Notes under the pieces: generated by a model
What the model was told of the DNA's origin: nothing
Databases searched by the model: none
The model's input: the letters and a program-made list of their open reading frames with translations, nothing else
Assembly (NCBI GenBank): GCA_021161255.1
Contig: JAGHAZ010000027.1
Coordinates: forward strand, 2,076 to 66,075
Source of the DNA: Candidatus Bathyarchaeota archaeon
Lineage (GTDB): Archaea > Thermoproteota > CALKCG01 > B24
Reading direction: 5' to 3'
Length of the DNA: 64,000 nt
In this document: piece after piece, positions 1-64,000 of the stretch
Position numbering within the stretch: position 1 is the stretch's first letter
How the letters are laid out: each line of letters opens with the position of its first letter
Made by a program: the position numbers and the translations under genes

Positions 1-9
1 GACGGTAGA

Positions 10-2313
10 GTGAAGCTGGCTGCGAAGTACTTTACGTTTAACCCGGTCACCATAATGTTCCACGGATTGGCTGAAAAGTATCTAAAACTGGCTTTAGAGG
101 CGTACAAGCAGAGAGACTATGGGCTGAGCTATGCATCGGCCTACGCAGCTTGGGCTTATGAGCAGGTGGCATACTACTCGATGATGGACCTGATATGGCA
201 GGTAATATACACTATAGTGGTGATATCCATCGCTATAATACCGTTCGCATATGCGATGAGCAGGCTCGTCGGGCTTGAAGGCCGTAGGCTCATAGCCGGT
301 GTGCTCATAATATTTGGAGTCATGCTGATCGTGCTCGACATATTCCATCCAGGTTTCCACTTGGCTAGCAATGCCGGAATGGCGATCTTGGCATTCGGTA
401 CCGCCATAGTAATATTGCCGCTACTGGGCTTCGTGATACGTGAAGCCATGATGAGCGCCAAGACCTTGAAGGAAAGGATGATCGGTATGCACACCGCCGA
501 GATAAGCCGTTCTACCATAGCGTTCCAGGCGTTCTCGCTATCAATTCAGAACATGCGTAGACGACGTTTCATGACGGTGCTGACCCTAGTCTCCATAGTA
601 ATACTGGTCTTCTCGATGGTTACGTTCACCTCGCTTATGGCTGCGCCTAGGCCTGTAGAGGACATACGAACCATATCGGAGGGAGAGACACCGCCGCTGT
701 ATCAGGGTATACTGATACGTAGGCCTGTGTGGTCGCCTATACCGGAGGAGATGTACTATCAGGTCATCCACCAGTTTAAGGGTACAGGCATATATTCGGC
801 TAGGGGTTGGCTGTTCCCACCGCCTCCGCAGAGAGGTTTAGGGTTCTTCGCGTTCTCAGATAAGCTGATAACAAAGGTAGGCGCCGTCTTATTCCTGAGC
901 CCTGAGGAGAAGGAGATCTCCCACATAGACGAGATACTGCTACCCGGTAGCGACTGGTTTGGACCTGACGACGTTTACACATGTATCATAAGTAAAACCA
1001 TGGCTGATAACCTGACTAAAGAGTTGGGTAGGCCGATAACGATAGGCTCGGTTATACCGTTTCTAGGTATGAATCTTAGGGTTATAGGGATGTTTGACGG
1101 TGGCCTTCTATGGTCTGGAAGCGAGGGCTTCGTAGACTTAGACGGTGAACCCATAACGCCGCTTATGCCGTTGATAACGACGGGTGCCGGTAGGGCTGTG
1201 CCGTTCCACTTCACCGGAGACTTGATAATGCTCATGCCTCTTAAGGCCTGTCTTCTACTTAGGGAGCGTGCTTACATAGTGAGCATAGCATACAAGCCAT
1301 ATAATACGACTGCTATACGCGAGATCGCCCGTAACTTAGCCCTGAGGATCGCGACTGATGTGTATTACAGCGACGCTCCGGATAGAATCGGGATCGTGAG
1401 ATATCGGCAGTGGTTCACGGTCACAGGGTTTGAGACGTTCATAGCCCCGACGATAATCTGTAGCTTCACGATCTTGAACATGATGCTCGCTAACGTCCAC
1501 TACAGAACCAGGGAGATCTCTATCTACATGGCTGTAGGCCTGTCGCCACTCCACGTTTCGGTATTGTTCCTCGCAGAATCGCTAGTGTACGCCCTGTTAG
1601 GGACGGTTCTAGGGTACGTGTACGGCGTGATCGGGTGCTGGATCTTCAACATATTAGGCCTATATCCGCCAGGATTCTACCCCAACTTCTCGTCGTTCTA
1701 CGTGTTCATCGTATTAGGGTCAGCCTCACTAGTAACTGTACTGTCGACAATTTATCCATCGTTAAAGGCGTCGAGGCTTGTGACACCTTCCCTCGAGCGT
1801 AAATGGAGGATTCCTCCACCTCGTGGAGACGAGTGGGAGATACGAATGCCCTTCGTGTTCTCGGGTAGAGAGATCTACGGGTTCCTAGCGTTCGTGAACG
1901 AGTATCTAGACGCGCATAGGACCGAGGGAGTGGGTGCCTTCGCCACCTTCGGAGATATCGAATGGAAATTTGAGAGGGACCCGCTAGAAGAGAGGGATAC
2001 TAAGACGTTGATAGCCAACGTACGGCTTGCACCGTTCGACGTAGGCATCACCCAGAAAGTGATGGTTATAGCCGAATCGCATAGAAAACGGCCGTATTCG
2101 CTTACCATATACCTTCAGAGGACGACCGGCTTGTTGAGTGACTGGGTGAACTCCAACAGGCCGTTCATAGACAACATGAGGAAGCAGCTGCTGATATGGA
2201 GAACGTTGAAGCAGACGGATAAGGAGAAGTACATCGACCTAGGGTTAACGTTATTTAGGAAGAAGCTCGGTATTAGTGACGAAGAGTTTAAGAAGCGTCT
2301 GGGTTCAGAATAG
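10..2313 (+). CDS. Giant membrane protein with C-terminal FtsX/MacB-like (DUF214-type) permease domain and ~200-aa cytoplasmic tail; probably 5'-truncated by the window edge (no in-frame stop upstream of pos 10)
   Basis: A TM cluster is followed by the motif ...ICSFTILNMMLANVHYRTREISIYMAVGLSPLHVSVLFLAESLVYALLGTVLGYVYG..., characteristic of FtsX/MacB permease TM2-4. The architecture (FtsX domain then a cytoplasmic tail starting ...PSLERKWRIPPPRGDEWEI...) is paralogous to 14978..18577 and 18619..21792. Confidence 0.6.
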   Translation: MKLAAKYFTFNPVTIMFHGLAEKYLKLALEAYKQRDYGLSYASAYAAWAYEQVAYYSMMDLIWQVIYTIVVISIAIIPFAYAMSRLVGLEGRRLIAGVLIIFGVMLIVLDIFHPGFHLASNAGMAILAFGTAIVILPLLGFVIREAMMSAKTLKERMIGMHTAEISRSTIAFQAFSLSIQNMRRRRFMTVLTLVSIVILVFSMVTFTSLMAAPRPVEDIRTISEGETPPLYQGILIRRPVWSPIPEEMYYQVIHQFKGTGIYSARGWLFPPPPQRGLGFFAFSDKLITKVGAVLFLSPEEKEISHIDEILLPGSDWFGPDDVYTCIISKTMADNLTKELGRPITIGSVIPFLGMNLRVIGMFDGGLLWSGSEGFVDLDGEPITPLMPLITTGAGRAVPFHFTGDLIMLMPLKACLLLRERAYIVSIAYKPYNTTAIREIARNLALRIATDVYYSDAPDRIGIVRYRQWFTVTGFETFIAPTIICSFTILNMMLANVHYRTREISIYMAVGLSPLHVSVLFLAESLVYALLGTVLGYVYGVIGCWIFNILGLYPPGFYPNFSSFYVFIVLGSASLVTVLSTIYPSLKASRLVTPSLERKWRIPPPRGDEWEIRMPFVFSGREIYGFLAFVNEYLDAHRTEGVGAFATFGDIEWKFERDPLEERDTKTLIANVRLAPFDVGITQKVMVIAESHRKRPYSLTIYLQRTTGLLSDWVNSNRPFIDNMRKQLLIWRTLKQTDKEKYIDLGLTLFRKKLGISDEEFKKRLGSE

Positions 2314-2325
2314 AGGTGAGTCTGT

Positions 2326-4287
2326 ATGGCCGAGCAGGAGATTCGCCCTGGACTGACTTGGAGGTCAATACTAGCCCTAATATTCTCCCTATTCCTAGTG
2401 CAGCCGGTGATGATATACTACTACCTCATAAGCGCCCAGTGGTTCCCACTTCAGGCTTGGATAGTGATCCTGCTATGGTCGGAGATCGCGCACTTCCTAG
2501 GCTCTCCGTTAAGTAAGCAAGAGCTCTTCATCCTACTGAGCTTCCAGTGGATGGCCTCCTACTATGCGCAGCTCTTCAGCATGGGCGGCCCCTATGACTT
2601 GGTTAAGAATGCATATATGGCCTACAGCCCTGAAGCACAGGCCCTAGGGATCTCACAGTACGTTCCGTCTTGGTGGGTACCGCCTCAAAGCGAACTCATA
2701 AGATTGACCATGGAACGCACGTTCCTCTACTTCGACCCGGTGTGGCTTATCCCGTTGGGGATAGCGGTTTTAGCGTTGATATTTAACATGGTTGCCGATA
2801 TATCCATGGGCTATTTCACTTACTCGCTCTACGTGAAAGTGGAGAAGCTCCAGTTCCCCGCCGCTAGGGCAGCCGCCGAGACAGTCTTAACGCTGGCTGA
2901 GAGAGATCCACTGCATATGAGGATACTGATGCTATCTATTCTCTTCGGTGCGCTCTACGACTTATTCGTGAGCTTCCTACCATACCTACTCGGACCTTAC
3001 CTAGCCAGTGGAGGAGCCGCGATCTACACGGTTCTTCTACCGATCGCTCAAACCTTCGACATGACGCCTGTGATAGCGCACTTCCTACCAGGGTTCGGCT
3101 TCGCCTTCACCTTGAACTTGATGACGTCTCCGGCAGGCTACATATCAGGGTTCATACTCCCCATCGACATATGTCTAGCCCAGTTTTTAGGGGCCTTCAG
3201 CTACTACTGTATAGGAACGCATCTGATAACGAGGTTTAACCTCTGGCCGGCTGAAAGTCCATACGATATTTCGTGGCCGCTGGCTATACTTGTCCAAAGG
3301 TCTCAGCTATACTTCTACACGAGCCTCACCATAGGTATGGCCTTGGCAGCCACGTTCCTTCCGATGCTGATAAGACCTAAATCGGTCATCAGGGCCTTCA
3401 GTTCGCTGGCTAAAGCGAAAGGTGCAGAGGGAGAGGGTCCTCCGCTATACTTGCTACTCGCGGCTTTCCTAGGGGCGTGCACTGGAGGCATGCTACTGGT
3501 ATACTTCCTAACAGGGTTCCCGCTTTGGATTCTAGCAATATTCATGATCGGCGGTTCGTTCTTCGCGTCGTTTATGGGTGCAAGCGCCGCAGGTGTTACC
3601 ACTACCGGGTTTAACGTGCCCATGCTTCCGCAGCTGATGATATATCTGACCGGTTGGCAGGATAAGCGCATATGGTTTGCTCCGACAAACATATACGCCG
3701 GAGGCCCAAGTATAGCCCAGGCGTTTATGCAGGCGGACATACTGAAGGCTAGAAAGTCCGAATATATCAAGACCTATATACTGATATTCTTCGTAGGCGT
3801 TCTCGTTACCATACTCTTCGTGTCCTATCTATGGACTCTATCGCCTATACCGTCTGGAGCGTATCCTGCTACGATGGTATACTGGCCGGTCGACGCCATG
3901 AACTGGGCTAGATGGCAGGTCTGGATGTGGTCCGGCTACCTGTTCAGGAAAGACCTTCTGATCGGAGGATTCGCTATAGGCTCAGTGATATACCTGATAA
4001 CGGATCTTATATTCCATAAACCATACTTCCTAGTGGCTTTCATCAGCGGAGCGTATGGTAGCTGGTTTGGCTACACCATGCAGCTTCCATACACGCTGGC
4101 CCAGCTGATAGGGTCGATAATCGGTAACGTGGTCGTAGCCAGAGTTCTAAGTAGGAGGACAAAGATACCTTACGGCGTATTCGCCTACAGGTTCTACATG
4201 GGTACCACGATCGGATGGGGTCTGATGGAGAGCATAAGAGCGTTACTGGTGCTAGTCAGCCGAGCGATGTGGCTACTGCCATACTAG
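2326..4287 (+). CDS. Polytopic membrane protein, divergent member of a triplicated unknown family (E-K-L-Q-F-P..ER motif)
   Basis: 653-aa ORF that is hydrophobic throughout. It shares the E(R/K)xxFP...E...ER segment and the C-terminal R(V)..S(R)...YGV(F/P) pattern with 4357..6444 and 10990..12960. A T7 run follows at 4311-4317. Confidence 0.6.
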   Translation: MAEQEIRPGLTWRSILALIFSLFLVQPVMIYYYLISAQWFPLQAWIVILLWSEIAHFLGSPLSKQELFILLSFQWMASYYAQLFSMGGPYDLVKNAYMAYSPEAQALGISQYVPSWWVPPQSELIRLTMERTFLYFDPVWLIPLGIAVLALIFNMVADISMGYFTYSLYVKVEKLQFPAARAAAETVLTLAERDPLHMRILMLSILFGALYDLFVSFLPYLLGPYLASGGAAIYTVLLPIAQTFDMTPVIAHFLPGFGFAFTLNLMTSPAGYISGFILPIDICLAQFLGAFSYYCIGTHLITRFNLWPAESPYDISWPLAILVQRSQLYFYTSLTIGMALAATFLPMLIRPKSVIRAFSSLAKAKGAEGEGPPLYLLLAAFLGACTGGMLLVYFLTGFPLWILAIFMIGGSFFASFMGASAAGVTTTGFNVPMLPQLMIYLTGWQDKRIWFAPTNIYAGGPSIAQAFMQADILKARKSEYIKTYILIFFVGVLVTILFVSYLWTLSPIPSGAYPATMVYWPVDAMNWARWQVWMWSGYLFRKDLLIGGFAIGSVIYLITDLIFHKPYFLVAFISGAYGSWFGYTMQLPYTLAQLIGSIIGNVVVARVLSRRTKIPYGVFAYRFYMGTTIGWGLMESIRALLVLVSRAMWLLPY

Positions 4288-4310
4288 AGACGTTAGGGAA
4301 AACGCTCCGA

Positions 4311-4317
4311 TTTTTTT
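4311..4317 (+). terminator. T7 run immediately downstream of 2326..4287
   Basis: tttttttaaa lies 24 nt after the stop codon. Confidence 0.35.
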
Positions 4318-4356
4318 AAATCTTCTTCTTCTCAATGAGAGAATCCTATATGGTCG

Positions 4357-6444
4357 ATGGCAAGACTTTTAAATTCTCTGAAGAGATCAACTAGTGGTTT
4401 GAAAATGAGCGAGGAGGTTAAGGAGTTTAGGATAAGACCATCGCTTCTCGTTCCCTTGATAATCCTAACGGCTGTACTATCGTTCATAGGGACAGTTGAG
4501 ATCGCTTTGAACGGCTCTGTCGGCGGCGCCTTCATGTGCCGCTACGCGTGGGGTACGGTCTCCAAGACGATGGGTATTCCGATAATGTCGCTACTAGTAA
4601 TCCTGTTAGCTTTCCCGTTTAAATATCTGAGAGGCCGGTTGTCGCCTTCTACGCTTGTCTCCCTTTACGTCGTCGGCGCCGCTGTGGCGATGTATGGTAT
4701 CGGACACTACGAGACGTTCGCGTGCTGGCCGGTAGGATTCGCCAGAACGCTCCTGTATACTGAGCCGGAGTTCCTACCGGTCGCGGAGAGCTGGTGGTGG
4801 ATGCCACCATACGACGTAGTACAGCTTATAAACGCAGGCGGAGCTGCGACTGACTGGGGAGCATGGTCAGGAGCCATACTATTCTGGTCGCTATACCTAC
4901 TGGTCTTCTACCTATTCGGATCGAGCGTGATGCTGCTCTTCAGACGGAGATGGTTGGACATAGAGAGGGTGCCGTTCCCATACGTCATAGCGACCCACGA
5001 ACTCATAAGACGGGTCTCCGGAGAACGCGGATTAGAGAAGACGACGAAGTGGTTTATCATAGGCTTTGTTATAGCGTTGCTCTTCGAAATACAGGTCATG
5101 TGCACATATATATGGCCGTGGTGGCCAGACCTGCTTGCTTGGAGAGGCACGGCTGTAGACGAAACAAGCCCACAGGGATGTGTATGCGTCTATGCTAACG
5201 ACCCTATTGAAAGCGCCCTTGTATGGTGGCCAGGCTATACAAAGAATGTCCTACCGTTCCTAGTGTACTATCTAGCGCCTTTAGATGTATTACTTTCAGC
5301 ATGGGTATTCTTCTTAATAGTGGTAATACTCGCTCAGATAGCTTACATGATGGGCTACTACACAGGAGTCTTTGAGATGGGAAGCGCCTGCAGAATACTT
5401 GGATGGGCTGGCTCTGATATATCGCCTCTATTCGGTCCGCCGTACTACTGGATGTGGGTGACGATGATAGGTGGCACACTTGCTGTGACGGTCATGATGA
5501 TGTTCCACGCCAGAAGCTACCTCGCCGAGACTATAAGGCTTGCTATGCGTGGAGGCAGGTCTCCAGAGGAGGCTAACGAACCCTTCACCTACAGACAAAT
5601 ATACATATTCATCGTGATCTCCGCGATAATACTACTTGCGTTCTGCTTCTCAGCGGGATTAAGCATAGGAACGGCCTTGGCAGTATTGATAGTAGGTGCG
5701 TTCATAAACACCGTGGCAGCAGCATACGTCCTAGGTTTAAGCGGATGCGGCTATATACACGAAAGAGCCTTGTGGCCCAGCTGGCCTCTAAGATTCATAT
5801 GGCCCACCGCTCCCCAGAACTACAGTGCAGACTGGATCATGAGCCACGTCTTCATGCACACAGGGCTCAACCACGTAACTCACGGAGTACAAACCGGGGC
5901 ATACCTCACAATACAGAACCTTAAGATGGGTAGCCTAGCTAAGATAAATCTCCGAGACATATTCATACTGACCACTATAGCCAGCATCGTAGCGATATTC
6001 GTCGGAAACGCTACAAGGGTTTGGATAATAAATCTTCTAGGAGTTGCGCGTGTCCCGATATGGGGTAGCTGCTCGGTCACCCAATGGTGTGATAACGACT
6101 TTGAAAGATATGCGCAGGCTCCACCTGCAGAGTTCCAGTTTACGGCAGGTGCTGCAGGTTTCGTGATAACGATGATACTATTCCTTCTAAGGGCTAGGTT
6201 CATATGGTGGCCTCTACACCCAGTAGGCTTCATACTGGCGACCGGTGTGGCGCCTAACTGGATGAGGGAATGGAATGCTATGCTTGGTGCTTGGATAGCC
6301 AAGTTCCTGACCCTACGCGTAGGCGGTAGCAGAGCCTACGAAGAATACGGCGTACCCTTCGTAAGCGGAGGAATCGCAGGTTATGCGCTATCGAACCTAA
6401 TAGCCTACCTAGTAGGCACGGTGAGGTTCTTCATACCGTTCTAA
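4357..6444 (+). CDS. Polytopic membrane protein, unknown family (WLDIERVPFPY motif; C-terminus ...LTLRVGGSRAYEEYGVPFVSG...RFFIPF)
   Basis: 695-aa ORF and a clear paralog of 10990..12960: WMPPYDVVQLINAGGAATDWGAW vs MCPPYDVVIRLSTGGPIDWGAW; WLDIERVPFPY vs WIDVERVPFPH; identical C-terminal logic. Its 3' flank is shared with 10990..12960. Confidence 0.65.
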   Translation: MARLLNSLKRSTSGLKMSEEVKEFRIRPSLLVPLIILTAVLSFIGTVEIALNGSVGGAFMCRYAWGTVSKTMGIPIMSLLVILLAFPFKYLRGRLSPSTLVSLYVVGAAVAMYGIGHYETFACWPVGFARTLLYTEPEFLPVAESWWWMPPYDVVQLINAGGAATDWGAWSGAILFWSLYLLVFYLFGSSVMLLFRRRWLDIERVPFPYVIATHELIRRVSGERGLEKTTKWFIIGFVIALLFEIQVMCTYIWPWWPDLLAWRGTAVDETSPQGCVCVYANDPIESALVWWPGYTKNVLPFLVYYLAPLDVLLSAWVFFLIVVILAQIAYMMGYYTGVFEMGSACRILGWAGSDISPLFGPPYYWMWVTMIGGTLAVTVMMMFHARSYLAETIRLAMRGGRSPEEANEPFTYRQIYIFIVISAIILLAFCFSAGLSIGTALAVLIVGAFINTVAAAYVLGLSGCGYIHERALWPSWPLRFIWPTAPQNYSADWIMSHVFMHTGLNHVTHGVQTGAYLTIQNLKMGSLAKINLRDIFILTTIASIVAIFVGNATRVWIINLLGVARVPIWGSCSVTQWCDNDFERYAQAPPAEFQFTAGAAGFVITMILFLLRARFIWWPLHPVGFILATGVAPNWMREWNAMLGAWIAKFLTLRVGGSRAYEEYGVPFVSGGIAGYALSNLIAYLVGTVRFFIPF

Positions 6445-6451
6445 GGTAAGT

Positions 6452-6480
6452 CCCAATTTTTTATAGGGAATTCCTTTATT
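6452..6480 (+). terminator. T-rich terminator-like element, duplicated after 12960 (conserved cccaaTTTTTT ... ggaatWcctttat)
   Basis: 6452-6480 (tcccaattttttatagggaattcctttatt) and 12969-13000 (tcccaattttttcccatcgtggaatacctttat) share both blocks. T6 runs are typical archaeal termination signals. Confidence 0.4.
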
Positions 6481-6530
6481 TTTCTGACCGGAGTGTTTAA
6501 GTTCATCCTCCTCAAGATTTATCATGTCCG

Positions 6531-7124
6531 ATGATCAAGTGGATAGTCTCCCTAGGTCTCTCGTTACTCGCTCTCGGGTCTCTTCTATTCACGGTTTCTC
6601 AAACCCTGGAAACTCACTCCCAGTCGATAACGCCTGAGGTATTATTGTATCAGGATAGGTTTGAGATGAAGCGTGAAGAAGTCAGGGTCTACAACTTCAC
6701 GTTTCCCCAGAATGTGACGGTCGTCACCATCGTAGGGTCCAACATGTGCGTAGGCCTTAGAATATACAACGAGACGTTTCAAGAGTTTATCGACGAGATG
6801 GGTGGATTAAGCATGGTGAATTATACCGACATCGCTGAGCTTCTGGGGAATATGCCTAAACCAATCTCATGGTCCCACAGTGAATATTACAGACATTTGA
6901 TACCAAACAATAAAACCATGACCTACTACTTTATACTCTACAACTATCCTGCATGTTATCCTAAAAGCGTCCGCTTAGAAATAGGATACACCACCGGTGA
7001 GATAGAGGTGCCTAGGGAAGAGCCCATAACGTTTAGAAACCAGCTACTATCGGCGGGTTTAGCCTCGATAGCCCTAGGATGCCTAATAGCGCTATACGGC
7101 TTCGTCAGAGAACCTAAAATATAG
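6531..7124 (+). CDS. Small secreted/anchored protein: N-terminal signal/TM, five N-x-S/T sequons, C-terminal TM anchor
   Basis: 197-aa ORF with an N-terminal hydrophobic segment (IVSLGLSLLALGSLLF). Sequons are NFT, NVT, NET, NYT and NKT. The C-terminal hydrophobic stretch is LLSAGLASIALGCLIALYGF. Confidence 0.5.
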   Translation: MIKWIVSLGLSLLALGSLLFTVSQTLETHSQSITPEVLLYQDRFEMKREEVRVYNFTFPQNVTVVTIVGSNMCVGLRIYNETFQEFIDEMGGLSMVNYTDIAELLGNMPKPISWSHSEYYRHLIPNNKTMTYYFILYNYPACYPKSVRLEIGYTTGEIEVPREEPITFRNQLLSAGLASIALGCLIALYGFVREPKI

Positions 7125-7138
7125 AGGCTGAGAGGAGA

Positions 7139-8377
7139 TTACTCTATAAGCTCCTCCACGTTCTTCTTTATCTTCTCTATAGTCGCCACTACGAGGTCTG
7201 CCGCTTCTTTTCCTCCTAAGAGGATCTGATGCGGTAGGGTTATCTCTCTTTTACAATACTCTTCAGCGCCTGGAAGATGTAGACTTTCATAATCCGGTAT
7301 CTTCCAATCTTCCGGGAATATCCCCTTAAGATTTTCTTTTTTGAAAGCCGGTTGCTTATACAAGGGCATACCGTAGCCGGCACCCGCTGGTATCCCCTCA
7401 GCGTTCAAAGCCTCTAAGAACTTTTCTTTAGGAAGACCGTGAAACTCCTCGGGATCGTATCTTATCACAAAGAAGTAGTAGCCTCTCTTAGTAATCCTAT
7501 CGTCCCTCTTAAGCGGCTCAACCCCACCTATCCTCCTCAGCTTCGAAGCCAAGTACTCGCCAGTCTCATGTTTAAGTTCCACATGCTCCTTGAGCCTTCT
7601 CATCTGCGATATCAACAGCCCAGCCTGAATCTCTGAAAGCCGGTAGTTAGAGCTTAAGATGAAATGCATGTATCCAGGTTTGCCGAGAACCCTACCTATG
7701 TTATGGATGAGCCTAGCTCGTTCGGCGAGTTTATCATCATTAGTCAAGACGATTCCACCTTCACCAGCCGTCAAGGTTTTACTCTCCTGTAGGCTGAACC
7801 CTCCCATATCCCCGATCGCCCCGACCTTACGACCTCTCCACTCAGAGCCGTGGGCGTGAGCTGCGTCTTCTATTAGAAAAAGACCGTTCCTCCTCACCAC
7901 CGGAAGGACTTCGTCGAAATTTATAGGATAGCCTGCGTAATGGACGCCTATAACAGCCTTGGTCCTCTCGCTTATGTTCTCCTCTATCGACTCGGGGCTT
8001 ATGGTCGCGGTCTCAGGGTCTACGTCTGCGAAGACCGGTATAGCCCCCACCTCGCTCACGGCTGAGGCCGTGGCTATAAACGTCACAGCTGGCACTATAA
8101 CTTCGTCTCCGAAGTTGACTCCGATAGTCTTAAGGGCGAGTTCAAGGGCCACCGTCCCGTTAGCTACGGCTATCCCGTATTTGGCTTGATGATACTCTGC
8201 AAACATCCTCTCGAAAACCTCAGCCTTAGAACCGGGGTAAAGCCTACACCACCGTCTACTTCTAACGACCTCTACTACAGCTCTCTCATCTTCCTCATCG
8301 TAGATAGGCCAAGGCGGAACAAGCTCCCTAAGCCTCTCCGCCTCTCTAGGGCCACCTTTTAAAGCTAACCTAGCCAT
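7139..8377 (-). CDS. DegT/DnrJ/EryC1/StrS-family PLP-dependent sugar aminotransferase
   Basis: ...GTVALELALKTIGVNFGDEVIVPAVTFIATASAV...GAIPVFADVD...AVIGVHYAGYP...FLIEDAAHAHG...DMGGFSLQESKTLTAGEGG... matches the AAT_I / DegT fold and catalytic region. Confidence 0.8.
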   Translation of the reverse strand: MARLALKGGPREAERLRELVPPWPIYDEEDERAVVEVVRSRRWCRLYPGSKAEVFERMFAEYHQAKYGIAVANGTVALELALKTIGVNFGDEVIVPAVTFIATASAVSEVGAIPVFADVDPETATISPESIEENISERTKAVIGVHYAGYPINFDEVLPVVRRNGLFLIEDAAHAHGSEWRGRKVGAIGDMGGFSLQESKTLTAGEGGIVLTNDDKLAERARLIHNIGRVLGKPGYMHFILSSNYRLSEIQAGLLISQMRRLKEHVELKHETGEYLASKLRRIGGVEPLKRDDRITKRGYYFFVIRYDPEEFHGLPKEKFLEALNAEGIPAGAGYGMPLYKQPAFKKENLKGIFPEDWKIPDYESLHLPGAEEYCKREITLPHQILLGGKEAADLVVATIEKIKKNVEELIE

Positions 8378-8411
8378 CGAATCAAAATCGAGTCGGCATC
8401 GGCTTTAAGAT

Positions 8412-9654
8412 TTATTCCCTTTCTATCAACCGTTTAATCGCCATAGTTATGATCACGTTCATCGCTAAGACCGCTATTGAGGCGAGAAACGGGATCCTGG
8501 GGTCTATCTGGTAAGCGTATCCGGCTAACGTGGGGGTTAACCAGTTAGCTAATGCCGAGAACGTGGTAGATAAGGAGAGCACTTTCGCCCTGGCCTTCTC
8601 GTCCACTATGTCTATCCTATTAGTTAAAAACGTTCTAACAGACGGATATGCGAGGGTATAGAAGCCGCTAAGCACTCCCGATAAGGCTGCTAAGCTTAAA
8701 TATCCTTTAGGCGTCGTCACGAGCACGGTGAGTGATAAGGCTGATAGAAGATATGCCATGGTCAAAGATTTAAGAAGCCCAACCTCACCCCGTATCATAG
8801 GAGAAAAGATCGTAAGCAGGAGGATCGACGTGACTGAAGAGGCTGCAGGTACCAAGGATGCGAGACTTTCGTCTAAAGCTAGTCCTCTAGAATCGGTGAG
8901 GTATAGTGCATTGTAGGTGCCTGAGACTGTGAAGTAGAAGTTGCCTAGTATGTTGCATAGGAATATCAGGAGTATGGCTCTTCTCCTGATAACTATCTGG
9001 AGCGCCTTACGATAGCCTTTAAATGTCGCTTCTCTCCTTCAGCAAAACCTTACCTATTTCTGTCTCCCTCAGAAGGGTTTGTCTTAAAATGAACATGGTC
9101 GTTAAAGTTGTTAATGCAAGCATACACATGGCTCTGTAACCTGCTACGATACCGTATGTAGATACCATGAGTCCAGCTAGCGGTGTCAGTAGGTTTCCGG
9201 AGACGTAGATCAGGTTGATATAGCCGTATATGCTGGCTCTATACTCTGGAGAAGTGTCCTCGACAAGCATACATTCCCAGACCGGAAATATGACCGTTAC
9301 AAGACCTTCAAACACGATGGCTAACATCATCTGCCAAAACTCTGTAGCCAGCATCCACAGAGCTAGTGAAGTGATCCAACCCACCACGTCGAAGGCCATG
9401 AAAACCCTCTTTCTCCCAAACCTATCGGCGAGATACCCTCCTAACAGGGGGAGAAACGTCTGTAATATCGAGTATAGGGTTATAGTGAAGCCTATCTCGA
9501 CCTCTGACACACCTAGGCTTTTCATGAATATGGGCCTGTAGAAGAATATCCAGCTCATGGGGATGCTCCAAAGCGGCTCGGTAGCTATTAAAACCTTAGC
9601 GTTTCTACCCCACTCTTTAAATGGCGTCTTTATCGAGACCTTTGCTTTACCCAT
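8412..9654 (-). pseudogene. MFS-family transporter interrupted by a single frameshift near 9020-9030 (T3A3 run); the two halves are ORFs 9019..9654 and 8412..8855
   Basis: The N-terminal 6-TM half ends ...LLKERSDI*. The next frame is open from ~9032 and reads ...KGYRKALQIVIRRRAILLIFLCNILGNFYF..., continuous into the 147-aa ORF. That is the central loop and TM7-12 of an MFS protein. Confidence 0.55.
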
Positions 9655-9719
9655 GGAATTCCCCTATCTAAAGCCGGTTAACATTCTTGATTGAGAGAAA
9701 AAGAATAGAGGGAGAATGC

Positions 9720-10868
9720 CTAATAGGGTTTAAATCTGGTCTCAACTTCCATGATCCTGTTTGTCCTAGAAGACTCTATGGATTTTATCATGATCTCGCT
9801 TACGTGAGCCCCCCAGTCTATGTTCGGGATCGGCTCCTCATCCCTGACGATACACTCTAGGAAGTGCTTGGTCGAAGCTGCGTAGTAGTTCCACCACCGT
9901 CCTCCAACGCTGTTCCAGTCGACTTTAACCCAGCCTCTACCGGAGGCTATGTCTTTGTAGGCTAAGGCATAGGCTCCGCCTATGAACAGCCCGCCGTTAG
10001 AGCCGTAAACCTCTATGTCTGGGAGTTCACCGATGTCATCTCTAACCCCATCTGGGGTCACGAAGTTTGCTACTACCACTCCTAAGCCTCCTGTCTCCAT
10101 CTCCATCAGGGTCAACGTGTTGTCTTCAGCCTCCACCTTTATCTTCAAGGTTCTAGGCGCCTTATCGAGCGCGTCCCAGACGATTCTGTAGGGGGACTTA
10201 GATAAGTAGTCCGTAAACCACTCCGGTGGTACGATGTTTATCTCCGGTATTGAAATCTTCGCCAATCCTGCGACTCTTCTTACAGGTCCTAGCAGAAATG
10301 TTAGGGTTGAGATCTCGTACACGCCAAGGTCGAACAGAGGACCCCCCGCCTCCTTAGAGAAGAACGTCTTCGCACCCCAGACAGGTGGTCCTCGACCGAG
10401 GCCTGCTCTAAACCAGTATACCTCGCCTAGGCTCTTTAAAACTTCTTTAGCTTTAAGGTATACCGGGAACATCTGCACCCCTGGTTCAACGAGTGCTTTA
10501 ACACCAGCTTTCTTAACGGCGTCTACGGCTTTTTTAAGATCATCCATGTTCGTGGCTAAAGGCTTCTGAACGAGTATATGCTTACCCGCCTCGGCGGCTT
10601 CTATGACCTGTTTAGCGTGATCGCCCATACCGGTCAATATGAAAACGGCTTCGATATCGGATTTTCTAAGCATCTCTTCAAGGCTTCTGTAGTATTCCTT
10701 GGCACCCCACAGTTTCGCAGACCTTTCAGCCCGTTTCTCTATCAAGTCGCATACCGCTACAAGTTCACCATACTCTCTAATGGCTGGAAGGTAAGCGTTG
10801 TTAGCTACCACGCCGCAGCCCACCACACCGCATTTAACTTTCCGAAAAACCATAACGGTAGCCTCCAC
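9720..10868 (-). CDS. Gfo/Idh/MocA-family NAD(P)-dependent sugar oxidoreductase
   Basis: N-terminal Rossmann motif VKCGVVGCGVVANNAYLPAI...LVAVCD, plus ...EAVFILTGMGDHAKQVIEAAEAGKHILVQKPLA. The likely true start is the internal MVFRK... (~10853). Confidence 0.8.
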   Translation of the reverse strand: MEATVMVFRKVKCGVVGCGVVANNAYLPAIREYGELVAVCDLIEKRAERSAKLWGAKEYYRSLEEMLRKSDIEAVFILTGMGDHAKQVIEAAEAGKHILVQKPLATNMDDLKKAVDAVKKAGVKALVEPGVQMFPVYLKAKEVLKSLGEVYWFRAGLGRGPPVWGAKTFFSKEAGGPLFDLGVYEISTLTFLLGPVRRVAGLAKISIPEINIVPPEWFTDYLSKSPYRIVWDALDKAPRTLKIKVEAEDNTLTLMEMETGGLGVVVANFVTPDGVRDDIGELPDIEVYGSNGGLFIGGAYALAYKDIASGRGWVKVDWNSVGGRWWNYYAASTKHFLECIVRDEEPIPNIDWGAHVSEIMIKSIESSRTNRIMEVETRFKPY

Positions 10869-10989
10869 TATGAATACGCATATCAGAACCAGCGTCTTAT
10901 AAGATTATCCAAAAAATCGAGATCCGGTGGACATTTCTTCCCGGAAAGAATTATAAAGTCTCCGGGTAGAAATTACATGGGGGTTTTCT

Positions 10990-12960
10990 ATGGGAGAGGA
11001 AAGAGTCGAACGTTTTCCGATAGCGTTAGTGATTCTAGTGCCTTTGGTTCTAGGGTTTTTAGGACCGATCTGGCAGTTACTTATCAGTAGCTTCCCATAT
11101 TGGATCGTGAACTCTCTGGGCGAGTCTGTCTGTCACATAGGGCTGACAACTGCGCCTTTTCTAGTACTTCTGCTGACAGCGCCGATCTACAGGATAAAGT
11201 CTTTAAGAGAACGTTTCGGCGTTAAGACGTTGGCGTACCTATACATAAGTTCTCTGGTGACTTCATATTTCATCAACTATCCATGGGCTTTAGGACAGCG
11301 CTACCTTTACTCGGTTAGGATCACGGAGAGGGAGCTTGCGGAGAGTATTGTACCTACGTTCATGTGTCCACCATATGACGTGGTGATACGTCTATCTACT
11401 GGCGGTCCGATAGACTGGGGTGCATGGGCGACTCCGATTGCATGGTTCTGGCTACACAATATAACCATGGGGATATTCATGCTGTCTGTAGCGACGTTGT
11501 TCAGAAGACTCTGGATAGACGTTGAAAGGGTTCCGTTCCCGCATGCATTAGTTGCATACGAACTGGCTAAAGGCAACGTTTCAGAGAGGGGTTGGAGTAA
11601 ATTCTTCATCATAGGAGTCATAATCGGTCTGGCTTTCCAGATCCCGGTAACACTCACAGGGATATTCCCATGGTTCCCGGATATTTATGGAGTTCAATAT
11701 CGAACTTGTCCTATGCTGACTAGATGGTTTGGCGGCGACGAGCCTATGGGTGCGATACCTGGTATGATGAGCATGACCTACAACCCGACAGCTGTAGCTG
11801 TAGCCTATCTAGCTCCATTGTCCGTACAGTTTAGCACATGGTTCTTCGCCGTGATGTATATGGTCGCCGTACAGATAGCATGGTACATGGGCTTCTACAC
11901 AGGCATAACAGACATCGGGACCTGTGGCCGATACTGGTGCTCTCCATCACCTACTACTGAGCCTCCGTTGAAATTCGGAGCTATCGCTGTAGGTGCTCTC
12001 GTAGCAATGGGTCTAATGCATCTAATACTTAACCGACATTATCTTTCCGAGGTCTTCAGAGCTGCTTCTAAAGGCTCAAGCGAGTTTAAAGATGAGGCTA
12101 TGAGCTACAGGACATGCTTGCTAATCATGGCTGTATCGGCTGTGGCGGCGATAGCTTTCTGGATGGGGTCTGGCCTATCTTTCATAGATGCCTTGTTCCT
12201 ACCTATAACGGCGTTCTGCATATGGTATCCGATGAATCGTCTCTTCGGACTCGCTGGAGCTTACTGGAGAAGTTCTGATAAAGGTCTAGTGTTCTTCAGG
12301 TTGCTCCATCCGATGTGTCACACGCCTGTAACGACTCAGGAGTACTTAATCTATAGAACCGCTGTCCAATCATGTTCGGATACACCGACCTATCCTTGGG
12401 GTGGCGCGGCGGTTTCGGCGTTCACGTCATATAAGTTTGCTAGTCTTGCTGGTCTAAGTGCCAGGAACACGTTTAAGACGCTGCTTGCAGCTCTGCTGAT
12501 AGCCCCGTTAGCGTCGCATATATCGTTCATATGGCTTCTCCATACGGTCGGTGGTGAGCATATAGGCATATGGTCGAGCTGGTTCTTAGGTATAGGTGAA
12601 CGACTTTCACGGATACCTGACTGGTGGTCTGCCACTCCGGCTCGTGAGCCTTGGGTCGAATATGCAATCATAGGTGCTCTGCTGATGATTGTTTTAAGCT
12701 GGCTTCACGCGAGGTTTGTATGGTTCCCGCTTGAACCCATAGGCTATATACTAGGTACAACCGCTGCCTCGGCTCTATTCGGACTATGGTCGGCCTTCCT
12801 CGTGGCTTGGATCTTAAAGATGATAACTCTCAGAGTCGGTGGGGCTAAGCTCTACGAGGGCTATGGGGTCCCTGTGGCATCAGGAGCAACCGTAGGCTGT
12901 ATGATAGGGATGATCTTCGGCGGTGTACTATGGATCATAAGGTTCTTCGTACCGTTTTAA
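10990..12960 (+). CDS. Polytopic membrane protein, unknown family (WIDVERVPFPH motif; ...ITLRVGGAKLYEGYGVPVASG...RFFVPF); paralog of 4357..6444
   Basis: 656-aa ORF. Shared motifs and a conserved 3' UTR (cccaatttttt ... ggaat(a/t)cctttat) are listed under 4357..6444. Confidence 0.65.
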   Translation: MGEERVERFPIALVILVPLVLGFLGPIWQLLISSFPYWIVNSLGESVCHIGLTTAPFLVLLLTAPIYRIKSLRERFGVKTLAYLYISSLVTSYFINYPWALGQRYLYSVRITERELAESIVPTFMCPPYDVVIRLSTGGPIDWGAWATPIAWFWLHNITMGIFMLSVATLFRRLWIDVERVPFPHALVAYELAKGNVSERGWSKFFIIGVIIGLAFQIPVTLTGIFPWFPDIYGVQYRTCPMLTRWFGGDEPMGAIPGMMSMTYNPTAVAVAYLAPLSVQFSTWFFAVMYMVAVQIAWYMGFYTGITDIGTCGRYWCSPSPTTEPPLKFGAIAVGALVAMGLMHLILNRHYLSEVFRAASKGSSEFKDEAMSYRTCLLIMAVSAVAAIAFWMGSGLSFIDALFLPITAFCIWYPMNRLFGLAGAYWRSSDKGLVFFRLLHPMCHTPVTTQEYLIYRTAVQSCSDTPTYPWGGAAVSAFTSYKFASLAGLSARNTFKTLLAALLIAPLASHISFIWLLHTVGGEHIGIWSSWFLGIGERLSRIPDWWSATPAREPWVEYAIIGALLMIVLSWLHARFVWFPLEPIGYILGTTAASALFGLWSAFLVAWILKMITLRVGGAKLYEGYGVPVASGATVGCMIGMIFGGVLWIIRFFVPF

Positions 12961-13038
12961 ACGACATTCCCAATTTTTTCCCATCGTGGAATACCTTTAT
13001 AAGCATCTAAAAAGTTCCTCTACAATTCGGGATTATTT

Positions 13039-13806
13039 TTGAGGCTCAAGACCGTCGTCTTTGTACTCCTGATAATATCGTTTTTCTTAGTCGAGGTTTT
13101 CAGCTTCTCTTCGGCCAGTTTCTCTCAGCCTGATTGGATCCGGTCGGGTGTCTACGTCGAGTATGGTTGCAACGTGACTGTTTATAAAGGGGCGCCTTAT
13201 GCTCCGAGTTCTGGAACTTTTAGATGGACCATAGTGAACGTGACTGACGATAAGATTTATGTGCGTTATGAGATGAAAATCGAGGATCTCTTGCTCGAGA
13301 AAACCTTTGTGATAGACGCAGAGACCAATAGGATACTATCGATAGACGGGGAATCTGTGGGAAACATTACAAACTATCTCTGGATCAGCTACATTCCGAG
13401 GGTCGGAGACTTTATCCAGCTTGAAAATCTCACCGCTGAAGTCGTGGATCTGAGGAAGTTTTCTTCAAGACTATTCACGAACCGGACATGCTGGGTTACT
13501 AATGCGACTTTCAGCATAGCTGATGTTAACGCAGGAGATTTGAAAAACGCTACCATGGAGGGTTTCATAGAGAGAATATATGATTCTGAGACCGGTATAC
13601 TCGTGTATTCGCGTTTTCTCATAGAGTTTAAAGAGCCTGATGGTAAGGTTTCTCAAAGCTACTTTTCTAGAATGATAATCTCTTCGACGAATGTGACAGA
13701 ACTTGGTAGTCGACGGCCAGCTTCTATCCCCATGGCTGTTGCGGCGGCCTCTATAGTAGCGGTCCTTGTATTGGCTAGAAGAATCCTCCGTATAAGACTA
13801 GCTTGA
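13039..13806 (+). CDS. Secreted, heavily N-glycosylation-sequon-bearing protein with C-terminal TM anchor
   Basis: Signal-like N-terminus (VVFVLLIISFFLVEVFSFSSA). It has 8 N-x-S/T sequons (NVT, NVT, NIT, NLT, NRT, NAT, NAT, NVT). The C-terminal anchor is PMAVAAASIVAVLVLARRILRIR. The architecture and position mirror 6531..7124. Confidence 0.5.
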   Translation: MRLKTVVFVLLIISFFLVEVFSFSSASFSQPDWIRSGVYVEYGCNVTVYKGAPYAPSSGTFRWTIVNVTDDKIYVRYEMKIEDLLLEKTFVIDAETNRILSIDGESVGNITNYLWISYIPRVGDFIQLENLTAEVVDLRKFSSRLFTNRTCWVTNATFSIADVNAGDLKNATMEGFIERIYDSETGILVYSRFLIEFKEPDGKVSQSYFSRMIISSTNVTELGSRRPASIPMAVAAASIVAVLVLARRILRIRLA

Positions 13807-14665
13807 TTATTGCATCTACTGCTGCTGGCGCCAAGCCTGCTACTAGGGCTTTCTTCTTCTGCATACGACAGAGTATGTAAAGTGCTACGGAGCATATCAG
13901 GTAGCTCCAGATCGAGAACGAGTATCCGATGTTGAAGAGAACTTGCGGTATGGTGCGTTTCTCCCACTCAGCTTTGTATGTATTTGTCATGGCGTCGGCT
14001 ATTTCGATGTTTTTCATATTCATCAACACGAGTGTTATGGAGGATGAAAGCATGACGACGGCTGTATCGACGGCTACGACGACCGTTAGCGGAGGGACTA
14101 CAAAGAGTATCATCGCCGCTTCGATGATTTTGCCTATTATGTAGACGCTTATGGAGTAGATAGTTGCCATGAGGATCGTCGTGAATCGTCTTTCTGCTTT
14201 GAAAAGCCATGCCATTAAATAGTATATTGCTGTGTTTCTGAGGATGAAATAGCCGTAGTTTACTAGAGACATGACTGCTAAACGTATTGCGGTTGTGTAG
14301 TCCATCAGTGATGGGTTGAGGGGCTCTAGAAGGTCGGGCTTTTTGAGAATATAGAGGTCTGTCTTGAAGAGTATGAAAAGCTGTCTATTGATCAGGTCCA
14401 TCGCTATTAGTATTACGAGTATCGCTATAGGGCCTCCTATATCTGGGTTTTCGGCTATTTCTCTAAACGCTTTAAACGGGTTGGCTATAACAAGTCCTAT
14501 TCTTCTGGAGAACTCTCTAAGCCATAAAGCTGCGTATTTGAGAGCTGATTTTAGCCAGCCTAGGATTGCCGAGACCACGGCTTGTAGTGTTTGTAGTTTT
14601 CCACGTCGTCTTTTTCGTCTCCTGGGTTTTCTTCTTCGTCTTGTTTTGGGCTTGGACTTTTCCAA
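13775..14665 (-). CDS. Polytopic membrane protein with polybasic N-terminus (KPKTRRRRKPRRRKRRRGK); possibly Yip1-like, unassigned
   Basis: 296-aa ORF with 5-6 predicted TM segments. It converges on, and overlaps by ~30 nt, the end of 13039..13806. Confidence 0.4.
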   Translation of the reverse strand: MEKSKPKTRRRRKPRRRKRRRGKLQTLQAVVSAILGWLKSALKYAALWLREFSRRIGLVIANPFKAFREIAENPDIGGPIAILVILIAMDLINRQLFILFKTDLYILKKPDLLEPLNPSLMDYTTAIRLAVMSLVNYGYFILRNTAIYYLMAWLFKAERRFTTILMATIYSISVYIIGKIIEAAMILFVVPPLTVVVAVDTAVVMLSSSITLVLMNMKNIEIADAMTNTYKAEWEKRTIPQVLFNIGYSFSIWSYLICSVALYILCRMQKKKALVAGLAPAAVDAIIKLVLYGGFF

Positions 14666-14977
14666 TTTTTATGCATCTCCAGCTTCGTTAAGCTAGACTT
14701 CTAGACGCTTTAGATAGAGGTGACATTTAATATATGTTTTCCACACCTCCTCCTGCCGATGTCTATAGAAAGGGGTTAGTATTGGGGGTTAAATTGTGGA
14801 AACCGGTGTGGTTGGGTGTTTATTATCTGAACGATGGATGGAGGATCTGCGTCTTCTTCTAAAGAAACTTGGGTGGTTGAGCTTGTGAGAAACGGATTGT
14901 TGGGAAGTTGGGTTTTGTAGAAAACTTAAAAAGCGATTGTGTAAGGTTAGTAGTATAGAGCTTGGAGGGGGTCGGAA

Positions 14978-17900
14978 TTGAACGCTAACTCCTTTAAAGT
15001 TATTTTAACTGTTTTAGCAGTTCTGTTATTGATTCCTGTTTCTACTTTAACTGTTGCTCAAGAATCCATCAAAGATGTGAAATGTACATTGATACTGTAT
15101 ATTATGAATTATGTGACGAGTTCTCCAGAACCTAGGATTAATGTGTCGGTTGTCTTAACTAACGTGACTTTAAGCGGTGTTACCGATGAATTTGGTTGCG
15201 TAAAGTCTTCTTTCAACGCGTCTAAAGATGCGATTAATAATCTAGTGTTAAATGAGTTATCGTTGTATGGGAACTTCACTGTGATAAGGATTCAGGATTA
15301 TTTGATGGAGGATCTCCAATATGATTCGTCTTACTCTGAATCTACTGTAACATACACTGGCTTGGCTATAAGGCCGAGAGTTGTGGAGAGTAGGAATGAG
15401 GTTCTTCTGTATTATTATGTGTACGTGTTGAAAGGTAGGGTTGTGAACGTGAGCGATTTGGACGTTTCTACCATGCAGATCCTTTCAAACGGTGAATTAC
15501 GTATTAGGCGAAGAAAGCTCATTTTAGACGCTAGACCGGCTGTTCCTATAGATAGGTCTGTTAGCATGTATGAGAGCTTGTATCTATTCCCCTTGAATTA
15601 CACGGTAGATGTGAAGGTAAAGGTTTATCGTTACAGGTACTTGATTAGAGAGTATTCTGTTAAAGCACTTGTAACTGGTAATAGAACCTATGTCAACATT
15701 ATGGGTCCGATTCTAGATATTAAGATTAACGAGACGTTAAAGCCTTTTGAGGAGAAGATCGCTACTCTTAAGTTTTTAGGTTTGCCTATGATCGATGAAG
15801 AAAGGCTCCTTATAAGAATTAATAATCAGAAAGACAGTATTCTGAGGTTGATCGAAAATAGGAGCTATGACCCTGCATTTGCCCAATTAAGATTCTTAGC
15901 TAAGAAGGTCGCTGAATTAGAGAGTAATCTATCTAACCTGGATGCCTCTTTAGCGTGGTCTTCTATATTGGTTATGGCGTTCATCTATGCTTTTTCATCA
16001 CTTTTACCTACTTTGATGACGGATGATGCCAAGAGGAAGCTTATTCTAAAATTTGCTATATATTTCTCTTTGTTCTTAATTTTCCTATACAGTCATAACG
16101 AGTTTAAGATCGCATTGTCGATTATCTCATCGAATATTCTACTGACCAATATCAAATATCTTGACGATTTCACGGTATTGCTTATGGGTGTGACCGTTGG
16201 AAGTTTAGGAGTTTTGATACCGACCTTGATATCGCTGTATTCTCCTCCGGTAGTAAGCTTAAGTCTAGATTTAAGCATAAGGGACCTTAAACGTCATTTT
16301 TCAAGGTCTCTTCTTACGATTCTCGCGTTCTCCCTTATAATAGCGTCGACGTTGGCTGTTTTTAAGATGTCCTATAGCCATATGCTCTCTGAAACGGAGA
16401 CGCAAGCTCATTTCAAACGCGACGTCGTGTGTCTACAATCCACGACCAACAATATAATCGTTAAGGAAAATCTAATATTCCTGAAGTCTATGCACTGGAT
16501 TAACTCATCTTATCTCTTTAAATCGTTATATGGTGATATTTCATTGGATAGTATCTCAGGTTTCACAGCCGTAAGAATAATTTCGCAGGACTACGGTATG
16601 CTTGACCAAAGGTTCGAGATCTTAGGAGTCGACCCAGAGTTTCTCGATGAGTACTTCAACTTCTCTCTAACGATAACCAAAGGCGGATACCTCTCTGGAA
16701 GCGAGAGGGCTGTTCTCGTACCTGCTTCGTTAGAGTATTATCTAAGACCTTTGGATAGAGTTAGGATACGCTTTGTGATCGTAAGCGCGACCGGACAGCA
16801 ACTTGTAGATGTTGCTGAATACGATTTCGGTGAGTTTATAGTTAAAGGGTTCTTCGACCCCGACTCTGTAGACAAAATAACCCTTCCTGATGGGTCTCCG
16901 TTAATAGATACTCCGTATAAGACGATTATAGTCCCCGGGGATCTTCTGCCAGATTCGATAGATGCGCGGCACTTGACGATAACGATTCCTAGGCTTAGGA
17001 ATGTCGTGTCCTTCCAAGGACCAACATACATAAACATACTCAAAGTCCGATATGCGTTCCTACTACCCGACCCCCGTAGCGGAGTCGACGTTTACGAGAA
17101 AGCTAGGGAGCTTATGGACCTGACGGGCTTCCGGGCGTTCGGCTTCTCAAACGGAGTCTGTAAAACCTATGAGGAGCTGTATGTCCTAAACATCGTAGGT
17201 TTTTCATCGATCGTGCCTCCTATCGTGATAGTGACGCTTATAATCGTACTTGTCATGAACTCCGTCATCTATGAGCGTCGTAAGGAGATATGGACCCTAG
17301 CCGTTTTAGGCGGTAACCCACGTAATATCACTAACATGTTTCTCACCGAAGCCTTGATCACAGGGATTCTATCGACGACTATAGGGTATCTATGTTATAC
17401 AGCCGTCTACCTGTCCTCAAGGGTGTTGATACCTATCATACAGAGCTTGAACCCTGAGATGGTTAAGCTTTTCACGGAGATGAAGTCTACATCAGGCTTC
17501 GACCTTTCCTCTATTCTCATAGTGTTGTTCATGGGCTTGGCTGTCCCGGTGGTCGGTAGCTATATACCCTGCATAAAGGCCCACGGTTTAACCCTACTCG
17601 GTAGACCTCCCAAGAGGAACATAGGGGAAGACGTACGAACGAGAGGAGAGCTAGCTGAGTATCATCTTCCGATCAGGGCCACGCCGTTCGACGGAGAGAT
17701 GCTCTACAATTATCTGAAAGACAACTTCCTTACGAAAACTTTCCAGGTTAAGAAGCTCTCTGGAAATGCTTATCAGGATGGGACCTTCGACTTCAAGTTT
17801 ACGCTACAGTTTAGGAACGTGCTTACTGAGTGTAGTTTAAAGGGTATCAGGCGGGGAGATACGATATATCCTGTTTTAACGTTCCCTGCGAAGTTTATCG

Positions 17901-18577
17901 ACGCTATGGACCTACACAAGTTCATATATGACCTCGAGAAGGTTTCCCTCGGATACCCATCGTGGAGGGAGAAAAACATGCGGCTTGAGATAACTAGGGT
18001 TAAACCTGTTACTAGGGTTAGAACAGTGGACGACGTTTTACGCGATGTTAGAGTGGTTCGTGAACAGCTCCGCGTCGTCGACAGCAAGCTCAAAACTCTA
18101 GAAAAACTCAAAGCTACGACACCGTCGGAATTGTTGACCGAATACGAGAAGAAATACCTCGCTCAGGCTGAAAGGCTTAACCGTACTATACGTCGTCTCG
18201 GTTTGGAACTCGAGCCGTTCTATGAGGAACTTAATAAGGAGTCTCAGAAGTTAAGCACCGAAATAGACCGGCTGAATATAGCCTATAAGCTTGGAGAGAT
18301 ATCCGAAGAAGAATACAGGTCTTCTGTAGAGCCTCTGAAGAATAGGCTTAGCGAGGTTCAGAAGAAGCTTAACGATATAAAGTTCGTGCTGACTCAGCTT
18401 AAGATGCCGAGGGCAAAGCTTACGAGGATAAGGTTGCCGGCACGGAGGATCGCACGGAGAAAGAGGGTCGAGGAGACCCCAGGCCTTATGTACTGTCCAT
18501 ACTGTGGAAGCACGAACCTAATAAAAACTCCAAGCGGCTCGATAATATGCGGGAGATGCCGTAGAAGACTACGTTAA
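14978..18577 (+). CDS. Giant (1199 aa) surface/membrane protein: signal peptide, ~320-aa extracellular domain, TM cluster, MacB-like periplasmic-type domain, FtsX permease domain, cytoplasmic coiled-coil, C-terminal C4 zinc ribbon
   Basis: TTG start. FtsX motif ...IVLVMNSVIYERRKEIWTLAVLGGNPRNITNMFLTEALITGILSTTIGY.... Heptad-rich segment ...LRVVDSKLKTLEKLKATTPSELLTEYEKKYLAQAERLNRTIRRLGLELEPFYEELNKESQKLSTEIDRLNIAYKLGEISEEEYRSSVEPLKNRLSEVQKKLNDIKFVLTQLK. The protein ends with CPYCGSTNLIKTPSGSIICGRCRRRL. Confidence 0.65.
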   Translation: MNANSFKVILTVLAVLLLIPVSTLTVAQESIKDVKCTLILYIMNYVTSSPEPRINVSVVLTNVTLSGVTDEFGCVKSSFNASKDAINNLVLNELSLYGNFTVIRIQDYLMEDLQYDSSYSESTVTYTGLAIRPRVVESRNEVLLYYYVYVLKGRVVNVSDLDVSTMQILSNGELRIRRRKLILDARPAVPIDRSVSMYESLYLFPLNYTVDVKVKVYRYRYLIREYSVKALVTGNRTYVNIMGPILDIKINETLKPFEEKIATLKFLGLPMIDEERLLIRINNQKDSILRLIENRSYDPAFAQLRFLAKKVAELESNLSNLDASLAWSSILVMAFIYAFSSLLPTLMTDDAKRKLILKFAIYFSLFLIFLYSHNEFKIALSIISSNILLTNIKYLDDFTVLLMGVTVGSLGVLIPTLISLYSPPVVSLSLDLSIRDLKRHFSRSLLTILAFSLIIASTLAVFKMSYSHMLSETETQAHFKRDVVCLQSTTNNIIVKENLIFLKSMHWINSSYLFKSLYGDISLDSISGFTAVRIISQDYGMLDQRFEILGVDPEFLDEYFNFSLTITKGGYLSGSERAVLVPASLEYYLRPLDRVRIRFVIVSATGQQLVDVAEYDFGEFIVKGFFDPDSVDKITLPDGSPLIDTPYKTIIVPGDLLPDSIDARHLTITIPRLRNVVSFQGPTYINILKVRYAFLLPDPRSGVDVYEKARELMDLTGFRAFGFSNGVCKTYEELYVLNIVGFSSIVPPIVIVTLIIVLVMNSVIYERRKEIWTLAVLGGNPRNITNMFLTEALITGILSTTIGYLCYTAVYLSSRVLIPIIQSLNPEMVKLFTEMKSTSGFDLSSILIVLFMGLAVPVVGSYIPCIKAHGLTLLGRPPKRNIGEDVRTRGELAEYHLPIRATPFDGEMLYNYLKDNFLTKTFQVKKLSGNAYQDGTFDFKFTLQFRNVLTECSLKGIRRGDTIYPVLTFPAKFIDAMDLHKFIYDLEKVSLGYPSWREKNMRLEITRVKPVTRVRTVDDVLRDVRVVREQLRVVDSKLKTLEKLKATTPSELLTEYEKKYLAQAERLNRTIRRLGLELEPFYEELNKESQKLSTEIDRLNIAYKLGEISEEEYRSSVEPLKNRLSEVQKKLNDIKFVLTQLKMPRAKLTRIRLPARRIARRKRVEETPGLMYCPYCGSTNLIKTPSGSIICGRCRRRLR

Positions 18578-18618
18578 AAAAGGAAATTAAATTTGAGAAA
18601 TTCATGAAAATGACATTT

Positions 18619-21600
18619 TTACCTTCCAGATCCAGTACCGGTCATCAGAGACTTCTTGTATCTCTCCCAGTCTTTAAGCGCATCTCTTACGACGCTTACC
18701 GTTAACTCTATCGCTCGCTCAGGCATACCTTCGACCTCGGGTTTCGACAAGAGAGTTATATAGAACCTATCTGAATCACGCGTTCTCGTAGCTCTGAGCT
18801 CGTTTATGGTGGCATACTCCTTGTATCTGTGTATAAATCGTACTCTGACTACCTCAGTGCCGTCAACTAGAATCTCTTCTTCAAGCTTGAGGTTTTCGAT
18901 GCGTTCGACTAGACCCGAGACCTCCTTCAACCTATCAGTTATGAATGCTGTGAAGAAGGGTTTCTCGCGTTTATGAACCCTAACAGGCATGGATATGCTT
19001 CTCTCATGGTAAACCTTGAAGATCTTCTCCTCTCTCTTAGCCTTCTCAGCCTCAGGGATCTTGACTTTTCTTATAAGCGATGGAGTGGCCATAACTGCTG
19101 CTCTGATCGCGGGTACAACCGCGGATAGCACCGAAACACCTATCGAAACCAGTAGCCCTATAACACCCCAATACCATTCAAGCTTCTCTCTGACACCTAT
19201 CTGCCCAGCGGGTCCTAGTAGGCTCATAAGCCTGTAGGCACCTAAACCGATGTAGTAGCCTATGCCGCCGCCTATAAGACCCATAACTATCGACTCGGCT
19301 AGGAAGACGCTGGCTATGTGTGCTGGGTTAAGCCCTAACGCCGCTAAGAGGAACATCTCGTTTCTACGTTCGTAGATCAGGTTGATCATCACCATGAACA
19401 CGTTCAGGAAGACTAGCGTAGCCGGTATCAGAAGCTCTTTGAATCCCTTAATCTCCCATTTTTCACCTGTGTATACTTTTGTAACTTCGCCGTTGAAGAA
19501 GATCCAGGCATAGTATTCTCTCAGAGCCATCTTGTTAGCAAAGTTCTTTAATGTTTTTTCATCGCCCATGGGGATGAAAACCGCAGATATGCCCACTTTT
19601 TCCGAGAGACCGGTTGTCTCTCCCTCTGAAGAGGGAAGCGATATTATCGTCCAAGCGTTGAAAACGGCGAACTCTGTGGCGTTGACAGGCTGAAGTTCTC
19701 CTTCGCTGGTAAGCTTATAGGGTGCTATAGGCTTACCGTTCAAATCGTTAACTCCCAGAATCGCTGGGTTTACATAGCCTACTAGCGTAAAATTCCAGGT
19801 TTGCGTTTCCACACCTCCCATTAGTCGAGATACTTGAATCCTATCCCCAGGCTTTACTCCGAGACTCCTAGCTAAGCTTTCGGTTATCGCTATGCTCATG
19901 TTTTCCTCGAAGAATCCCTTCGGCAAGTAGTTGGCCACGCCTAAGACCTCAGCCTCCTCAGCGGTTAAACCAAGTACACCTAGGAGGTCTACGTTACGCC
20001 CCTTCAAACTCCTTAAACGCACCACCGAGGAGTTTGAGGGAACGTTTTCCACCCTGATCATAAAGTTCTCGGCTCCATAGGCCTTCAAAGCCTCCAGCTC
20101 TCCTGCTGCGAAAAACTGTTGCACACTCGAGATCTTCGTGGCATTCAGAGGTGCCTTCTCTAAGAGACAGCCATTCACGTGAACGTTTGTAGAGGAGGGG
20201 CCCTCGACTACTATACCTTGAACCCTCGAGAACGATGTAAACGCTGTCAGCACCATCACAAGCATCGCTAGCGATAGGATGCAGAAGCTGGACCTAAGCT
20301 TTCTACGTTTGACGTTACGCTTGCCTATGGAGAATATGACGGTGATTATACTCTTAAGCGACGCTCTCCCCTCGATCTCTGGTGGTCTATAGATCCGTGG
20401 GAAGATGAAGTATAGGGTGACCGTTAACACGATCGACGCTATGATCACAGCGATGAAGAATAGATTTCCTTGAACTGTTACAGCCTTAAGGCCGAATACC
20501 TTTCCGAAGCCGAAGAGGTCGAACACTATCTTACACTGAGGATGCATGATTATCCTGAAGCCTGGGTAGATGTAATACAGCGAGACTATGATCAGTGGGT
20601 ACAATATTAGCGTCGTGATCAGCTTTTTCCTAGTGTCTTCAAACAGGAAGCTTCCTATAGCTATCGAGAAGACGGCGAAGAACGGTGGATAGAACGTTGC
20701 ATGAGACTGTGCTAAAGCTCTCATAACGCCTAGACGGTTTTCAAGAAGCCTTAGACTGTAGTATGCTTCCTCAAGATACTGAAACCTAGCCGCGTCAAGC
20801 TCGCTCTCGGTTGGGCTTGGGTTCAACGGTGGTAATAAGCTTTTAGCCGCTTCAACGTTTTGTATAACTCCCTGCTGGAGGTCTTCTCTCTCAGCTCCGA
20901 CGTAGAATCCTTCTTGCTCAGCCTGTGCAAGCTTCTCCTCGAGTTCCCTAGTTAAAGTCTCAAGCGTGTCGGCGCTCACTTTATACATCTCGCTTCGGAT
21001 GTCTACGAGTATCTTCTCTCCCTTATGCAACTTTATCGGTTTACCTTGAAAGCCTATGAGCATAGAGAGAACATCTTTCCTCCTCGTACGTTCATTGAGG
21101 AATTGCATCTTCGCTACTAGATAGACGGATGTATCAGCCGGTATTATTATCACGTTTCTTGCGAATAACTCTCGTGAGGATAGATACTGAATGTCGGCTC
21201 CTAATATTCCAAGCCTTTTTTTAACGCTGTGAACCGGTGGCTCACCGTATATCACGACTGTTCCACTAGGAAGCATGGGCGTTTCGAAAGTCGAGGAGTC
21301 TACAAGGGTAATTATATACCATGAAGGCGCAGATTTGCTGAGTATATACCACATGTCGGCTTTTCTCCTTGGATAGATCTCCACCATAGCCCCTGGTACG
21401 AGATCAAAATCTATTTTCAACGAGTTTTTTACCCCACCGTTCGAGATATCTTCAGGATATAGCGCCGGTACGTAGTCGACCAATCCTGTAGACTCGTTTG
21501 TATGGAGCACATAGATCAGATACTCACATCTCAGACCGTACATGTCATACATCGGTAGAGTGATCTCGTAGAAGCCCTCGCTGTTCGTGTACGTGATAAA

Positions 21601-21792
21601 ATATCTCTGCTCAAAGCTTCCACGCCAGGGTATCGCTATTATAGTTGCGTTAAAGATGGGCTTCGACGTGTAGTAGTCTATAACCCTACCGTAGATCCTT
21701 AAGGTCTCATCGTTCGGCTGAGCGATAGCGTTAAACGTTATTAAGGATAGTAGCACTAGAGTGATGGAAAGCAAAATCTGTTGTCTTCGCAT
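18619..21792 (-). CDS. Giant (1057 aa) surface/membrane protein: signal peptide, carboxypeptidase-regulatory-like (transthyretin-fold-like) N-terminal module, extracellular coiled-coil, TM cluster, FtsX permease domain, cytoplasmic tail
   Basis: ATG start. The N-terminal ...RIYGRVIDYYTSKPIFNATIIAI... pattern is typical of CarbopepD_reg-like beta-sandwich modules. FtsX motif ...LVFLNVFMVMINLIYERRNEMFLLAALGLNPAHIASVFLAESIVMGLIGGGIGYYIG.... Paralog of the other two giant ORFs. Confidence 0.65.
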   Translation of the reverse strand: MRRQQILLSITLVLLSLITFNAIAQPNDETLRIYGRVIDYYTSKPIFNATIIAIPWRGSFEQRYFITYTNSEGFYEITLPMYDMYGLRCEYLIYVLHTNESTGLVDYVPALYPEDISNGGVKNSLKIDFDLVPGAMVEIYPRRKADMWYILSKSAPSWYIITLVDSSTFETPMLPSGTVVIYGEPPVHSVKKRLGILGADIQYLSSRELFARNVIIIPADTSVYLVAKMQFLNERTRRKDVLSMLIGFQGKPIKLHKGEKILVDIRSEMYKVSADTLETLTRELEEKLAQAEQEGFYVGAEREDLQQGVIQNVEAAKSLLPPLNPSPTESELDAARFQYLEEAYYSLRLLENRLGVMRALAQSHATFYPPFFAVFSIAIGSFLFEDTRKKLITTLILYPLIIVSLYYIYPGFRIIMHPQCKIVFDLFGFGKVFGLKAVTVQGNLFFIAVIIASIVLTVTLYFIFPRIYRPPEIEGRASLKSIITVIFSIGKRNVKRRKLRSSFCILSLAMLVMVLTAFTSFSRVQGIVVEGPSSTNVHVNGCLLEKAPLNATKISSVQQFFAAGELEALKAYGAENFMIRVENVPSNSSVVRLRSLKGRNVDLLGVLGLTAEEAEVLGVANYLPKGFFEENMSIAITESLARSLGVKPGDRIQVSRLMGGVETQTWNFTLVGYVNPAILGVNDLNGKPIAPYKLTSEGELQPVNATEFAVFNAWTIISLPSSEGETTGLSEKVGISAVFIPMGDEKTLKNFANKMALREYYAWIFFNGEVTKVYTGEKWEIKGFKELLIPATLVFLNVFMVMINLIYERRNEMFLLAALGLNPAHIASVFLAESIVMGLIGGGIGYYIGLGAYRLMSLLGPAGQIGVREKLEWYWGVIGLLVSIGVSVLSAVVPAIRAAVMATPSLIRKVKIPEAEKAKREEKIFKVYHERSISMPVRVHKREKPFFTAFITDRLKEVSGLVERIENLKLEEEILVDGTEVVRVRFIHRYKEYATINELRATRTRDSDRFYITLLSKPEVEGMPERAIELTVSVVRDALKDWERYKKSLMTGTGSGR

Positions 21793-21920
21793 AAATACAC
21801 ACCGAGGCTAATAAGAGGGTACAACTTTTTTATATTCTTTATCTTCTCCATGGATATTTCACCTTAAATAACGAGGTCATACTTTAAATTCGACCCCACG
21901 CTAAGAAAAGGTTTTTAATT

Positions 21921-23213
21921 TTAATCCAAGAACCTTTTACCCCAATACTCCAAGGCACGTTTAAGCTCAGGACTACTCTTAGCATACTCCTCGAGCGGTA
22001 CTCCTTGCATAACAGCCTCTATAGCCGCCATCATGGCTTTGGCACCTGCTCTTGTGCCGTCTGGATGTCCATGTATACCGCCACCTGCGTTGATGAGTAT
22101 ATCCCTACCGAGTGCCTCTATGTTCCTAGGCACTAGGGCTGGGTGTATTCCTCCCGACGCCACGGGCATGACGTTTTTAAGACCATACCATGGTTCCCTA
22201 AGCCAATCGTCTATACGCCTCAGCTCTGAGACCGAGGTTGTTTTTTCCATTTTACCCGCGGCGGTTCCTGTGTGAAGCTGGTCACCGCCCGCAAGCCTGA
22301 CAAGCTTGGCTATGACCATCATATGTATTCCATGTCTGGGATTTCTAGTGAAGGCCGCGTGCATGGCCCTATGGACGTGTATCGGTACGTTTACAGAGGG
22401 ATCTTCGGCTATGGCCTTCAACGCAGAGAATCCTGCACATATCACGTCTACCATGAGACAGTTAGCTCCATTCTCTATAGCCTTATCTGCGTACTCGAGT
22501 ATTTTAGGATAGTCAGCTGTCACGTTTAGGGCGTAAAGCACATGCTTACCGGTCTCTTCCCTAACTCTATCTAGCATCTCCATAACATGGGTTAGTCTAT
22601 CGAGCAGGGGACAGAAGCGTTGGTTAACCAAGGTTTCGTCGTCTTTAACTAGGTCTACACCCCCCATAGCCGCCTCGTAAGCCACCTTAGCGAATTCTTT
22701 AGGGTTTAAACCTACTTTAGGCTTAACGATCGTGCCTAGATGAGGGCGTCTGCTTTCGAGGGTTCCGACGATCTTCCTGATACCTTCTATGCCAAACTTA
22801 GGGCCTTTAAACATCTGAACATAGCTTTTTGGTAAGTGTATATCTAACAACCTGACGTTTTCGACTGAGGATAACCCAAATACATTACCGGCTGCCACGC
22901 TTAAGAGGTTCGGTATACCGCTTTCTAGGTCGAATAGCTCAAGAGGTGTGGCTATGTGAACGATACCATAGCCGTTTCTATGCTCAAGTTTAAAGATCCT
23001 ACCTGCTAAATGTCTGGGCTCACCTGTCTTAACCCTGGTCCACGTTCCTATGGTGGATTCGGCTGCTAAATCTATACCGGCGTCTAGAAGCGTTATACCA
23101 GGTCTAGGCTCGACAAGGTAGGTGGTGATTACGTGTTTATCAGGATCTGCCCAGTTTTCAGGAGCCGTGTATATTTCACGCCAATAATCCCTCGACGTTT
23201 CTATATGGGTCAT
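21921..23213 (-). CDS. rbcL: Ribulose-1,5-bisphosphate carboxylase/oxygenase large subunit, archaeal type III
   Basis: 430-aa ORF with RuBisCO active-site signatures all present: ESTIGTWT, AAGNVFGL, KPKVGL, GGVDLVKDDE (carbamylated Lys), IHVHRAMH, PVASGGIHP, GGGIHGHP. Confidence 0.85.
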   Translation of the reverse strand: MTHIETSRDYWREIYTAPENWADPDKHVITTYLVEPRPGITLLDAGIDLAAESTIGTWTRVKTGEPRHLAGRIFKLEHRNGYGIVHIATPLELFDLESGIPNLLSVAAGNVFGLSSVENVRLLDIHLPKSYVQMFKGPKFGIEGIRKIVGTLESRRPHLGTIVKPKVGLNPKEFAKVAYEAAMGGVDLVKDDETLVNQRFCPLLDRLTHVMEMLDRVREETGKHVLYALNVTADYPKILEYADKAIENGANCLMVDVICAGFSALKAIAEDPSVNVPIHVHRAMHAAFTRNPRHGIHMMVIAKLVRLAGGDQLHTGTAAGKMEKTTSVSELRRIDDWLREPWYGLKNVMPVASGGIHPALVPRNIEALGRDILINAGGGIHGHPDGTRAGAKAMMAAIEAVMQGVPLEEYAKSSPELKRALEYWGKRFLD

Positions 23214-23290
23214 CGTTTATCCATCTTATAGAGGGGTGTCTTCATAAACTTAAGGGTTCCTGGTTTGGAAAGTATTATATCGCTAATCCG

Positions 23291-24655
23291 GTGATAACTA
23301 TCTTCCCGATGGGTATCGTAGAATACCTTGAATCCACTAGAAGTGAGTACATAGAGAACTTCCGGAGATTCTTGAGACAACCAAGCGTATCAGCCAAGGG
23401 TATCGGCATAGACGAATGCGCCAGGCTTCTAGAAGAACTTATGGAAGAGTGGGGTCTTGACGCTGAGATTATGCAAACTGATGGAAACCCCATCGTTTAT
23501 GCGATGGTCGAATCCAAAAAGTCTGACAGAACCCTACTCGTCTACAGCCACTACGACGTACAGCCTCCAGAGCCGCTTGAGGAATGGATCAGCCCACCGT
23601 TCGAGGCTAAAACAGTCGATGGTAGGATAATCGCCAGAGGAGCTGCGGATGCTAAAGGCAATATAATCGCGTTTCTCAAAGCAGTCGAATCCTATCTCAA
23701 GACCGAAGGTGAGCCTCCTGTAAACGTTAAGTTTCTGTTTGAAGGCGAGGAGGAAATCGGAAGCCCTAATCTTCCATCCTTCGTAGAAACTCGAAGGGAT
23801 ATGTTGAAGGCTGACGGGGTCGTATGCTGGGACGGCGGTCTTCACCCCTCTGGCAGACCATCGATAAGCTTAGGAGTTAAGGGAATGTTGTACGTAGAGC
23901 TCAGGTGCCGCGGCGCTAAGACCGACCTTCACTCCTCTCAGGCACCTATAATCGTGAACCCTGCTTGGAGGATCGTATGGGCTTTAAACACGATAAAGTC
24001 CCCAGACGGTAGGATAGAGGTTGAAGGATGGTACGACGACGTTCGCCCTCCGACAGAAGAGGAGCTCAAACTACTATCTGAGATACCGTTTGAAGAGGAG
24101 GTTCTCAAGAGAGAGTTAGGTGTCGAAGAGTTTCTAGGCGGAGTCAAGGGTCTGGAGGCATTAAAGAGACTTGTCTATGAACCTACGGCCAACATAGCCG
24201 GTATCAGCTCAGGTTATACCGGTGCTGGTAGTAAGACGGTCCTACCCTGCGAAGCCATAGCTAAGATAGACTTCAGGCTTGTAGTGGACCAGGATCCAGA
24301 GAAGCTCCTAAAACTGCTTAGAAAACACCTTGATAGAAGAGGATTTAGCGACGTCGAGTTAGTTAAGCTTGGTACGCTCTTGCCGTCTCGGACACCTCTG
24401 TCTGCTCTCATAGCTAAGGCGTCGATGAAGGCTTCTGAGAAAGTGTACCGTGCTAAGCCTGTCGTATATCCGAACTCGGCTGGTTCAGGTCCGGACTTCG
24501 TCTTCACGAAGATACTCGGCCTACATTCTGTATGGACGGGTTGCTCGCCTCCACTGGCCAGAGCGCATGCACCGAACGAGTTTAACACGATTGAACACAT
24601 GGTCAAAGGCGTCTTATACGCGGCTGAGATCATGGAAAACTTCAGAAGCCTCTGA
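23291..24655 (+). CDS. M20-family metallopeptidase (ArgE/DapE/dipeptidase-like)
   Basis: ...LLVYSHYDVQPPEPLEEWISPPFEAKTVDGRIIARGAADAKGN... (M20 metal-binding/catalytic region). The true start may be the internal MGIVEYLE... (~23309). Confidence 0.75.
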   Translation: MITIFPMGIVEYLESTRSEYIENFRRFLRQPSVSAKGIGIDECARLLEELMEEWGLDAEIMQTDGNPIVYAMVESKKSDRTLLVYSHYDVQPPEPLEEWISPPFEAKTVDGRIIARGAADAKGNIIAFLKAVESYLKTEGEPPVNVKFLFEGEEEIGSPNLPSFVETRRDMLKADGVVCWDGGLHPSGRPSISLGVKGMLYVELRCRGAKTDLHSSQAPIIVNPAWRIVWALNTIKSPDGRIEVEGWYDDVRPPTEEELKLLSEIPFEEEVLKRELGVEEFLGGVKGLEALKRLVYEPTANIAGISSGYTGAGSKTVLPCEAIAKIDFRLVVDQDPEKLLKLLRKHLDRRGFSDVELVKLGTLLPSRTPLSALIAKASMKASEKVYRAKPVVYPNSAGSGPDFVFTKILGLHSVWTGCSPPLARAHAPNEFNTIEHMVKGVLYAAEIMENFRSL

Positions 24656-24666
24656 GGTCAACAAGG

Positions 24667-26187
24667 TTGAAGCCTCCTAGGGTAAGGCTTAGATACGTCG
24701 GATTATTGAGCCTAGTAGCCAGTATAGTCGCTGTAGGCTGTGGGGCGTTATTCAGCCTCATAGTAAGTAGGAGGCTTCAACCTTGGGAACTTGGAGAGTG
24801 GCGGTATATCAGCTCGGTTTTTACATACTTTCTGATCCCCCTTAACATATTGAACTTCTGGACCGTGAGATACGTATCTAGAGGCTTCCAAGTTTATTCC
24901 ACCGTGGTCTTAACAGGTTTACTAGTGGGTGTATTTGCCTCCGTGTCTTTTCACGCACTCTCCCCCTTACTAGTCGACCGACTGGAGCATACAGTGATAG
25001 TCGTAGCCTCACTTCAATTGTTCACGATGTTTGTGGCGGGTTGTATAGATTCCCTAGCCCTAGGGTTCAAGCCTCAAGTGGCTCAGTATGGCTCCATGTC
25101 CTTCGAGATCGTGAAGACCGTAATGGCATATTTTCTAATCCTCCTCCTGAGGATGAGGCTTGTAGGAGCTTTCATCTCGGTAGCGTTTGCGTTTGCCGTA
25201 AAGGCTTTCATAGAATTTTTGATGATTAGAGACGCCGAGTGGAAGCGTTTTAACCCTGGCTTTCTGAAAGAGGTCATACGGCTTTCATGGCTACCGTTGT
25301 ATTCGACCTTTGTCTCAAGCCTCGCCTCTCTAGACGTCATAGTGATAACGGCTATTCTCGGTGAAACCGTGTCCATCGGGTTCTGGACGGCGGCGTTCAC
25401 GATCGGAAATCTTCCCTCCATCGCCTTGTCGCTATCGGCGGGTTTATATCCACACCTCCTCAGAGAGGTTAAGGTTAAAGACGTAGAACTTTCTACGAGA
25501 CTCGTATACATGCTATCAACCCCTATAACGTTGGGTATAATACTGATCGCCGAGCCTCTGCTTAACATTCTTAGACCTGAGTATGCAACCGTCTGGGTTG
25601 CCTCCTCTATCCTAGCGGTGAATAGCTATCTCCTAGGAATCTCATCCATATCGTCGACAAGCCTCATGGGTTCCGAAGATATAGAGCTTAGGGATAAGGC
25701 GTTTAAATCATACCTCGGAAGCGTCCTGTTCAAGTTGCCGAGTTTAAACCTTGCGAGGTTCACGACGTATCTAGTGATACTGGTGGTGTTTTTTTCGACG
25801 TTTAAACCTGACACGGTTAGCGCTACGATAACCCTATGGGCTATCATAAGGCTCTTAGTGAATCTTCCATTCAGCCTTTACGTCGCTTATTGGTCTGCCA
25901 GACGTCTAAAATGGAGTCTGCCGTTTAAGCAGATGGGTAAATACCTTATCCTATCGCTTTTCATGGTTCCGCCAGTACTCCTGGTTAAACCCCGTTCCTT
26001 AAGCGTTCAGGCAGTTAATGCCCTTCTAGAGCTTGCCCCCTCCATACTCTTAGGCGCATCTGTGTATCTATCTCTTCTCTACGTTTTCGACAGGGAATTC
26101 CGTAGCCTTGTCTCGGGAGTCTTAAGGTTTCTGAAAACGTACTATTTGGTTTATGCACCACGGGATGACCGAAAACCTTATGGTTAA
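24667..26187 (+). CDS. Polytopic membrane protein, probably an oligosaccharide/polysaccharide flippase (MOP/Wzx-like)
   Basis: 506-aa ORF with ~12-14 hydrophobic helices and no soluble domains. The assignment rests on overall topology only. Confidence 0.4.
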   Translation: MKPPRVRLRYVGLLSLVASIVAVGCGALFSLIVSRRLQPWELGEWRYISSVFTYFLIPLNILNFWTVRYVSRGFQVYSTVVLTGLLVGVFASVSFHALSPLLVDRLEHTVIVVASLQLFTMFVAGCIDSLALGFKPQVAQYGSMSFEIVKTVMAYFLILLLRMRLVGAFISVAFAFAVKAFIEFLMIRDAEWKRFNPGFLKEVIRLSWLPLYSTFVSSLASLDVIVITAILGETVSIGFWTAAFTIGNLPSIALSLSAGLYPHLLREVKVKDVELSTRLVYMLSTPITLGIILIAEPLLNILRPEYATVWVASSILAVNSYLLGISSISSTSLMGSEDIELRDKAFKSYLGSVLFKLPSLNLARFTTYLVILVVFFSTFKPDTVSATITLWAIIRLLVNLPFSLYVAYWSARRLKWSLPFKQMGKYLILSLFMVPPVLLVKPRSLSVQAVNALLELAPSILLGASVYLSLLYVFDREFRSLVSGVLRFLKTYYLVYAPRDDRKPYG

Positions 26188-26218
26188 GACAGCCGGTTTA
26201 TCTTCACCAATGTCGTGT

Positions 26219-27478
26219 ATGAACGTGGTTGAAAAGATCTTGTGTCGAGTTTCTGGAAAGAGTCGTGTAGAGCCGGGTGAGTTTATACGTGCTAGGGTCG
26301 ATAAGGTGATGTTTCACGACCTCACAGGACCTCTAACCGTTAAGGCGTTCCGGGAGATCGGCGCCTCTAAAGTCTGGGATCCAGATAGAGTGATCGTGAT
26401 CTTCGACCATCTAGTTCCTGCGAACACTGAGAGAGCGTCCTTAAACCAAAAGACCATAAGAGAGTTTGTCGGGGAACAAGGGATCAAAGCGTTCTACGAC
26501 ATCGGTAGAGGAGGTATATGCCACCAAGTTATGGTAGAAAAGGGTCATGCTCAACCCGGCGAACTGATAGTGGGCGCTGATTCGCACACCTGCACATATG
26601 GGGCTATAGGAGCGTTCTCGACCGGTATGGGCGCCACTGACGTAGCGGCCATACTAGCCACCGGTGAGACGTGGTTGAGGGTTCCTGAGGTCGTCTGTAT
26701 GAACGTCGAAGGTGAGTTGGGTGATATGGTTACTCCTAAGGACGTGATCCTCAGCATCATAGGTTCTGTCACCGTCTCAGGTGCCGTCTATAAGGCTGTG
26801 GTTTTCCGAGGTCCTACCGTAGAGTCTATGAGCATCGCTGGCCGTATGACGATGTGCAACATGGCTGTAGAGATGGGCGCTAAAACTGGGATAGTCGAAC
26901 CTGATGAAGTGACTAGACGTTACTTCGAGTCTAGGGGCTTACCCTTCAAGCCTGGCTTCCGGAGCGACCCAGACGCGTCTTTCGAGGATACCTATGACTT
27001 CGACTTCTCTAGCCTAGAGCCTCAAGTGGCTTGTCCAAGCTCGGTAGACAACGTTAAACCCGTATCAGAGGTAGAGGGTGTTCCCGTGGACCAGGCTTAC
27101 ATCGGCTCTTGCACTAACGGCCGATTGGAAGATTTGAGGATAGCAGCGAAGATCGTTAAGGGTAGGAGAGTTAAACCTGGAGTAAGGGCTTTAGTGGTTC
27201 CCGCTTCCCAAGAGGTTTATCGAGCTGCTTTAAGGGAGGGTTTGATAGATATATTCGTCGAAGCTGGTGTATTAGTGTGTAACCCGACTTGCGGGGCCTG
27301 TATCGGGGCTCACATGGGCGTTCTAGCTGAGGGAGAAACGTGTATCGCTTCGATAAATAGAAACTTTGTAGGACGTATGGGAAGCACCAAGGCCAAGGTT
27401 TATCTAGCGTCTCCTGCTACGGTTATGGCGTCTGCCGTGGAGGGTCGTATAACCGACCCTAGGAGGCTGGTATCTTGA
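26219..27478 (+). CDS. leuC: 3-isopropylmalate dehydratase / homoaconitase large subunit (aconitase family)
   Basis: ...DKVMFHDLTGP...GICHQVMVEKGHAQPGELIVGADSHTCTYGA...GSCTNGR...CNPTCGACIG... covers the Fe-S cluster ligands. The track ORF starts at 26153 inside the upstream gene; MNVVEKILCR (26219) is the likely true start. Confidence 0.85.
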   Translation: MNVVEKILCRVSGKSRVEPGEFIRARVDKVMFHDLTGPLTVKAFREIGASKVWDPDRVIVIFDHLVPANTERASLNQKTIREFVGEQGIKAFYDIGRGGICHQVMVEKGHAQPGELIVGADSHTCTYGAIGAFSTGMGATDVAAILATGETWLRVPEVVCMNVEGELGDMVTPKDVILSIIGSVTVSGAVYKAVVFRGPTVESMSIAGRMTMCNMAVEMGAKTGIVEPDEVTRRYFESRGLPFKPGFRSDPDASFEDTYDFDFSSLEPQVACPSSVDNVKPVSEVEGVPVDQAYIGSCTNGRLEDLRIAAKIVKGRRVKPGVRALVVPASQEVYRAALREGLIDIFVEAGVLVCNPTCGACIGAHMGVLAEGETCIASINRNFVGRMGSTKAKVYLASPATVMASAVEGRITDPRRLVS

Positions 27479-27966
27479 AGGTTAGAGGTTATGCGGTCAA
27501 ATACGGGGATAACATAGACACCGACGTTATAATCCCCGGTAGGTATCTCGGTATAACCGATCCAGAGGAGCTGGGAAGACACGCGATGGAAGGGCTAGAC
27601 CCCGAGTTTCCGTCCAAGATCAAGCAGACCGGCATCTTAGTGGCTGGTGTGAACTTCGGATGCGGCTCGAGTAGGGAGGAGGCGCCATTGGCGTTGAAGT
27701 ATTCCGGGGTGAAATGCATAATCGCGAAGTCTTTCGCGAGGATATTCTTCCGGAACGCGATAAACGTCGGTTTACCCATAGTGATCTGCCCGGAAGCCGT
27801 GGGAAAAATCGAGGAGGGCGACGAGCTGACGATAGACCTGGCCGAGGGGACGATAGTTAACGAGTCTAAAGACGAAACGTACAGAATGGTTCCTCTACCG
27901 AAGTTTATACTCGACATATTAAGAGACGGCGGGCTGATACCTCATCTCAGGAGGAAGGGCTTTTGA
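27475..27966 (+). CDS. leuD: 3-isopropylmalate dehydratase small subunit
   Basis: ...YGDNIDTDVIIPGRYL...GVNFGCGSSREEAPLAL...IIAKSFARIFFRNAINVGL.... Overlaps the leuC stop by 4 nt (ATGA-type coupling). Confidence 0.85.
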   Translation: MKVRGYAVKYGDNIDTDVIIPGRYLGITDPEELGRHAMEGLDPEFPSKIKQTGILVAGVNFGCGSSREEAPLALKYSGVKCIIAKSFARIFFRNAINVGLPIVICPEAVGKIEEGDELTIDLAEGTIVNESKDETYRMVPLPKFILDILRDGGLIPHLRRKGF

Positions 27967-29006
27967 GAGCTTATAGGATAGCTCTCATACCTGGTGATGG
28001 AATAGGCCCGGAGCAGATGGATGCTACTTTAAAGGTGCTGGATGCGGTTCAAGAGAACTTAAGCCTAAAGCTTAACTACGTCTTTCTAGAGGCTGGTGAT
28101 AAGTGTCTTGAGAAACATGGAGTGGCCCTACCGGAGGAGACCGTTAAAGCCATTATGGATGCTGACGCAACTTTGAAGGGGCCTGTAGGTGAGACGGCGG
28201 CCGACGTCATCGTGAGGCTTAGGCAGCTTTTAGATCTCTACGCGAACGTCAGACCGTTCAAGTCGTATCCCAGGGTTCCATGTCTTAAACCAGGCATAGA
28301 TTTTGTAGTGGTTAGAGAGAACACTGAGGGCCTCTACAAGGGTTTCGAATTTAAACCCTCTGACGATGTGGCGGTTAGCTTGAGGGTTATCACCCGACGT
28401 GGCTCTGAGCGTATAGCCAGATACGCATTCGAGGAGGCCTTACGTAGAGGTTCGAAGCTCAAGGTCACGGCAGTTCATAAAGCAAACGTCTTGAAGGCTA
28501 CTTGCGGTTTATTTGCAGAAGTCTGTAGACGCGTCGCCAAGGATTATCCCCAGGTCTCCTATGAAGAGATGTATGTAGATGCGGCCGCTATGCGGCTCAT
28601 AAGGAAGCCTGAGAGCTTCGATGTCTTGGTTACGACGAACATGTTCGGAGATATACTCAGCGATGAGGCTGCCGAGCTTGTGGGCGGGCTCGGCTTAGCA
28701 CCTGGAGCTAATATAGGCGATCGCTATGCGCTCTTCGAACCCGTTCACGGAGCGGCCTGGGATATAGCCGGTAAGAACGTCGCAAATCCGAGTAGTCTGA
28801 TATTAGCGTCTAAGATGATGCTCGAATGGCTAGGTTCCAAGCATAACGATGACGTATGCTTAGAAGCAGCCACGGCTATCGAAAACGCCCTGGTCGAGGC
28901 CTTTAAGAGAGGGTATACGACGAGAGACCTGGGTGGGAACTTATCTACGAGTATAATGGGCTCTAAAGTGGCTTCGCTCGTCAGGGAGATCACTGCCTCA
29001 AGATAA
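27963..29006 (+). CDS. leuB: 3-isopropylmalate dehydrogenase (isocitrate/isopropylmalate DH family)
   Basis: ...IALIPGDGIGPE......VRENTEGLY......NMFGDILSDEAAELVGGLGLAPGANIG.... Overlaps the leuD end by 4 nt. Confidence 0.85.
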   Translation: MRAYRIALIPGDGIGPEQMDATLKVLDAVQENLSLKLNYVFLEAGDKCLEKHGVALPEETVKAIMDADATLKGPVGETAADVIVRLRQLLDLYANVRPFKSYPRVPCLKPGIDFVVVRENTEGLYKGFEFKPSDDVAVSLRVITRRGSERIARYAFEEALRRGSKLKVTAVHKANVLKATCGLFAEVCRRVAKDYPQVSYEEMYVDAAAMRLIRKPESFDVLVTTNMFGDILSDEAAELVGGLGLAPGANIGDRYALFEPVHGAAWDIAGKNVANPSSLILASKMMLEWLGSKHNDDVCLEAATAIENALVEAFKRGYTTRDLGGNLSTSIMGSKVASLVREITASR

Positions 29007-29097
29007 AGCCTATAAGTTTTATCATCGATCCATGAGATTTACCGGTTCTATACGATTGCATAAGACTTTTAACCCGTATTTTCTCCACTATTAAGTT

Positions 29098-30603
29098 GTG
29101 TCCAGCCGTTATATTCGGATATTCGACACCACGCTCAGGGATGGGGAGCAGACCCCTGGAGTATCGTTAACCCCTGAAGATAAGCTAGTTATCGCCCGTC
29201 AGCTCGATAGGCTAGGCGTAGACGTGATCGAAGCAGGCTTCCCGATCACCTCCAAAGGCGAAGCCGAGGCCGTTAAGCTGATAGCGAAAGACGGTCTAAA
29301 CGCCGAGGTATGCGGTTTAGCCAGGGCTCTAAAGCAAGACATAGACGCGGTTATAGACTGCGGTTTAAACAGCGTACACCTCTTTATAGCGACATCCGAC
29401 ATTCACCTCAAGTATAAGCTTAAGATGAGCCGGGACGAGGCATTAGCTAAGGCCTTAGAAGCACTAGATTATGCTAAGGACCATGGTTTAACAGTCGAGT
29501 TCTCCGCTGAAGACGCGACTAGGACGGATGTAGAGTTTCTCAAGAAGTTCTACAAAGCCCTATGCGTTGCGGGGGCCGATAGGATAAACGTCCCAGATAC
29601 GGTCGGCGTGATGACTCCTAAACGTATGTACGAACTGATATCCGAGCTTAAGACGGTCGTCTCGAAGCCTATAAGCGTCCACTGCCATGACGACTTCGGC
29701 ATGGCTGTTGCCAACAGTCTTGCGGCTGTCGAAGCTGGGGCGGAGCAAGTTCACGTGACCGTTAACGGTCTCGGGGAGAGGGCTGGTAACGCGGCTCTGG
29801 AGGAAGTGGTCGTCTCTCTTAAACTCCTATACAACTTCGAGGTGGGTGTAGACCCTAAACTGATATACAGTACCTCTAGGCTCGTATCCAGGATGACTGG
29901 TATACCGATACAGCCGAATAAGGCGGTAGTCGGAGACAACGCGTTCGCCCACGAGTCCGGTATACACACACACGGAGTCACGAGGCATCCACTAACCTAC
30001 GAGCCGATACCGCCCGAGTTTGTCGGACGTAAGAGACGGATCCTAGCCGGCAAACACGCCGGGACTCATGGTCTTAAGGTGCTTCTAGAAGAACTCGGGC
30101 TGAGGTTGACCGAGAGCCAGGTCAAGGAGATTCTAGCTAGGGTTAAAGAGCTCGGTGATAAGGGTAAGCAGGTTACCGAGGAAGACCTGACGGCTATAGC
30201 TCGAGCCGTAGCGGGTGAAGTCGTTAAAGAGGAGAGGGTTCTGAAGCTCGACGAGCTGGCTGTGATGACGGGTAATAAAATCATACCGACGGCCTCGGTT
30301 AAGGTGGTGATAGATGGTAAGGAGTATGTGGCCTCTAAGACAGGTGTCGGACCTGTGGACGCTGCTATAAAGGCATTGGAAGAGGTGTTAAACCCGGTGA
30401 TCAGGGTATATCTAAGGGAGTATCGTCTCGAGGCTATAACGGGCGGCTCGGATGCCTTAGCTGAGGTTGTAATCAAGGTCGAGGATGAGGAGGGGGACAT
30501 CGTGTCGGCTAGAGCGGCTAGGGAAGATATAGTTATGGCGAGTGTGGAGGCTATGGTGAATAGTATAAACAAGCTCCTGCTTAGAAGACGTAAGACCGGA
30601 TGA
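29098..30603 (+). CDS. leuA: 2-isopropylmalate synthase / (R)-citramalate synthase with C-terminal LeuA-dimer regulatory domain
   Basis: ...IRIFDTTLRDGEQTPGVSL......HCHDDFGMAVANSLAAVEAGA...VHVTVNGLGERAGNAAL.... At 501 aa it is long enough to include the regulatory domain. LeuA and CimA cannot be told apart from sequence alone. Confidence 0.8.
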   Translation: MSSRYIRIFDTTLRDGEQTPGVSLTPEDKLVIARQLDRLGVDVIEAGFPITSKGEAEAVKLIAKDGLNAEVCGLARALKQDIDAVIDCGLNSVHLFIATSDIHLKYKLKMSRDEALAKALEALDYAKDHGLTVEFSAEDATRTDVEFLKKFYKALCVAGADRINVPDTVGVMTPKRMYELISELKTVVSKPISVHCHDDFGMAVANSLAAVEAGAEQVHVTVNGLGERAGNAALEEVVVSLKLLYNFEVGVDPKLIYSTSRLVSRMTGIPIQPNKAVVGDNAFAHESGIHTHGVTRHPLTYEPIPPEFVGRKRRILAGKHAGTHGLKVLLEELGLRLTESQVKEILARVKELGDKGKQVTEEDLTAIARAVAGEVVKEERVLKLDELAVMTGNKIIPTASVKVVIDGKEYVASKTGVGPVDAAIKALEEVLNPVIRVYLREYRLEAITGGSDALAEVVIKVEDEEGDIVSARAAREDIVMASVEAMVNSINKLLLRRRKTG

Positions 30604-31271
30604 CCATGCTAGAGGGTTTCCTATTGGACCTAGCATCGTTCATAATATATGTGATCGTCGTAACGGTCTCAGGAGTCTTAAGCCCGGGCCCCTTGACGAT
30701 AGCTACTTTGATCCACGGTGCTAAAGGCGGTTTGAAAGCCGGGTTAAACTGTGCCTTAGGGCATATGCTTGTCGAGCTTCCGCTTGCCGTTTTCATAGGC
30801 TTGGGTCTACTGAACCTAATGGGCTCTGGTGTGAAGCGGATTCTAGAAATCGTGGGCGGCCTAGCCTTAATAGGCTTCGGGATGCTGCAACTTAGAGGGG
30901 TCTTGAGGTCTGAAAAAGGTTCTTCCCAAGATGTTTCTGCAGAAGATTCCATGCTTCCGGTGAGCGGAAGTGCTCTTCTAACGGGGGTAACCCTCACGGG
31001 GTTGAACCCTTACTTCATCCTGTGGTGGCTCAGCATAGGGTCTGCTCTGATATATGAGGCGTTGAACCTAGGCTTAGTCGAGGGGTTGGCTATCATGTAT
31101 TTGGCCCATGTATGGATGGATTACGCGTGGCTGGGTCTGATAGCCCACCTATCCGGATGCGGTAGGAGGGTATTAGGACGTAAGATATACCGGTACATAC
31201 TGATAGGCTTCAGCATAGCCCTAGTGGTATTCGGAGTCTTATGGGTTGCCTCAGCCATAGGTGTCTCATAG
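30600..31271 (+). CDS. LysE/RhtB-family amino-acid exporter
   Basis: 6-TM protein with the N-terminal ...VSGVLSPGPLTIATLIHGAKGG... motif (the family's PGP signature). It overlaps the leuA stop, which suggests co-transcription with the leu genes. Confidence 0.6.
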   Translation: MTMLEGFLLDLASFIIYVIVVTVSGVLSPGPLTIATLIHGAKGGLKAGLNCALGHMLVELPLAVFIGLGLLNLMGSGVKRILEIVGGLALIGFGMLQLRGVLRSEKGSSQDVSAEDSMLPVSGSALLTGVTLTGLNPYFILWWLSIGSALIYEALNLGLVEGLAIMYLAHVWMDYAWLGLIAHLSGCGRRVLGRKIYRYILIGFSIALVVFGVLWVASAIGVS

Positions 31272-31568
31272 CCTCTTTCTACCATGCCTATATGGTCTAG
31301 TCCTGTTTATCTCCATCTTCCTCTTAACGGCCTCCGATATCCTAAGGTCTAGGTCTCCGCATAGATGGAAAACCCTGATCAAGGTGTCGGCTATCTCCTC
31401 CCGGAACCCTTTCCTGTCGTCGTCTCTCCAAGCCTCCATGGCCTCAGCAAGCTCCGTCACGACCAGCATAAGGTAGACCGGTGCATTATCCCAGGTCACA
31501 TGAAACCCCTTCGAGTTAGCTATTTCCTTAGCCTCTTTGACGAAATCTTCAAGCGTAGAAGTCTTCAA
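31266..31568 (-). CDS. MazG-like nucleotide pyrophosphohydrolase (small all-alpha NTP-PPase)
   Basis: 100-aa ORF. ...LMLVVTELAEAMEAWRDDD...FREEIADTLIRVFHL... matches the EExxE/D metal-binding helix pair of MazG/HisE-type domains. Confidence 0.6.
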   Translation of the reverse strand: MKTSTLEDFVKEAKEIANSKGFHVTWDNAPVYLMLVVTELAEAMEAWRDDDRKGFREEIADTLIRVFHLCGDLDLRISEAVKRKMEINRTRPYRHGRKRL

Positions 31569-31724
31569 TCCTTTAACACCGTCTTCAACCGTTAGGCATC
31601 GGCGAACTTAAACATTGTTTCACCGAAAAGTTAAGCTGAAGTCGATCACCTAGCTTAGGATTATCACCCTGTTATCAACGAAATCCTCGGCGAGTATAGA
31701 CGCGAAAGACATATTCCTCCATAG

Positions 31725-32517
31725 GATGCTATAATTCTATCGGAGGTCGCTTTGAAAGAAGATGTTCTTAGAAGACTAAAGTTCCGGCTAGACCTCATAG
31801 CGTTGCTCGATGATAAACCTGTTTTGGATAGGCGGTCTGCTCCTGAAGCTCATAGACGAACGTGGTTCCATTCTATCAGCTTGTAGAAGCCTCGGAATAC
31901 CCTTCTAACGCGTGGTCTATCGATGGTCAAGACCGAGAGTTCTCTTAATATGCGCATAATCGAGCCTGCTAAAGGCGGTAGAGGCGGAGGCGGAACTAGG
32001 CTTACGATAAAGCCGTGGTCATCAGAGGGTTCAAGAGGCTTATAGTCTTCGCCTATAGACATACCACACGGTTTAGGGGGTAGACGACATACTCGCCGGT
32101 AAGGTTAGATTGGTGAACCGGGTTCTAGGCTCTGGGACTAGGCTTCTGCTCGACCAGCTTCTGAAGGCCAGGGCTTTGAGACTAGGCATAGAGGCTCGAG
32201 AGATCCCGAGTAGGGTATTGGGTTACGATTTCGAGGTTAAAACTCATCACGAAGTGGCCAAAGGCATACTTGAGGATAGGGGGGATGTGGGTTTAACCCT
32301 GAAATACGTCGCCGAGAAGTATGCTTTAGCCTATACACCTGTTTGCTGGGAGAACTATGATTTCGTCGTGAGGGTCTCTAGGCTCGATAGAAAACCTGTA
32401 AAGGCTTTCATAGGTTTTCTTGAAAGCTCGTTTTTCCAAAAGCGGTTGAAGCGTTTAGATGGCTATGACCTTAGCCCCTCGATTGGCGAGGTAATATACG
32501 CTCCTCCAGCCCCGTAA
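31725..32517 (+). pseudogene. Disrupted regulator: ModE-N-terminal-type HTH domain fused to a periplasmic-binding-protein-like domain; in-frame TAG at 31884-31886 plus two frameshifts (~32004 and the G5 run at 32076-32080)
   Basis: Frame 0 reads ...LKEDVLRRLKFRLDLIALLDDKPVLDRRSAPEAHRRTWFHSISL*KPRNTLLTRGLSMVKTESSLNMRIIEPAKGGRGGGGTRLT. The GG(R/K)GGGG-x-LT motif and its spacing from the S-I-S helix are diagnostic of ModE-N/TOBE-type HTH domains. Reading then continues in frame 2 (DKAVVIRGFKRLIVFAYRHTTRFRG) and frame 1 (GVDDILAGKVRLVNRVLGSGTRLLLDQLL..., i.e. ORF 32110..32517, the PBP-like domain). Confidence 0.5.
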
Positions 32518-32534
32518 ACTTCAAAAATCCTAGC

Positions 32535-33893
32535 ATGTTATGCTTAGGTTTAGGTGTCTCTTTGGAGGTGCTCCTCGAAAACTGCGACTGGGTTTTAACC
32601 CAAGACGAGAATAGACGGGTTTTAAGGAAAACTTCTGTGCTTGTTAAGGATGGTTTGATCGAGGCGATAGGCCGCGGTTTAAAAGGCGGGGACTTGGTGG
32701 TGAGCGGTGAGGGTAAGGTCCTTATGCCCGGTCTCATAAACACGCATACTCACCTATCGATGACTCTGCTCAGGGGATATGCGGAAGACCTGCCGTTAGA
32801 TGAGTGGCTTAGGGAAAGGATCTGGCCGGTCGAACGTAAGTTGACAGGTCGACTATGCTACATAGGTGCTCTCCTAGGGTGTCTCGAGATGATAAGGACC
32901 GGAACGACCTGTGTGGTCGACATGTACTATCACGCAGGCGAGGTCGCCAGAGCAGTTCATGAAGCCTGTCTAAGGGGTTTCATAGGTCAAGGGATGATCG
33001 ACGTAGCCGGTTCAGACGAGGTTAGGATATCGAACGAGCCGCTTCGAAAGGACTTCATAAACGCTACTTACAATGCAGTCGAGTCTATAAAGAGTCTCGG
33101 AGATCCCAAGGTTAAGCCGATAATCGCTCCTCATGCACCCTACACATGCTCCGATGAGCTTCTAGCTGAAGCCGTGCTTCTAGCCGAGAGGCTTGATACG
33201 CTTGTTCACATTCACCTAGCCGAGACGAGGAGGGAGCAGGCTCTTTTCCAGAAGACCTACGGATGCACGGTGGTCGAGTATTTGGATAAACTCGGCTTCT
33301 TATCTCCGAGGGTTCTTGCGGCGCACTGTGTTTGGCTGACTAAGCACGACGTGAGGGTTTTGGCTGAGAGGGGTGTTAAGGTCTCCCATTGTCCGGTCTC
33401 GAATATGAAACTCGGCGTGGGAGGGGTAGCACCCATACCGGAGATGCTTGAATCCGGGGTTACTGTCTCGCTCGGTACGGATGGGGCTGCGAGCAATAAT
33501 ACGTTAGACTTATTCGAGACGATGAAGTTCGCCGCGCTCCTTCAGAAGCACAGCCGCTGGGACCCTGCTGTCTTTAAGGCTCAGCAGATATTAGACATGG
33601 CTACCGTTATGGCTGCCGAAGCCCTTGGACTTAAAGGTAAGGCCGGTTGCATCAAAGAAGGTATGGAGGCGGACCTGATACTCGTCGACCTGAAAACCCC
33701 TAACCTTCAACCGGTACATGGGCCTGAAAGCCTAGTGGCGAACCTCATATATTCGGCTAAGGGCTTAAATGTGGATACGGTAATCGTCCAAGGCAAGCCC
33801 CTGATGGTCGAGAAAACTGTCGAAACCCTAGACCCAGAAGCCGTCTACAGTCTAGCTGAAGAGAGCTTAGAAGAGCTTGGGATCAAAGCTTAA
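32535..33893 (+). CDS. Amidohydrolase of the ATZ/TRZ-MtaD family (5'-methylthioadenosine/S-adenosylhomocysteine deaminase-like)
   Basis: ...WVLTQDE...VLMPGLINTHTHLSMTLLRGYAEDLPLDEWL...IHLAET...HCV...GTDGAASNN.... Confidence 0.7.
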   Translation: MLCLGLGVSLEVLLENCDWVLTQDENRRVLRKTSVLVKDGLIEAIGRGLKGGDLVVSGEGKVLMPGLINTHTHLSMTLLRGYAEDLPLDEWLRERIWPVERKLTGRLCYIGALLGCLEMIRTGTTCVVDMYYHAGEVARAVHEACLRGFIGQGMIDVAGSDEVRISNEPLRKDFINATYNAVESIKSLGDPKVKPIIAPHAPYTCSDELLAEAVLLAERLDTLVHIHLAETRREQALFQKTYGCTVVEYLDKLGFLSPRVLAAHCVWLTKHDVRVLAERGVKVSHCPVSNMKLGVGGVAPIPEMLESGVTVSLGTDGAASNNTLDLFETMKFAALLQKHSRWDPAVFKAQQILDMATVMAAEALGLKGKAGCIKEGMEADLILVDLKTPNLQPVHGPESLVANLIYSAKGLNVDTVIVQGKPLMVEKTVETLDPEAVYSLAEESLEELGIKA

Positions 33894-33922
33894 AACGTAG
33901 AGTCTCAATTACTTTAGAGGCT

Positions 33923-34627
33923 ATGTCCAAGCCTATAGTAACTGTCTCGTTCGACTTCGGTGGGACTTTAGCCCATGATGTTAAGAAGGACTACGAGGTT
34001 TACCATGAAATCCTAGACGAGATGGGCTATCGCTTCGAGCCGGTGGAGGTGGAGTCGGCTTACCGTAAGGCCGTGGAATGGTGGCGTATGGTCAAACGCA
34101 AGGAGAATCTCGTATGGAACGAGGACTCTCAGAGAATGTTCATTTCTCGTATGCTTGCCCACCTTGGGCTTGAAGAGGCGGAAGAATTTGTAGAGTGTAT
34201 CCTCGAGGTTAGACGTGGTAAAAGACTTCTGAAACCCTACAGCGACGCCGAGCCGACCGTCAGAAGACTGAAGGAGATGGGTTTTAAACTGATAGTGATC
34301 TCCAACGTCTCATCCGAGAGGAACCTCTCGGCCTATTTAACCCAGGTCGGTCTTAGAGGATACTTCAGCCTACTGTTCGCCTCAGGTTCCCTAGGGGTCG
34401 AGAAACCTAACTCTGAGATCTTCCTCTATGCCTCTAGGGTCTCCGGTACACCACCGGACATGATGGTTCACATAGGCGACGACTATGAGGCGGACTACCT
34501 CGGAGCTGAGAAAGCCGGGTTGAAGGCCATATTGATAGACAGAGCAAACCGATACGCTGGCCAGCGGTGTACTCGTGTGAAAAGTCTGCTGCAAGTCCCC
34601 GAGCTCCTAGAGGAGTTTATGAAGTGA
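33923..34627 (+). CDS. HAD-superfamily hydrolase
   Basis: Motif I VSFDFGGTL, motif III ...KLIVISNVSS..., motif IV ...HIGDDYEADYLGAEKAGL.... Confidence 0.65.
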   Translation: MSKPIVTVSFDFGGTLAHDVKKDYEVYHEILDEMGYRFEPVEVESAYRKAVEWWRMVKRKENLVWNEDSQRMFISRMLAHLGLEEAEEFVECILEVRRGKRLLKPYSDAEPTVRRLKEMGFKLIVISNVSSERNLSAYLTQVGLRGYFSLLFASGSLGVEKPNSEIFLYASRVSGTPPDMMVHIGDDYEADYLGAEKAGLKAILIDRANRYAGQRCTRVKSLLQVPELLEEFMK

Positions 34628-34633
34628 CGGTCT

Positions 34634-35317
34634 TCATTTCATCGCTAGATAAGCCTCCTCTATCTCGAGATATCCCGAATCTCCCATCCAGACTGGTCTA
34701 GCTTTTTTCACCACGATACGCTTCCTGAAGATCGGCGCATCTAGTACGAGTGTCTCATATTCACCTCCCTCTCCGGCTGGATTAAATCTATACCTGGACG
34801 CTAGAGAGATGAGTTCCTTTATGGATTTGCCGTTTAACACCTTGCCCAACCATTTTCTCGTCAACCCCTCAGCGGCGACGCTGACTATCATAACCGAGAA
34901 CCCTAGATTCATCACCTCGGCTAGAAGAAGCTCACCCCTCTTACCCCACAGCGGTGTGAACGTTCTAAGCTTAAGTTCTTCGCATACGAGGTCGACTAGA
35001 GTTCTCTGATAATCGCTCGCCAGGACACCTGAGACGACTACGTCTACGTCGAACCTCTCTACGGCTTTCTTCAGCATACTACGTAGATCCCTCAACCCCT
35101 TAGTGGCAGAGTCGCTGGTCCTCTTTATGAGGATAGGAATTCCCATGGCCTCGGCTTGTAAAGTCGCAAACCGGACTGCCGGATAGTGGAACAGCCAGGA
35201 CTCTAGGCTTTCGGGTATGAAAGTTATCAGACAAGATACTTCGTATCCCTGGTGTATAGCGGTCCATAAGGCGAATAGGCTATCCTTACCTCCCGAGAAT
35301 AAAGCCGCCGCTTTCAA
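34634..35317 (-). CDS. Diphthine-ammonia ligase (Dph6-like, MJ0570-family PP-loop ATPase)
   Basis: N-terminal PP-loop ALFSGGKDS and the C-terminal ...NPAGEGGEYETLVLD... signature of the Dph6/MJ0570 family. Confidence 0.7.
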   Translation of the reverse strand: MKAAALFSGGKDSLFALWTAIHQGYEVSCLITFIPESLESWLFHYPAVRFATLQAEAMGIPILIKRTSDSATKGLRDLRSMLKKAVERFDVDVVVSGVLASDYQRTLVDLVCEELKLRTFTPLWGKRGELLLAEVMNLGFSVMIVSVAAEGLTRKWLGKVLNGKSIKELISLASRYRFNPAGEGGEYETLVLDAPIFRKRIVVKKARPVWMGDSGYLEIEEAYLAMK

Positions 35318-35350
35318 CGATGGAGAAGTATAGGGATATCTCTTATTAAG

Positions 35351-35854
35351 CTAAACCTCCTTAAGCTTAGCCCCGCAATATGGGCAGTATATGGCCTCGG
35401 GAGGTACTTTAGCCCCGCAGTATGGACAGACACCTGAAGTAACACGGGGCTTGACAGGGGCTAGGGTTTTCCTCAGATAGGCGCCTACGAAGCCCCCTCC
35501 GAAACCTATGCTAAGCTCTATCGCTAAACTCACGAGCATCGCGACTATGAGAAAAGGCGCATTCGATAATTCTGTACCTGGCAACGGCTCCTCAGGTAGA
35601 AGTATAACCCCCATCTGGTATAGAAGCATGGCTATGGATGGACGTACCAGTAAAGCGTCTACGAGGGCTATAGTTATCCCTGCTTTACCGCCGCCTCTTA
35701 TCGGTTCTATGAAGAAACTTCCGGCTACTAGGCCTCCTAGAAAAGACGATAGCAGAACGGCTACGCTCATCCCAGTGGTCAGGAGGACGACGAAGTCGAC
35801 TACCGCAGCTGTTACAAACCCCGCTACTAAAGCTAACCCAAGCTTCTGAGCCAT
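35351..35854 (-). CDS. Small membrane protein with C-terminal double CPYCGAK zinc ribbon
   Basis: Three or four TM helices followed by ...CPYCGAKVPPEAIYCPYCGAKL. Confidence 0.45.
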   Translation of the reverse strand: MAQKLGLALVAGFVTAAVVDFVVLLTTGMSVAVLLSSFLGGLVAGSFFIEPIRGGGKAGITIALVDALLVRPSIAMLLYQMGVILLPEEPLPGTELSNAPFLIVAMLVSLAIELSIGFGGGFVGAYLRKTLAPVKPRVTSGVCPYCGAKVPPEAIYCPYCGAKLKEV

Positions 35855-35950
35855 ACCTTTAGATCAAGATGCCGCGTTCGATTTAAGGGTTTAGCCTATC
35901 CGCTAACTTTAAACGTTCTAACGGTCGATCACACGGATGGTGAAGCCGTA

Positions 35951-37339
35951 TTGAGGATCAGAAACTTCGAGGTTCTCGTAGCTAACGGCTTGACGTCTGA
36001 AGATAGGGAGGCTAGAAGGATATGCTTGGAGATACTCGATAAGGTGGTCGAAGGGCTTGACCCGAGGAAGATGGTATTCTCCAAAGTCAGAAGAACCGGC
36101 TCTAAACTGTATATCGACGGGTTAACCCTAGACCTAGATGAGTTTGAACACGTATACCTCGTCGGCTTCGGGAAGGCAAGCCACCTTATGGCTGAGGCTA
36201 TGGAGCGGCTCGTAAGCGATAAACTGACCAGAGGATTCATAAACATACTTAAGGATGTAAGCTTCGAATCCTTAACCGGCCGGGTCGAATCTAAGAAGGT
36301 AAGTCACCCCATACCAGACGAGGAGGGTCTCTTAGGTGCGAAGCAGATCCTGAAGCTAGTGTCTGATGCCTCTGAGAAAGACCTTGTCATTTGTCTGATC
36401 TCTGGAGGCGGCTCGGCTATGACACCTCTACCGGCCGAGGGTATAACGCTTGAGGACAAACAAAGGACCACGCAGACTCTTCTAAAATGTGGTGCGAGAA
36501 TCGACGAAGTCAACGCCGTTAGAAAGCATATTTCAGCCTTTAAGGGTGGGCAGCTCGCTAGAGCCGCCTATCCGGCTACGGTATTGAGCTTGATAGTTTC
36601 AGATGTCGTAGGTGATCCGTTGGAGGTCATAGCATCCGGGCCTACTTCGCCTGATCCTTCGACTTTCAAGGACGCCTACGAAATACTCAGGAGATACGGT
36701 ATATGGGAGTCTGTTCCAGAGTCCGTCAGAAGACGTATAGAGACCGGTTTGAGGGGTGAGGTCGAGGAGACTCCTAAACCAGGAGATAAAGTGTTCGAAA
36801 AAGTTCACAACGTGATCGTCGGGAACAATAGGCTTGCATGCCATATAGCGGCTGAATACGCTCAGAAACTGGGGTTAAATACCTTGATATTATCGTCTGT
36901 GGTCGAGGGTGAGGCCAGGCATGTCGGTACTGTTTATGGCAGCATACTGGTCGAAGAAGCTTTAGTCGACAACCCCATAGAGAAACCAGCCGTGATAATA
37001 GTCGGTGGCGAGACAACCGTAACCGTCAGGGGCTCTGGACTGGGTGGTAGAAACCAGGAGCTAGTCCTATCGGCCTCTAGGAAGATTAAGGGTCTCAGGG
37101 GAGTTGCGATAGCGTCCTTAGGAACCGACGGGATCGACGGTCCAACGGATGCCGCCGGGGCTATAGCCGACGGCAAGACCGTTTCTAGGGCCGAGGAGAA
37201 GAGTTTAGATCCTGAGAAATACCTCGACGATAACGATTCTTATAGATTCTTTAAGAGCCTTGGAGATTTGGTCTTCACAGGTCCGACGGGGACGAACGTA
37301 ACCGATATAACGGTCATGGTGGCCCTTAAAACTGGCTGA
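35951..37339 (+). CDS. Glycerate 2-kinase, MOFRL family (DUF4147+MOFRL)
   Basis: ...VYLVGFGKAS...ICLISGGGSAMTPLP......SLGTDGIDGPTDAAGAIADG...FTGPTGTNVTDI...; size and motifs match archaeal glycerate-2-kinases. Confidence 0.7.
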   Translation: MRIRNFEVLVANGLTSEDREARRICLEILDKVVEGLDPRKMVFSKVRRTGSKLYIDGLTLDLDEFEHVYLVGFGKASHLMAEAMERLVSDKLTRGFINILKDVSFESLTGRVESKKVSHPIPDEEGLLGAKQILKLVSDASEKDLVICLISGGGSAMTPLPAEGITLEDKQRTTQTLLKCGARIDEVNAVRKHISAFKGGQLARAAYPATVLSLIVSDVVGDPLEVIASGPTSPDPSTFKDAYEILRRYGIWESVPESVRRRIETGLRGEVEETPKPGDKVFEKVHNVIVGNNRLACHIAAEYAQKLGLNTLILSSVVEGEARHVGTVYGSILVEEALVDNPIEKPAVIIVGGETTVTVRGSGLGGRNQELVLSASRKIKGLRGVAIASLGTDGIDGPTDAAGAIADGKTVSRAEEKSLDPEKYLDDNDSYRFFKSLGDLVFTGPTGTNVTDITVMVALKTG

Positions 37340-37351
37340 GCCAAGAGGGAG

Positions 37352-38326
37352 GTGTCCAGTATCTACATAAGTTGCGTAGGAAGTTTTCCGCTTAGTTTTT
37401 CGAGAAAATCGGTCGAGAGAATTTTGGTAGATGTCTACGAGGTGGGGTTAACCTATCCATGCTATCCTCAGCTTAGAGATTTCATAAGCATGTTCCTAGA
37501 CCCTCTTGTAGCTCAAGGGCTTCTCGAGAAGGCTGGTTTAAACTATCTCCTCTTGGTTGAGGATTTTAGAGTACTGAGAAAATCTGAAGTCCCTATCCCC
37601 CTAGAAGCGCAGTGGTTCATCGAGTCTATGGAAAGACTGGGGTTTAAGTTTAGAGGCCTAAGGGCGCCTGTTACAGGGCCTTTCACTTTAGCTTCTAGGA
37701 TATATCCGGTTGGGTCTTCAGGCTCTTTGGGTAAGACTATGATGAAAGACCTATCCTTTTTAGAGAGCCTAGCCTCGAGTTTATCGCGTTTAATACGGAG
37801 GCTTGAAGATCTAGGATACACGCTTATAGTGGTTGATGAACCTATACTATCCGTCATCTACGGTGCTAGAGGCTCTATACTCGGGCACAGCGACGAGGAT
37901 ATTCTAAAGATCTTAAGTATGCTCAAGCCCAGAAGGGCTATGATAGGTGTTCACGTATGCGGTAGAATATCTCCGGCGCTTTTCAGGCTGTTGCTGAAAT
38001 CCGAGTTCTCTCTACTGGACCATGAGTTTAAGACATCGCCTAGAAACTTCAAGTCTATAACGGCCGAAGGGCTCAAGAAGCATGGAAAACGGCTCTCTGT
38101 AGGATGCGTTTCTTCTAAGAATATCACAGTCGAGAGCGTCGAGGAGGTGTCGTCGATATTGGTTAAGGCCTTGAACATCTACGGTGATAGAGTTTACATG
38201 GTTAAACCCGACTGCGGTTTCAGAGGTTTCATCGGTTTCCTTCCCGAAGAAGAGGCTTACAAGGTTAGTCTTAGGAAACTTAAAGCCATAGTCGAGGCTG
38301 TGAAAAAGCTTAATTCCGATGTCTAG
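37352..38326 (+). CDS. Short archaeal-type cobalamin-independent methionine synthase (MetE C-terminal-domain-like) protein
   Basis: ...ISCVGSFPLS..., ...VVDEPIL..., zinc-ligand contexts ...IGVHVCGR... and ...VKPDCGFRGF... match the MetE/URO-D_CIMS fold. Confidence 0.55.
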   Translation: MSSIYISCVGSFPLSFSRKSVERILVDVYEVGLTYPCYPQLRDFISMFLDPLVAQGLLEKAGLNYLLLVEDFRVLRKSEVPIPLEAQWFIESMERLGFKFRGLRAPVTGPFTLASRIYPVGSSGSLGKTMMKDLSFLESLASSLSRLIRRLEDLGYTLIVVDEPILSVIYGARGSILGHSDEDILKILSMLKPRRAMIGVHVCGRISPALFRLLLKSEFSLLDHEFKTSPRNFKSITAEGLKKHGKRLSVGCVSSKNITVESVEEVSSILVKALNIYGDRVYMVKPDCGFRGFIGFLPEEEAYKVSLRKLKAIVEAVKKLNSDV

Positions 38327-38346
38327 GTTCAAGGGGAGGTGGTTAG

Positions 38347-38826
38347 ATGGCTAGAGTCTTGGTAACCTACTATTCTCGAGGAGGCAATACCCATAGGCTT
38401 GCTGAGATGCTTGCGGAAGCGCTAAGAGACGAGGGTTTAGAGGTCGTCTTGAAGCCTGTTTCAGAGGTGAAGGTCGAAGAGCTCACGGATTACGATGGAA
38501 TAGCCATAGGCTCACCGACCTACTATGGTCAGATGGCCGCGGAGGTTAAGAAGCTCATAGACGATTCCGTAGCGTTACACGGTAAGCTCGATGGTAAGGT
38601 AGGCTTAGCGTTCACGACCGCCGGGGGACATGGAACCGGGGGTGAAACCACTCTGCTTTCGATCCTAGAGTCGCTATTGATACATGGCATGGTAGTTCAG
38701 GGAGATCCTGAAGACCTACACTACGGGTTGATAGTCAGGGGGAGGCCTAGGGCGGAAGACCTGGATAAGGTTAAACGTAAGGCTAAGAGGATGGCTCAGC
38801 TTATCAGACGGCTCAAAGTCTCCTAA
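38347..38826 (+). CDS. Flavodoxin-like FMN protein (NADPH-dependent FMN reductase/WrbA-like)
   Basis: MARVLVTYYSRGGNTHRLAEMLAE...GIAIGSPTYYGQMAAEVKKLID.... Confidence 0.65.
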   Translation: MARVLVTYYSRGGNTHRLAEMLAEALRDEGLEVVLKPVSEVKVEELTDYDGIAIGSPTYYGQMAAEVKKLIDDSVALHGKLDGKVGLAFTTAGGHGTGGETTLLSILESLLIHGMVVQGDPEDLHYGLIVRGRPRAEDLDKVKRKAKRMAQLIRRLKVS

Positions 38827-38914
38827 CCGTGTTTAAACGACCGCTGATAGAGAGAAATCTTTATTAGAGGCTACTCGCTATCTTGAGTAGCGCGTTTCTA
38901 AGCGGGTCTAGATT

Positions 38915-39169
38915 ATGGGCTCCTCTCAGAAGATCAGGTTTGATATATTTAAGCACGAGCTCGTCCCTAAACATAGCATCTTGTCGAAGGATGAGGTAGA
39001 GGATCTTCTAAGGAGATACCATGTCAAGAAGTATCAGCTTGCTAAGATCATGGCCCGCGACCCGGCTGCGGTGGCCATAGGTGCTAAGCCCGGTGATGTC
39101 CTCCGGATCGTTAGGAGGAGCCCGACAGCCGGTTTAGCTGTATTTTACAGGTTTGTAGTGGAGGGTTGA
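38915..39169 (+). CDS. rpoH: DNA-directed RNA polymerase subunit H (Rpb5 homologue)
   Basis: 84-aa ORF ...HELVPKHSILSKDEVEDLLRRYHVKKYQLAKIMARDPAAVAIGAKPGDVLRIVRRSPTAG...; its position upstream of rpoB is conserved. Confidence 0.85.
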   Translation: MGSSQKIRFDIFKHELVPKHSILSKDEVEDLLRRYHVKKYQLAKIMARDPAAVAIGAKPGDVLRIVRRSPTAGLAVFYRFVVEG

Positions 39170-42100
39170 AATTGTACACGCAAGATGATATGTGGATTTT
39201 GATGAAAGCCTTCTTCGAGGAGAAGGGCCTAGTCAGGCAGCATCTAGACTCGTATAACGAGTTCGTCGAGAAGGGGTTACAGCGTGTCATAGATGAGATC
39301 GGTGGCGTAGAGGTTCCTGTTGAAAGTGGGAATCTCTATATAGAGTTCGGCGAGGTTACGATAGGTACTCCTAGGGTTACAGAGGTCGACGGCTCTTTCC
39401 ACGAGGTTACACCGCTCGAGTGTAGGCTTAGAAACCTTACCTATTCTGCACCGCTGTTTCTCGAAATGACGCCGATATTGAACGGTAAAAAGATGACGAC
39501 CAAGAGTGTCTACATCGGAAACCTACCGGTTATGTTGAAGTCTAAGATCTGTCCTCTAAGCGATATGACTAGAGAGGAGCTTCTAGCCATAGGTGAGGAT
39601 CCAGACGACCCCGGCGGGTACTTTATAATAAACGGCTCGGAGAGAGTGATAGTTGGCTTAGAGGACCTTGCTCCAAACAGAGTGATCATAGACATCGATA
39701 GAAGCGGCTCTAGGCCCGTCTACAGGGCTAAGGTATTCTCCACGACCGTAGGCTTTAGGACCAGGGTCGAGGTGAAGCTCAAGCCTGACGGGGCGATATA
39801 CGTTTCGATACCCGGTGTATCAGTCGAGCTTCCGTTTGTAGTGGTCATGAAGGCCCTGGGGGTTGAGAAAGACAGCGAGATAGCTGAGATGGTGTCTCTT
39901 GACCCGGTTATCATGGAGCAGCTTGAGCCGTCCTTCGACAAGGCTCCTAGGATAGACAGCGTCGAAAGGGCTATAACGTATATCGGTAACAGGGTCGCCT
40001 ATGGTCAAGACGAGGCCCGTAGGAGACTTAGGGCTTGTACGATCTTAGATAACAACCTGCTTCTACACCTGGGCAGAAGCCCAGAGGTCAGGCTTAAGAA
40101 GGCTAGATACCTAGCCGAGATAGCGTGTAGGCTTATTCAGCTTAAACTAGGCTTAAGAGCCGAAGATGATAAAGATCATTATGCTAATAAACGTATCAGA
40201 CTTGCAGGTCCACTTCTGGCAGACCTATTCAGGTCCATATTCCGGGATATGATTAAGGATATGGCCTATCAGCTCGAACGCTTATCGGTTAAAAAGCTTA
40301 TAGAAGAGTCTGTTAAACTTGCCATAAGGCCGGGAATCCTCACGGAAAGGATGCAGCACGCCATAGCTACCGGAAACTGGGGTAGAGGTAGGGTAGGTAT
40401 AAGCCAGCTTTTGGATAGGACGAACCTTTTATCCACGCTCAGCCACCTCAGGAGGCTTCAGTCTCCGCTGAGCAGAAGTCAGCCTAACTTCGAGGCTAGG
40501 GACCTGCATTCTACGCACTTCGGTAGGCTCTGCCCTATCGAAACACCTGAGGGCTCTAACTGCGGCTTGGTGAAGAACCTCGCCTTAATGGCCACTATAT
40601 CTGTCTCAGCCGACATAGAGCCTGTCAGGAAAGTGTTGATAAGTCTTGGATGCGTTCCGATCGAAAAGGCCGATAGAGAGACGTGCATTAAGGGCGTTAA
40701 GGTGTATATAAACGGGACCGTAAGCTTCTACACCCTAGACCCTGAGGGCCTAGTTAAGAAGTTTAGGAAACTTCGGAGGAAGGGGCGTATAAGTCCTGAG
40801 GTTAACATAGCGTATCTTAAGGCTAAGAGGGAGGTTCAGGTAAACTGCGACGCGGGTAGGTGTAGGAGACCGCTCATAGTCGTCGAGAACGGTAAACCTC
40901 TGCTCAAGCCGGATCACGTAAACGCCTTGAAGAAGGGGTTGATGAACTGGGAGGACTTGGTTAAACTTGGTGTCATAGAATACCTAGACGCCGAGGAGGA
41001 GGAGAACGCCTACATAGCGTTGACTCCCAAGGATATCAGGCCTGAGACCACGCATCTTGAGATCTGCCCGCTTACCATACTCGGTATATGTGGCTCCGTA
41101 ATACCGTTTGCTGAGCATAACCACTCGCCCAGAAACAGCTACGAAGCCGCTATGGCCAAACAGGCCATAGGGATATACGCTACCAACTACTTCTTACGGA
41201 TGGACTCTAGAGCCCACTTCTTACATTATCCGCAGAGGCCGATCGTCGAGACCAAGCCCATGGAGATTATGGGCTTCCACAAGAGACCTGCCGGCCAGAA
41301 CATGGTGGTCGCCGTGCTTACGATGGGAGGCTATAACATGGAGGATGCGATAATATTCAACAGGTACTCCATCGAGAGGGGTTTAGCCAGGTCGTCGTTC
41401 TTTAGACTTTACGAGGCTGAGTGCTACCAATACCTAGGCGGTCAGAGAGACTCGATCGAGATACCTTCAAGCGGCATGAGGGGATATAGAGGTGACGAAT
41501 ACTACCGGGTTCTAGAGGAGGACGGGATAGCCAGCGTCGAAAGCGAGGTCAGAGGAGGAGATGTCATAATCGGTAGAACAAGCCCACCGAGGTTTATAGA
41601 GGAGTATAGGGAGCTAGAGGCCAGAGGCCCCTCGAGAAGAGATACCTCTATATCTTTAAGGCCCTCGGAGAAGGGCGTCGTCGACGCGGTCATACTGACC
41701 GAAACCGCTCAAGGAAGTAAGATTGTGAAGGTCAGGGTTAGAGATAACAGGATACCTGAAATAGGTGATAAGTTCGCGTCTAGGCACGGGCAGAAGGGCG
41801 TCATAGGCATGATATATCCTGGTGAAGATATGCCGTTTACAGAGGACGGAGTAGTCCCGGATGTCATAATAAACCCCCATGCGTTTCCGTCTAGGATGAC
41901 GGTTGGCCAGCTCTTAGAGTCTATATTTGGTAAGGCCGCGGCCCTCATGGGAAGGCCTATAGACGGTTCAGCCTTCCAAGAGGAGAGACTCGAGGATATA
42001 GGCGCTATACTGAAACGTTATGGTTTCAAACCAAGCGGTAGGGAGATAATGTATAACGGTTTAACAGGTGAGAGGCTGGAGACCGAGATATACATCGGCA

Positions 42101-42501
42101 TAGTATACTACCAGCGGCTACACCACATGGTAGCCGATAAGATACATGCCAGGGCTAGAGGGCAGGTTCAGATGCTCACGAGACAGCCTACGGAGGGTAG
42201 AGCTAGAGGCGGAGGCTTGAGGTTCGGTGAGATGGAGAGGGACTGTCTCATAGGCTACGGTGCGGCTATGCTGCTTAAGGATAGGATGCTCGAGGAATCT
42301 GACAAGTTTGTAGCCTATGTATGTGCAAACTGTGGCTTCTTAGCTTATTACGATGCAAGAAGCGGTAGATACATGTGTAGGTTGTGCGGAGATGATGCCC
42401 GGATATACCCGGTCGTCATGCCCTACGCGTTTAAGCTACTTCTCCAGGAGCTGATGAGTATGTGCGTAGCTCCCAGGCTTATACTGGAGGAGGGCATGTA
42501 A
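39166..42501 (+). CDS. rpoB: DNA-directed RNA polymerase subunit B (unsplit, 1111 aa)
   Basis: ...GYFIINGSERVI..., ...FASRHGQKGVIG..., and the C-terminal Zn-binding CANCG...CRLCG. TTG start overlapping the rpoH stop (the alternative ATG at 39190 gives MWILMKAFF...). Confidence 0.9.
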   Translation: MKLYTQDDMWILMKAFFEEKGLVRQHLDSYNEFVEKGLQRVIDEIGGVEVPVESGNLYIEFGEVTIGTPRVTEVDGSFHEVTPLECRLRNLTYSAPLFLEMTPILNGKKMTTKSVYIGNLPVMLKSKICPLSDMTREELLAIGEDPDDPGGYFIINGSERVIVGLEDLAPNRVIIDIDRSGSRPVYRAKVFSTTVGFRTRVEVKLKPDGAIYVSIPGVSVELPFVVVMKALGVEKDSEIAEMVSLDPVIMEQLEPSFDKAPRIDSVERAITYIGNRVAYGQDEARRRLRACTILDNNLLLHLGRSPEVRLKKARYLAEIACRLIQLKLGLRAEDDKDHYANKRIRLAGPLLADLFRSIFRDMIKDMAYQLERLSVKKLIEESVKLAIRPGILTERMQHAIATGNWGRGRVGISQLLDRTNLLSTLSHLRRLQSPLSRSQPNFEARDLHSTHFGRLCPIETPEGSNCGLVKNLALMATISVSADIEPVRKVLISLGCVPIEKADRETCIKGVKVYINGTVSFYTLDPEGLVKKFRKLRRKGRISPEVNIAYLKAKREVQVNCDAGRCRRPLIVVENGKPLLKPDHVNALKKGLMNWEDLVKLGVIEYLDAEEEENAYIALTPKDIRPETTHLEICPLTILGICGSVIPFAEHNHSPRNSYEAAMAKQAIGIYATNYFLRMDSRAHFLHYPQRPIVETKPMEIMGFHKRPAGQNMVVAVLTMGGYNMEDAIIFNRYSIERGLARSSFFRLYEAECYQYLGGQRDSIEIPSSGMRGYRGDEYYRVLEEDGIASVESEVRGGDVIIGRTSPPRFIEEYRELEARGPSRRDTSISLRPSEKGVVDAVILTETAQGSKIVKVRVRDNRIPEIGDKFASRHGQKGVIGMIYPGEDMPFTEDGVVPDVIINPHAFPSRMTVGQLLESIFGKAAALMGRPIDGSAFQEERLEDIGAILKRYGFKPSGREIMYNGLTGERLETEIYIGIVYYQRLHHMVADKIHARARGQVQMLTRQPTEGRARGGGLRFGEMERDCLIGYGAAMLLKDRMLEESDKFVAYVCANCGFLAYYDARSGRYMCRLCGDDARIYPVVMPYAFKLLLQELMSMCVAPRLILEEGM

Positions 42502-42502
42502 A

Positions 42503-45500
42503 ATGATGCTTGAGACTTATAAACGTATAGCCGGTATAAAATTCGGTCTGCTTTCGCCGCATGAGATCAGGAAGATGTCTGTAGTTGAGATAAGGACGCC
42601 CGACACGTACGACGAAGACGGTGTCCCGATACCATCTGGTCTCATGGACGGTAGACTTGGAACGCTCGAACCGAGGCAGAGGTGCGCTACATGCGGTAAC
42701 ACGGCCGCCATGTGTCCCGGCCACTTCGGCCATATAGAGCTTGCCGTGCCCATAGTTCACGTGGGTTTTGTGAAATACATATACGAGCTTTTAACGATAA
42801 CATGTAGGGAGTGCGGAAGGCTTCTGATTCCACCTGATAAGATCGAGAAGCTTAAAGAGAAGATGGAGGAGCTTAAGAAATCCCTCGGAGAGGTTCCTAA
42901 GAGGTTTTTCGACAGCGTCAAATCTGAGGCGAAGAAGAGGTCTGAATGTCCCCACTGCGGTAGCCCTCAGTATCGTATAGAGCTTATGAAGCCGACGACG
43001 TTTTACGAGCATCAGAGAGAGGGAGGGGTCGTAAGGCTTGATGCAGGTACCATAAGAAGTAGGCTTGAGAGGATACCTGATGACGACCTTAGGCTTTTAG
43101 GCTACGACCCATCTTCGGCTAGGCCTGAGTGGACTATACTACAGGTTCTACCTGTTCCACCGGTTTACGTCAGACCCTCCATAACGCTTGAAACGGGCAT
43201 AAGGTCTGAGGACGACCTAACCCACAAGCTCGTGGATATAATTCGTATAAACGAGAGGCTTAAAGAAGCCATAGCCAGCGGTGCGCCGACTCTTATAAGG
43301 GAAGAGCTCTCGGACCTCCTCCAGTATCATGTGACGACCTATATCGATAACGAGGCTCCTGGCATACCTCCGTCTAGACACAGGTCTGGTAGAGCCCTTA
43401 AGACCCTTAGCCAGAGGCTTAAGGGTAAGGAGGGGAGGTTTAGGCTAAATCTGACCGGCAAGAGGGTTGACTTTTCTGCTAGAACCGTAATATCTCCTGA
43501 CCCGAACTTAGATATCAACGAGGTAGGTGTCCCCATAGATATCGCTAAGAGGCTCACGGTTTCCGAGAAGGTCACAGTGTGGAACTTGGAGGAGATGAAG
43601 AAGCTTGTCATAAACGGACCGGACGTATATCCAGGTGCTCTATACGTAACTAGGCCGGACGGTAGAAAGATCAGGCTGGACTTCGTAGCCGATAGGAAGA
43701 AGCTTGCCGAAAGCCTCGAGCCGGGTTATATAGTAGAGCGTCATATACGAGACGGTGACATCGCGTTATTCAACCGTCAGCCCTCGCTACATAGAATCTC
43801 TATAATGGCTCATAAAATAAAGGTTCTACCGTATAAGACCTTCAGGCTTCACCTAGCCGTGTGTATACCCTACAACGCAGACTTCGACGGAGATGAAATG
43901 AACCTTCACATTCCCCAGAGCGAAGAGGCTAGGTCTGAAGCTAGACTACTTATGCAAGTTCAAGACCAGATAATATCGCCTAGGTACGGTGCCCCGATAA
44001 TAGGCTCGACCAGGGACTTTCTAACAGCAGCCTACCTGCTCACGAGGAAAGATACCTATCTAGATAAGAGGGAGCTTTTCACCCTCCTCGCCGCCATAGA
44101 TTACGACGGCGAAATACCTCCGCCTGCTATAAAAGAGCCTGAACCCCTGTGGACCGGTAAACAGGTGTTCAGCCTATTGTTACCTAAAGATTTCAACTAC
44201 TTCGGTAGAGCTACGGTCTGCAAGCATAAGCACACATCTCCGGATGAGGAGTGTCCGCTCGAAGGTGTGGTAGTCGTCAGAAACGGGCAACTCGTCAAGG
44301 GAGTTATAGATAAAAACTCCATAGGCGCCGAAAGGGCTGAGACACTCTACCACCGAATAGTCAGAGACTACGGTACAGGTTTCGCAGCCACATTCCTCAA
44401 CAAACTCTGCCGACTACTCAACACTTTCATAACGATGAGGGGGTTCAGCTTCTCCCTAGACGAGCTTAACCTCCCGGAGAAAGCTAAGGAATCCATAGCC
44501 CAAATCCTGAGAGAAGCCGAGGAGAGGGTTCAGAAGCTTATAGAGGAGTATAACCGCGGTACTCTGAGGAGGATTCCAGGTAGAACTCTAGAAGAGTCGT
44601 TGGAGCTTTTGATAATGAACGAGCTGTCTAAGGCTAGAGAGCGTTGCGACGAAGTCGCCTCGACTTCGCTTACGATGAATAACCAGGGGATAATAATGGT
44701 TAGATGCGGCGCCAGAGGTTCCGAGCTTAATATAGGCCACATGACGGCTTGCTTAGGCCAGCAGTCAGTGAGGGGTAGACGAGTTGTATGCGGCTATCTA
44801 GATAGAGCTCTGCCGCACTTCAAATGGGGTGACCAGAGTCCGAAGGCGAGAGGCTTCATCGAATCGTCCTTCTATAAGGGCCTGTCTCCCATAGAGTTCT
44901 TCTTCCACTCTATGGCGGGTAGAGAGGGTCTAGTCGACACGGCTGTAAGGACGCAGCAGAGCGGTTATATGCAGAGAAGGCTTATACACGCGCTTGAGTA
45001 CATAAGGGTCGAGTATGACGGGACTGTCAGGACGACAGACGGCGAGGTTGTTCAGCTAAGATACGGTGAAGACGGAGTAGATCCATCGAAGAGTGACCAC
45101 GGTAAAGCCGTGAACCTCCAGCGTCTGTTAGAGAGGATGAGCCTTGGGGGCTGTGATACGCCTCCCACGCCTGAGGAGTTGGATGAGCTTCTGGAAAAGT
45201 ATCGTCTCAAGCTCACACCTTACTATATCTCTGAACTTAGACGTATAATACTCGATAAGCGTCTAAGCTTGGAAGACGCTAGGAAACTTATAGAGGCGAC
45301 GGTGGTCGAGTTTGAAAACTCCCAGGTCGACCCTGGTGAGGCCGTCGGCGTTGTAACCGCTCAGTCTATAGGCGAACCCGGTACCCAGATGACCCTTAGG
45401 GTGTTCCACTTCGCGGGTGTAAGAGAGCGGGACGTGACGCTAGGTCTTCCGAGGCTTATAGAGATCGTGGATGCGCGGAAGAAACCGTCTACGCCTATAA

Positions 45501-46330
45501 TGACGGTTAAGCTCGATGAGGAGCATAGGTTTGACAGGGATAAGGCTTTGGCCGTGGCCCAGTCACTCGTTCACACGGCCATCAGGGACATCGCGGCTAA
45601 GGGCCAATACGAGATAGACCTTGACAATGGTGTAGTGAGGGTTAAGATCGATAGAGTCGCTATGGAGAATAGAGGTGTAACCGATGAAGACCTAGAAAAC
45701 CTTTCGCTACCTAACACCACTATAGAGTTCACCGGGGACGAGGTCGTCGTTAAACCTAAGTCCGCCATGGATCTCCCAGGTCTCAAGAAGCTTGTCGATA
45801 AAACTATGAAACTTCATGTCAAAGGTGTACCTGGCATCAAGAGGGTCCAAGTCGTTAAAGAGGGTGATGAATGGATAATCCAAGTCGACGGTTCAAACTT
45901 CAGTAAGGTGATCCAAGTCCCTGGCGTGGACCCCGCTAGGACCATGACGAACAACCTATATGAAATATACGACACCCTCGGAATAGAGGCTGCTAGAAAC
46001 GCTATTATAAAGGAGGCGAAGGAGGTTTTCGAGGGCATAGGCGGTGGTCTAGACCTCGACATCAGACATCTTATGCTGGTGGCTGATATAATGACACTCA
46101 CGGGTAGAATCCGTCAAGTAGGTAGACACGGGGTGACCGGTGAAAAGTCCAGCCCCCTTGCTAGGGCTGCCTTCGAGATAACGGTGTCTAACATAGTCAA
46201 CGCGGCGGTCAGGGGTGTTATGGACGAGCTGAAAGGAGTCACGGAGAACATAATAGCCGGTCAGGATATGAAGGTGGGTACGGGTATGGTGGATATCTAC
46301 ATGAGTCCAAGCTCGTCGGAAGGGAGGTGA
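42503..46330 (+). CDS. rpoA: DNA-directed RNA polymerase subunit A, with A' and A'' apparently fused in a single 1275-aa ORF
   Basis: N-terminal Zn motifs (CATCGNTAAMCPGHFGH) and the NADFDGDEMN catalytic loop are A' hallmarks. From ~aa 900 it carries ...DPGEAVGVVTAQSIGEPGTQMTLRVFHFAGV..., the canonical A'' N-terminus. No stop or frameshift lies between them. Confidence 0.85.
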   Translation: MMLETYKRIAGIKFGLLSPHEIRKMSVVEIRTPDTYDEDGVPIPSGLMDGRLGTLEPRQRCATCGNTAAMCPGHFGHIELAVPIVHVGFVKYIYELLTITCRECGRLLIPPDKIEKLKEKMEELKKSLGEVPKRFFDSVKSEAKKRSECPHCGSPQYRIELMKPTTFYEHQREGGVVRLDAGTIRSRLERIPDDDLRLLGYDPSSARPEWTILQVLPVPPVYVRPSITLETGIRSEDDLTHKLVDIIRINERLKEAIASGAPTLIREELSDLLQYHVTTYIDNEAPGIPPSRHRSGRALKTLSQRLKGKEGRFRLNLTGKRVDFSARTVISPDPNLDINEVGVPIDIAKRLTVSEKVTVWNLEEMKKLVINGPDVYPGALYVTRPDGRKIRLDFVADRKKLAESLEPGYIVERHIRDGDIALFNRQPSLHRISIMAHKIKVLPYKTFRLHLAVCIPYNADFDGDEMNLHIPQSEEARSEARLLMQVQDQIISPRYGAPIIGSTRDFLTAAYLLTRKDTYLDKRELFTLLAAIDYDGEIPPPAIKEPEPLWTGKQVFSLLLPKDFNYFGRATVCKHKHTSPDEECPLEGVVVVRNGQLVKGVIDKNSIGAERAETLYHRIVRDYGTGFAATFLNKLCRLLNTFITMRGFSFSLDELNLPEKAKESIAQILREAEERVQKLIEEYNRGTLRRIPGRTLEESLELLIMNELSKARERCDEVASTSLTMNNQGIIMVRCGARGSELNIGHMTACLGQQSVRGRRVVCGYLDRALPHFKWGDQSPKARGFIESSFYKGLSPIEFFFHSMAGREGLVDTAVRTQQSGYMQRRLIHALEYIRVEYDGTVRTTDGEVVQLRYGEDGVDPSKSDHGKAVNLQRLLERMSLGGCDTPPTPEELDELLEKYRLKLTPYYISELRRIILDKRLSLEDARKLIEATVVEFENSQVDPGEAVGVVTAQSIGEPGTQMTLRVFHFAGVRERDVTLGLPRLIEIVDARKKPSTPIMTVKLDEEHRFDRDKALAVAQSLVHTAIRDIAAKGQYEIDLDNGVVRVKIDRVAMENRGVTDEDLENLSLPNTTIEFTGDEVVVKPKSAMDLPGLKKLVDKTMKLHVKGVPGIKRVQVVKEGDEWIIQVDGSNFSKVIQVPGVDPARTMTNNLYEIYDTLGIEAARNAIIKEAKEVFEGIGGGLDLDIRHLMLVADIMTLTGRIRQVGRHGVTGEKSSPLARAAFEITVSNIVNAAVRGVMDELKGVTENIIAGQDMKVGTGMVDIYMSPSSSEGR

Positions 46331-46337
46331 ATACCGT

Positions 46338-46652
46338 ATGGTGAATCCCGATAAAGCTATCTACAGTGTCGTTAGAACGGGTAAGGTAGTGTTTGGCTCT
46401 AGAAGGTCTTTAAACCTTCTTAAAACCGGTAAAGCCAAGATGATAATCATGGCGTCCAATGCCCCAAAAGATTTAAGAATGCTTGTCGATTACTACAGTA
46501 AAGGAGCTTCGATACCGGTCTACGTGTACAACGGTACTAGTATCGAGCTGGGTCGTGTCTGCGGTAAGCCGTTTCCGGTTATGATGTTGGCTGTGAGAGA
46601 TCCGGGTGAGTCGAATATAATGGAGTTGGTGGCTGAGAGCTATGAAGAGTGA
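46338..46652 (+). CDS. rpl30e: Ribosomal protein L30e
   Basis: 104 aa, ...VVRTGKVVFGSRRSLNLLKTGKAKMIIMASNAPKD...; canonical position between rpoA and nusA. Confidence 0.8.
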   Translation: MVNPDKAIYSVVRTGKVVFGSRRSLNLLKTGKAKMIIMASNAPKDLRMLVDYYSKGASIPVYVYNGTSIELGRVCGKPFPVMMLAVRDPGESNIMELVAESYEE

Positions 46653-47082
46653 GGGTGTAAGACTTACGGCTGAAGAGATGGGTCTCATAAATATAGTCGA
46701 AAACTTGACCGGAGCGAGGTGTCGAGACTGCCTGATAGACCCTGAGACTGGCAGGGTGACTTTCATCGTAGAGGAAGGCGACCTACGGCTGGCTCTGGGT
46801 AAGAGGGGGTCTAAGGTTAGACTTCTGAGGAAGCTTCTAAGGCGTGAGGTGGATTTTCTAGAGTATGCTCCGAGCCCCGAGAAGTTCATAGTTAAATCGC
46901 TAGCGCCGGCTAAGATTAAAGAGGTTAGGATAACCGAGAGGCCGAACGGCGATAAATTGGCTGTCGTGACCGTTGAACCTAGAGATAAGGGTCTTGCGAT
47001 AGGTAAAAACGGCCGGGTCATCGAGAGAGCTAGGAAACTCGCGAGGAAATATTTCCAAATCAGCCATATAATCGTCGTGTGA
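46642..47082 (+). CDS. nusA: Archaeal NusA-like KH-domain transcription termination/antitermination factor
   Basis: Two KH-like segments (...LALGKRGSKVRLL... and ...LAIGKNGRVIERARKLA...). Confidence 0.8.
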   Translation: MKSEGVRLTAEEMGLINIVENLTGARCRDCLIDPETGRVTFIVEEGDLRLALGKRGSKVRLLRKLLRREVDFLEYAPSPEKFIVKSLAPAKIKEVRITERPNGDKLAVVTVEPRDKGLAIGKNGRVIERARKLARKYFQISHIIVV

Positions 47083-47165
47083 ATACTCTAGGAATAGGCT
47101 AGGTCTTCCTACCATGTTCATCATTAGCTTTTAGTGTAGATACGTATCTGCTCAACTTGCCGTTT

Positions 47166-47180
47166 AAACTTTAAATATGG
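47166..47180 (+). promoter_or_regulatory. Putative archaeal BRE/TATA element for rps12-rps7
   Basis: aaaCTTTAAATATgg lies ~30 nt upstream of the S12 start codon, consistent with a short-leader archaeal promoter. Confidence 0.35.
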
Positions 47181-47205
47181 GTTAAAGGGCTTATGGTATC
47201 CAGCT

Positions 47206-47631
47206 ATGCCTGGAGAATTCGCGGCTAGAGTTCTAAAGAAGAAGAGGAAGAAGTTTAGGTGGAGCTATCGATACTACAAGCGTAGGATGTTAGGTCTAGA
47301 TATTAAGGCTGACCCCTTAGAAGGTGCTCCCATGGCTAGGGGTATAGTGCTTGAAAAGGTCGGTGTAGAGTCAAAGCAGCCGAACTCAGCGATCCGTAAA
47401 TGTGTAAGGGTTCAGCTTATAAAGAACGGTCGTGTCGTGACGGCCTTCTTGCCTGGCGACGGTGCGTTGAACTTCGTAGACGAGCATGACGAGGTTATAA
47501 TCGAAGGTATCGGGGGTACAAGGGGTAGGTCTATGGGCGACATACCCGGTGTAAGGTTTAAGGTCATAGCAGTTAACGGCGTGCCTTTAAACAGGCTTAT
47601 AATAGGTAAGGCGCAAAAGCCGATCAGGTAG
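47206..47631 (+). CDS. rps12: Ribosomal protein S12 (uS12)
   Basis: ...[31 protein letters not shown]...[12 protein letters not shown].... Confidence 0.9.
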
Positions 47632-47650
47632 CTTCGGGTGGTGATCCTAG

Positions 47651-48226
47651 TTGTCTGAGAAGGATGAGATTAAGCTTTTCGGAAGATGGTCTTACGAGGG
47701 GGTTGAGGTTAAAGACCCTAGCCTTAAGGGCTACATATGTCTCAGACCCGTTTTCTACGCTAGGACCGGTGGACGGCATGAGCACCGGCCGTTCGCGAAG
47801 GCCAACGTTCCGATAGTGGAGAGGCTTGCAAACCAGCTTATGCGTCCCGGTAGAAACGCAGGGTTAAAGGTTAAAGCATTAAACATCATAAGGAATGCCT
47901 TTGAGATAATCCATCTTAAAACAGGCGAGAACCCTCTTCAGGTTTTAGTTAGGGCTGTGGAGAATGCTGCTCCCTGCGAGGATGTTACTAGAGTAGCCTA
48001 CGGTGGTATAGTGTATCATAGAGCCGTCGACGTTTCACCTTCTAGAAGACTGGACTTGGCTTTGAGGTACCTCGTAGACGGTGCTAGGCTTAAGGCATTC
48101 GGTAATCCTAGAACCATAGACGAGTGTTTAGCCGATGAGATAATCAAGGCTGCTGAGGGCTCTCAGGATTCGTATGCCGTCCAGCGTAAGGACGAACTTG
48201 AACGCATAGCACTAGCCTCTAGGTAA
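47651..48226 (+). CDS. rps7: Ribosomal protein S7 (uS7)
   Basis: 191 aa immediately downstream of S12, with S7-family conserved blocks (...[12 protein letters not shown]..., ...[11 protein letters not shown]...). Confidence 0.85.
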
Positions 48227-48317
48227 ACTCTCCTCAGTCCTTCTCTGTTTTCGATCGTAGCGGCCTCAAGTTGGCTACAGACGCGTTCTAGCCTAATCTG
48301 CTGGCCCTTTTTAAAGC

Positions 48318-48332
48318 AAACTTTTTATAACT
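48318..48332 (+). promoter_or_regulatory. Putative TATA element for tuf
   Basis: aaaCTTTTTATAAct lies ~40-50 nt upstream of the EF-1alpha ATG. A purine-rich aataggggga sits just upstream of the ATG. Confidence 0.3.
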
Positions 48333-48371
48333 GGTTCATGAGTTACTTCCCGAATAGGGGGATTTGACGTT

Positions 48372-49670
48372 ATGAGCCAGAAACCTCACTTAAACCTGGT
48401 GATATGCGGGCACGTGGACCATGGTAAGAGTACTTTGATGGGTCACCTACTATACCTAGTAGGCGCTATAGATGAAAGGACTGTTAGGGAGTATGAGGAG
48501 CAGGCCAAGGCTTTGGGTAAGGAGTCGTTCAAGTATGCATGGGTTATGGATAGGCTTAAGGAGGAGAGGGAGAGAGGCCTAACTATCGACTTGGCTTTCG
48601 TCAAGTTCGAGACCGATAGGTATTTCTTCACGATCATAGATGCTCCTGGTCACAGGGACTTCATCAAAAACATGATCACCGGTGCCAGCCAGGCGGATGC
48701 TGCGCTTCTAGTGGTCTCTGCTAAGAGGGGTGAGTACGAGGTCTCGATACAGCCCGGCGGACAGGCTAGAGAGCACGCGTTCCTACTTATGACGTTAGGC
48801 GTCAGGCAGATGGCCGTAGCCATCAATAAGATGGACGACCCGACCGTCGACTGGAGCCAGAAGAGGTATGAGGAGTGTAAAGAGGGTGTAACGAGGCTTT
48901 TGAGGACGATAGGCTACAACGTTTCTAAGATACCTATAGTACCTGTCTCGGCTTGGACTGGAGACAATATAGTTAAACCTAGCGAGAAGATGCCGTGGTA
49001 TAAAGGACCTACGTTGCTACAGGCTCTTGATACATTCGAGGTTCCACCGAAGCCGGTAGACAAGCCTCTGAGGATACCTATCCAAGATGTCTACACGATA
49101 ACCGGTGTCGGCACCGTCCCCGTCGGTAGGGTTGAAACTGGAGTGCTTAGGGAAGGCCAGACAGTTATATTCATGCCGTCTGGAGCTAAGGGCGAGGTCA
49201 GGTCCATAGAGACTCACCACGTCAGGATCAAAGAAGCCTATCCAGGTGACAACATCGGTTTTAACGTTAGAGGCGTGTCGAAGACCGATATCCGGAGAGG
49301 TGATGTAGCAGGTCCACCTGACAATCCGCCTACGGTAGCCAAGGAGTTCATAGCTAGGATAATCGTCGTCTACCACCCGACTGCCATAGCCGTAGGCTAT
49401 ACGCCTGTGATGCACGCTCACACGGCTCACGTGCCATGTAAGCTCGTCGAGATTCTGAGGAAGGTGAACCCGAGGACCGGTGAAACAATCGAGGAGCATC
49501 CATCGTTCCTGAGGACCGGTGACTGTGCGATAGTGAGGATGAGGCCTCTGAAACCGGTTGTGCTAGAGCAGTATTCTGAGATACCTCAGCTCGGTAGGTT
49601 TGCCATCAGAGACATGGGAACCACCATAGCTGCAGGTATAGTCGAGGAGATCACGGAGAAAGGTCCATAG
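48372..49670 (+). CDS. tuf: Translation elongation factor 1-alpha
   Basis: G1 [10 protein letters not shown]3 DAPGHRDF, G4 NKMD, plus domains II/III; 432 aa. Confidence 0.92.
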
Positions 49671-49750
49671 ACTAGCTTGGCAATTTTTATACGGCCCCTC
49701 CAGATTTATTTACAATCCCCGAGTATACATTTTACAAAGGAGGTGTAGGA

Positions 49751-50137
49751 TTGAGGTTAAGGTTCCCTAAAACCCTTGTGGCTGTAGTTCTTATGCTATT
49801 CTCGATCTATATGGTTTGCGGAGGTATATACGTGGTCGTAGAGAGCAAGGAGAATGATTACGTAAACCAGTTATGGGTTCGGCATAGACAAACCGGAAGG
49901 CTTACTCCCATATTCCCAAGCCTCAGGTCTCAGATAGTCGGTGAGGGCTATGTGATAGGTATTATTCTTTCACTAGGTGCTATTGGATTGCTACTACCCT
50001 ATACCGGTTTGAGGTTTAGGATGAGTCCCGACGCCATGAAAACCTTATTGGCCATCTCAATCCTGTTGCTTTTAGTCTCTATCTACTTGACGTTTAGCAT
50101 ATACTTCTCTAAACTTCGCGGAGATGCTTGGCCTTAA
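49751..50137 (+). CDS. Small membrane protein (3 predicted TM helices), unknown function
   Basis: 128-aa TTG-start ORF with hydrophobic helices; no recognisable motif. Confidence 0.35.
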   Translation: MRLRFPKTLVAVVLMLFSIYMVCGGIYVVVESKENDYVNQLWVRHRQTGRLTPIFPSLRSQIVGEGYVIGIILSLGAIGLLLPYTGLRFRMSPDAMKTLLAISILLLLVSIYLTFSIYFSKLRGDAWP

Positions 50138-50769
50138 ACGTCTTCCAATCCTTCAGCCGTTATTTTAACCATGAAGACACCCTTTTTCCCGGTTAAACTG
50201 TTTTTCTCAACGGTAACCTGTCTGACATCGGGTTTACCTGTAAGCTCCATCCTTATGACGATGGAGGACCAAAACCTTAGAACTCTCCCGGCGACGGGTT
50301 CTAACCCTCTTTTATCGAAAGCTCTGACTTGGCTTATGGTCAAAATCGACAAGTCGAAGGTCTTAGCAGTCTTGCTCAGGTAAGCCATCTGCCTATTAAG
50401 CTCCCTGTTTAGACCGAAGGAGTCCCTCGTCTCCGAGAGTTCAGCCCTATAAAGCCTAGTGATCGAGTCCAATACAATCAGCGCTACACCTCGGCTTATA
50501 TACCTCTCAAGACTTTCGACTATGTATGTCTGTTCGCTGAACGAGTTAGGTCTAAGTATGAGCATCCTCTGTAAGGTCTCCTCGCCTAGACTACCTGCTA
50601 TCTGTAAAAGCCTACGGGAACTCAGTCTCTCGTCAGAGTCTATATATATGGTTTTAAACCCTTTAGCCATCGCTTTAACGGCCGCCTGTAAAGCTAGCGT
50701 AGTCTTACCTGAGCCGGCTTCACCGTATATTAGAGTAAGATGCCCTCTAGGAAGACCCCCGCCGAGCAT
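50134..50769 (-). CDS. radB: RadB-type RecA-superfamily recombination/repair ATPase
   Basis: 211 aa with Walker A LIYGEAGSGKTTLALQ and a RecA-core layout lacking the RadA N-terminal domain. The size is typical of RadB (KaiC-like is the alternative). Confidence 0.65.
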   Translation of the reverse strand: MLGGGLPRGHLTLIYGEAGSGKTTLALQAAVKAMAKGFKTIYIDSDERLSSRRLLQIAGSLGEETLQRMLILRPNSFSEQTYIVESLERYISRGVALIVLDSITRLYRAELSETRDSFGLNRELNRQMAYLSKTAKTFDLSILTISQVRAFDKRGLEPVAGRVLRFWSSIVIRMELTGKPDVRQVTVEKNSLTGKKGVFMVKITAEGLEDV

Positions 50770-50906
50770 CTTATCGAGCGTAAGGCATCCTGTAGGCAGG
50801 TTCAGAGCTCGACTCCTCCGTACATTAAAATTATGGTTCTAGGATTTAGAATTTACACCTGGGGGATGGTTAAAAATTATATTCTCGACCCCCTACTACT
50901 CTTACA

Positions 50907-52235
50907 GTGTCGGTTATGGAAAAAGGTGGACCTGGCTTCTTTGAAGTCAAAGCCGGAGAATGTCTGCTGATCGGTGGACCGGCTCATCTGAGAGTTTCAG
51001 AGGGCAGGGTCGAAGCCCTAGGGGTTGAACTGGCTAAAGGTGGCAGAGCAGTTGTAAGAGTTTTCAAAGCCCTACCGGTTAAAGCCCTTGAGAACAGTCT
51101 TCTAGAGATAAAGTATGGTGTAAACGGGTTCGTCGAGAAGATAGATGAACCTTATCCATCAAGCTGGCTGAACGTTATCGAGGAGGCTTTGAAGCTCAAG
51201 GAAACCGTTATAGTCATGGGTGGCGTAGACGTCGGGAAGTCTACACTCTGCACGTTGATCACGAACATTGCTCTGCAGAAAGGTTTCAAAGTCGCCGTGA
51301 TAGAGGGCGACGTCGGTCAAGCCGAGATAGGGCCTCCGACCACCGTAAGCCTAGCTATACCTAAACGACCTTCACCTGACTTGTTTAGGCAGAACCCCGT
51401 GGCTTCAGAGTTCGTCGGCTCTACAAGCCCCATGGGCTTCGAAGACGAGGTAGTGGAAGCGTTAGCTAAACTTAAAACGAAGGCAGAGAGCCACGGGGTC
51501 GATATGACGGTCGTTAACACTGACGGATGGGTCGAAGACGGAAAGGCTGTCGAGTACAAGGTCAGGTTAGCTGACGTGTTAAAACCGTCGCTTATAGCTC
51601 TCTTATGCAGAGAGGATGAGCTTGAAGACCTTAGAAAACGGCTCATGGAGAAGTTTAACGTTCTAATCGTTCAGCCGCTTCCAAAGGCTAGACGGAGAGA
51701 TAGAGGAGCTAGGAAGGAGCTTAGAGAGCTAAGCTATCAGAAGAACCTAAGGGGTTCAGGATTAAGGTCTATACCTGTGAGTTGGGTTAAGATCTATAAC
51801 CACGACTTGGGAACGGGAGTGGTCTTAAGCGAAGAGAGGTTTAGGACGCTTAACGAGCAGCTTAACGGCGGATTGGTATACGGGGAGGAGACGCCGAACG
51901 GCTTACTACTTGTCTTAAACAACAGGCTGGTCTCCGAAGAGGACGTTCGAAAGGTCTTCGAGAACTATAGTCGACCTGTAAACGTGGTTTGGAAAGGCTC
52001 TGAAAAAGGTCTCATAGTCGGCTTATACGATAGACGTGGGGAGTTTATGGGGATCGGAGTCATAGGAGAGGTGGACTACGGTAGAAGAGTTTTAAAGATT
52101 CACACGCCTTGTCAGAAGCCTATAGGCATCATAAAACTCGGCTACGTGAAACTCGTCGGGTCTTGGAAGGAAGTCGAAAAATTCCGTCGATGCCCTCTTG
52201 AACCTAAAAGGATCAACGCATCTGAGGAAGGCTAA
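50907..52235 (+). CDS. Clp1/Grc3-family polynucleotide 5'-hydroxyl kinase
   Basis: N-terminal beta domain, then a P-loop VIVMGGVDVGKSTLCTLI and ...AVIEGDVGQAEIGPP.... The ATG at 50916 is the likely start. Confidence 0.6.
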   Translation: MSVMEKGGPGFFEVKAGECLLIGGPAHLRVSEGRVEALGVELAKGGRAVVRVFKALPVKALENSLLEIKYGVNGFVEKIDEPYPSSWLNVIEEALKLKETVIVMGGVDVGKSTLCTLITNIALQKGFKVAVIEGDVGQAEIGPPTTVSLAIPKRPSPDLFRQNPVASEFVGSTSPMGFEDEVVEALAKLKTKAESHGVDMTVVNTDGWVEDGKAVEYKVRLADVLKPSLIALLCREDELEDLRKRLMEKFNVLIVQPLPKARRRDRGARKELRELSYQKNLRGSGLRSIPVSWVKIYNHDLGTGVVLSEERFRTLNEQLNGGLVYGEETPNGLLLVLNNRLVSEEDVRKVFENYSRPVNVVWKGSEKGLIVGLYDRRGEFMGIGVIGEVDYGRRVLKIHTPCQKPIGIIKLGYVKLVGSWKEVEKFRRCPLEPKRINASEEG

Positions 52236-52921
52236 AGACCGTGAAACAGCCTCTCGGCCAGAAACTTGGGTAATCCTGCTTTTAAGATGTCTTTGGCGAC
52301 CTTCTCGATGTCGTAGGATACCCTTCTCATGTCGACTTCAAATCGACTGTCTTGAACTGTTAAAACCGCATAACTGGCCCTGGGGTCTCCGTCTCGGCTT
52401 TGACCTACGGAGCCTGGGTTCATCACTACTCCCTCCTTAAACCTCTTTATGAAGGGGACGTGGGTGTGCCCTAGGACTATAAGACGGGCGCCTGTCTCCC
52501 TTAACCACCTTCTCATCTCGTCCTGAGGGTATTCTGGAAACACGTACTCGTCTATAAGGTCTCTAGGTGAACCGTGGCATACGAAGACCTTAACGCCGCC
52601 TATGTTTAAATCAAGCCTCTCGGGTAGGTTCAACAGGAAGCGTTTCTCCCGGTCGTTTAAAACCCTGCTTGTCCATCTGAGGCTCATCGCTGCGTAGGGA
52701 TTGTATCCGTAGGGCGTTCCGAGAGCTACGTCCCTGTCGTGGTTGCCCATAACCGATAGGATGTTTAGCTTCTTGACGGCGTCTATGGCTTCTCTAGGGT
52801 AGGGGTTATAATCCACGATGTCCCCTGCGTGAATTATCATGTCGTAGTCTCCTACGTCCCTCAAGACGGCTTCTAAAGCTGGGATGTTGGCGTGTATATC
52901 GGAGATTATGAGAACCTTCAT
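52232..52921 (-). CDS. Calcineurin-like metallophosphoesterase
   Basis: MKVLIISDIHAN...IIHAGDIVDYNP...VMGNHD...GHTH.... Confidence 0.7.
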   Translation of the reverse strand: MKVLIISDIHANIPALEAVLRDVGDYDMIIHAGDIVDYNPYPREAIDAVKKLNILSVMGNHDRDVALGTPYGYNPYAAMSLRWTSRVLNDREKRFLLNLPERLDLNIGGVKVFVCHGSPRDLIDEYVFPEYPQDEMRRWLRETGARLIVLGHTHVPFIKRFKEGVVMNPGSVGQSRDGDPRASYAVLTVQDSRFEVDMRRVSYDIEKVAKDILKAGLPKFLAERLFHGL

Positions 52922-52927
52922 CCTTCT

Positions 52928-53476
52928 TCACCCCTTCAACAGCTTCACAAGTTCTCCGGCGATCTCTATCGGCAACCTATCCCTGTTCATAATGGATAGC
53001 CTCACAATCTTTAGGGTTCTAAGACTTTTAACGTGGTCTATCAAACCGTCTCTAGCTCTATAGTGTACAACCGCGACAAGAGGCTTCGGCCCTTCGACGA
53101 CCGCCAGAACCGTGTCTCGGAAGAGCCTACTCTTAAGCTCCATAGGCCCTATCTCGTCCAAGGCTATGAGGTGTATATCAGGGTCCTCTAGGGCGCGTTT
53201 TAAAGCCTCGACGCCTATGCTTTCGAGGTCTTTGAGGTTGACCCCGTATCTCCCCACCCTAACCGGGGTTTTAAAGTCCCTATGTGCCAACCAGCCCTGT
53301 CTCCCGGTCGCTAGGTCCTCGACCTTAAACCCGACCCTCGCTCTCCCGACTCTAACTTCCCGGCAAACCATCCCTCCAACCTTAAACCCCTCGGCTTTGA
53401 CAGCTTGGATTATCTTAAGCAGAACGGTCGTCTTACCGACGCCAGGCGGCCCGGTTATAAGGTATCCGCTAGCCAT
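52928..53476 (-). CDS. Nucleoside-triphosphatase THEP1 family (MJ1559-like)
   Basis: MASGYLITGPPGVGKTTVLLKI...IALDEIGPMEL...; 182 aa. Confidence 0.7.
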   Translation of the reverse strand: MASGYLITGPPGVGKTTVLLKIIQAVKAEGFKVGGMVCREVRVGRARVGFKVEDLATGRQGWLAHRDFKTPVRVGRYGVNLKDLESIGVEALKRALEDPDIHLIALDEIGPMELKSRLFRDTVLAVVEGPKPLVAVVHYRARDGLIDHVKSLRTLKIVRLSIMNRDRLPIEIAGELVKLLKG

Positions 53477-53531
53477 CTAACCTAAAAACAAGCTAAGATG
53501 CTCTTAAGGTTAGCCTAACGTTTTTCGACGT

Positions 53532-54257
53532 TTAGCCCTTGGATAACTCTTCTCTCAGCGATATCATCAAATCGGGTTTGTTCGTCGTTATCGAATCCAC
53601 GCCTCTCTCGGCCATGATCCTAGCGGTCTTTAAGTCGTCTATAGTCCAAACGTTCACTTTAAGCCCGAGTCTATGAGCGAAGCTTATGGCCTTGGTGGTG
53701 GCGAGCCTGTAGTAGGGTGCCACGGCTAAGCATCGCATACGTTTAGCCACGACCAAGTGGTCTCCAGACCTTGCATAGATCAGGCCTCTGAACGTGTCTA
53801 GACGGATCTGGGCGATTTCCTCTAAGGCTTCTCTATGGAAGGATATGAACATCACCTGGTTTACCATATTCTTCTCCTCGACCATTTTCAGAGCGGGCTT
53901 GGAGGTCTCTACCTCCTTAAGCTCGAGTAGTAAACCCACTTTCCCCTTCACGAAGTCCAATACCTCTGATAGAAGGGGTATCTTCTCACCCGACCCGGCG
54001 TCGAACATTCTAAGCTGGTCAGCCGTGTAATCTGCCACCTTACCGCTCCCGTCAGTCGTTCTATCCAATGTCTCGTCGTGTATGATGACCGGCACTCCGT
54101 CTTTGGATAATCTGACATCGACCTCAACCATGTCGGCTCCCATCTCGATAGCCCTCTTTAGGGCTCTGAGCGTGTTCTCAGGCTCGTATCCGCTCGCGCC
54201 TCTATGGGCTACTACGGCGAAAGGCTGCATGGATAGAAGCTCCGATACATTGGTCAA
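53532..54257 (-). CDS. Glycerophosphodiester phosphodiesterase (GDPD/UgpQ)
   Basis: ...FAVVAHRGASGYEPENTLRALKRAIEMGADMVEVDVRLSKDGVPVIIHDETLDRTT.... Confidence 0.8.
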   Translation of the reverse strand: MTNVSELLSMQPFAVVAHRGASGYEPENTLRALKRAIEMGADMVEVDVRLSKDGVPVIIHDETLDRTTDGSGKVADYTADQLRMFDAGSGEKIPLLSEVLDFVKGKVGLLLELKEVETSKPALKMVEEKNMVNQVMFISFHREALEEIAQIRLDTFRGLIYARSGDHLVVAKRMRCLAVAPYYRLATTKAISFAHRLGLKVNVWTIDDLKTARIMAERGVDSITTNKPDLMISLREELSKG

Positions 54258-54417
54258 TCCTTCTAACGCCTCCCAGCTGGATCTAGTCTCAAGATGAATT
54301 TAACATCTACCCTTATTCATCTTCTTGGAAACCGTTTGATTATTGAAAATTCACGATGCAAACTCTCTTGTAGGATATCTTTAACAAAGTCTCCGCGTCA
54401 TATAACGGCTAGGGGTT

Positions 54418-56097
54418 ATGGGGGAGAGCTTCGAAAGTCTATGCAGACTCTATGAGGTTTTGGAGAGGCTTAGCTCTAGAAACGAGATTATAGACCTGAT
54501 GTCCGGATACTTTAAGCGGCTGACCCTTGAGGAGCTGGAGGCCGTGGTTAGGTTGTCTACGACGGGCTTCGAGGAGGCCTTAAACGTAAGCTGGGCTACG
54601 GTGGTCGAGGCTTTAAAGGGTGCCTACGGTTTTGACCTAGAGGAGTTTCGTAAGGCTTTCGATGAGACGGGAGATGTGGGAAGTGCCGTGAAGGCTGTTT
54701 TGGAGCGTAGGCGTGGTCCTCGTCAGACCTTGCTATCGTTTAAGCCTTTGACCGTCGCGGAGCTTTACTCGTCGCTGAGGGAGATATCACGTGTTAAAGG
54801 TCTAGGCTCTAGAGCTAGGAGGCTTAGGATGCTCAGGGGGCTTTTCGGCAAGGTTTCCCCACTGGAGGCCAAATACTTAGTAAGGATACTGCTCGGAGAC
54901 CTCAGGATAGGTGTTAAGGAGGGGCTGGTAGCCAGGGCGTTGGCTAAGGCTTTTCAGGTTCCCTACGACGTTTTCGAGAAGGCCTTCATGCTAAGCGGAG
55001 ACCTAGCCGAGACCGCTTTGACGGCTAAGATCAAGGGGGTCGAAGGGCTTCTCGGGACTAGCTATAGGCCCTTCAACCCGATAAAGCCTATGCTTGCCGG
55101 TATGGCCTACAGCGTCCGGGAGGTTTTGGACGAGTTTAAAGGCAAGGCGGCTTTCGAGTATAAGCTCGATGGGGCGAGGGTTCAAATACATTTCTTCGAC
55201 GGGAGGGTTAAAGTCTTCTCTAGGAGGCTTAAGGATGTGACCGTCAGCCTACCTGAGGTGGTGGCGGTTGTCGAGAAGACGCCTAGCCTGGAGAACTGCG
55301 TGCTCGAAGGGGAGGTTATAGCAGTGGACCCCGATGGTAGACCTCTACCGTTTCAGGAGCTTATGCATAGGTTTAAACGAGTCAGATGGGTCGAGGAGGA
55401 GGCCAGGAGGCTTCCGGTGAGGCTCTATCTGTTCGACATATTGGTGGCCGACGGGGTTTTGATGATAGATAGGCCGTATCTGGAGCGGAGACACCTTCTC
55501 GTCGAGAAAGCCGGATCTATACCCGTGGTGAACTGTCTGATAACTCAGGACGTCGAAGAGGCTGAGAGGTTCTATAAATCGTCTTTAGAGATGGGTCATG
55601 AGGGGCTTGTAGCGAAAAAGCTCGGTAGCACCTATCACCCCGGTGTTCGGGGTAGGGATTGGCTGAAGGTTAAGGCTACCCTGGATAATCTGGACCTTGT
55701 CATAGTTGGCGGGGAATACGGTTACGGACGTAGGTACAGGTGGATAAGCGACTATTATCTTGCGGCTTTAGACCCGTCTACAGGCGGATTCGTAGTCGTA
55801 GGTAAGACCTTCAAGGGCTTGACAGACGCGGAGTTTGAGGAGCTCACCCGGGTACTTAAGAAGGATGTGGTCCGGCGTGAGGGACGTAGGGTCTGGGTTA
55901 ACCCTAGAGTTGTGGTCGAGGTCGCCTACAACGAGGTTCAGAAGAGTCCGAAGTATCCCTCCGGCTTCGCCTTGAGGTTTGCACGTATAGTCAGGATCAG
56001 GTGGGATAAACGGGTCGAAGAAGCCGATACGATAGATAGGATCAGGGAGATATACCGTAGACAGTTCGAGAGGAAAAGCATGTCTCCTCGGATATAA
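54418..56097 (+). CDS. lig: ATP-dependent DNA ligase
   Basis: Adenylation motif I AFEYKLDGARVQ, motif IV/V ...EGLVAKK.../...WLKVK..., and an OB domain; 559 aa. Confidence 0.85.
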   Translation: MGESFESLCRLYEVLERLSSRNEIIDLMSGYFKRLTLEELEAVVRLSTTGFEEALNVSWATVVEALKGAYGFDLEEFRKAFDETGDVGSAVKAVLERRRGPRQTLLSFKPLTVAELYSSLREISRVKGLGSRARRLRMLRGLFGKVSPLEAKYLVRILLGDLRIGVKEGLVARALAKAFQVPYDVFEKAFMLSGDLAETALTAKIKGVEGLLGTSYRPFNPIKPMLAGMAYSVREVLDEFKGKAAFEYKLDGARVQIHFFDGRVKVFSRRLKDVTVSLPEVVAVVEKTPSLENCVLEGEVIAVDPDGRPLPFQELMHRFKRVRWVEEEARRLPVRLYLFDILVADGVLMIDRPYLERRHLLVEKAGSIPVVNCLITQDVEEAERFYKSSLEMGHEGLVAKKLGSTYHPGVRGRDWLKVKATLDNLDLVIVGGEYGYGRRYRWISDYYLAALDPSTGGFVVVGKTFKGLTDAEFEELTRVLKKDVVRREGRRVWVNPRVVVEVAYNEVQKSPKYPSGFALRFARIVRIRWDKRVEEADTIDRIREIYRRQFERKSMSPRI

Positions 56098-56149
56098 GGG
56101 GGGTTGAAGGGGGAAGCCTTATTAGAGGTGGATGGTCAGATAGTCCTCC

Positions 56150-56212
56150 GGATGATGAGAGCTGGTATTTCAGAGGCCTGAGGGCTTATGATGGAAAGAC
56201 ACCAGGTCTGAC
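56150..56212 (+). ncRNA. Candidate C/D-box sRNA (2'-O-methylation guide)
   Basis: In the lig-thiolase spacer the boxes occur in order: C box AUGAUGA (56152-56158), D' box CUGA (56178-56181), C' box AUGAUGG (56188-56194), D box CUGA (56208-56211). The C'-D spacer of 13 nt is canonical. The C-D' spacer of 19 nt is longer than the usual ~12 nt. Confidence 0.35.
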
Positions 56213-56280
56213 CTTCCATGTATATAGTTTATCGGGTTAGAATAAAGCTTTAATTGTAAGCCCGGTGTCATTCTTCTATA

Positions 56281-57519
56281 GTGTCGATTTTGACCGGGAA
56301 ACCTTATGCCGCCATTATAGGTGCGGGGAGAACGAGGTTTGGGGAGCTCTGGTATGAGAACCCTGAGGGTATGGTCGTTAAGGCTGGTTTAGAGGCCCTG
56401 GAGTCTGTCGAGAAGGGGCTGCATAGAGCCGATATCCAAGCATGCTATCTCGGGAGCTTCATGTATCAGGTTACCAACAAGCTGGGTCTGGTTCCAGGCT
56501 ACATATCTAGGGAGCTTGGCCTCAATATACCTATGAGTCAAACCGAAGCCGCATGTGCCTCCAGTAGTTCGGCGTTGCATAACGCGTGTCTAGCCATACG
56601 TTCTGGGATGTACGATGTGGTCCTCGTAGGCGGTTTCGAGAAGATGACAGACCGCTACGGTAAGATAGTGGATGACCTGATGTTCGCAGCAGACCCCAGG
56701 GAGTTCGATGCTGGATTCACGTTCTCAGGGCTCTACGCGGCGATGATGGCCAGGTACATGTACGACTTCGGTAAGGGAGACGATAGGTGTAGGATAGCCC
56801 TAGCCCAGATAGCGGTTAAAAACCACCAGCACGCGGTTAACAATCCCTACGCCCAGTTTAGAAGCAGGATAACAGTTGAAGACGTCTTCAAGTCTCCCTT
56901 GATAGCGGATCCTGTTAGACTTCTGCACTGTAGCCCTATATCAGACGGGGCCGTCGCCGTCGTGCTCTGTAAGCCTGAGATCGCTAGGAGGTATACAGAC
57001 GACCCGGTCTACATAGTGGCGAGTCAGCAGGCTACGGACCATGTTTCACTTTACAGTAGAACTTCAACGGTCGAGATCAAAGCCACTAGGCTCGCCGTCG
57101 GTAAGGCCCTTAGGGAGGCCGGTATAGGGCTTAAGGATATCCGGCTGGCCGAGGTTCACGACTGCTTCACGATAGAGGAGTGTCTTTTCATGGAGGACTC
57201 AGGCTTCTACCGTAAAGGTGAAGGTTGGAGGGGGATATACGAGAGCATAGAGTCCTTCCAAGGTGGTAAGCATATACCATACGTCGGGGATGGTTGGGAG
57301 GTTTTCGTGAACGTCGGGGGAGGGCTTAAAGCCGACGGGCATCCCGTAGGGGCTACGGGGCTGAGGCAGATATACGAGTGTTTCAAGCAAATGAGGGGTG
57401 AAGCCGGTGCGAACCAGGTTGATGTCGAAGGTGGGATCAAGTATGCCCTGTGTCACAATATAGGTGGGACGGGTGGGATAGCTAACGTCCACATACTCAC
57501 GAGGGAGGTGACCCTATGA
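56281..57519 (+). CDS. Archaeal thiolase (acetyl-CoA C-acetyltransferase, SCP-x-type)
   Basis: ...IIGAGRTRFG..., catalytic Cys context ...QTEAACASSSSAL..., and C-terminal ...HNIGGTG...; GTG start. Confidence 0.8.
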   Translation: MSILTGKPYAAIIGAGRTRFGELWYENPEGMVVKAGLEALESVEKGLHRADIQACYLGSFMYQVTNKLGLVPGYISRELGLNIPMSQTEAACASSSSALHNACLAIRSGMYDVVLVGGFEKMTDRYGKIVDDLMFAADPREFDAGFTFSGLYAAMMARYMYDFGKGDDRCRIALAQIAVKNHQHAVNNPYAQFRSRITVEDVFKSPLIADPVRLLHCSPISDGAVAVVLCKPEIARRYTDDPVYIVASQQATDHVSLYSRTSTVEIKATRLAVGKALREAGIGLKDIRLAEVHDCFTIEECLFMEDSGFYRKGEGWRGIYESIESFQGGKHIPYVGDGWEVFVNVGGGLKADGHPVGATGLRQIYECFKQMRGEAGANQVDVEGGIKYALCHNIGGTGGIANVHILTREVTL

Positions 57520-59021
57520 GCGAGCCGATAACGAGGAGGAAGATCCTGGTAGACTACCGGATCAGGGTTAGCCGCTGTGAGATATGCGGTAGAAGGTACT
57601 TCCCGCCTAAGCCGTTCTGCGACGTCGAGGGGCGGAGGAGTAGGATACGCTATGAAGACTACTTCTACCGTAAGGGGCTATTCTACTCCGGAGCCGTTAT
57701 ACGGAGGCCGACCAACAGGTTCTCATACCTTGGTTCATTCATATCCTGCATCGTCGAGTTTGACGGCGGGGTCAGGACGCCGGGTAGGATAACCGACATA
57801 GTACCCGACGAAGGTGAGGTCGATGTCTCAGAGTTCATAGGTAGAGAGGTCGTACCGAGGTTTAGGAGAACCTATGTCGACGGGGAGAGCGGCCTAATAT
57901 ACTATTCAAGCCTAGCCTTCTCGTTCGCAGACGACTACTACGAGTATAGAGAGTATAAGCCTGTTAAACCTTCCGAGGGATCGGAGAAGCCCGGGATAGT
58001 CGGGTATGGCGTTTACATACCTAAGTTCCGGGTTAAAAACGCGAACCCAGCGATGGGTGGAGGAGTAGTTGAGAGAGCTGTACCTTTCCCAGACGAAGAC
58101 GCTACGACGTTCGCGGTCGAGGCGGGTAGAAGAGCTCTCATACACTCGGCTCTCGACAGCCGCTACATCGGCAAGTGCTATATAGGCTCCGAGTCGACAC
58201 CCTACGCCGTCAAGCCGTCGGCGTCGACCGTTATACAGGCTTTAGAGCTCGGAGAACCCTACGAAGACGGGTTCTTCACAGGAGGGTTGGATACGCAGTT
58301 CGCCTGTAAGGCTGCCACAGACCTTTTCATCGACGCGGTGGCTTTGGTAAGCTGTCCACTGTTTAAGGCGGATTACGTTATGGTTATAGGGGCCGACAAC
58401 TCCCAGGCGGCTCCCGGAGACCCATTGGATTATACGGTCGGTGCAGGAGCGACGGCGTATATATTTGGCAAGCGAGACGTCATAGCTACCCTAGACCACT
58501 ACGTGTCGTACACGTCCGATACACCCGACTTCTACAGGAGAGACGGGGAAAAGTATCCAAGGCATGGGGGTAGGTTCACCGGAGAGCCTGCGTATTTCAA
58601 GCACGTGACGACCGCGATGAAGACTATACTCCGGAGAAGCGGGTTGAAGCCTGGAGACATATCTTACGTAGCCCTTCACTCGCCTAACGTCAAATACCCT
58701 GTTAGGGCGGCTTTAAGCGTAGGGTTCACGATGGACCAGATAAGGCCTGGACTTGTGAACAGATACCTGGGGAACCTCTACTCTGGTTCGAGTCCTACGG
58801 CGTTGGCTGCGATACTCGATATAGCCGAGCCGGGTGACAGGGTGCTTTTAGTTAGCTACGGCTCTGGAGCGGGTAGCGACGCGTACATATTCACGGTAAC
58901 CGATAAGGTCGAGGAGAAACGGGATAGAGCGGTTTCTGTACGCTCTCAGATCGAAAACCCGAAGCGTCGATACGTGGACTACGCGACCTATAGGAAATGG
59001 AAGGAAGCTAGTAGCGCATAG
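57516..59021 (+). CDS. DUF35 (Zn-ribbon/OB-fold) domain fused N-terminally to HMG-CoA synthase
   Basis: Residues 1-~150 carry ...CEICGRRYFPPKPFC... plus an OB-like segment (DUF35 pattern). Residues ~150-501 carry ...GIVGYGVYIPKFRV..., the active-site Cys ...QFACKAATD..., and ...HSPNVKYP... (HMGCS). The start overlaps the thiolase stop (ATGA). Confidence 0.7.
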   Translation: MSEPITRRKILVDYRIRVSRCEICGRRYFPPKPFCDVEGRRSRIRYEDYFYRKGLFYSGAVIRRPTNRFSYLGSFISCIVEFDGGVRTPGRITDIVPDEGEVDVSEFIGREVVPRFRRTYVDGESGLIYYSSLAFSFADDYYEYREYKPVKPSEGSEKPGIVGYGVYIPKFRVKNANPAMGGGVVERAVPFPDEDATTFAVEAGRRALIHSALDSRYIGKCYIGSESTPYAVKPSASTVIQALELGEPYEDGFFTGGLDTQFACKAATDLFIDAVALVSCPLFKADYVMVIGADNSQAAPGDPLDYTVGAGATAYIFGKRDVIATLDHYVSYTSDTPDFYRRDGEKYPRHGGRFTGEPAYFKHVTTAMKTILRRSGLKPGDISYVALHSPNVKYPVRAALSVGFTMDQIRPGLVNRYLGNLYSGSSPTALAAILDIAEPGDRVLLVSYGSGAGSDAYIFTVTDKVEEKRDRAVSVRSQIENPKRRYVDYATYRKWKEASSA

Positions 59022-59037
59022 GCTGTTAGGAGAGCTT

Positions 59038-59307
59038 ATGTTCAAGCTGTTCGAGACACAGGAGGATAGGCTACGGCTCTTAAACATGCTCAGGACTAGC
59101 GGATATAAGGTCAGGATGCACGCCTACGAGTACTTCGTCCGCAACCGATACTTCGTTGCATTCATCCACCTTATGCCTTCGAACCGTCTAGCGGTGATAA
59201 GAGGGTTTAGATGGAACTTGAAAGAGTTCGAGGATAACGTCGAGAGGCTTAAGTCACTGATTAAACGCATAGATCCGAACATCAAGGTCGAGGTTCAAGT
59301 GGATTAA
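59038..59307 (+). CDS. Hypothetical small protein (89 aa)
   Basis: ORF with plausible spacing after the preceding gene; no recognisable motif. Confidence 0.3.
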   Translation: MFKLFETQEDRLRLLNMLRTSGYKVRMHAYEYFVRNRYFVAFIHLMPSNRLAVIRGFRWNLKEFEDNVERLKSLIKRIDPNIKVEVQVD

Positions 59308-59395
59308 ACGGTAGGGGTTTCCATGCGTACCCATAGGATTTGCATGGATAAAAAGGTTTAATTAGGGGGATAGCTTCATCCTTATAACCTCAGAT

Positions 59396-59893
59396 ATGCC
59401 CGGTTTACCTGAGCAATTGGATAAAACCCGAGGATTTAATGAGATATTTCTCTTGGTTAAGAAGGCCGTCTACAACAGCTTAGGTAGACGTAGGGTAGGT
59501 CTTATGCTTGGGCTGTCAGACCTTCCATCGAACGTGGCAGCGTATTACACGCCGGGCGTCATAGTTTTAAACAAGAAAGTACTCGATAAGCTTCGGCGGG
59601 AGGTTAAGGACCAGAGGTTATTTAACAGCTACCTATTCCACATACTGTTACACGAGTATCTTCACTCGCTGGGTTACGACGAAGGCTACGCTGGGGAGCT
59701 ATGCTATATGGTCTGCAGAGAGAATTTGGGTGATGAACACCCGGCGACTATGATGGCCAGATACGGTATTTCGACCGTGATCCCGTCGCTTAAAGAGGTT
59801 GAAGAGTGCTTGGAAGACATGGCAGAGCCTACACCTGGAAAGGTCGAACTCGTCAAGAACTTCGACTCCGAGAACGTCACCTACCTAGCTTAG
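59396..59893 (+). CDS. Hypothetical protein with HExxH motif (HILLHEYLHSLGYDE); possible small zinc metallopeptidase (SprT/WLM-like)
   Basis: A single HExxH motif preceded by a hydrophobic helix. Family assignment is uncertain. Confidence 0.35.
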   Translation: MPGLPEQLDKTRGFNEIFLLVKKAVYNSLGRRRVGLMLGLSDLPSNVAAYYTPGVIVLNKKVLDKLRREVKDQRLFNSYLFHILLHEYLHSLGYDEGYAGELCYMVCRENLGDEHPATMMARYGISTVIPSLKEVEECLEDMAEPTPGKVELVKNFDSENVTYLA

Positions 59894-59899
59894 GCGCGG

Positions 59900-60337
59900 T
59901 CACCAGCCTTCTCTAAGTCTCTTCCATTTTTGAAACATTTTAAAAAGCTCCTCATAGAATCTTTTGTTCAAAATCCTCCCTCGACCTATGCCAGGACATT
60001 CGTCCGTGTATTCGAACACGTACTCGTTACCCCTCACTCTTAGGGTGAACGGGTAGAAGCGGCATACCAACGGCCTAAACGGGTAGATCGTACACTCGTT
60101 CCCCCTTAAAAAGATGCATGCCCCATCGACCTTCTTAAGCTCGTGGGTGTAGGGGTATGGTCCATCGACCGGCTCGGCGAACTCCTCAAGCTTAAGCCCT
60201 GTAATCCTGGAGAGCCTTTCCCCCTCCTCAGGTAACAGAAGGATATGTCTAACCTTAGAGGCGGTATCTCTGCAACATAAGGCGCATCTTATGCACCTAA
60301 ACCTTACGTCAAGAGGATATTTGAAACCCTTAGTCAT
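59900..60337 (-). CDS. YkgJ/UPF0153-family putative Fe-S or zinc cluster protein (CxxCxxCC)
   Basis: ...CIRCALCCRD... plus downstream Cys (...GACIFL..., ...CTIYPFRPLVCRFYPF...), typical of the CxxCxxCC family. Confidence 0.55.
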   Translation of the reverse strand: MTKGFKYPLDVRFRCIRCALCCRDTASKVRHILLLPEEGERLSRITGLKLEEFAEPVDGPYPYTHELKKVDGACIFLRGNECTIYPFRPLVCRFYPFTLRVRGNEYVFEYTDECPGIGRGRILNKRFYEELFKMFQKWKRLREGW

Positions 60338-60450
60338 CCTCAGGCTCCAAGTTAAACCCCGTAGGAGCCTGGCTTAAAGTTTAACTCTCTTACATCTCGA
60401 CCATTCAGCTTAATAACACGTTGTCTCATCATTCATATAGAGTGAGCTAG

Positions 60451-61245
60451 ATGACTCAATGGGGCAGGTTTCTGTTAGACGAGATCGAGAAGTCCCACGT
60501 CCCAGACGGTTCGGTCGCACTATGGAGTATAGGTGGAGCAGGCGTAGTCCTCAAAACCTCAGAGGCTATCGTCTACATAGACCCGTTCCTAGGCAGCTCC
60601 TCTTCCTCTGAGTGGCTTAGGATGGTGGCTTCGCCCATAAACCCGGAGGATATACGGTTTATAGACGCCATAGTCTCCACCCATGAGCATGAAGACCACT
60701 GCGAAGAGTTCACCATAAGGGCCGTGTCTGAGAGGACTAACGCTGTGTTCATAGGTCCTGTAAGCTCGGCGGATAAGTTTAGGGAGTTTGATGTAAGTGA
60801 AGAACGCATAGTCGAGATGAAGCCTGGAGACTTCTACGATATCAAAGACCTTAGGGTCAGGGCCTACGAGGCTAACGACCCGAATGCTGAAAGCGCGCTC
60901 ATCTACGTGTTCGAATCCTACGGGATCAAGGTCCTTCACAGTGGAGACAGCCTCTACACGGATGTCTTCCACCAGCTTGGTAGGAACGGCGGGGTGGAGG
61001 TGGCTCTGTTAAACCTCGGTAGAAACCCTCCAGGTCGTAGAATGTACATGAACGTATGCGAAGTCCTTGAGTCTGCTAGGGACTTGAAGGCCGAGGTCTT
61101 AGTGCCTATACACTGGGACCTGTGGAAGCACACTTACGAGGATCCTAGGATGCTTAAAACTATAGCTGAGGCATGGGGTCTCGACATAGATATACGGATT
61201 CTGAAGCTCGGCGATAGCCTGGTGTATCCGCTTAGATCCCGTTAA
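60451..61245 (+). CDS. Metallo-beta-lactamase-fold hydrolase
   Basis: ...AIVSTHEHEDHC... (HxHxDH motif) and ...VLHSGDS.... Confidence 0.7.
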   Translation: MTQWGRFLLDEIEKSHVPDGSVALWSIGGAGVVLKTSEAIVYIDPFLGSSSSSEWLRMVASPINPEDIRFIDAIVSTHEHEDHCEEFTIRAVSERTNAVFIGPVSSADKFREFDVSEERIVEMKPGDFYDIKDLRVRAYEANDPNAESALIYVFESYGIKVLHSGDSLYTDVFHQLGRNGGVEVALLNLGRNPPGRRMYMNVCEVLESARDLKAEVLVPIHWDLWKHTYEDPRMLKTIAEAWGLDIDIRILKLGDSLVYPLRSR

Positions 61246-61883
61246 AGCCGGTATAGCTTCCTGAGAAGCTCTATATCGCGCTCCGGTATCTCGACCGGCT
61301 CGACACCCATACATTTAGCTACGAACGTCATCTTAGCGCATTCCTCGAGAATCTCCATAGCCGTTACGGCTTCGTAGATATCAAACCCTAACGTGACAGC
61401 GCCGTGATTCTGGAGAAGCACCACCCTACTGCCCATAGCAGCCTCGGCTACGGCTTCACCTAACTCTTTAGTTCCAGGATATATAAACGGGACCACAGGA
61501 GCCCTGGCAACCATCAAGGCAGCCTCGAGGGTTATGGGTCTAAACTCTACACCAGCTAACACCAACCCAGTCGCATATGGTGGGTGACAGTGTAGGACGC
61601 AGTTCACATCTACTCGACGTTTGTATATGGCGACGTGTATGGGCCACTCCATAGAGGGCTTGTAGACACCCTCCAAGAGATTACCCTCCAAGTCTATCTT
61701 AACTAGGTCTTCAGGGTTCAGCTTGGGCTTATACAGCCCTGAGGGGGTTATCCACACCTCATTCGTCTCAGGCATCCTGTAAGACACGTTACCCCCGATA
61801 CCGGTCATCAAACCCTTATCATGCATGATACGCATAACCTCTATAAGCTCCTGCTTAACCTCCTCCTCGCTCATGTAAGCCAT
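61242..61883 (-). CDS. Class II aldolase/adducin-family protein (fuculose-1-phosphate aldolase / MtnB-like)
   Basis: ...GIGGNVSYRM..., ...VLHCHPPYATG..., ...LLQNHGAVTLG... (zinc-binding His residues conserved). Confidence 0.7.
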   Translation of the reverse strand: MAYMSEEEVKQELIEVMRIMHDKGLMTGIGGNVSYRMPETNEVWITPSGLYKPKLNPEDLVKIDLEGNLLEGVYKPSMEWPIHVAIYKRRVDVNCVLHCHPPYATGLVLAGVEFRPITLEAALMVARAPVVPFIYPGTKELGEAVAEAAMGSRVVLLQNHGAVTLGFDIYEAVTAMEILEECAKMTFVAKCMGVEPVEIPERDIELLRKLYRL

Positions 61884-61945
61884 CTAACCACCAAACCCAC
61901 CATATTAGACGGAGGCTCTATAAAAATTACCTCAGGTAATTTATC

Positions 61946-62375
61946 ATGGAAAAACCTAGAGAGGAGAGGTCTAGGATTAGTCGAGACCGAATAGTTATCC
62001 TTGAGGTTAAAGATAAAGTGGTCGAAATAAAACCCCCTTTCTGCGGAGGAAATAGAAGATATCTATGCGATGCCTAACCTAAGGGTTAAAGGTTCCTCAC
62101 CTGAGATCCCGTTAATAGAGGTAATTTTAACGGGATCTCTATGGGAAGAGAGATTAAAAACCCTTACGTCTTTCCTACTTATGGGAAACATAAGCTCCCA
62201 TACCTTACATAGCGGAAGCGTGGAAGACGTAAGGGCGGAGGCTCTATCCTGTCTTAAAGAGGCGAAGAAGAGCAGGGGTATCGTAGTCGGGGTTTCAAAC
62301 TTCATAGTACCTGAGACCCCGAAGGAGAACATAATCGCCCTGATCGAGACAATCAGGAAACACCGAAAAATATAG
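61946..62375 (+). pseudogene. Remnant of a URO-D-like (methylcobamide:CoM-type) methyltransferase: only the C-terminal ~140 residues remain, with an internal frameshift at ~62070
   Basis: Frame A (61946-62077) reads MEKPREERSRISRDRIVILEVKDKVVEIKPPFCGGNRRYLCDA*. Frame B (ORF 62070..62375) reads ...FLLMGNISSHTLHSGSVEDVRAEALSCLKEAKKSRGIVVGVSNFIVPETPKENIIALIETIRKH. This matches the URO-D C-terminal ...HICGN.../...LMGNVDP...G(T/S)PEEV...GGGFILS.G..VPPETPPENI.A(M/L)VEA.RE. The ~190-aa N-terminal half is absent. Confidence 0.4.
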
Positions 62376-62541
62376 CGGAGTATTTATGGATGATCATCCT
62401 CCTGAACTTTGAGACCGTCTGACGGGTTTTGGAAAATCTTGGACAAGAAGGGTTTTCTTGGCTGAGGCATGGTCTTAAGAGATTTGAGACAACTCTTAAA
62501 AGGGTTTTAGACGTAATTCGGTTATAAGGGGTGTAGAATCG

Positions 62542-64000
62542 TTGAAGCCGGAAGAAATAGACGAGATCGTTTCTAGGATGAGCTTGGAGGAGAAGGCGAA
62601 GCTCGTCGTAGGGGTCGGGATACCGGGGTTCTTCGGAAACCCCCAGTCTCGGGTTCCAGGCGCGGCGGGTGAAACCCATCCCGTAGAGAGGCTTGGGATC
62701 CCATCCGCGGTCTTCGCAGACGGCCCCGCCGGGGTTAGGATAAACCCGAGGAGGGAGGGTGACGAGAGAACCTACCACGCTACCGCTTTCCCCGTCGAAA
62801 CTATGCTGGCCTCTACTTGGAATAGGGATGTTTTGGAGGCCGTAGGTAGGGCTGTGGGGGAGGAGGTTAGGGAGTATGGTGTAGACATCCTCCTCGCACC
62901 GGCTATGAACATTCATAGAAACCCTCTCTGCGGTAGGAACTTTGAGTATTACTCCGAAGACCCCCTCCTGACAGGCGAGATGGCCGCTGCCTTCGTTAAG
63001 GGTGTTCAGTCGCAGGGGGTGGGCGCATGTCTTAAGCACTTCGTCGCCAACAACCAGGAGACTAACCGTATGTTCATCGACACGGTCGTATCGGAAAGGG
63101 CTTTGAGGGAGATATATCTCAGGGGGTTTGAGATAGCCGTTAAGAAGTCTAAGCCATGGGCGGTGATGAGCGCCTACAACAAGCTGAACGGAAAATACTG
63201 CTCGCAGAGTAGGTGGCTTCACACAGAGGTTTTGAGGAGGAAGTGGGGGTTTGAAGGCTTCGTCATGACCGACTGGTTCGCGGGAGACGACCCTGTAGAG
63301 CAGATGAAGGCAGGTAACGATATGATAATGCCTGGGAAGACGTACCAAGTTAAGCCTGAAAGAAAAGATGAGGTAGAGGAGATAGTGAACGCCGTCAAGG
63401 AGGGAAGGCTTAGCGAAGAGGTCCTGGATAGAAACGTGAAGAACATTTTGAGGGTGCTCTCACGCTCACCTTCCTTCAAGAGATATAGGTACTCTAACAA
63501 GCCGGACCTCGAAAGCCATGCGAAGGTGGCCTACGAGGCGGGTGCAGAGGGGGTTGTCCTCCTGAAGAACGACGGCGTTCTGCCCTTAAACAGAGACACG
63601 AGGATCGCTCTCTTCGGGACGGGTCAGATAGAGACCGTTAAAGGCGGGACCGGGAGCGGAGATACGCATCCTAGGTACGTGGTATCGATACTTGAAGGTA
63701 TGCGGGAGAGGAACCTTAGGGTCGACGAGGAGTTGGCGGAAACCTACACCAAGTATGTCGACGAAATGAGGAAAAGAGATGAGTATAGGGTGCGGAGGGG
63801 GATATTCGGTGAGCCTTTGACGCCTAGGCTTCCTCAGGACTTCCTAAGCGAGGGGGAGCTGGAGAGGTTCGCGGAGAAGAACGATGTCGCTGTGGTCGTG
63901 TTGAGTAGGGTCTCGGGTGAAGGCTACGATAGGAGGCCGAAGAAGGGAGACTTCTACCTAAGCGACGACGAGAAGGCTCTCGTGGAGAAGGTGTCACGGG
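62542..64000 (+). CDS. Glycoside hydrolase family 3 (beta-glucosidase/beta-N-acetylhexosaminidase-like), 3'-truncated by the window edge; missing from the ORF track
   Basis: The frame is open from TTG 62542 (ATG at 62578 gives MSLEEKAKLVVGVG...) to the end of the window. It reads ...GIPSAVFADGPAGVRIN......GRNFEYYSEDPLLTGEMAAAFVKGVQSQGVGACLKHFVANNQE......GFEGFVMTDW..., i.e. GH3 N-terminal domain hallmarks. The antisense ORFs 62353..63348 and 63219..63500 in the track are its shadow. Confidence 0.75.
   Translation, partial: MKPEEIDEIVSRMSLEEKAKLVVGVGIPGFFGNPQSRVPGAAGETHPVERLGIPSAVFADGPAGVRINPRREGDERTYHATAFPVETMLASTWNRDVLEAVGRAVGEEVREYGVDILLAPAMNIHRNPLCGRNFEYYSEDPLLTGEMAAAFVKGVQSQGVGACLKHFVANNQETNRMFIDTVVSERALREIYLRGFEIAVKKSKPWAVMSAYNKLNGKYCSQSRWLHTEVLRRKWGFEGFVMTDWFAGDDPVEQMKAGNDMIMPGKTYQVKPERKDEVEEIVNAVKEGRLSEEVLDRNVKNILRVLSRSPSFKRYRYSNKPDLESHAKVAYEAGAEGVVLLKNDGVLPLNRDTRIALFGTGQIETVKGGTGSGDTHPRYVVSILEGMRERNLRVDEELAETYTKYVDEMRKRDEYRVRRGIFGEPLTPRLPQDFLSEGELERFAEKNDVAVVVLSRVSGEGYDRRPKKGDFYLSDDEKALVEKVSR

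Follow-up and report, generated by a model that had tools for sequence, protein, structure and literature searches.

The window analysed here, a stretch of DNA 64,000 nucleotides in length, carries three open reading frames for giant membrane proteins, P1, P2, and P3 (ORFs 1 to 3; Table 1). A preliminary description of this DNA had reported all three, and they were confirmed in place; the strand of ORF 3, left unstated there, is the minus strand, and the gene is convergent with ORF 2. Full-length homologues, some as little as 25% identical, rule out chance or pseudogene ORFs. No tRNA genes or Rfam families were found in the window.

Table 1. Coordinates and main features of the giant genes and their neighbours in the window (aa, amino acids).
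Feature	Position	Strand	Evidence or remark
ORF 1 (P1)	1..2313	+	5'-cut; last 770 aa of an M28-FtsX-tail giant; FtsX 55.3 bits
P1 FtsX TM2-4 with coupling-helix motif HYRTREISIYMAVG	1435..1764	+	Pfam aa 485-592; hydropathy
P1 cytoplasmic tail (TPSLERKW..., conserved alpha+beta domain)	1765..2310	+	alignment A2; hmmsearch on orthologues P0035, P0036
653-aa polytopic protein, distant OPT-like (DUF6785/6784) relative	2326..4287	+	hhalign
DUF6785+DUF6784 polytopic protein (OPT superfamily)	4357..6444	+	Pfam
197-aa protein with sequons and hydrophobic anchors at both termini	6531..7124	+	translation; no Pfam/NCBIfam match
Second DUF6785+DUF6784 polytopic protein	10990..12960	+	119.8 and 54.4 bits
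255-aa anchored, sequon-rich protein	13039..13806	+	translation; no Pfam/NCBIfam match
ORF 2 (P2), 1199 aa	14978..18577	+	FtsX 42.0 bits
P2 FtsX TM2-4 (YERRKEIWTLAVLG)	17183..17581	+	Pfam aa 749-868
P2 core tail domain, homologous to P1/P3 tails	17582..18037	+	alignment A2
P2-specific extension	18038..18559	+	coiled coil aa 1021-1145; CPYC...CGRC zinc ribbon aa 1171-1194
P3 cytoplasmic tail: basic linker and beta-alpha-beta4-alpha domain, invariant W1042	18622..19083	-	
ORF 3 (P3), 1057 aa	18619..21792	-	FtsX 39.4 bits; AlphaFold2 model
P3 FtsX TM2-4 with coupling helix (YERRNEMFLLAALGLNPAHI)	19096..19422	-	Pfam aa 791-899

That the three proteins are paralogues, as had been proposed, is borne out by pairwise BLASTP comparisons (23-27% identity; E values of 3e-17, 3e-11, and 1e-8), in which the homology spans MacB-type TM1, the FtsX helices, and the start of the tail. 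The proposed common architecture also stands, with hydropathy, positive-inside charge, and counts of N-glycosylation sequons all in agreement: a signal peptide and ectodomain are followed by three extra TM helices, TM1, an extracellular core domain, TM2-4, and a cytoplasmic tail. The portion of P1 inside the window comprises an extra TM cluster, MacB TM1, the extracellular core domain, FtsX TM2-4, and the tail. P2 runs from a signal peptide through a sequon-rich ectodomain, three TM helices, and the MacB module to the tail core, a coiled coil, and a four-cysteine zinc ribbon, and P3 has a signal peptide, an Ig-like/CarboxypepD_reg ectodomain with a long helical hairpin, three TM helices, the MacB module, and the tail.

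The FtsX/MacB assignment is upheld by profile search, since all three proteins exceed the Pfam cut-off for FtsX (PF02687, 25.5 bits; Table 1), and by the AlphaFold2 model of P3 (mean pLDDT 83). Matches to MacB_PCD are weak in the window (18.6 bits in ORF 1) and exceed the cut-off in relatives. Searched with Foldseek, the P3 model matches type VII ABC permeases only, the best matches being LolC/E, MacB, HrtB, YtrF, YbbP, and BceB, with E values down to 3e-12. The best-conserved stretch is the TM2-4/coupling-helix region, with 12 of the 27 invariant columns of alignment A1 falling within P3 residues 796-867; the YERR(K/N)E motif previously described for the giants is present, except that the ORF 1 version reads HYRTRE. 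By sequence comparison, then, the three ORFs are distant paralogues and belong to a family of single-module MacB/FtsX-fold proteins that is large and mainly archaeal (Thermoproteota). For P3, 34 homologues were found. The P2 family is narrow (six homologues, 56-91% identical, 1179-1219 aa), and P2 is probably a lineage-specific extra paralogue.

The giants have in common with type VII permeases (MacB, LolC/LolE, FtsX, HrtB, YbbP, and BceB) the FtsX Pfam domain, the succession of TM1, extracytoplasmic core domain, and TM2-4, and the coupling-helix motif, and the pairing of giant paralogues in one operon, described below, recalls LolC/LolE. They differ from these permeases in their three additional TM helices, large N-terminal ectodomain, and 140-330-aa tail after TM4, and ~99% of their loci have no ATPase, either fused to the giant or encoded next to it. 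Scores against the corresponding NCBIfam equivalogs are far below cut-off (FtsX_Gneg, 24.5 against 255; lolCE, 22 against 362; MacB, 35 against 966). Clustered FtsX/MacB-type paralogues are also found in the acidobacterial duplicated orphan permeases (ADOP, TIGR03434), which are called orphan for having no neighbouring ATPase. ADOP paralogue clusters carry the MacB periplasmic domain (PMC3914696). These proteins are bacterial and contain two FtsX modules, however, whereas each giant has only one, differs in its ectodomain, and bears the tail; the Pfam scan found a single FtsX stretch per giant, and the NCBIfam match to TIGR03434 is local, covering one module only (36.5 bits against a cut-off of 622.3).

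ORF 1 as described from the window is the C-terminal half only. In the closest genome, Bathyarchaeota B24 (locus L010), a relative with 97% amino acid identity forms a full ORF of up to 1564 aa, counted from the first start codon, whose N-terminal M28-like ectodomain (Peptidase_M28, 40.6 bits against a cut-off of 21.3) lies outside the window. Giants of five further loci (L012, L022, L046, L059, and L085) match Peptidase_M28 with 25-53 bits, and the match covers nearly the whole profile in L012 and only its first half in L010, L022, L046, L059, and L085. The canonical zinc ligands and catalytic Glu of M28 peptidases are H, D, EE, D/E, and H. Read by eye, the M28-like domain has AYLDSW at the place of HxD and GHW at that of EE, with the bridging Asp kept, and appears to be without the canonical zinc and catalytic residues. 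A MacB-fold module that holds or controls an extracytoplasmic hydrolase-like domain via a helical stalk is known from FtsEX-EnvC/PcsB/CwlO/RipC, systems whose motor is the FtsE ATPase and whose target is peptidoglycan. The giants, in contrast, fuse the M28-like domain, or Ig domains and a helical hairpin, in cis; they have no FtsE, their hosts are archaea without murein, and their M28-like domain looks catalytically degenerate.

The cytoplasmic tails (154-331 aa; net charges of +6, +23, and +7) had been noted to begin alike. This likeness is real, and marks the edge of one whole homologous domain of ~140 aa, with an invariant Trp (alignment A2), a beta-alpha-beta4-alpha order, and a KA1/TBP-like fold. 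The resemblance to KA1 and TBP-like domains is one of fold alone, at ~10% identity: the tails gave no Pfam match, KA1 included, at E<=0.1, a sequence-profile search against the PDB returned a chance match only (E 1.4), and Foldseek found no significant match in the PDB (best E 2.7e-3). No P-loop or nucleotide-binding motif is present in the ~140-aa domain. In P3, the tail linker has a pLDDT below 50, and the model does not establish where the tail sits with respect to the coupling helix.

A search with the tail profile returned 866 protein clusters (at 50% identity), 381 of them at E<=1e-10, mostly from Thermoproteota, with named members in Bathyarchaeia, Brockarchaeota, and Thermoprotei. The domain is nearly always C-terminal, in proteins of ~1000 aa or of ~1450-1800 aa; in the P2 orthologues (P0039-P0044) the tail HMM matches at about residues 854-986, varying by protein. 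Alignment and profile search thus show the long tails to be conserved, as a domain that defines the giant family. The coiled coil and four-cysteine ribbon attributed to ORF 2 are both present, the cysteines having been read from the translation, but their Pfam scores stay below threshold (25.3 bits for a CdvA-like coiled coil against 30; 18.1 bits for Zn_Ribbon_TF against 29). CdvA-like and TFIIB zinc-ribbon identities were dropped as sub-threshold, leaving the terms coiled coil and 4-Cys ribbon only, and a weak NCBIfam SMC-related match in P2 was put down to the coiled coil. Some homologues carry an extra C-terminal extension that looks Rossmann-like by eye; a CARF/Rossmann identity of this extension in P0020, P0024, and P0025 is unsupported, Pfam having found nothing.

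The reported lack of an ABC ATPase in the 64 kb was reproduced by two approaches. A six-frame scan of the window for Walker-A and LSGGQ motifs returned only EF-1alpha, a RadB-like protein, NTPase_1, and Clp1, and a jackhmmer ABC-NBD profile had no match there, although it picks up LolD-, DrrA-, and FecE-type ATPases at other loci. Upstream of the window, a region examined in L010, there is no cognate ATPase with conserved synteny, but ABC ATPases do occur nearby, on the other strand and 1.7-7 kb from the window start. One is of the DrrA type (323.8 bits against a cut-off of 312.45) with an ABC-2 permease, the other of the FecCD type with a binding protein and permease. Being so near ORF 1 (1.7 and 6.1 kb upstream), they could suggest an ordinary MacB-type exporter locus with its ATPase just outside the window. 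This explanation was tested and is not supported: both ATPases have partners of their own on the opposite strand, and both are missing from the orthologous position in L012, where the genes upstream of the 54%-identical ORF 1 orthologue encode an NTP-transferase and an HMGL-like protein. We rejected the DrrA-type ATPase as a partner because of its own ABC-2 permease, its opposite strand, and its absence from L012, and consider an ordinary exporter locus highly improbable.

Our neighbourhood survey covered 109 tail-bearing giants in 92 loci (1.39 Mb), 82 of the giants having at least 1.5 kb of upstream sequence. An ABC ATPase lies within 500 nt of a single giant (1 of 109, or 1 of the 82), that of L033; giants and ABC ATPases virtually never share an operon. 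The Pfam-annotated contexts of eight homologues contained no cognate ATPase. In L033, a P3-class giant, ordinary and with a tail, has a LolD/MacB/FtsE-type ATPase gene 283 nt upstream on its own strand; this ATPase has no other permease in its vicinity, and a second system at L033 consists of a canonical small FtsX and LolD-type pair. Relatives 59-69% identical to the L033 giant are without an adjacent ATPase. A bacterial M28-FtsX-tail gene cluster, from Armatimonadota, includes a small FtsX and an ABC ATPase. Because the L033 giant has both, tail and ATPase are not mutually exclusive, and its adjacent LolD-type ATPase keeps an ATPase in trans a serious alternative to ATPase independence.

The giants could hence be orphan type VII ABC permeases driven in trans by a LolD/MacB-type ATPase whose gene lies elsewhere in the genome, perhaps shared among the paralogues, with the tail as an accessory. 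The L033 ATPase, the strong conservation of the coupling helix, the ATPase of the Armatimonadota cluster, and the occurrence of small FtsX and LolD-type pairs in these archaea, as in the second system of L033, all argue for such a supply, which we regard as quite possible if somewhat doubtful. The rarity of adjacent ATPases among the 82 giants argues against it, as do the ATPase-less relatives of the L033 giant and the conserved 140-aa domain, which directly follows TM4 in all three classes, the point at which canonical permeases stop. In the type VII systems known to date, moreover, the ATPase is fused or encoded adjacently.

The polytopic proteins next to the giants, previously taken for an unknown family, turn out to be OPT-like (DUF6785/DUF6784). 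The first of the two DUF6785+DUF6784 proteins scores 110.9 and 59.7 bits for these domains and 26.3 bits for OPT (cut-off 25.8); proteins of this kind match OPT over their full length, and the 653-aa partner is more distant. BLASTP between the 653-aa ORF and the DUF6785 ORF finds nothing, and their relationship becomes visible by profile-profile comparison (hhalign against the DUF6785 family: probability 97.7%, E 2.5e-12). A partner of the 653-aa type directly follows M28-FtsX giants, adjoining or overlapping them, in L006, L015, L021/L022, L046, and L059/L078, and the DUF6785+DUF6784 family adjoins giants in 12 loci. In L022, L046, L059, and L085 we find a recurrent operon, its genes often overlapping, composed of a DUF6785 OPT-like gene, an M28-FtsX-tail giant, a 655-aa OPT-like gene, and a ~1000-aa FtsX-tail giant. 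The M28 giants of these four loci are only 24-33% identical in pairwise comparison and belong to deeply divergent lineages.

The island, earlier viewed as one machine, is not conserved as a whole: ORF 3 has close relatives that stand alone in unrelated contexts, and the ORF 2 family is narrow. The conserved unit is the smaller operon of M28 giant, OPT-like proteins, and ORF-3-class giant, which has probably been split in the window's genome. To our knowledge, an operonic association of OPT transporters with FtsX-type proteins is undescribed; our literature search found no paper mentioning DUF6785 or DUF6784 and, among work on archaeal or orphan FtsX proteins, no description of the tail-bearing giant family.

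Characterised OPT transporters are proton-coupled. The OPT-like partners might accordingly supply energy or a translocation path through the ion-motive force, with the giants doing extracytoplasmic work independently of ATP. The tight and often overlapping operon, kept in such divergent M28 lineages, and the OPT Pfam match of the partner gene are consistent with this idea. Many P3-class genes, however, stand alone with no OPT-like neighbour, and we know of no precedent for an ion-coupled MacB-fold machine; we judge it very unlikely.

Our best reading, held with slightly less than even confidence, is that the giants are a MacB-fold surface machine that works with OPT-like partners and has no dedicated ATPase. 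We infer that P1-class proteins, with M28/PA-like ectodomains, and P3-class proteins, with Ig-like/CarboxypepD_reg domains and a helical hairpin, would pair as MacB-type dimers in the manner of LolC and LolE, that these dimers would associate with the OPT-like permeases, and that the assembly could be a machine that captures nutrients (peptides or glycans) at the cell surface or hands them over. Two tail domains would then lie under the coupling helices, at the place of the ATPase dimer in ABC systems, where they may serve as a clamp close to the membrane or as a regulatory input, and not as a motor. The additions to the tail, namely the coiled coil and zinc ribbon of P2 and the Rossmann-like extension of some homologues, would fit a regulatory role. 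Counting against this reading are the adjacent ATPase of L033, the ABC ATPase of the Armatimonadota cluster, the apparent loss of canonical residues from the M28-like domain, and the coupling helix, whose strong conservation one would predict for a site at which an ATPase still docks.

A more far-reaching proposal, which we think unlikely, is an ATPase-free branch of the MacB/FtsX superfamily, in which an M28-class and an Ig-class giant form a heterodimer, KA1-like tails replace the ATPases, and ion-coupled OPT-like partners join the complex. These partners would give energy and/or the import path, which would make the whole an archaeal surface capture-and-uptake machine working without ATP.

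The MacB/FtsX fold is the classic example of mechanotransmission, whereby ATP hydrolysed in the cytoplasm powers work on the far side of the membrane. Judged from their sequences, the giants are a large, undescribed archaeal family with a conserved non-ATPase tail, almost never encoded beside an ATPase gene. Here a family of 866 clusters keeps the fold and the coupling helix, carries, probably at the ATPase position, a conserved domain that has no nucleotide-binding motif, and is accompanied by OPT-like permeases. How the fold is powered or used without an ATPase thus becomes a question, one for whose testing the size and operon definition of the family suffice. Its hosts, Bathyarchaeia and related Thermoproteota, are abundant sediment archaea whose surface biology and nutrient acquisition are almost unknown. 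Recurrent neighbours of the giants include GH42, GFO/IDH/MocA, and xylose-isomerase-like genes, and a ThuA neighbour is annotated by Pfam in L008.

The three giant membrane proteins P1, P2 and P3 (ORFs 1 to 3; see the table) all carry a genuine FtsX C-terminal permease domain, scoring 55.3, 42.0 and 39.4 bits, respectively, against a Pfam gathering threshold of 25.5 bits. They are distant paralogues (23-27% pairwise identity); the homology takes in a MacB-type TM1, the extracellular core domain, the three FtsX helices and the start of the tail. Hydropathy, the positive-inside rule and sequon density yield a single topology for all three: a signal peptide, an ectodomain, three extra TM helices and a short basic cytoplasmic loop, followed by the MacB part (TM1, an extracellular domain of ~260 aa, TM2, the coupling helix, TM3 and TM4) and a net-basic cytoplasmic tail of 154-331 aa. 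In P2, 10 N-glycosylation sequons fall within the 295 aa of the N-terminal ectodomain. For P3, AlphaFold2 gives a confident model from 27 homologues (mean pLDDT 83, pTM 0.68), and the model's significant PDB matches are the type VII ABC permeases LolC/E, MacB, HrtB, YtrF, YbbP and BceB and, on the N-terminal ectodomain, pilin-like Ig domains. That the giants belong to the MacB/FtsX fold superfamily is secure. They cannot be placed securely in any named functional family (MacB, LolCE, FtsX or ADOP), since every NCBIfam score lies far under cut-off and there is no ATPase partner, the mark of such a family.

Coordinates of the giants and of other features in the window and at related loci (L numbers)
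Sequence	Position (nt)	Strand	Feature
Window	1..2313	+	P1, cut by window edge
Window	2326..4287		653-aa ORF, ~655-aa polytopic group, 31% identity to L015 copy
Window	7124-8414		Segment missing from B24 and L014
Window	7139..8377		DegT/DnrJ aminotransferase gene
Window	8412-9654	minus	MFS transporter gene as ORFs 8412..8855 (147 aa) and 9019..9654 (211 aa)
Window	10908-12928		Segment at second DUF6785 gene (10990..12960)
Window	14001-16000		G+C 0.40 vs ~0.50 elsewhere; covers P2 N-terminal ectodomain
Window	14978..18577	+	P2, 1199 aa
Window	18619..21792	minus	P3, 1057 aa, convergent with P2
Window	21882-23261		Segment with no counterpart there in L014 and L016
Window	21921-23213	minus	RuBisCO large-subunit gene
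Window	24667-26187		506-aa polytopic membrane protein
Window	39166..46330		Two long ORFs, 1111 and 1275 aa
L007	10001-13387		P3-class, extended beyond tail
L010 (B24)	7619-10010		M28-like ectodomain of P1, upstream of window
L013	4766-9998		P2 orthologue arrangement
L015	18149-24686		M28-FtsX cluster
L033	8801-11295	minus	Small FtsX/LolD-type system

The preliminary description had reported these ORFs as lacking an ABC ATPase partner in the 64 kb, and as an observation this is confirmed. The only hits of a six-frame Walker-A/LSGGQ scan of the window are EF-1alpha, a RadB-like ATPase, NTPase_1 and Clp1, and a jackhmmer ABC ATPase profile seeded with three ABC ATPases has zero matches there; the same profile retrieves LolD-, DrrA-, FecE- and MalK-like and fused-exporter ATPases at other loci. 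Nor does a cognate ATPase with conserved synteny lie upstream, as judged from the gene contents of two relatives. In the nearest public relative of the source genome, Candidatus Bathyarchaeota archaeon B24 (97% aa and 93.6% nt identity), the P1 ORF, counted from the first start codon, reaches up to 1564 aa. It is preceded by a 177-aa ORF and an FmdE-like gene. Farther upstream, both on the opposite strand, come two systems of their own: first an ABC-2 permease and its ATPase, which is DrrA-type (323.8 bits, over the cut-off for DrrA), then a complete FecCD-type importer. Upstream of the L012 orthologue of P1 (54% identity) are NTP-transferase and HMGL-like genes.

No cognate ATPase is seen in the Pfam-annotated contexts of eight homologues. 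With 79 metagenomic loci added (1.39 Mb analysed in total), 92 loci contain 109 tail-bearing giants; some loci are near-duplicates, and the counts are therefore only partly independent. At least 1.5 kb of flank was available upstream of 82 giants and downstream of 87, and a single giant has an ABC ATPase within 500 nt, two within 3 kb. The exception, at L033, is a 234-aa ATPase 283 nt upstream of, and on the same strand as, a normal P3-class giant (the ~1000-aa class) of 1004 aa. The NCBIfam families that this ATPase matches best are type VII ATPases without exception (LolD, 235 bits; MacB, DarD, DevA, FtsE and YbbA), and no further permease adjoins it. This arrangement, an Armatimonadota cluster in which an M28-FtsX-tail gene occurs with a small FtsX and an ABC ATPase, and the conservation of the coupling-helix region, the family's most conserved part (aa 796-867 hold 12 of the 27 invariant columns), all favour the main rival to the reading we prefer, namely that the giants are served in trans by a LolD-type ATPase, a serious rival that we rate only somewhat lower; giants 59-69% identical to that of L033 have no adjacent ATPase. 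The L033 contig also encodes a small system of canonical type, made up of a PadR regulator, a LolD-type ATPase, a 114-aa ORF and a 215-aa FtsX permease, and ordinary type VII ABC systems therefore exist in these archaea.

The similarity of the three tails, first noticed at their starts, extends to a ~140-residue alignment common to the P1, P2 and P3 classes. A TPS motif marks the point where the tail leaves the membrane, and the last helix contains a Trp that never varies. Modeled in isolation, the tail is a confident beta-alpha-beta4-alpha fold (pLDDT 86). Foldseek, a PDB profile search and Pfam return nothing specific for it; it has no catalytic motif and is not a P-loop domain. Searched against 1.84 billion representatives, its profile matches 866 clusters at E<=1e-3 (381 at E<=1e-10), nearly always C-terminally in proteins of ~950-1100 or ~1430-1820 aa. 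Named clusters belong to Bathyarchaeia, Brockarchaeota, Thermoprotei and 'Thermoproteota', and an Armatimonadota M28-FtsX protein is likewise tail-bearing. The tail is the domain that defines the giant family. The P2 class is narrow (six homologues, 56-91% identity) and adds to its tail the coiled coil and four-Cys ribbon already described for the 1199-aa member. Some P3-class homologues (P0020, P0021, P0024 and P0025) have a further C-terminal extension of ~130 aa, alpha/beta and Rossmann-like by eye, with zero Pfam matches.

Clustering of the ORFs around the giants identifies as commonest neighbour a polytopic protein of ~655 aa (14 loci), whose gene in most cases overlaps the 3' end of the giant or directly adjoins it, followed by DUF6785/DUF6784 proteins (12 loci). 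The 653-aa window ORF is a distant relative of the latter family (profile-profile, 97.7% probability), which itself matches OPT transporters. At L022, L046, L059 and L085, whose M28 giants share only 24-33% identity, a DUF6785 gene, an M28(+PA)-FtsX-tail giant (the P1 class), a 655-aa OPT-like gene and a ~1000-aa P3-class giant cluster on one strand, in identical order in the first three and permuted in L085. In the window lineage this operon is broken up: P1 lies with two OPT-like genes at 1-6.4 kb, apart from P3 at 18.6-21.8 kb. P2 is a further paralogue, additional to the operon. We tentatively favour, at somewhat less than even confidence, a surface capture machine in which P1- and P3-class proteins would pair in the fashion of LolC/LolE and cooperate with the OPT-like permeases, while the tails, KA1-like at fold level, would take the position of the ATPase as a clamp or regulatory input. 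Ion-motive coupling via the same OPT-like partners seems quite unlikely. All that we say of function we infer from sequence, predicted structure and gene context.

The interpretation first offered is partly supported, and holds for the FtsX/MacB fold. The 22-kb island as a whole is not conserved: P3 homologues (67-70% identity) adjoin RFC, TatD and radical-SAM genes. Other recurrent P3-class neighbours are sugar-catabolic: GH42, GFO/IDH/MocA, xylose-isomerase-like TIM barrels and ThuA, the last Pfam-annotated in L008. In L013, two genes stand ahead of a 67%-identical P2 orthologue on its strand, separated from it by 2 nt: one for an Ig-repeat surface protein of 1523 aa (CarboxypepD_reg; faint matches to SpaA- and macroglobulin-like domains) and a 225-aa ORF, an arrangement missing from the window.

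Full-length P1 in B24 matches Peptidase_M28 in its N-terminal part. Active M28 peptidases carry HxD and AEE at positions where, by eye, this ectodomain has AYLDSW and AGHWQSL. Only the first half of the Pfam profile is matched in B24, L022, L046, L059 and L085, and nearly all of it in L012. The ectodomain is probably a non-catalytic or divergent binding domain.

For ADOP, we take 'orphan' to mean without a neighbouring ATPase, as in the TIGR03434 definition. These bacterial proteins (TIGR03434, PMC3914696) come closest to a precedent for FtsX-type permeases that are both orphan and clustered, but their architecture differs from that of the giants. The literature searched describes neither the archaeal giant family nor DUF6785/6784. 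The giants represent a new architecture within a known superfamily; their family is real, large and so far undescribed, and poses a testable question of energy coupling.

An M28-FtsX cluster lies directly upstream of rpoB on the archaeal metagenomic contig L015, and another near bacterial rpoB on the Armatimonadota contig of P0028; this closeness may be coincidence. The two long ORFs at 39166..46330 in the window, candidates for rpoB and rpoA' by their sizes, lie ~17 kb from P3 and ~37 kb from P1.

Several further features concern local gene content. The DegT/DnrJ segment, together with the second DUF6785 gene, whose position differs from that in L014 (a 91% relative), points to local rearrangement inside the island. 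The MFS gene (MFS_1, 75 bits for the 211-aa ORF) appears split, as either a pseudogene or a sequencing frameshift; the colinear L014 gene is intact at 423 aa. The RuBisCO gene (277.8 bits; possibly form III) lies between P3 and an M20 peptidase gene, in a segment that is a lineage-specific insertion or loss, L014 and L016 being otherwise colinear. The 506-aa polytopic protein, with zero matches in Pfam or NCBIfam, keeps its position in L014.

Follow-up and report, generated by a model that had tools for sequence, protein, structure and literature searches.

The DNA analysed here, a window of 64,000 nucleotides taken as a whole and belonging to an uncultured Candidatus Bathyarchaeota archaeon, holds two genes for polytopic membrane proteins (D1 and D2), each followed by a gene for a small protein (s1 and s2). 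A sequence-only reading of this DNA had regarded the two pairs as copies of one module, duplicated together with its intergenic signal. Our analysis does not support this view. We consider it probable that D1 and D2 are ancient paralogs standing beside unrelated small genes, and that the intervening spacers are ordinary terminator/promoter regions with no duplicated module behind them. The elements of the original description were found as given: a small ORF lies close behind each large one, with spacers of 86 nt (4357..6444 to 6531..7124) and 78 nt (10990..12960 to 13039..13806), and two blocks are shared by the 3' flanks (6451-6462/12968-12979 and 6467-6479/12988-13000). The features of the two loci are as follows.

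2326..4287, + strand: polytopic membrane protein of 653 aa; in every case the gene immediately preceding D1
4405..6444, + strand: D1, DUF6785+DUF6784 (OPT-like) membrane protein; ORF called from 4357
6451..6462, + strand: block 1 of the D1 flank, C-rich leader and T6; putative first U-tract of the D1 terminator
6467..6479, + strand: block 2 of the D1 flank (GGAATTCCTTTAT); apparently unconstrained spacer leading into a second T-run at 6479..6483
6496..6501, + strand: TATA-like TTTAAG, probable s1 promoter, -35 nt from the s1 start codon
6531..7124, + strand: s1, 197 aa; N-terminal hydrophobic segment, predicted beta-sandwich ectodomain, C-terminal TM helix, basic tail, 5 N-x-T sequons
10951..10958, + strand: TATA-like TTATAAAG, upstream of D2, within the predicted divergent GFO/IDH/MocA-D2 promoter region
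10990..12960, + strand: D2, DUF6785+DUF6784 membrane protein, identified by Pfam and by BLASTP to D1
12968..12979, + strand: block 1 of the D2 flank, C-rich leader and T6; putative D2 U-tract terminator
12988..13003, + strand: block 2 of the D2 flank, BRE-like GGAATACC followed by TATA TTTATAAG (12996..13003); predicted s2 promoter
13039..13806, + strand: s2, 255 aa; N-terminal hydrophobic segment, predicted all-beta ectodomain, C-terminal TM helix, Arg-rich tail, 8 N-x-T sequons
13775..14665, - strand: Yip1-domain membrane protein, convergent with s2 and overlapping it by 32 nt

D1 and D2 both carry the DUF6785 and DUF6784 domains in N-to-C order and pass the Pfam gathering cut-offs for each (25 and 26.4 bits). 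D1 matched DUF6785 with E 7.9e-32 (110.9 bits) and DUF6784 with E 3.3e-16 (59.7 bits), D2 with E 1.5e-34 (119.8 bits) and E 1.5e-14 (54.4 bits). D1 also matched the OPT family (PF03169; E 3.7e-6) with 26.3 bits, barely over the cut-off of 25.8, and this match is almost full-length, residues 168-685 aligning with profile positions 100-621 of 623. The Pfam search of D2 returned no OPT match at E<=0.01. Judged by their sequences, D1, D2 and their family are polytopic proteins distantly related to the OPT oligopeptide transporters. No solved structure of the DUF6785/DUF6784 proteins was detectable by sequence, none of the papers searched mentions DUF6785, and no member of the family is known to have been characterised. 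The start of D1 most likely lies at 4405 rather than at 4357, as orthologues are 679 aa long and a TATA-like element is found at -37 from 4405. The 653-aa protein encoded directly upstream of D1 in L001, L011 and L013-L017 had no Pfam match; it aligned with DUF6785 at an hhalign probability of 51% (E 1.5e-4), collinear over 413 columns, and is probably a remote relative of that family. A T7 run lies 24 nt past its stop codon.

The two transporter-like proteins had been called close paralogs, a description that does not fit their divergence. They are only 31% identical in amino acid sequence (BLASTP) and 45% identical in nucleotides over the coding sequence, and they fall into separate, old orthologous groups, with D1 orthologues (85-96% identical) and D2 orthologues (74-91%) present in many Bathyarchaeia genomes. 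D1 and D2 thus appear as anciently diverged members of one family, which has expanded in Bathyarchaeia and Brockarchaeota to some 9-14 copies in each genome. Gene conversion of the 3' coding sequence was considered and rejected, as the codon-aligned identity of the last 120 codons equals that of a control genome pair. Family copies adjoin different catabolic enzymes, among them URO-D (9), DegT (4), M20 (4), GH4 (3), thiolase (3) and an arabinofuranosidase, and from the diversity of these neighbours we infer that DUF6785/DUF6784 proteins may import substrates. An M28 peptidase/FtsX protein is encoded upstream of D1. This large and uncharacterised family is a candidate for a major substrate-uptake family in abundant, uncultured, carbon-cycling archaea.

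Whether the small gene is a conserved neighbour of the membrane gene has a different answer for each pair. The order D1-s1 is conserved in L001, L008-L014, L016, L017, L028 and L091, and among 63 DUF6785 genes with a downstream neighbour an s1-type gene follows D1 orthologues only. The D2-s2 pair, in contrast, occurs only in the window, L006 and L007; the two genes are apart in L001, L011, L056, L050, L051 and L057. In L001 and L011 the gene preceding s2 is the divergent GFO/IDH/MocA gene, and a DUF6785 gene is lacking upstream. Downstream of D2 orthologues elsewhere lies a gene for a DUF5107/TPR protein, for an arabinofuranosidase or for MoaE. The constant partner of s2 is the Yip1 gene (Pfam Yip1, E 7.5e-12), whose 32-nt convergent overlap with s2 is also present in L001, L006 and L011. 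Moreover, the 121-nt region between the GFO/IDH/MocA gene and D2 can be aligned over its full length with the spacer between GFO and s2 in L001. Since s2 is not a conserved neighbour of D2, the idea of a linked module fails for one of its two instances. We propose that D1 and s1 close a conserved cluster of four genes, in which they are preceded by those for the M28/FtsX giant protein and the 653-aa membrane protein, whereas D2-s2 would be a secondary juxtaposition in which s2 belongs with the convergent Yip1 gene. D2 together with its 78-nt 3' flank would then behave as a single-gene indel of roughly 2 kb between the GFO/IDH/MocA divergent promoter and s2, confined to the lineage of the window, L006 and L007. 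Each transporter gene would therefore precede an unrelated, lineage-restricted small-protein gene.

The small proteins themselves were largely as the sequence-only reading had described them. Hydropathy confirmed N- and C-terminal hydrophobic segments followed by a basic tail, at residues 1-26 and 170-193 with the tail REPKI in s1 and at residues 1-29 and 226-252 with the tail RRILRIRLA in s2, and AF2 models predict a helix at each end of both proteins. Five N-x-S/T sequons are present in s1 and eight in s2, where their composition would predict 1.3 and 1.75; every one of the 13 is N-x-T. Their densities (2.5 and 3.1 per 100 aa; window mean 0.38) are the two highest among the 45 ORFs of the window. 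Two of the five sequons of s1 and six of the eight of s2 are kept across orthologues, and each family has one pair of invariant cysteines. The inferred topology provides good support for s1 and s2 being surface-exposed, C-terminally anchored proteins, and their ectodomains are very probably N-glycosylated at the cell surface. The predicted ectodomain of s1 is a beta-sandwich of the GOLD/PPC/collagen-binding type; the AF2 model of s2 is unreliable (pLDDT 49.5). The s2 family, in which the TTG start is conserved, is tiny, with 15 representatives at E<=1e-3 among 1.84 billion, and both families are confined to few Bathyarchaeia lineages. With 53% identity to L001, s1 is the fastest-evolving gene of its cluster; in the same comparison D1, DegT, the FtsX protein, the 653-aa protein and GFO are 73-86% identical. 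As had been noted, s1 and s2 are dissimilar: BLASTP between them was negative, and profile comparison by hhalign (probability 0.3%) gave no indication of remote homology. The proposal of rapidly diverging surface partners is therefore supported as far as surface glycoproteins are concerned, but s1 and s2 are very probably not diverged copies of each other.

Two further assignments of the small proteins were considered. Neither protein matched PGF-CTERM or another NCBIfam sorting signal, and their sequences at the C-terminal TM helix read SAGLASIALG and IPMAVAAAS, without PGF, which speaks against substrates of PGF-CTERM/archaeosortase. No Pfam family, PA14 (PF07691) included, matched s1 or s2; against the PA14-like small anchored proteins of relatives, hhalign gave a probability of 72% for s1, over the N-terminal 72 columns only, and 0.6% for s2.

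Block 1 can be explained by transcription termination. Archaeal terminators are U-tracts that need no hairpin, with a pair of tracts acting more strongly than a single one (PMC8716108). Such terminators are characterised by a run of 4-5 or more T not more than some tens of nucleotides past the stop codon, and the D1 and D2 flanks have one, T6 beginning at +13 after D1 and at +14 after D2. A run of T5 or longer is found in 67 of 88 family 3' flanks with a median start of +14, and the 8 nt preceding it are 49% C; D2 orthologues carry TCCTCATTTTTT(TTT) at the position equivalent to block 1. Only 6 of the 45 window genes are followed by a comparable T-run, and TCCCAATTTTTT occurs in the window only at 6451 and 12968. 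Block 1 is thus a family-wide C-rich and T-run element with predicted terminator activity. No hairpin was predicted in the spacers (fold z-scores -0.5 for D1 and +0.3 for D2). A conserved or known RNA was rejected as an explanation, given z-scores near 0 and no Rfam matches in the window.

Block 2 appears to be a different thing in each flank. Archaeal promoters consist of BRE and TATA elements, and TATA-like elements in the window lie at -35 to -43 from start codons. In the D2 flank, ACCTTTATAAG is invariant in the window, L007 and L006, and the s2 TATA TTTATAAG, at -43 from the TTG start, is invariant in these three loci and present in L001. There, TTTTATAAG occupies the equivalent site upstream of s2 without a DUF6785 gene upstream. 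Block 2 of the D2 flank is accordingly assigned, from position and conservation, to the BRE/TATA region of s2, with predicted promoter activity. Block 2 of the D1 flank is the most variable part of the D1-s1 spacer: it reads GAGAATTCCTTCAT in L091 and GGAATACCCTCTTAT in B24/L013 and is absent in L010, while the adjacent ATTTTTCTGACCGGAGTGTTTAAGTT is invariant. The probable s1 promoter is TTTAAG at -35, invariant in the window, L091, L009, L013 and L010 and present in L008. Although GGAATWCCTTTAT occurs in the window only at 6467 and 12988, the two copies would thus differ in role. We envisage the spacers as ordinary archaeal intergenic regions, in which a hairpin-less U-tract terminator about 13 nt after the transporter stop is followed by a TATA element for the small gene; block 2 would be the BRE/TATA element of s2 in the D2 spacer and a drifting stretch between two T-runs in the D1 spacer, where TTTAAG would act as the actual promoter. 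Two generic explanations of block 2 were rejected. The BRE/TATA consensus GGAAWNNNTTWATW matches only the two blocks in the window and is not a common promoter form here, and GGAATWCC, with 11 matches in the window against 4.2 expected, is only mildly in excess for a widespread site.

The flank similarity is nevertheless unusual. The D1/D2 pair is the best of the 990 pairs of 3' flanks in the window (score 19; next best 16), and a score of at least 19 was reached by only 3 of 3293 non-orthologous pairs of DUF6785-family flanks. This places it among the highest ~0.1% of family-matched pairs; once T-runs are masked it falls within the highest ~0.2%, tying for about rank 6 of the 3293, and the similarity outlasts the masking of low-complexity runs. 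For D1/D2 as an a-priori pair, p is roughly 0.001-0.003. Among 85-88 family flanks, neither of the two has a better non-orthologous match than the other. Within the family set, CCAATTTTT and GGAATWCC occur only in the D1/D2 flanks of the window and in the D1 flanks of close relatives, and a metagenome scan for CCAATTTTT in the context of a stop codon yielded one extra locus, the D1-s1 spacer of L091, and no additional flank of the D2 type carrying this motif. Between the D1 and D2 flanks the blocks agree at 25 of 26 positions while the coding sequences are 45% identical, so the blocks cannot be neutral relics. We interpret the resemblance as chance combined with a signal grammar that both flanks have in common at the same offset, and not as an inherited module; this explanation is a residual rather than a demonstrated one.

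According to the module duplication, an ancestral transporter gene, its terminator/spacer and a small anchored glycoprotein gene were copied as a unit, and selection at the surface then drove s1 and s2 apart until they could no longer be recognised as copies. The two pairs agree in gene order, orientation and spacing, s1 and s2 resemble each other in topology and sequon richness, the flank similarity is statistically unusual and s1 evolves faster than its neighbours, all of which would fit. Such an event should leave both genes homologous, collinear nucleotide similarity with the non-coding part no more similar than synonymous sites, and both pairs conserved in relatives. What we found is homology of the large genes alone, no similarity pattern of that kind, and conservation of D1-s1 but not of D2-s2. 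The only collinear DNA match between the pairs (61.6% over 297 nt, 6193..6479 against 12709..13000) covers the conserved C-terminal domain and goes no further than block 2. At the observed coding divergence a neutral spacer could not have survived since the duplication. The shared motif is patchy, being missing in the D1 flank of L010, although its s1 is 75% identical, and degenerate, with parts lacking, in the L006 and L007 D2 flanks; block 2 drifts even among near-identical D1 loci. As s2 is found without D2, D2 without s2, and s1-type neighbours only at D1 orthologues, duplication of a whole module is already contradicted by synteny, and with no profile similarity between s1 and s2 we regard it as extremely improbable.

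That the similarity of the flanks is real but recent we judge quite unlikely. In one version, a short ectopic patch passed from the D2 to the D1 flank in the ancestor of the window, L009, L091 and B24, by template switch or micro-conversion starting from the last 21 nt of the coding sequences, which are nearly the same (19/21 identical). In the other, one lineage-specific cis-element was gained by both flanks, for instance a GGAATWCC regulator site co-controlling s1 and s2. The D1 motif is limited to the clade of the window while the layout of the D2 flank is older, the B24 D1 flank shares the extra GACAT, CCAATTTTTT and GGAATACC with the window D2 flank, the flanks are mutual best matches, and GGAATTCC is palindromic. 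A patch is opposed by the 3' coding region, which shows no excess identity over the control genome pair, by the lack of distal-side homology to resolve a conversion and by the 6-7 nt between stop and block 1, which differ (GGTAAG after D1, ACGACAT after D2). Against a selected site stands the failure of L091, L007 and L006 to maintain block 2. The GGAATWCC excess is mild, and a score of 19 is also attained by chance in two unrelated pairs of family flanks taken from different genomes. Somewhat less remote, if still unlikely, is a functional module without common descent, in which s1, and s2 after its juxtaposition, were convergently recruited as single-pass glycoproteins, ancillary or substrate-capturing partners of the adjacent DUF6785 transporter. 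The D1-s1 linkage holds down to 53% s1 identity, the predicted s1 fold is often used in binding, and relatives have PA14-like proteins of identical topology beside a third paralog, D3. However, the D1-s1 spacer has a predicted terminator of two tracts and a putative promoter independent of D1, in L011 and L012 a PA14-like gene stands between the two genes, such a neighbour is lacking for the D1-like paralogs of L018 and L020 (72-75% identity) and for some 55 further family members, and s2 is linked to Yip1 and not to D2. Glycoprotein-assisted transporters are known from eukaryotes. By analogy, D1 and s1, perhaps also other DUF6785 paralogs and PA14-like proteins, might form two-component importers of a glycoprotein subunit and an OPT-like permease whose expression is coordinated by the shared flank element; we rate this as a long shot, which if true would provide an archaeal counterpart of the eukaryotic systems.

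With ancient paralogs beside unrelated small genes as the preferred reading, the overall arrangement is ordinary. The shared flank would represent a terminator and a promoter-like stretch and no new genetic element, and the supposed module would not be a unit of duplication. Together with their PA14-like relatives, s1 and s2 are small, fast-evolving, sequon-rich anchored proteins that may belong to the Bathyarchaeial cell surface.

Among known systems, D1 and D2, polytopic and about 650-700 aa long, stand closest to DUF6785/DUF6784 and more distantly to the OPT family (PF03169), D2 scoring below the OPT threshold. With archaeal S-layer-type type I surface glycoproteins, s1 and s2 share a signal-like N-terminus, a sequon-rich ectodomain, a C-terminal TM helix and basic residues after it, but differ in their very small size, each having just one domain of about 140-200 aa. 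The nearest known systems also include p24/TMED, which are GOLD-domain type I membrane proteins, and beta-sandwich domains of the PPC/collagen-binding type. The putative promoters have the A/T-rich TATA-like hexamer or octamer at 35-43 nt, the preceding purine-rich element and the conservation among orthologues of archaeal BRE/TATA promoters, an assignment made here from position and conservation. Like the aCPSF1-linked U-tract terminators (PMC8716108), both flanks place T5-T7 soon past the stop codon and lack a hairpin ahead of it, with two tracts in the case of D1, whereas a C-rich leader and a constant offset of +13/14 are traits of the DUF6785-family flanks.

Two genes of the window encode OPT-like membrane proteins with DUF6785 and DUF6784 domains (D1 and D2), and each is directly followed by a small ORF (s1 and s2). 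The sequence-only reading described their positions, spacers of ~80 nt (86 and 78 nt) and two short sequences common to both 3' flanks (block 1, 6451-6462 and 12968-12979; block 2, 6467-6479 and 12988-13000), all of which we found as described. It concluded that large gene, flank and small gene had been duplicated as one module. The region is laid out as follows.

10..2313, FtsX-domain giant protein, cut by the window edge
2326..4287, 653-aa membrane protein
4357..6444, D1 (ORF)
6531..7124, s1
7139..8377, minus strand, DegT aminotransferase
8412..9654, minus strand, MFS gene, frameshifted
9720..10868, minus strand, GFO/IDH/MocA oxidoreductase
10990..12960, D2
13039..13806, s2
13775..14665, minus strand, Yip1-domain gene

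The related loci that we compared are all from MAGs of Bathyarchaeia and of neighbouring archaea, and the 255-aa s2 protein matches one of a Candidatus Bathyarchaeota archaeon at 100% identity. The true start of D1 is probably 4405 rather than 4357. All D1 orthologues are 679 aa long and begin at the Met encoded at 4405, and a TATA-like TTTTAAAT (about 4368-4375) lies 37 nt 5' of this position, within the longer ORF call. The 653-aa membrane protein had no Pfam match. Because its alignment to the profile of DUF6785 is collinear (hhalign probability 51%, E 1.5e-4), with WWxPP and VEKxxFP motifs in common, and its gene is always directly 5' of D1, it may represent a highly divergent third member of the family arranged in tandem. 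A frameshift near 9022 breaks the MFS gene into ORFs of 211 and 147 aa; an intact gene of 412 aa is present in the related loci L001 and L011, and the broken copy is a pseudogene or else results from misassembly. A rearrangement hotspot lies between s1 and the MFS gene (window 7125..8411; B24 locus L013 6887..8881; L001 10723..15601). It holds only DegT (minus strand) in the window, a third DUF6785 paralog (D3, plus strand) instead in the 96-98% identical relative B24, and a PIN toxin-antitoxin pair, DegT (minus), D3 (minus) and a PA14-like anchored protein in L001.

D1 and D2 had been called close paralogs, a description that does not hold: the proteins are 31% identical and the codon-aligned DNA 45%. 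Permissive blastn across large and small genes returned one collinear match (61.6% over 297 nt, 6193..6479 versus 12709..13000), which covers the conserved C-terminal domain and extends no further than block 2, whereas the small ORFs align nowhere. The last codons (AGG TTC TTC xTA CCG TTY TAA) are nearly identical in DNA even between distant paralogs of the family. Several single MAGs of Bathyarchaeia, 'Nitrososphaerota' and Brockarchaeota carry about 9-14 DUF6785/DUF6784 copies each (78 GTDB loci, L013-L090), and the family looks like an uncharacterised major transporter family. Of the 63 family genes whose downstream neighbour had been called, D1 orthologues alone were followed by an s1-type protein; elsewhere the neighbours included URO-D(-like), DegT, M20 peptidase, GH4 and thiolase genes. 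Arabinofuranosidase and xylose-isomerase-like genes also adjoin family members in the 78 loci.

The small ORF proved a conserved neighbour of the large gene in one pair but not in the other. s1 follows D1 (orthologues 85-96% identical) wherever enough sequence is available, with a PA14-like gene interposed in L011 and L012, whereas in L001 and L011 s2 stands apart from D2, directly after the divergent GFO/IDH/MocA gene. The spacer of 121-124 nt next to the latter gene aligns end to end whether D2 or s2 lies downstream (10869..10989 versus L001 18066..18189), and CTTATAAG is invariant in this divergent promoter region. This suggests that D2 and the 78 nt of its 3' flank were cleanly inserted or deleted as a single-gene unit of ~2.05 kb. 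In other genomes D2 orthologues (74-81% identity) adjoin MoaE, a DUF5107/TPR protein or arabinofuranosidase. s2 is constantly paired with the Yip1 gene, the two converging with an overlap of 32 nt (13775..13806) in all four loci that show both. The Yip1 protein shows a weak resemblance to YknW that falls short of the NCBIfam cut-off, and its gene is next to those of two giant FtsX-domain proteins, one at 14978..18577 that includes a CdvA-like coiled coil and the other at 18619..21792; this stretch (13775..21792) may represent an FtsX/Yip1-type envelope system. A RuBisCO large-subunit homologue (21921..23213, minus strand; Pfam E 1.3e-82) is located just downstream of the FtsX-domain genes.

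Judged by their sequence relatives, s1 and s2 are real, conserved genes. Neither matched Pfam or NCBIfam; homologue clusters number 7 for s1 and 13 for s2, all named ones from Bathyarchaeia, and an HMM search through all 1.84 billion representatives returned only 15 relatives of s2. As the sequence-only reading had noted, both proteins carry hydrophobic segments at the N- and C-terminus, the latter followed by basic residues, and are rich in sequons (5 and 8 versus 1.3 and 1.75 expected). Their densities of 2.5 and 3.1 per 100 aa are the highest of the 45 ORFs in the window (mean 0.38), and every one of the 13 is of the N-x-T type. Conserved sequons are N61 and N127 in s1 and six of eight in s2, and each family has an invariant cysteine pair (C73/C142 in s1, C44/C151 in s2). 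These features fit an extracytoplasmic domain with predicted glycosylation. Profile comparison agreed that s1 and s2 are unrelated to each other. s1 is the most divergent member of its cluster (53% identity to L001 versus 73-86% for most neighbours), and the identity of s2 (57-63%) is close to that of Yip1 (61%) and MFS (62-70%). Relatives encode several PA14-like proteins of ~200 aa (L001 15008..15601; L011 9256..9846 and 13988..14629; L004 12727..13967) that are built like s1, with an N-terminal anchor, beta-sandwich, C-terminal TM helix and basic tail. One such gene is divergent from D3, and none was found within the window.

The flanks are indeed alike. When the 80-nt 3' flanks of the window were compared in all 990 pairings, D1/D2 ranked first (score 19; next 16). 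In a family-matched control of 85-88 unique 3' flanks of DUF6785-family genes from 78 loci, 3 of 3293 non-orthologous pairs reached this score; D1 and D2 were mutual best non-orthologous matches, and with T-runs masked the pair scored 12, tied at about rank 6. For a pair chosen a priori such similarity is unusual (roughly 0.1-0.3%). Two coincidental matches between unrelated genomes in this flank set are at least as strong.

The status of block 2 differs between the two spacers. Between D2 and s2, ACCTTTATAAG is unchanged across the window, L007 and L006 and lies 43 nt 5' of the conserved s2 TTG start, where TATA elements are usually placed in this window; in L001 the corresponding position ahead of s2 reads TTTTATAAG, with no DUF6785 gene upstream. 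Between D1 and s1, ATTTTTCTGACCGGAGTGTTTAAGTT, made up of the second T-run and TTTAAG at -35, does not vary, and variation is greatest in the stretch that holds blocks 1 and 2: this stretch has indels and substitutions in B24, both blocks are missing from L010 (s1 75% identical), and block 2 already differs by two substitutions in L091, a near-identical metagenomic locus. Recent ectopic copying of a patch, or a lineage-specific site in both flanks, could account for GACAT plus GGAATACC being common to the B24 D1 flank and the window D2 flank. We consider this unlikely, as no conversion signal was found in the D1 and D2 coding sequences and block 2 is not kept in close relatives.

Duplication of a whole module inherited with its flank is contradicted. 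Most likely, D1 and D2 would be old paralogs within a family of OPT-like importers, each ended by a standard U-tract and followed by a small surface-glycoprotein gene with a promoter of its own, one pairing reflecting ancient synteny and the other recent juxtaposition. The common flank sequence would then combine the same signal layout at a fixed offset with coincidence. The D1 and D2 loci are an ordinary arrangement made of uncharacterised families, and researchers on Bathyarchaeia should take note of the small anchored glycoproteins and of the expansion of the DUF6785 family.

Block 1 (TCCCAA plus T6 at +13/+14) is one instance of a C-rich plus T-run motif of the family. Runs of T5-8, with a median start at +14, occur in 67 of 88 family 3' flanks (76%), the 8 nt ahead of them being 49% C and 4% G; a comparable motif follows only 6 of the 45 window genes. 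The 3' ends of DUF6785-family genes, with flanks at 6445..6490 and 12961..13000 in the window, are unusually well marked. Archaeal terminators are U-tracts without hairpins, and two tracts outperform one (PMC8716108). The block 1 flanks are similar in that they combine a T-run with no predicted hairpin, and the D1 flank holds two tracts, T6 at 6457-6462 and T5 at 6479-6483.

Follow-up and report, generated by a model that had tools for sequence, protein, structure and literature searches.

An unsplit gene for the largest RNA polymerase subunit in Bathyarchaeia

In a 64-kb stretch of DNA from a Candidatus Bathyarchaeota archaeon (hereafter the window; GC content 49.2%) we found that the largest subunit of RNA polymerase (RNAP) is encoded by one continuous gene, rpoA (42503..46330, + strand), whose reading frame is intact and whose product is collinear with the A' and A'' subunits taken together. 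The same one-piece form occurred in all sampled relatives, and the gene is under purifying selection. We are highly confident that this is a normal, functional gene of the Bathyarchaeia which provides the whole catalytic subunit as a single A-type chain of about 143 kDa.

The gene was assigned as an unsplit, A-type largest subunit from its ORF, from Pfam and NCBIfam matches, and from an identical 1275-aa protein in the public databases (MCD6443852.1, from a 72-kb contig of a Candidatus Bathyarchaeota archaeon). The ORF list of the window gives an ATG-initiated frame of 1275 aa; its translation is stop-free from nt 42503 to 46327 and its product has a mass of 143.2 kDa as predicted from the sequence. 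Rpb1 domains 1-5 (PF04997, PF00623, PF04983, PF05000 and PF04998) were all found on this single ORF in canonical order, within aa 7-1217 and with E values from 1.6e-93 to 2.2e-28, which places the one-piece assignment far beyond chance. NCBIfam equivalogs for both halves were also matched: TIGR02390 (A') on aa 7-875 with 1337 bits against a cut-off of 1042.55, and TIGR02389 (A'') on aa 909-1267 with 422.7 bits, barely above its cut-off of 420.65. Judged by sequence, the catalytic elements are intact, namely the Mg loop NADFDGD (aa 458-464, nt 43874-43894), the bridge helix GYMQRRL (aa 821-827; YMQRRL at nt 44966-44983) and the trigger loop, with the motif AQSIGEPGTQMTL around aa 953-965 and GEPGTQ at aa 957-962 (nt 45371-45388). 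Between bridge helix and trigger loop lie LERMSLGG (aa 876-883, nt 45128-45151), GGCDTPPTPEELDELLEKY (aa 882-900, nt 45146-45202) and DPGEAVGVV (aa 943-951). An earlier note on this DNA had described a single 1275-aa ORF spanning A' and A'' and had quoted these three peptides together with GEPGTQ and NADFDGD; the ORF was borne out by the stop-free translation, the five Rpb1 domains and the two equivalogs, and the peptides lie where they had been placed.

Solved structures of split archaeal enzymes were used to locate the point at which two genes would be expected to meet. Residues 4-875 of the Sulfolobus/Saccharolobus Rpo1N chain (880 aa) aligned with aa 7-879 of the rpoA ORF, and residues 11-391 of S. 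acidocaldarius Rpo1C (36rp_C) with aa 894-1270. From both split subunits the canonical A'/A'' break extrapolates to aa ~884 (nt ~45152-45154), which agrees with the expectation in the earlier note of a junction at about nt 45120-45240 without stop or frameshift. Since the ends of Rpo1N and Rpo1C extrapolate to the same residue, the net linker is about zero and the join is seamless. The A'-equivalent portion (aa 1-884; 42503..45154, +) carries the zinc motifs, the NADFDGD loop and the bridge helix and was delimited by the Rpo1N alignment and these motifs, while the A''-equivalent portion (aa 885-1275 plus the stop codon; 45155..46330, +) carries the trigger loop and was delimited by the Rpo1C alignment and TIGR02389. 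From the PDB alignment limits and the codons, the junction itself was defined as aa 880-893 (SLGGCDTPPTPEEL; 45140..45181, +), which aligned to neither Rpo1N nor Rpo1C. In-frame sense codons run throughout aa 876-900, with no stop and no frame change at the split point; the A' end and A'' start at about residue 880 that characterize the two-gene A'A''-type are absent from the window.

The split Rpo1N and Rpo1C of Sulfolobales and Thermococcales (PDB 2pmz, 2waq, 7ok0, 4qiw and 8cro) are collinear with the window ORF and have the same catalytic motifs, with E = 0 over aa 7-879 for Rpo1N and E ~1e-101 over aa 894-1270 for Rpo1C. However, these orders have two genes and two chains, whereas the rpoA of the window lacks both a stop and a start at the position corresponding to aa ~884. 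The eukaryotic subunits Rpb1, RPC1 and RPA190 resemble the window in that one chain passes through the site; their bridge-helix and trigger-loop blocks align with it, and a 186-aa junction query matched the eukaryotic chains with E ~1e-38. They differ by a large insertion at this site, where Rpb1 has about 150 residues (878 to 1030) and RPC1 about 65 (939 to 1004), compared with about 49 in the window, and the C-terminal repeat domain of Rpb1 is absent from the window rpoA. As the junction is continuous but insertion-bearing in Rpb1, RPC1 and RPA190, the site is evolutionarily plastic. Because these homologous chains are continuous, we infer that the rpoA chain adopts the fold of the A'+A'' pair and stays uncleaved after translation. 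Its N-terminal 884 residues would serve as A'/Rpo1N, with the clamp, the zinc sites, the Mg-binding NADFDGD loop and the bridge helix, and its C-terminal 391 residues as A''/Rpo1C, with the trigger loop and the jaw. A short stretch of low conservation joins the two parts, at exactly the site at which other archaea end one gene and begin the next.

The gene is part of the canonical rpoH-rpoB-rpoA-L30e-nusA transcription/translation cluster. The cluster begins with rpoH for subunit H/Rpo5 (38915..39169, +; NCBIfam NF007129, E 2.3e-31, above cut-off), which is overlapped by 4 nt by rpoB for an unsplit subunit B of 1111 aa (39166..42501, +; NCBIfam NF006335, 1719 bits with the cut-off at 1402, aa 4-1109). 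The rpoA start lies 1 nt after the rpoB stop. Downstream follow an L7Ae/L30e-family ribosomal protein in the L30e position of the operon (46338..46652, +; PF01248, E 8.3e-20) and an archaeal NusA-like KH-domain protein (46642..47082, +; Pfam KH_2 and NusA-like KH_5). Downstream, the conserved cluster closes (47206..49670) with the genes for ribosomal proteins S12 (47206-47631, +; PF00164) and S7 (47651-48226, +; PF00177) and for EF-1alpha (48372-49670, +; Pfam GTP_EFTU and eEF1A C-terminal domain). We take rpoA to be co-transcribed within the rpoH-rpoB-rpoA-L30e-nusA-S12-S7 cluster.

Some other features of the window were recorded as well. An S10 gene is absent downstream of EF-1alpha, and its place is taken by an ORF with a TTG start (49751-50137, +) that encodes a hydrophobic, membrane-like protein of 128 aa without Pfam match. 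The window also encodes a 430-aa homologue of the RuBisCO large chain (21921-23213, -; PF00016 with E 1.3e-82, and PF02788) and three very large ORFs of 767, 1199 and 1057 aa (10-2313, +; 14978-18577, +; 18619-21792, -), among which one FtsX-like permease domain was the only Pfam match. Two paralogous ORFs of the DUF6785/DUF6784 type (OPT-like transporter; 4357-6444 and 10990-12960) lie near these large ORFs. No tRNA genes and no Rfam families at gathering score were found in the whole 64-kb window.

We scanned a 266-aa segment spanning the junction against one genome per GTDB species, which yielded 362 confirmed relatives, and we retained the 80 best. Almost all of these 80 were labelled Bathyarchaeota/Bathyarchaeia or Nitrososphaeria/Thaumarchaeota, and the junction was crossed in one frame in every one of them (80/80). 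Over rpoA aa 860-930 the alignment was stop-free in 79 loci; the other one (L014) is truncated by the contig start, yet on direct translation it reads through the junction. In 69 of the 80 loci an ORF longer than 1200 aa, measured from stop to stop, carries both NADFDGD and GEPGTQ. Nine of the 11 loci without such an ORF are cut by contig ends, and the other two are L039, with a single +1 frame change in rpoA at aa 749 (position about 3845), and L027. A further locus fetched separately from the 80 (L081) has one +1 frame change in rpoA at aa 816 (positions 3981-3983). None of the interruptions in L039, L027 and L081 lies at the junction. The frame changes in L081 and L039 look like assembly indel errors and not like biology. 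Elsewhere in L081 (6435-7271), S12 and S7 are called as one product of 278 aa. In L027 (Nitrososphaeraceae JB080, JBNAIF010000055.1), the contig starts with non-coding sequence that is AT-rich and of low complexity (1-670) and adjoins rpoA at aa 797; because seven other Nitrososphaeraceae loci are intact, this contig end is probably chimeric. A partial Caldarchaeum protein (P0093) is also continuous through the junction. The unsplit rpoA is uniform across the sampled Bathyarchaeia and Nitrososphaeria genomes. Archaeal A-type rpoA was also present on a contig labelled Candidatus Methylomirabilota bacterium (L064, DATKOK010000090.1) and in a protein labelled Anaerolineae bacterium (P0020), probably from archaeal contigs that were mis-binned into bacterial MAGs.

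The 90% cluster of MCD6443852.1 contains five further full-length members of 1275 aa from NCBI, JGI and ENA records. One of them, from the MAG Candidatus Bathyarchaeota archaeon B24, has the NCBI name "subunit A'/A''", which is also given to partial proteins from Bathyarchaeota, Bathyarchaeales and Nitrososphaera. This MAG (LUCB01000003.1) was the nearest among the best 80, with 97% aa identity over the segment. It agrees with the window in the length of 1275 aa, in the 90% protein cluster and in gene order over 8.8 kb, but it represents a different population or species, with 90.8% DNA identity over these 8.8 kb (9.2% of bases differ) and five aa differences in aa 855-925. With this divergence the frame could be tested by selection. 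For the whole rpoA gene dN/dS was 0.028, and for codons 861-915 it was 0.10, with 12.5 synonymous versus 5.5 non-synonymous differences and no gap columns. Purifying selection acts across the rpoA junction. The one-piece rpoA is a heritable lineage trait that is common to relatives and maintained by selection, and not a one-off.

The 70 complete sequences were aligned with each other, and the distance between the bridge helix (QRRL) and the trigger loop (GEPGTQ) was 133-136 aa in all of them (70/70). The least conserved columns form the stretch directly after LLERM, where indels of 1-4 aa occur. Neither a conserved cleavage motif nor an internal start was visible at the junction in this alignment, and no relic start codon or Shine-Dalgarno-like codons were conserved there across the 70 sequences; the region is simply variable.

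Subunit A of archaeal RNAP is known in two forms (Da Cunha et al. 2017, PMC5484517). One is the A-type, a single polypeptide, which these authors assign to Thaumarchaeota and Korarchaeota; the other is the A'A''-type, made of two subunits, which they assign to Euryarchaeota and Crenarchaeota. Zhalnina et al. 2014 described the thaumarchaeal rpoA as a single, unsplit gene (PMC4084955), and Spang et al. 2013 named the unsplit gene among the putative ancestral features of Thaumarchaeota (PMC3852633); their text says 'DNA polymerase subunit A', which we read as a slip for RNA polymerase. The earlier note took a split largest subunit to be the rule in Archaea, which is incomplete: for Thaumarchaeota and Korarchaeota the unsplit A-type has been published as a marker. 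Its wording "fused" presumed a derived state, while the same three papers (PMC5484517, PMC4084955, PMC3852633) treat the gene as unsplit and possibly ancestral. Like the window ORF, the A-type RpoA/Rpo1 of Thaumarchaeota/Nitrososphaeria and Korarchaeota is a single chain of ~1265-1320 aa that covers A' and A''. The Nitrososphaeria loci of our survey share with the window the operon position and the bridge helix-trigger loop spacing of 133-136 aa, and the identity between the window and sequences of Nitrososphaeria and more distant Bathyarchaeia was 50-58% across the junction segment. The window differs from the known A-type in taxon (class Bathyarchaeia); we found no architectural difference. 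Bathyarchaeota were included in the RNAP trees of Da Cunha et al. (PMC5484517). Our literature search found no paper that names Bathyarchaeota for the A-type trait, for which the basis in this group is the genomic survey and the NCBI protein names.

A one-piece gene might also be the derived state, if Bathyarchaeia and Nitrososphaeria descend from an ancestor with split A' and A'' genes, as in other Thermoproteota, that were rejoined by loss of the stop. We consider such a secondary re-fusion possible but rather unlikely. A seamless join exactly at the canonical split would be expected from stop loss between abutting or overlapping genes, but a single origin of the split, in which an unsplit ancestor acquired a stop and a start, predicts the same seamless join just as well. 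Secondary fusion has been reported for Pacearchaeota (PMC5484517), and trees with the clade inside TACK/Thermoproteota beside the split Thermoprotei would, by inference, need at least one extra event. On the other hand, Da Cunha et al. consider a single split most parsimonious and such events rare, and favour one split event after the divergence of Korarchaeum (PMC5484517), and the junction keeps no relic start codon or Shine-Dalgarno-like codons conserved in the 70 sequences. The junction sequence is compatible with a state retained from an unsplit ancestor as well as with re-fusion.

It is considerably less probable, and in our view very doubtful, that the one gene gives rise to two proteins, either by post-translational cleavage at the variable linker or by an internal start yielding an A''-like protein. 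The linker is indeed the least conserved and an indel-tolerant part, and many database proteins begin at an internal Met (MQRRL). Every ~450-aa 'A''' entry that we retrieved begins at this position, an internal Met of the bridge helix (P0049, P0058, P0069, P0077, P0085 and P0116). The many entries of this length, which cover ~91% of the junction query, had suggested an alternative split ~60 residues upstream, and this candidate was rejected. The MQRRL start is part of the bridge helix and precedes the canonical split by 60 residues, and in both cases that were looked up it had a technical origin: the entry from Bathyarchaeota BA1 lies at a contig end, and that of L081 overlaps an upstream call of 827 aa by 38 nt and results from the single +1 frame change. 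Because these two trace to a contig end and a frame error, we regard MQRRL starts as gene-calling or assembly artefacts; the ~450-aa entries are truncated or broken calls of an unsplit rpoA, and no biological split. The missing cleavage motif and internal start at the junction likewise speak against two products, as do the eukaryotic homologues Rpb1 and RPC1, which are uninterrupted across the site. In a separate observation on the BA1 contig (L082, LIHJ01000048.1), S12 is called as a protein of 660 aa (2392-4374) in which a Pfam Intein_splicing domain lies between two S12 halves, suggesting an intein inside rpS12.

The earlier note had left two alternatives, a genuine one-piece gene of the lineage and an error that removed a stop and a spacer from the contig of an organism with separate rpoA' and rpoA''. 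The former gained support from the 80/80 loci, the public proteins of equal length and purifying selection. An assembly error in the window is excluded for practical purposes: frame errors do exist in related public assemblies (one +1 change each in L039 and L081) and many database entries are truncated 'A''' calls, but these frame changes fall at aa 749 and 816, away from the junction at ~884, the best 80 related loci are all in frame across it, six full-length 1275-aa proteins of at least 90% identity stand in separate records, B24 is indel-free over codons 861-915 with dN/dS 0.10 despite 9.2% divergence in bases, and a translated spacer would leave extra length where the junction has no net extra length.

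For practical purposes, a one-piece rpoA on a Bathyarchaeia contig is no ground for an error flag. The artefacts are instead the short 'A''' entries starting at MQRRL, which could mislead automated surveys of split and unsplit genes, and those rpoA genes of related MAGs that are broken at other sites. By the earlier note's own criterion, the same fusion in close relatives would turn it into a known and less novel lineage trait; close relatives do share the one-piece form, so the claim of novelty fails. The arrangement of the one-piece rpoA has been described before and its protein is in public databases, and as a real lineage trait it carries little weight as a discovery. The unsplit rpoA has for years been cited as a marker that sets Thaumarchaeota and Korarchaeota apart from Crenarchaeota and Euryarchaeota, and it has figured in arguments on the archaeal root (PMC5484517, PMC3852633). 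If re-fusion were true, the catalytic subunit would have undergone splitting and fusion more than once in Archaea, and the split or unsplit character would be useless for rooting the archaeal tree.
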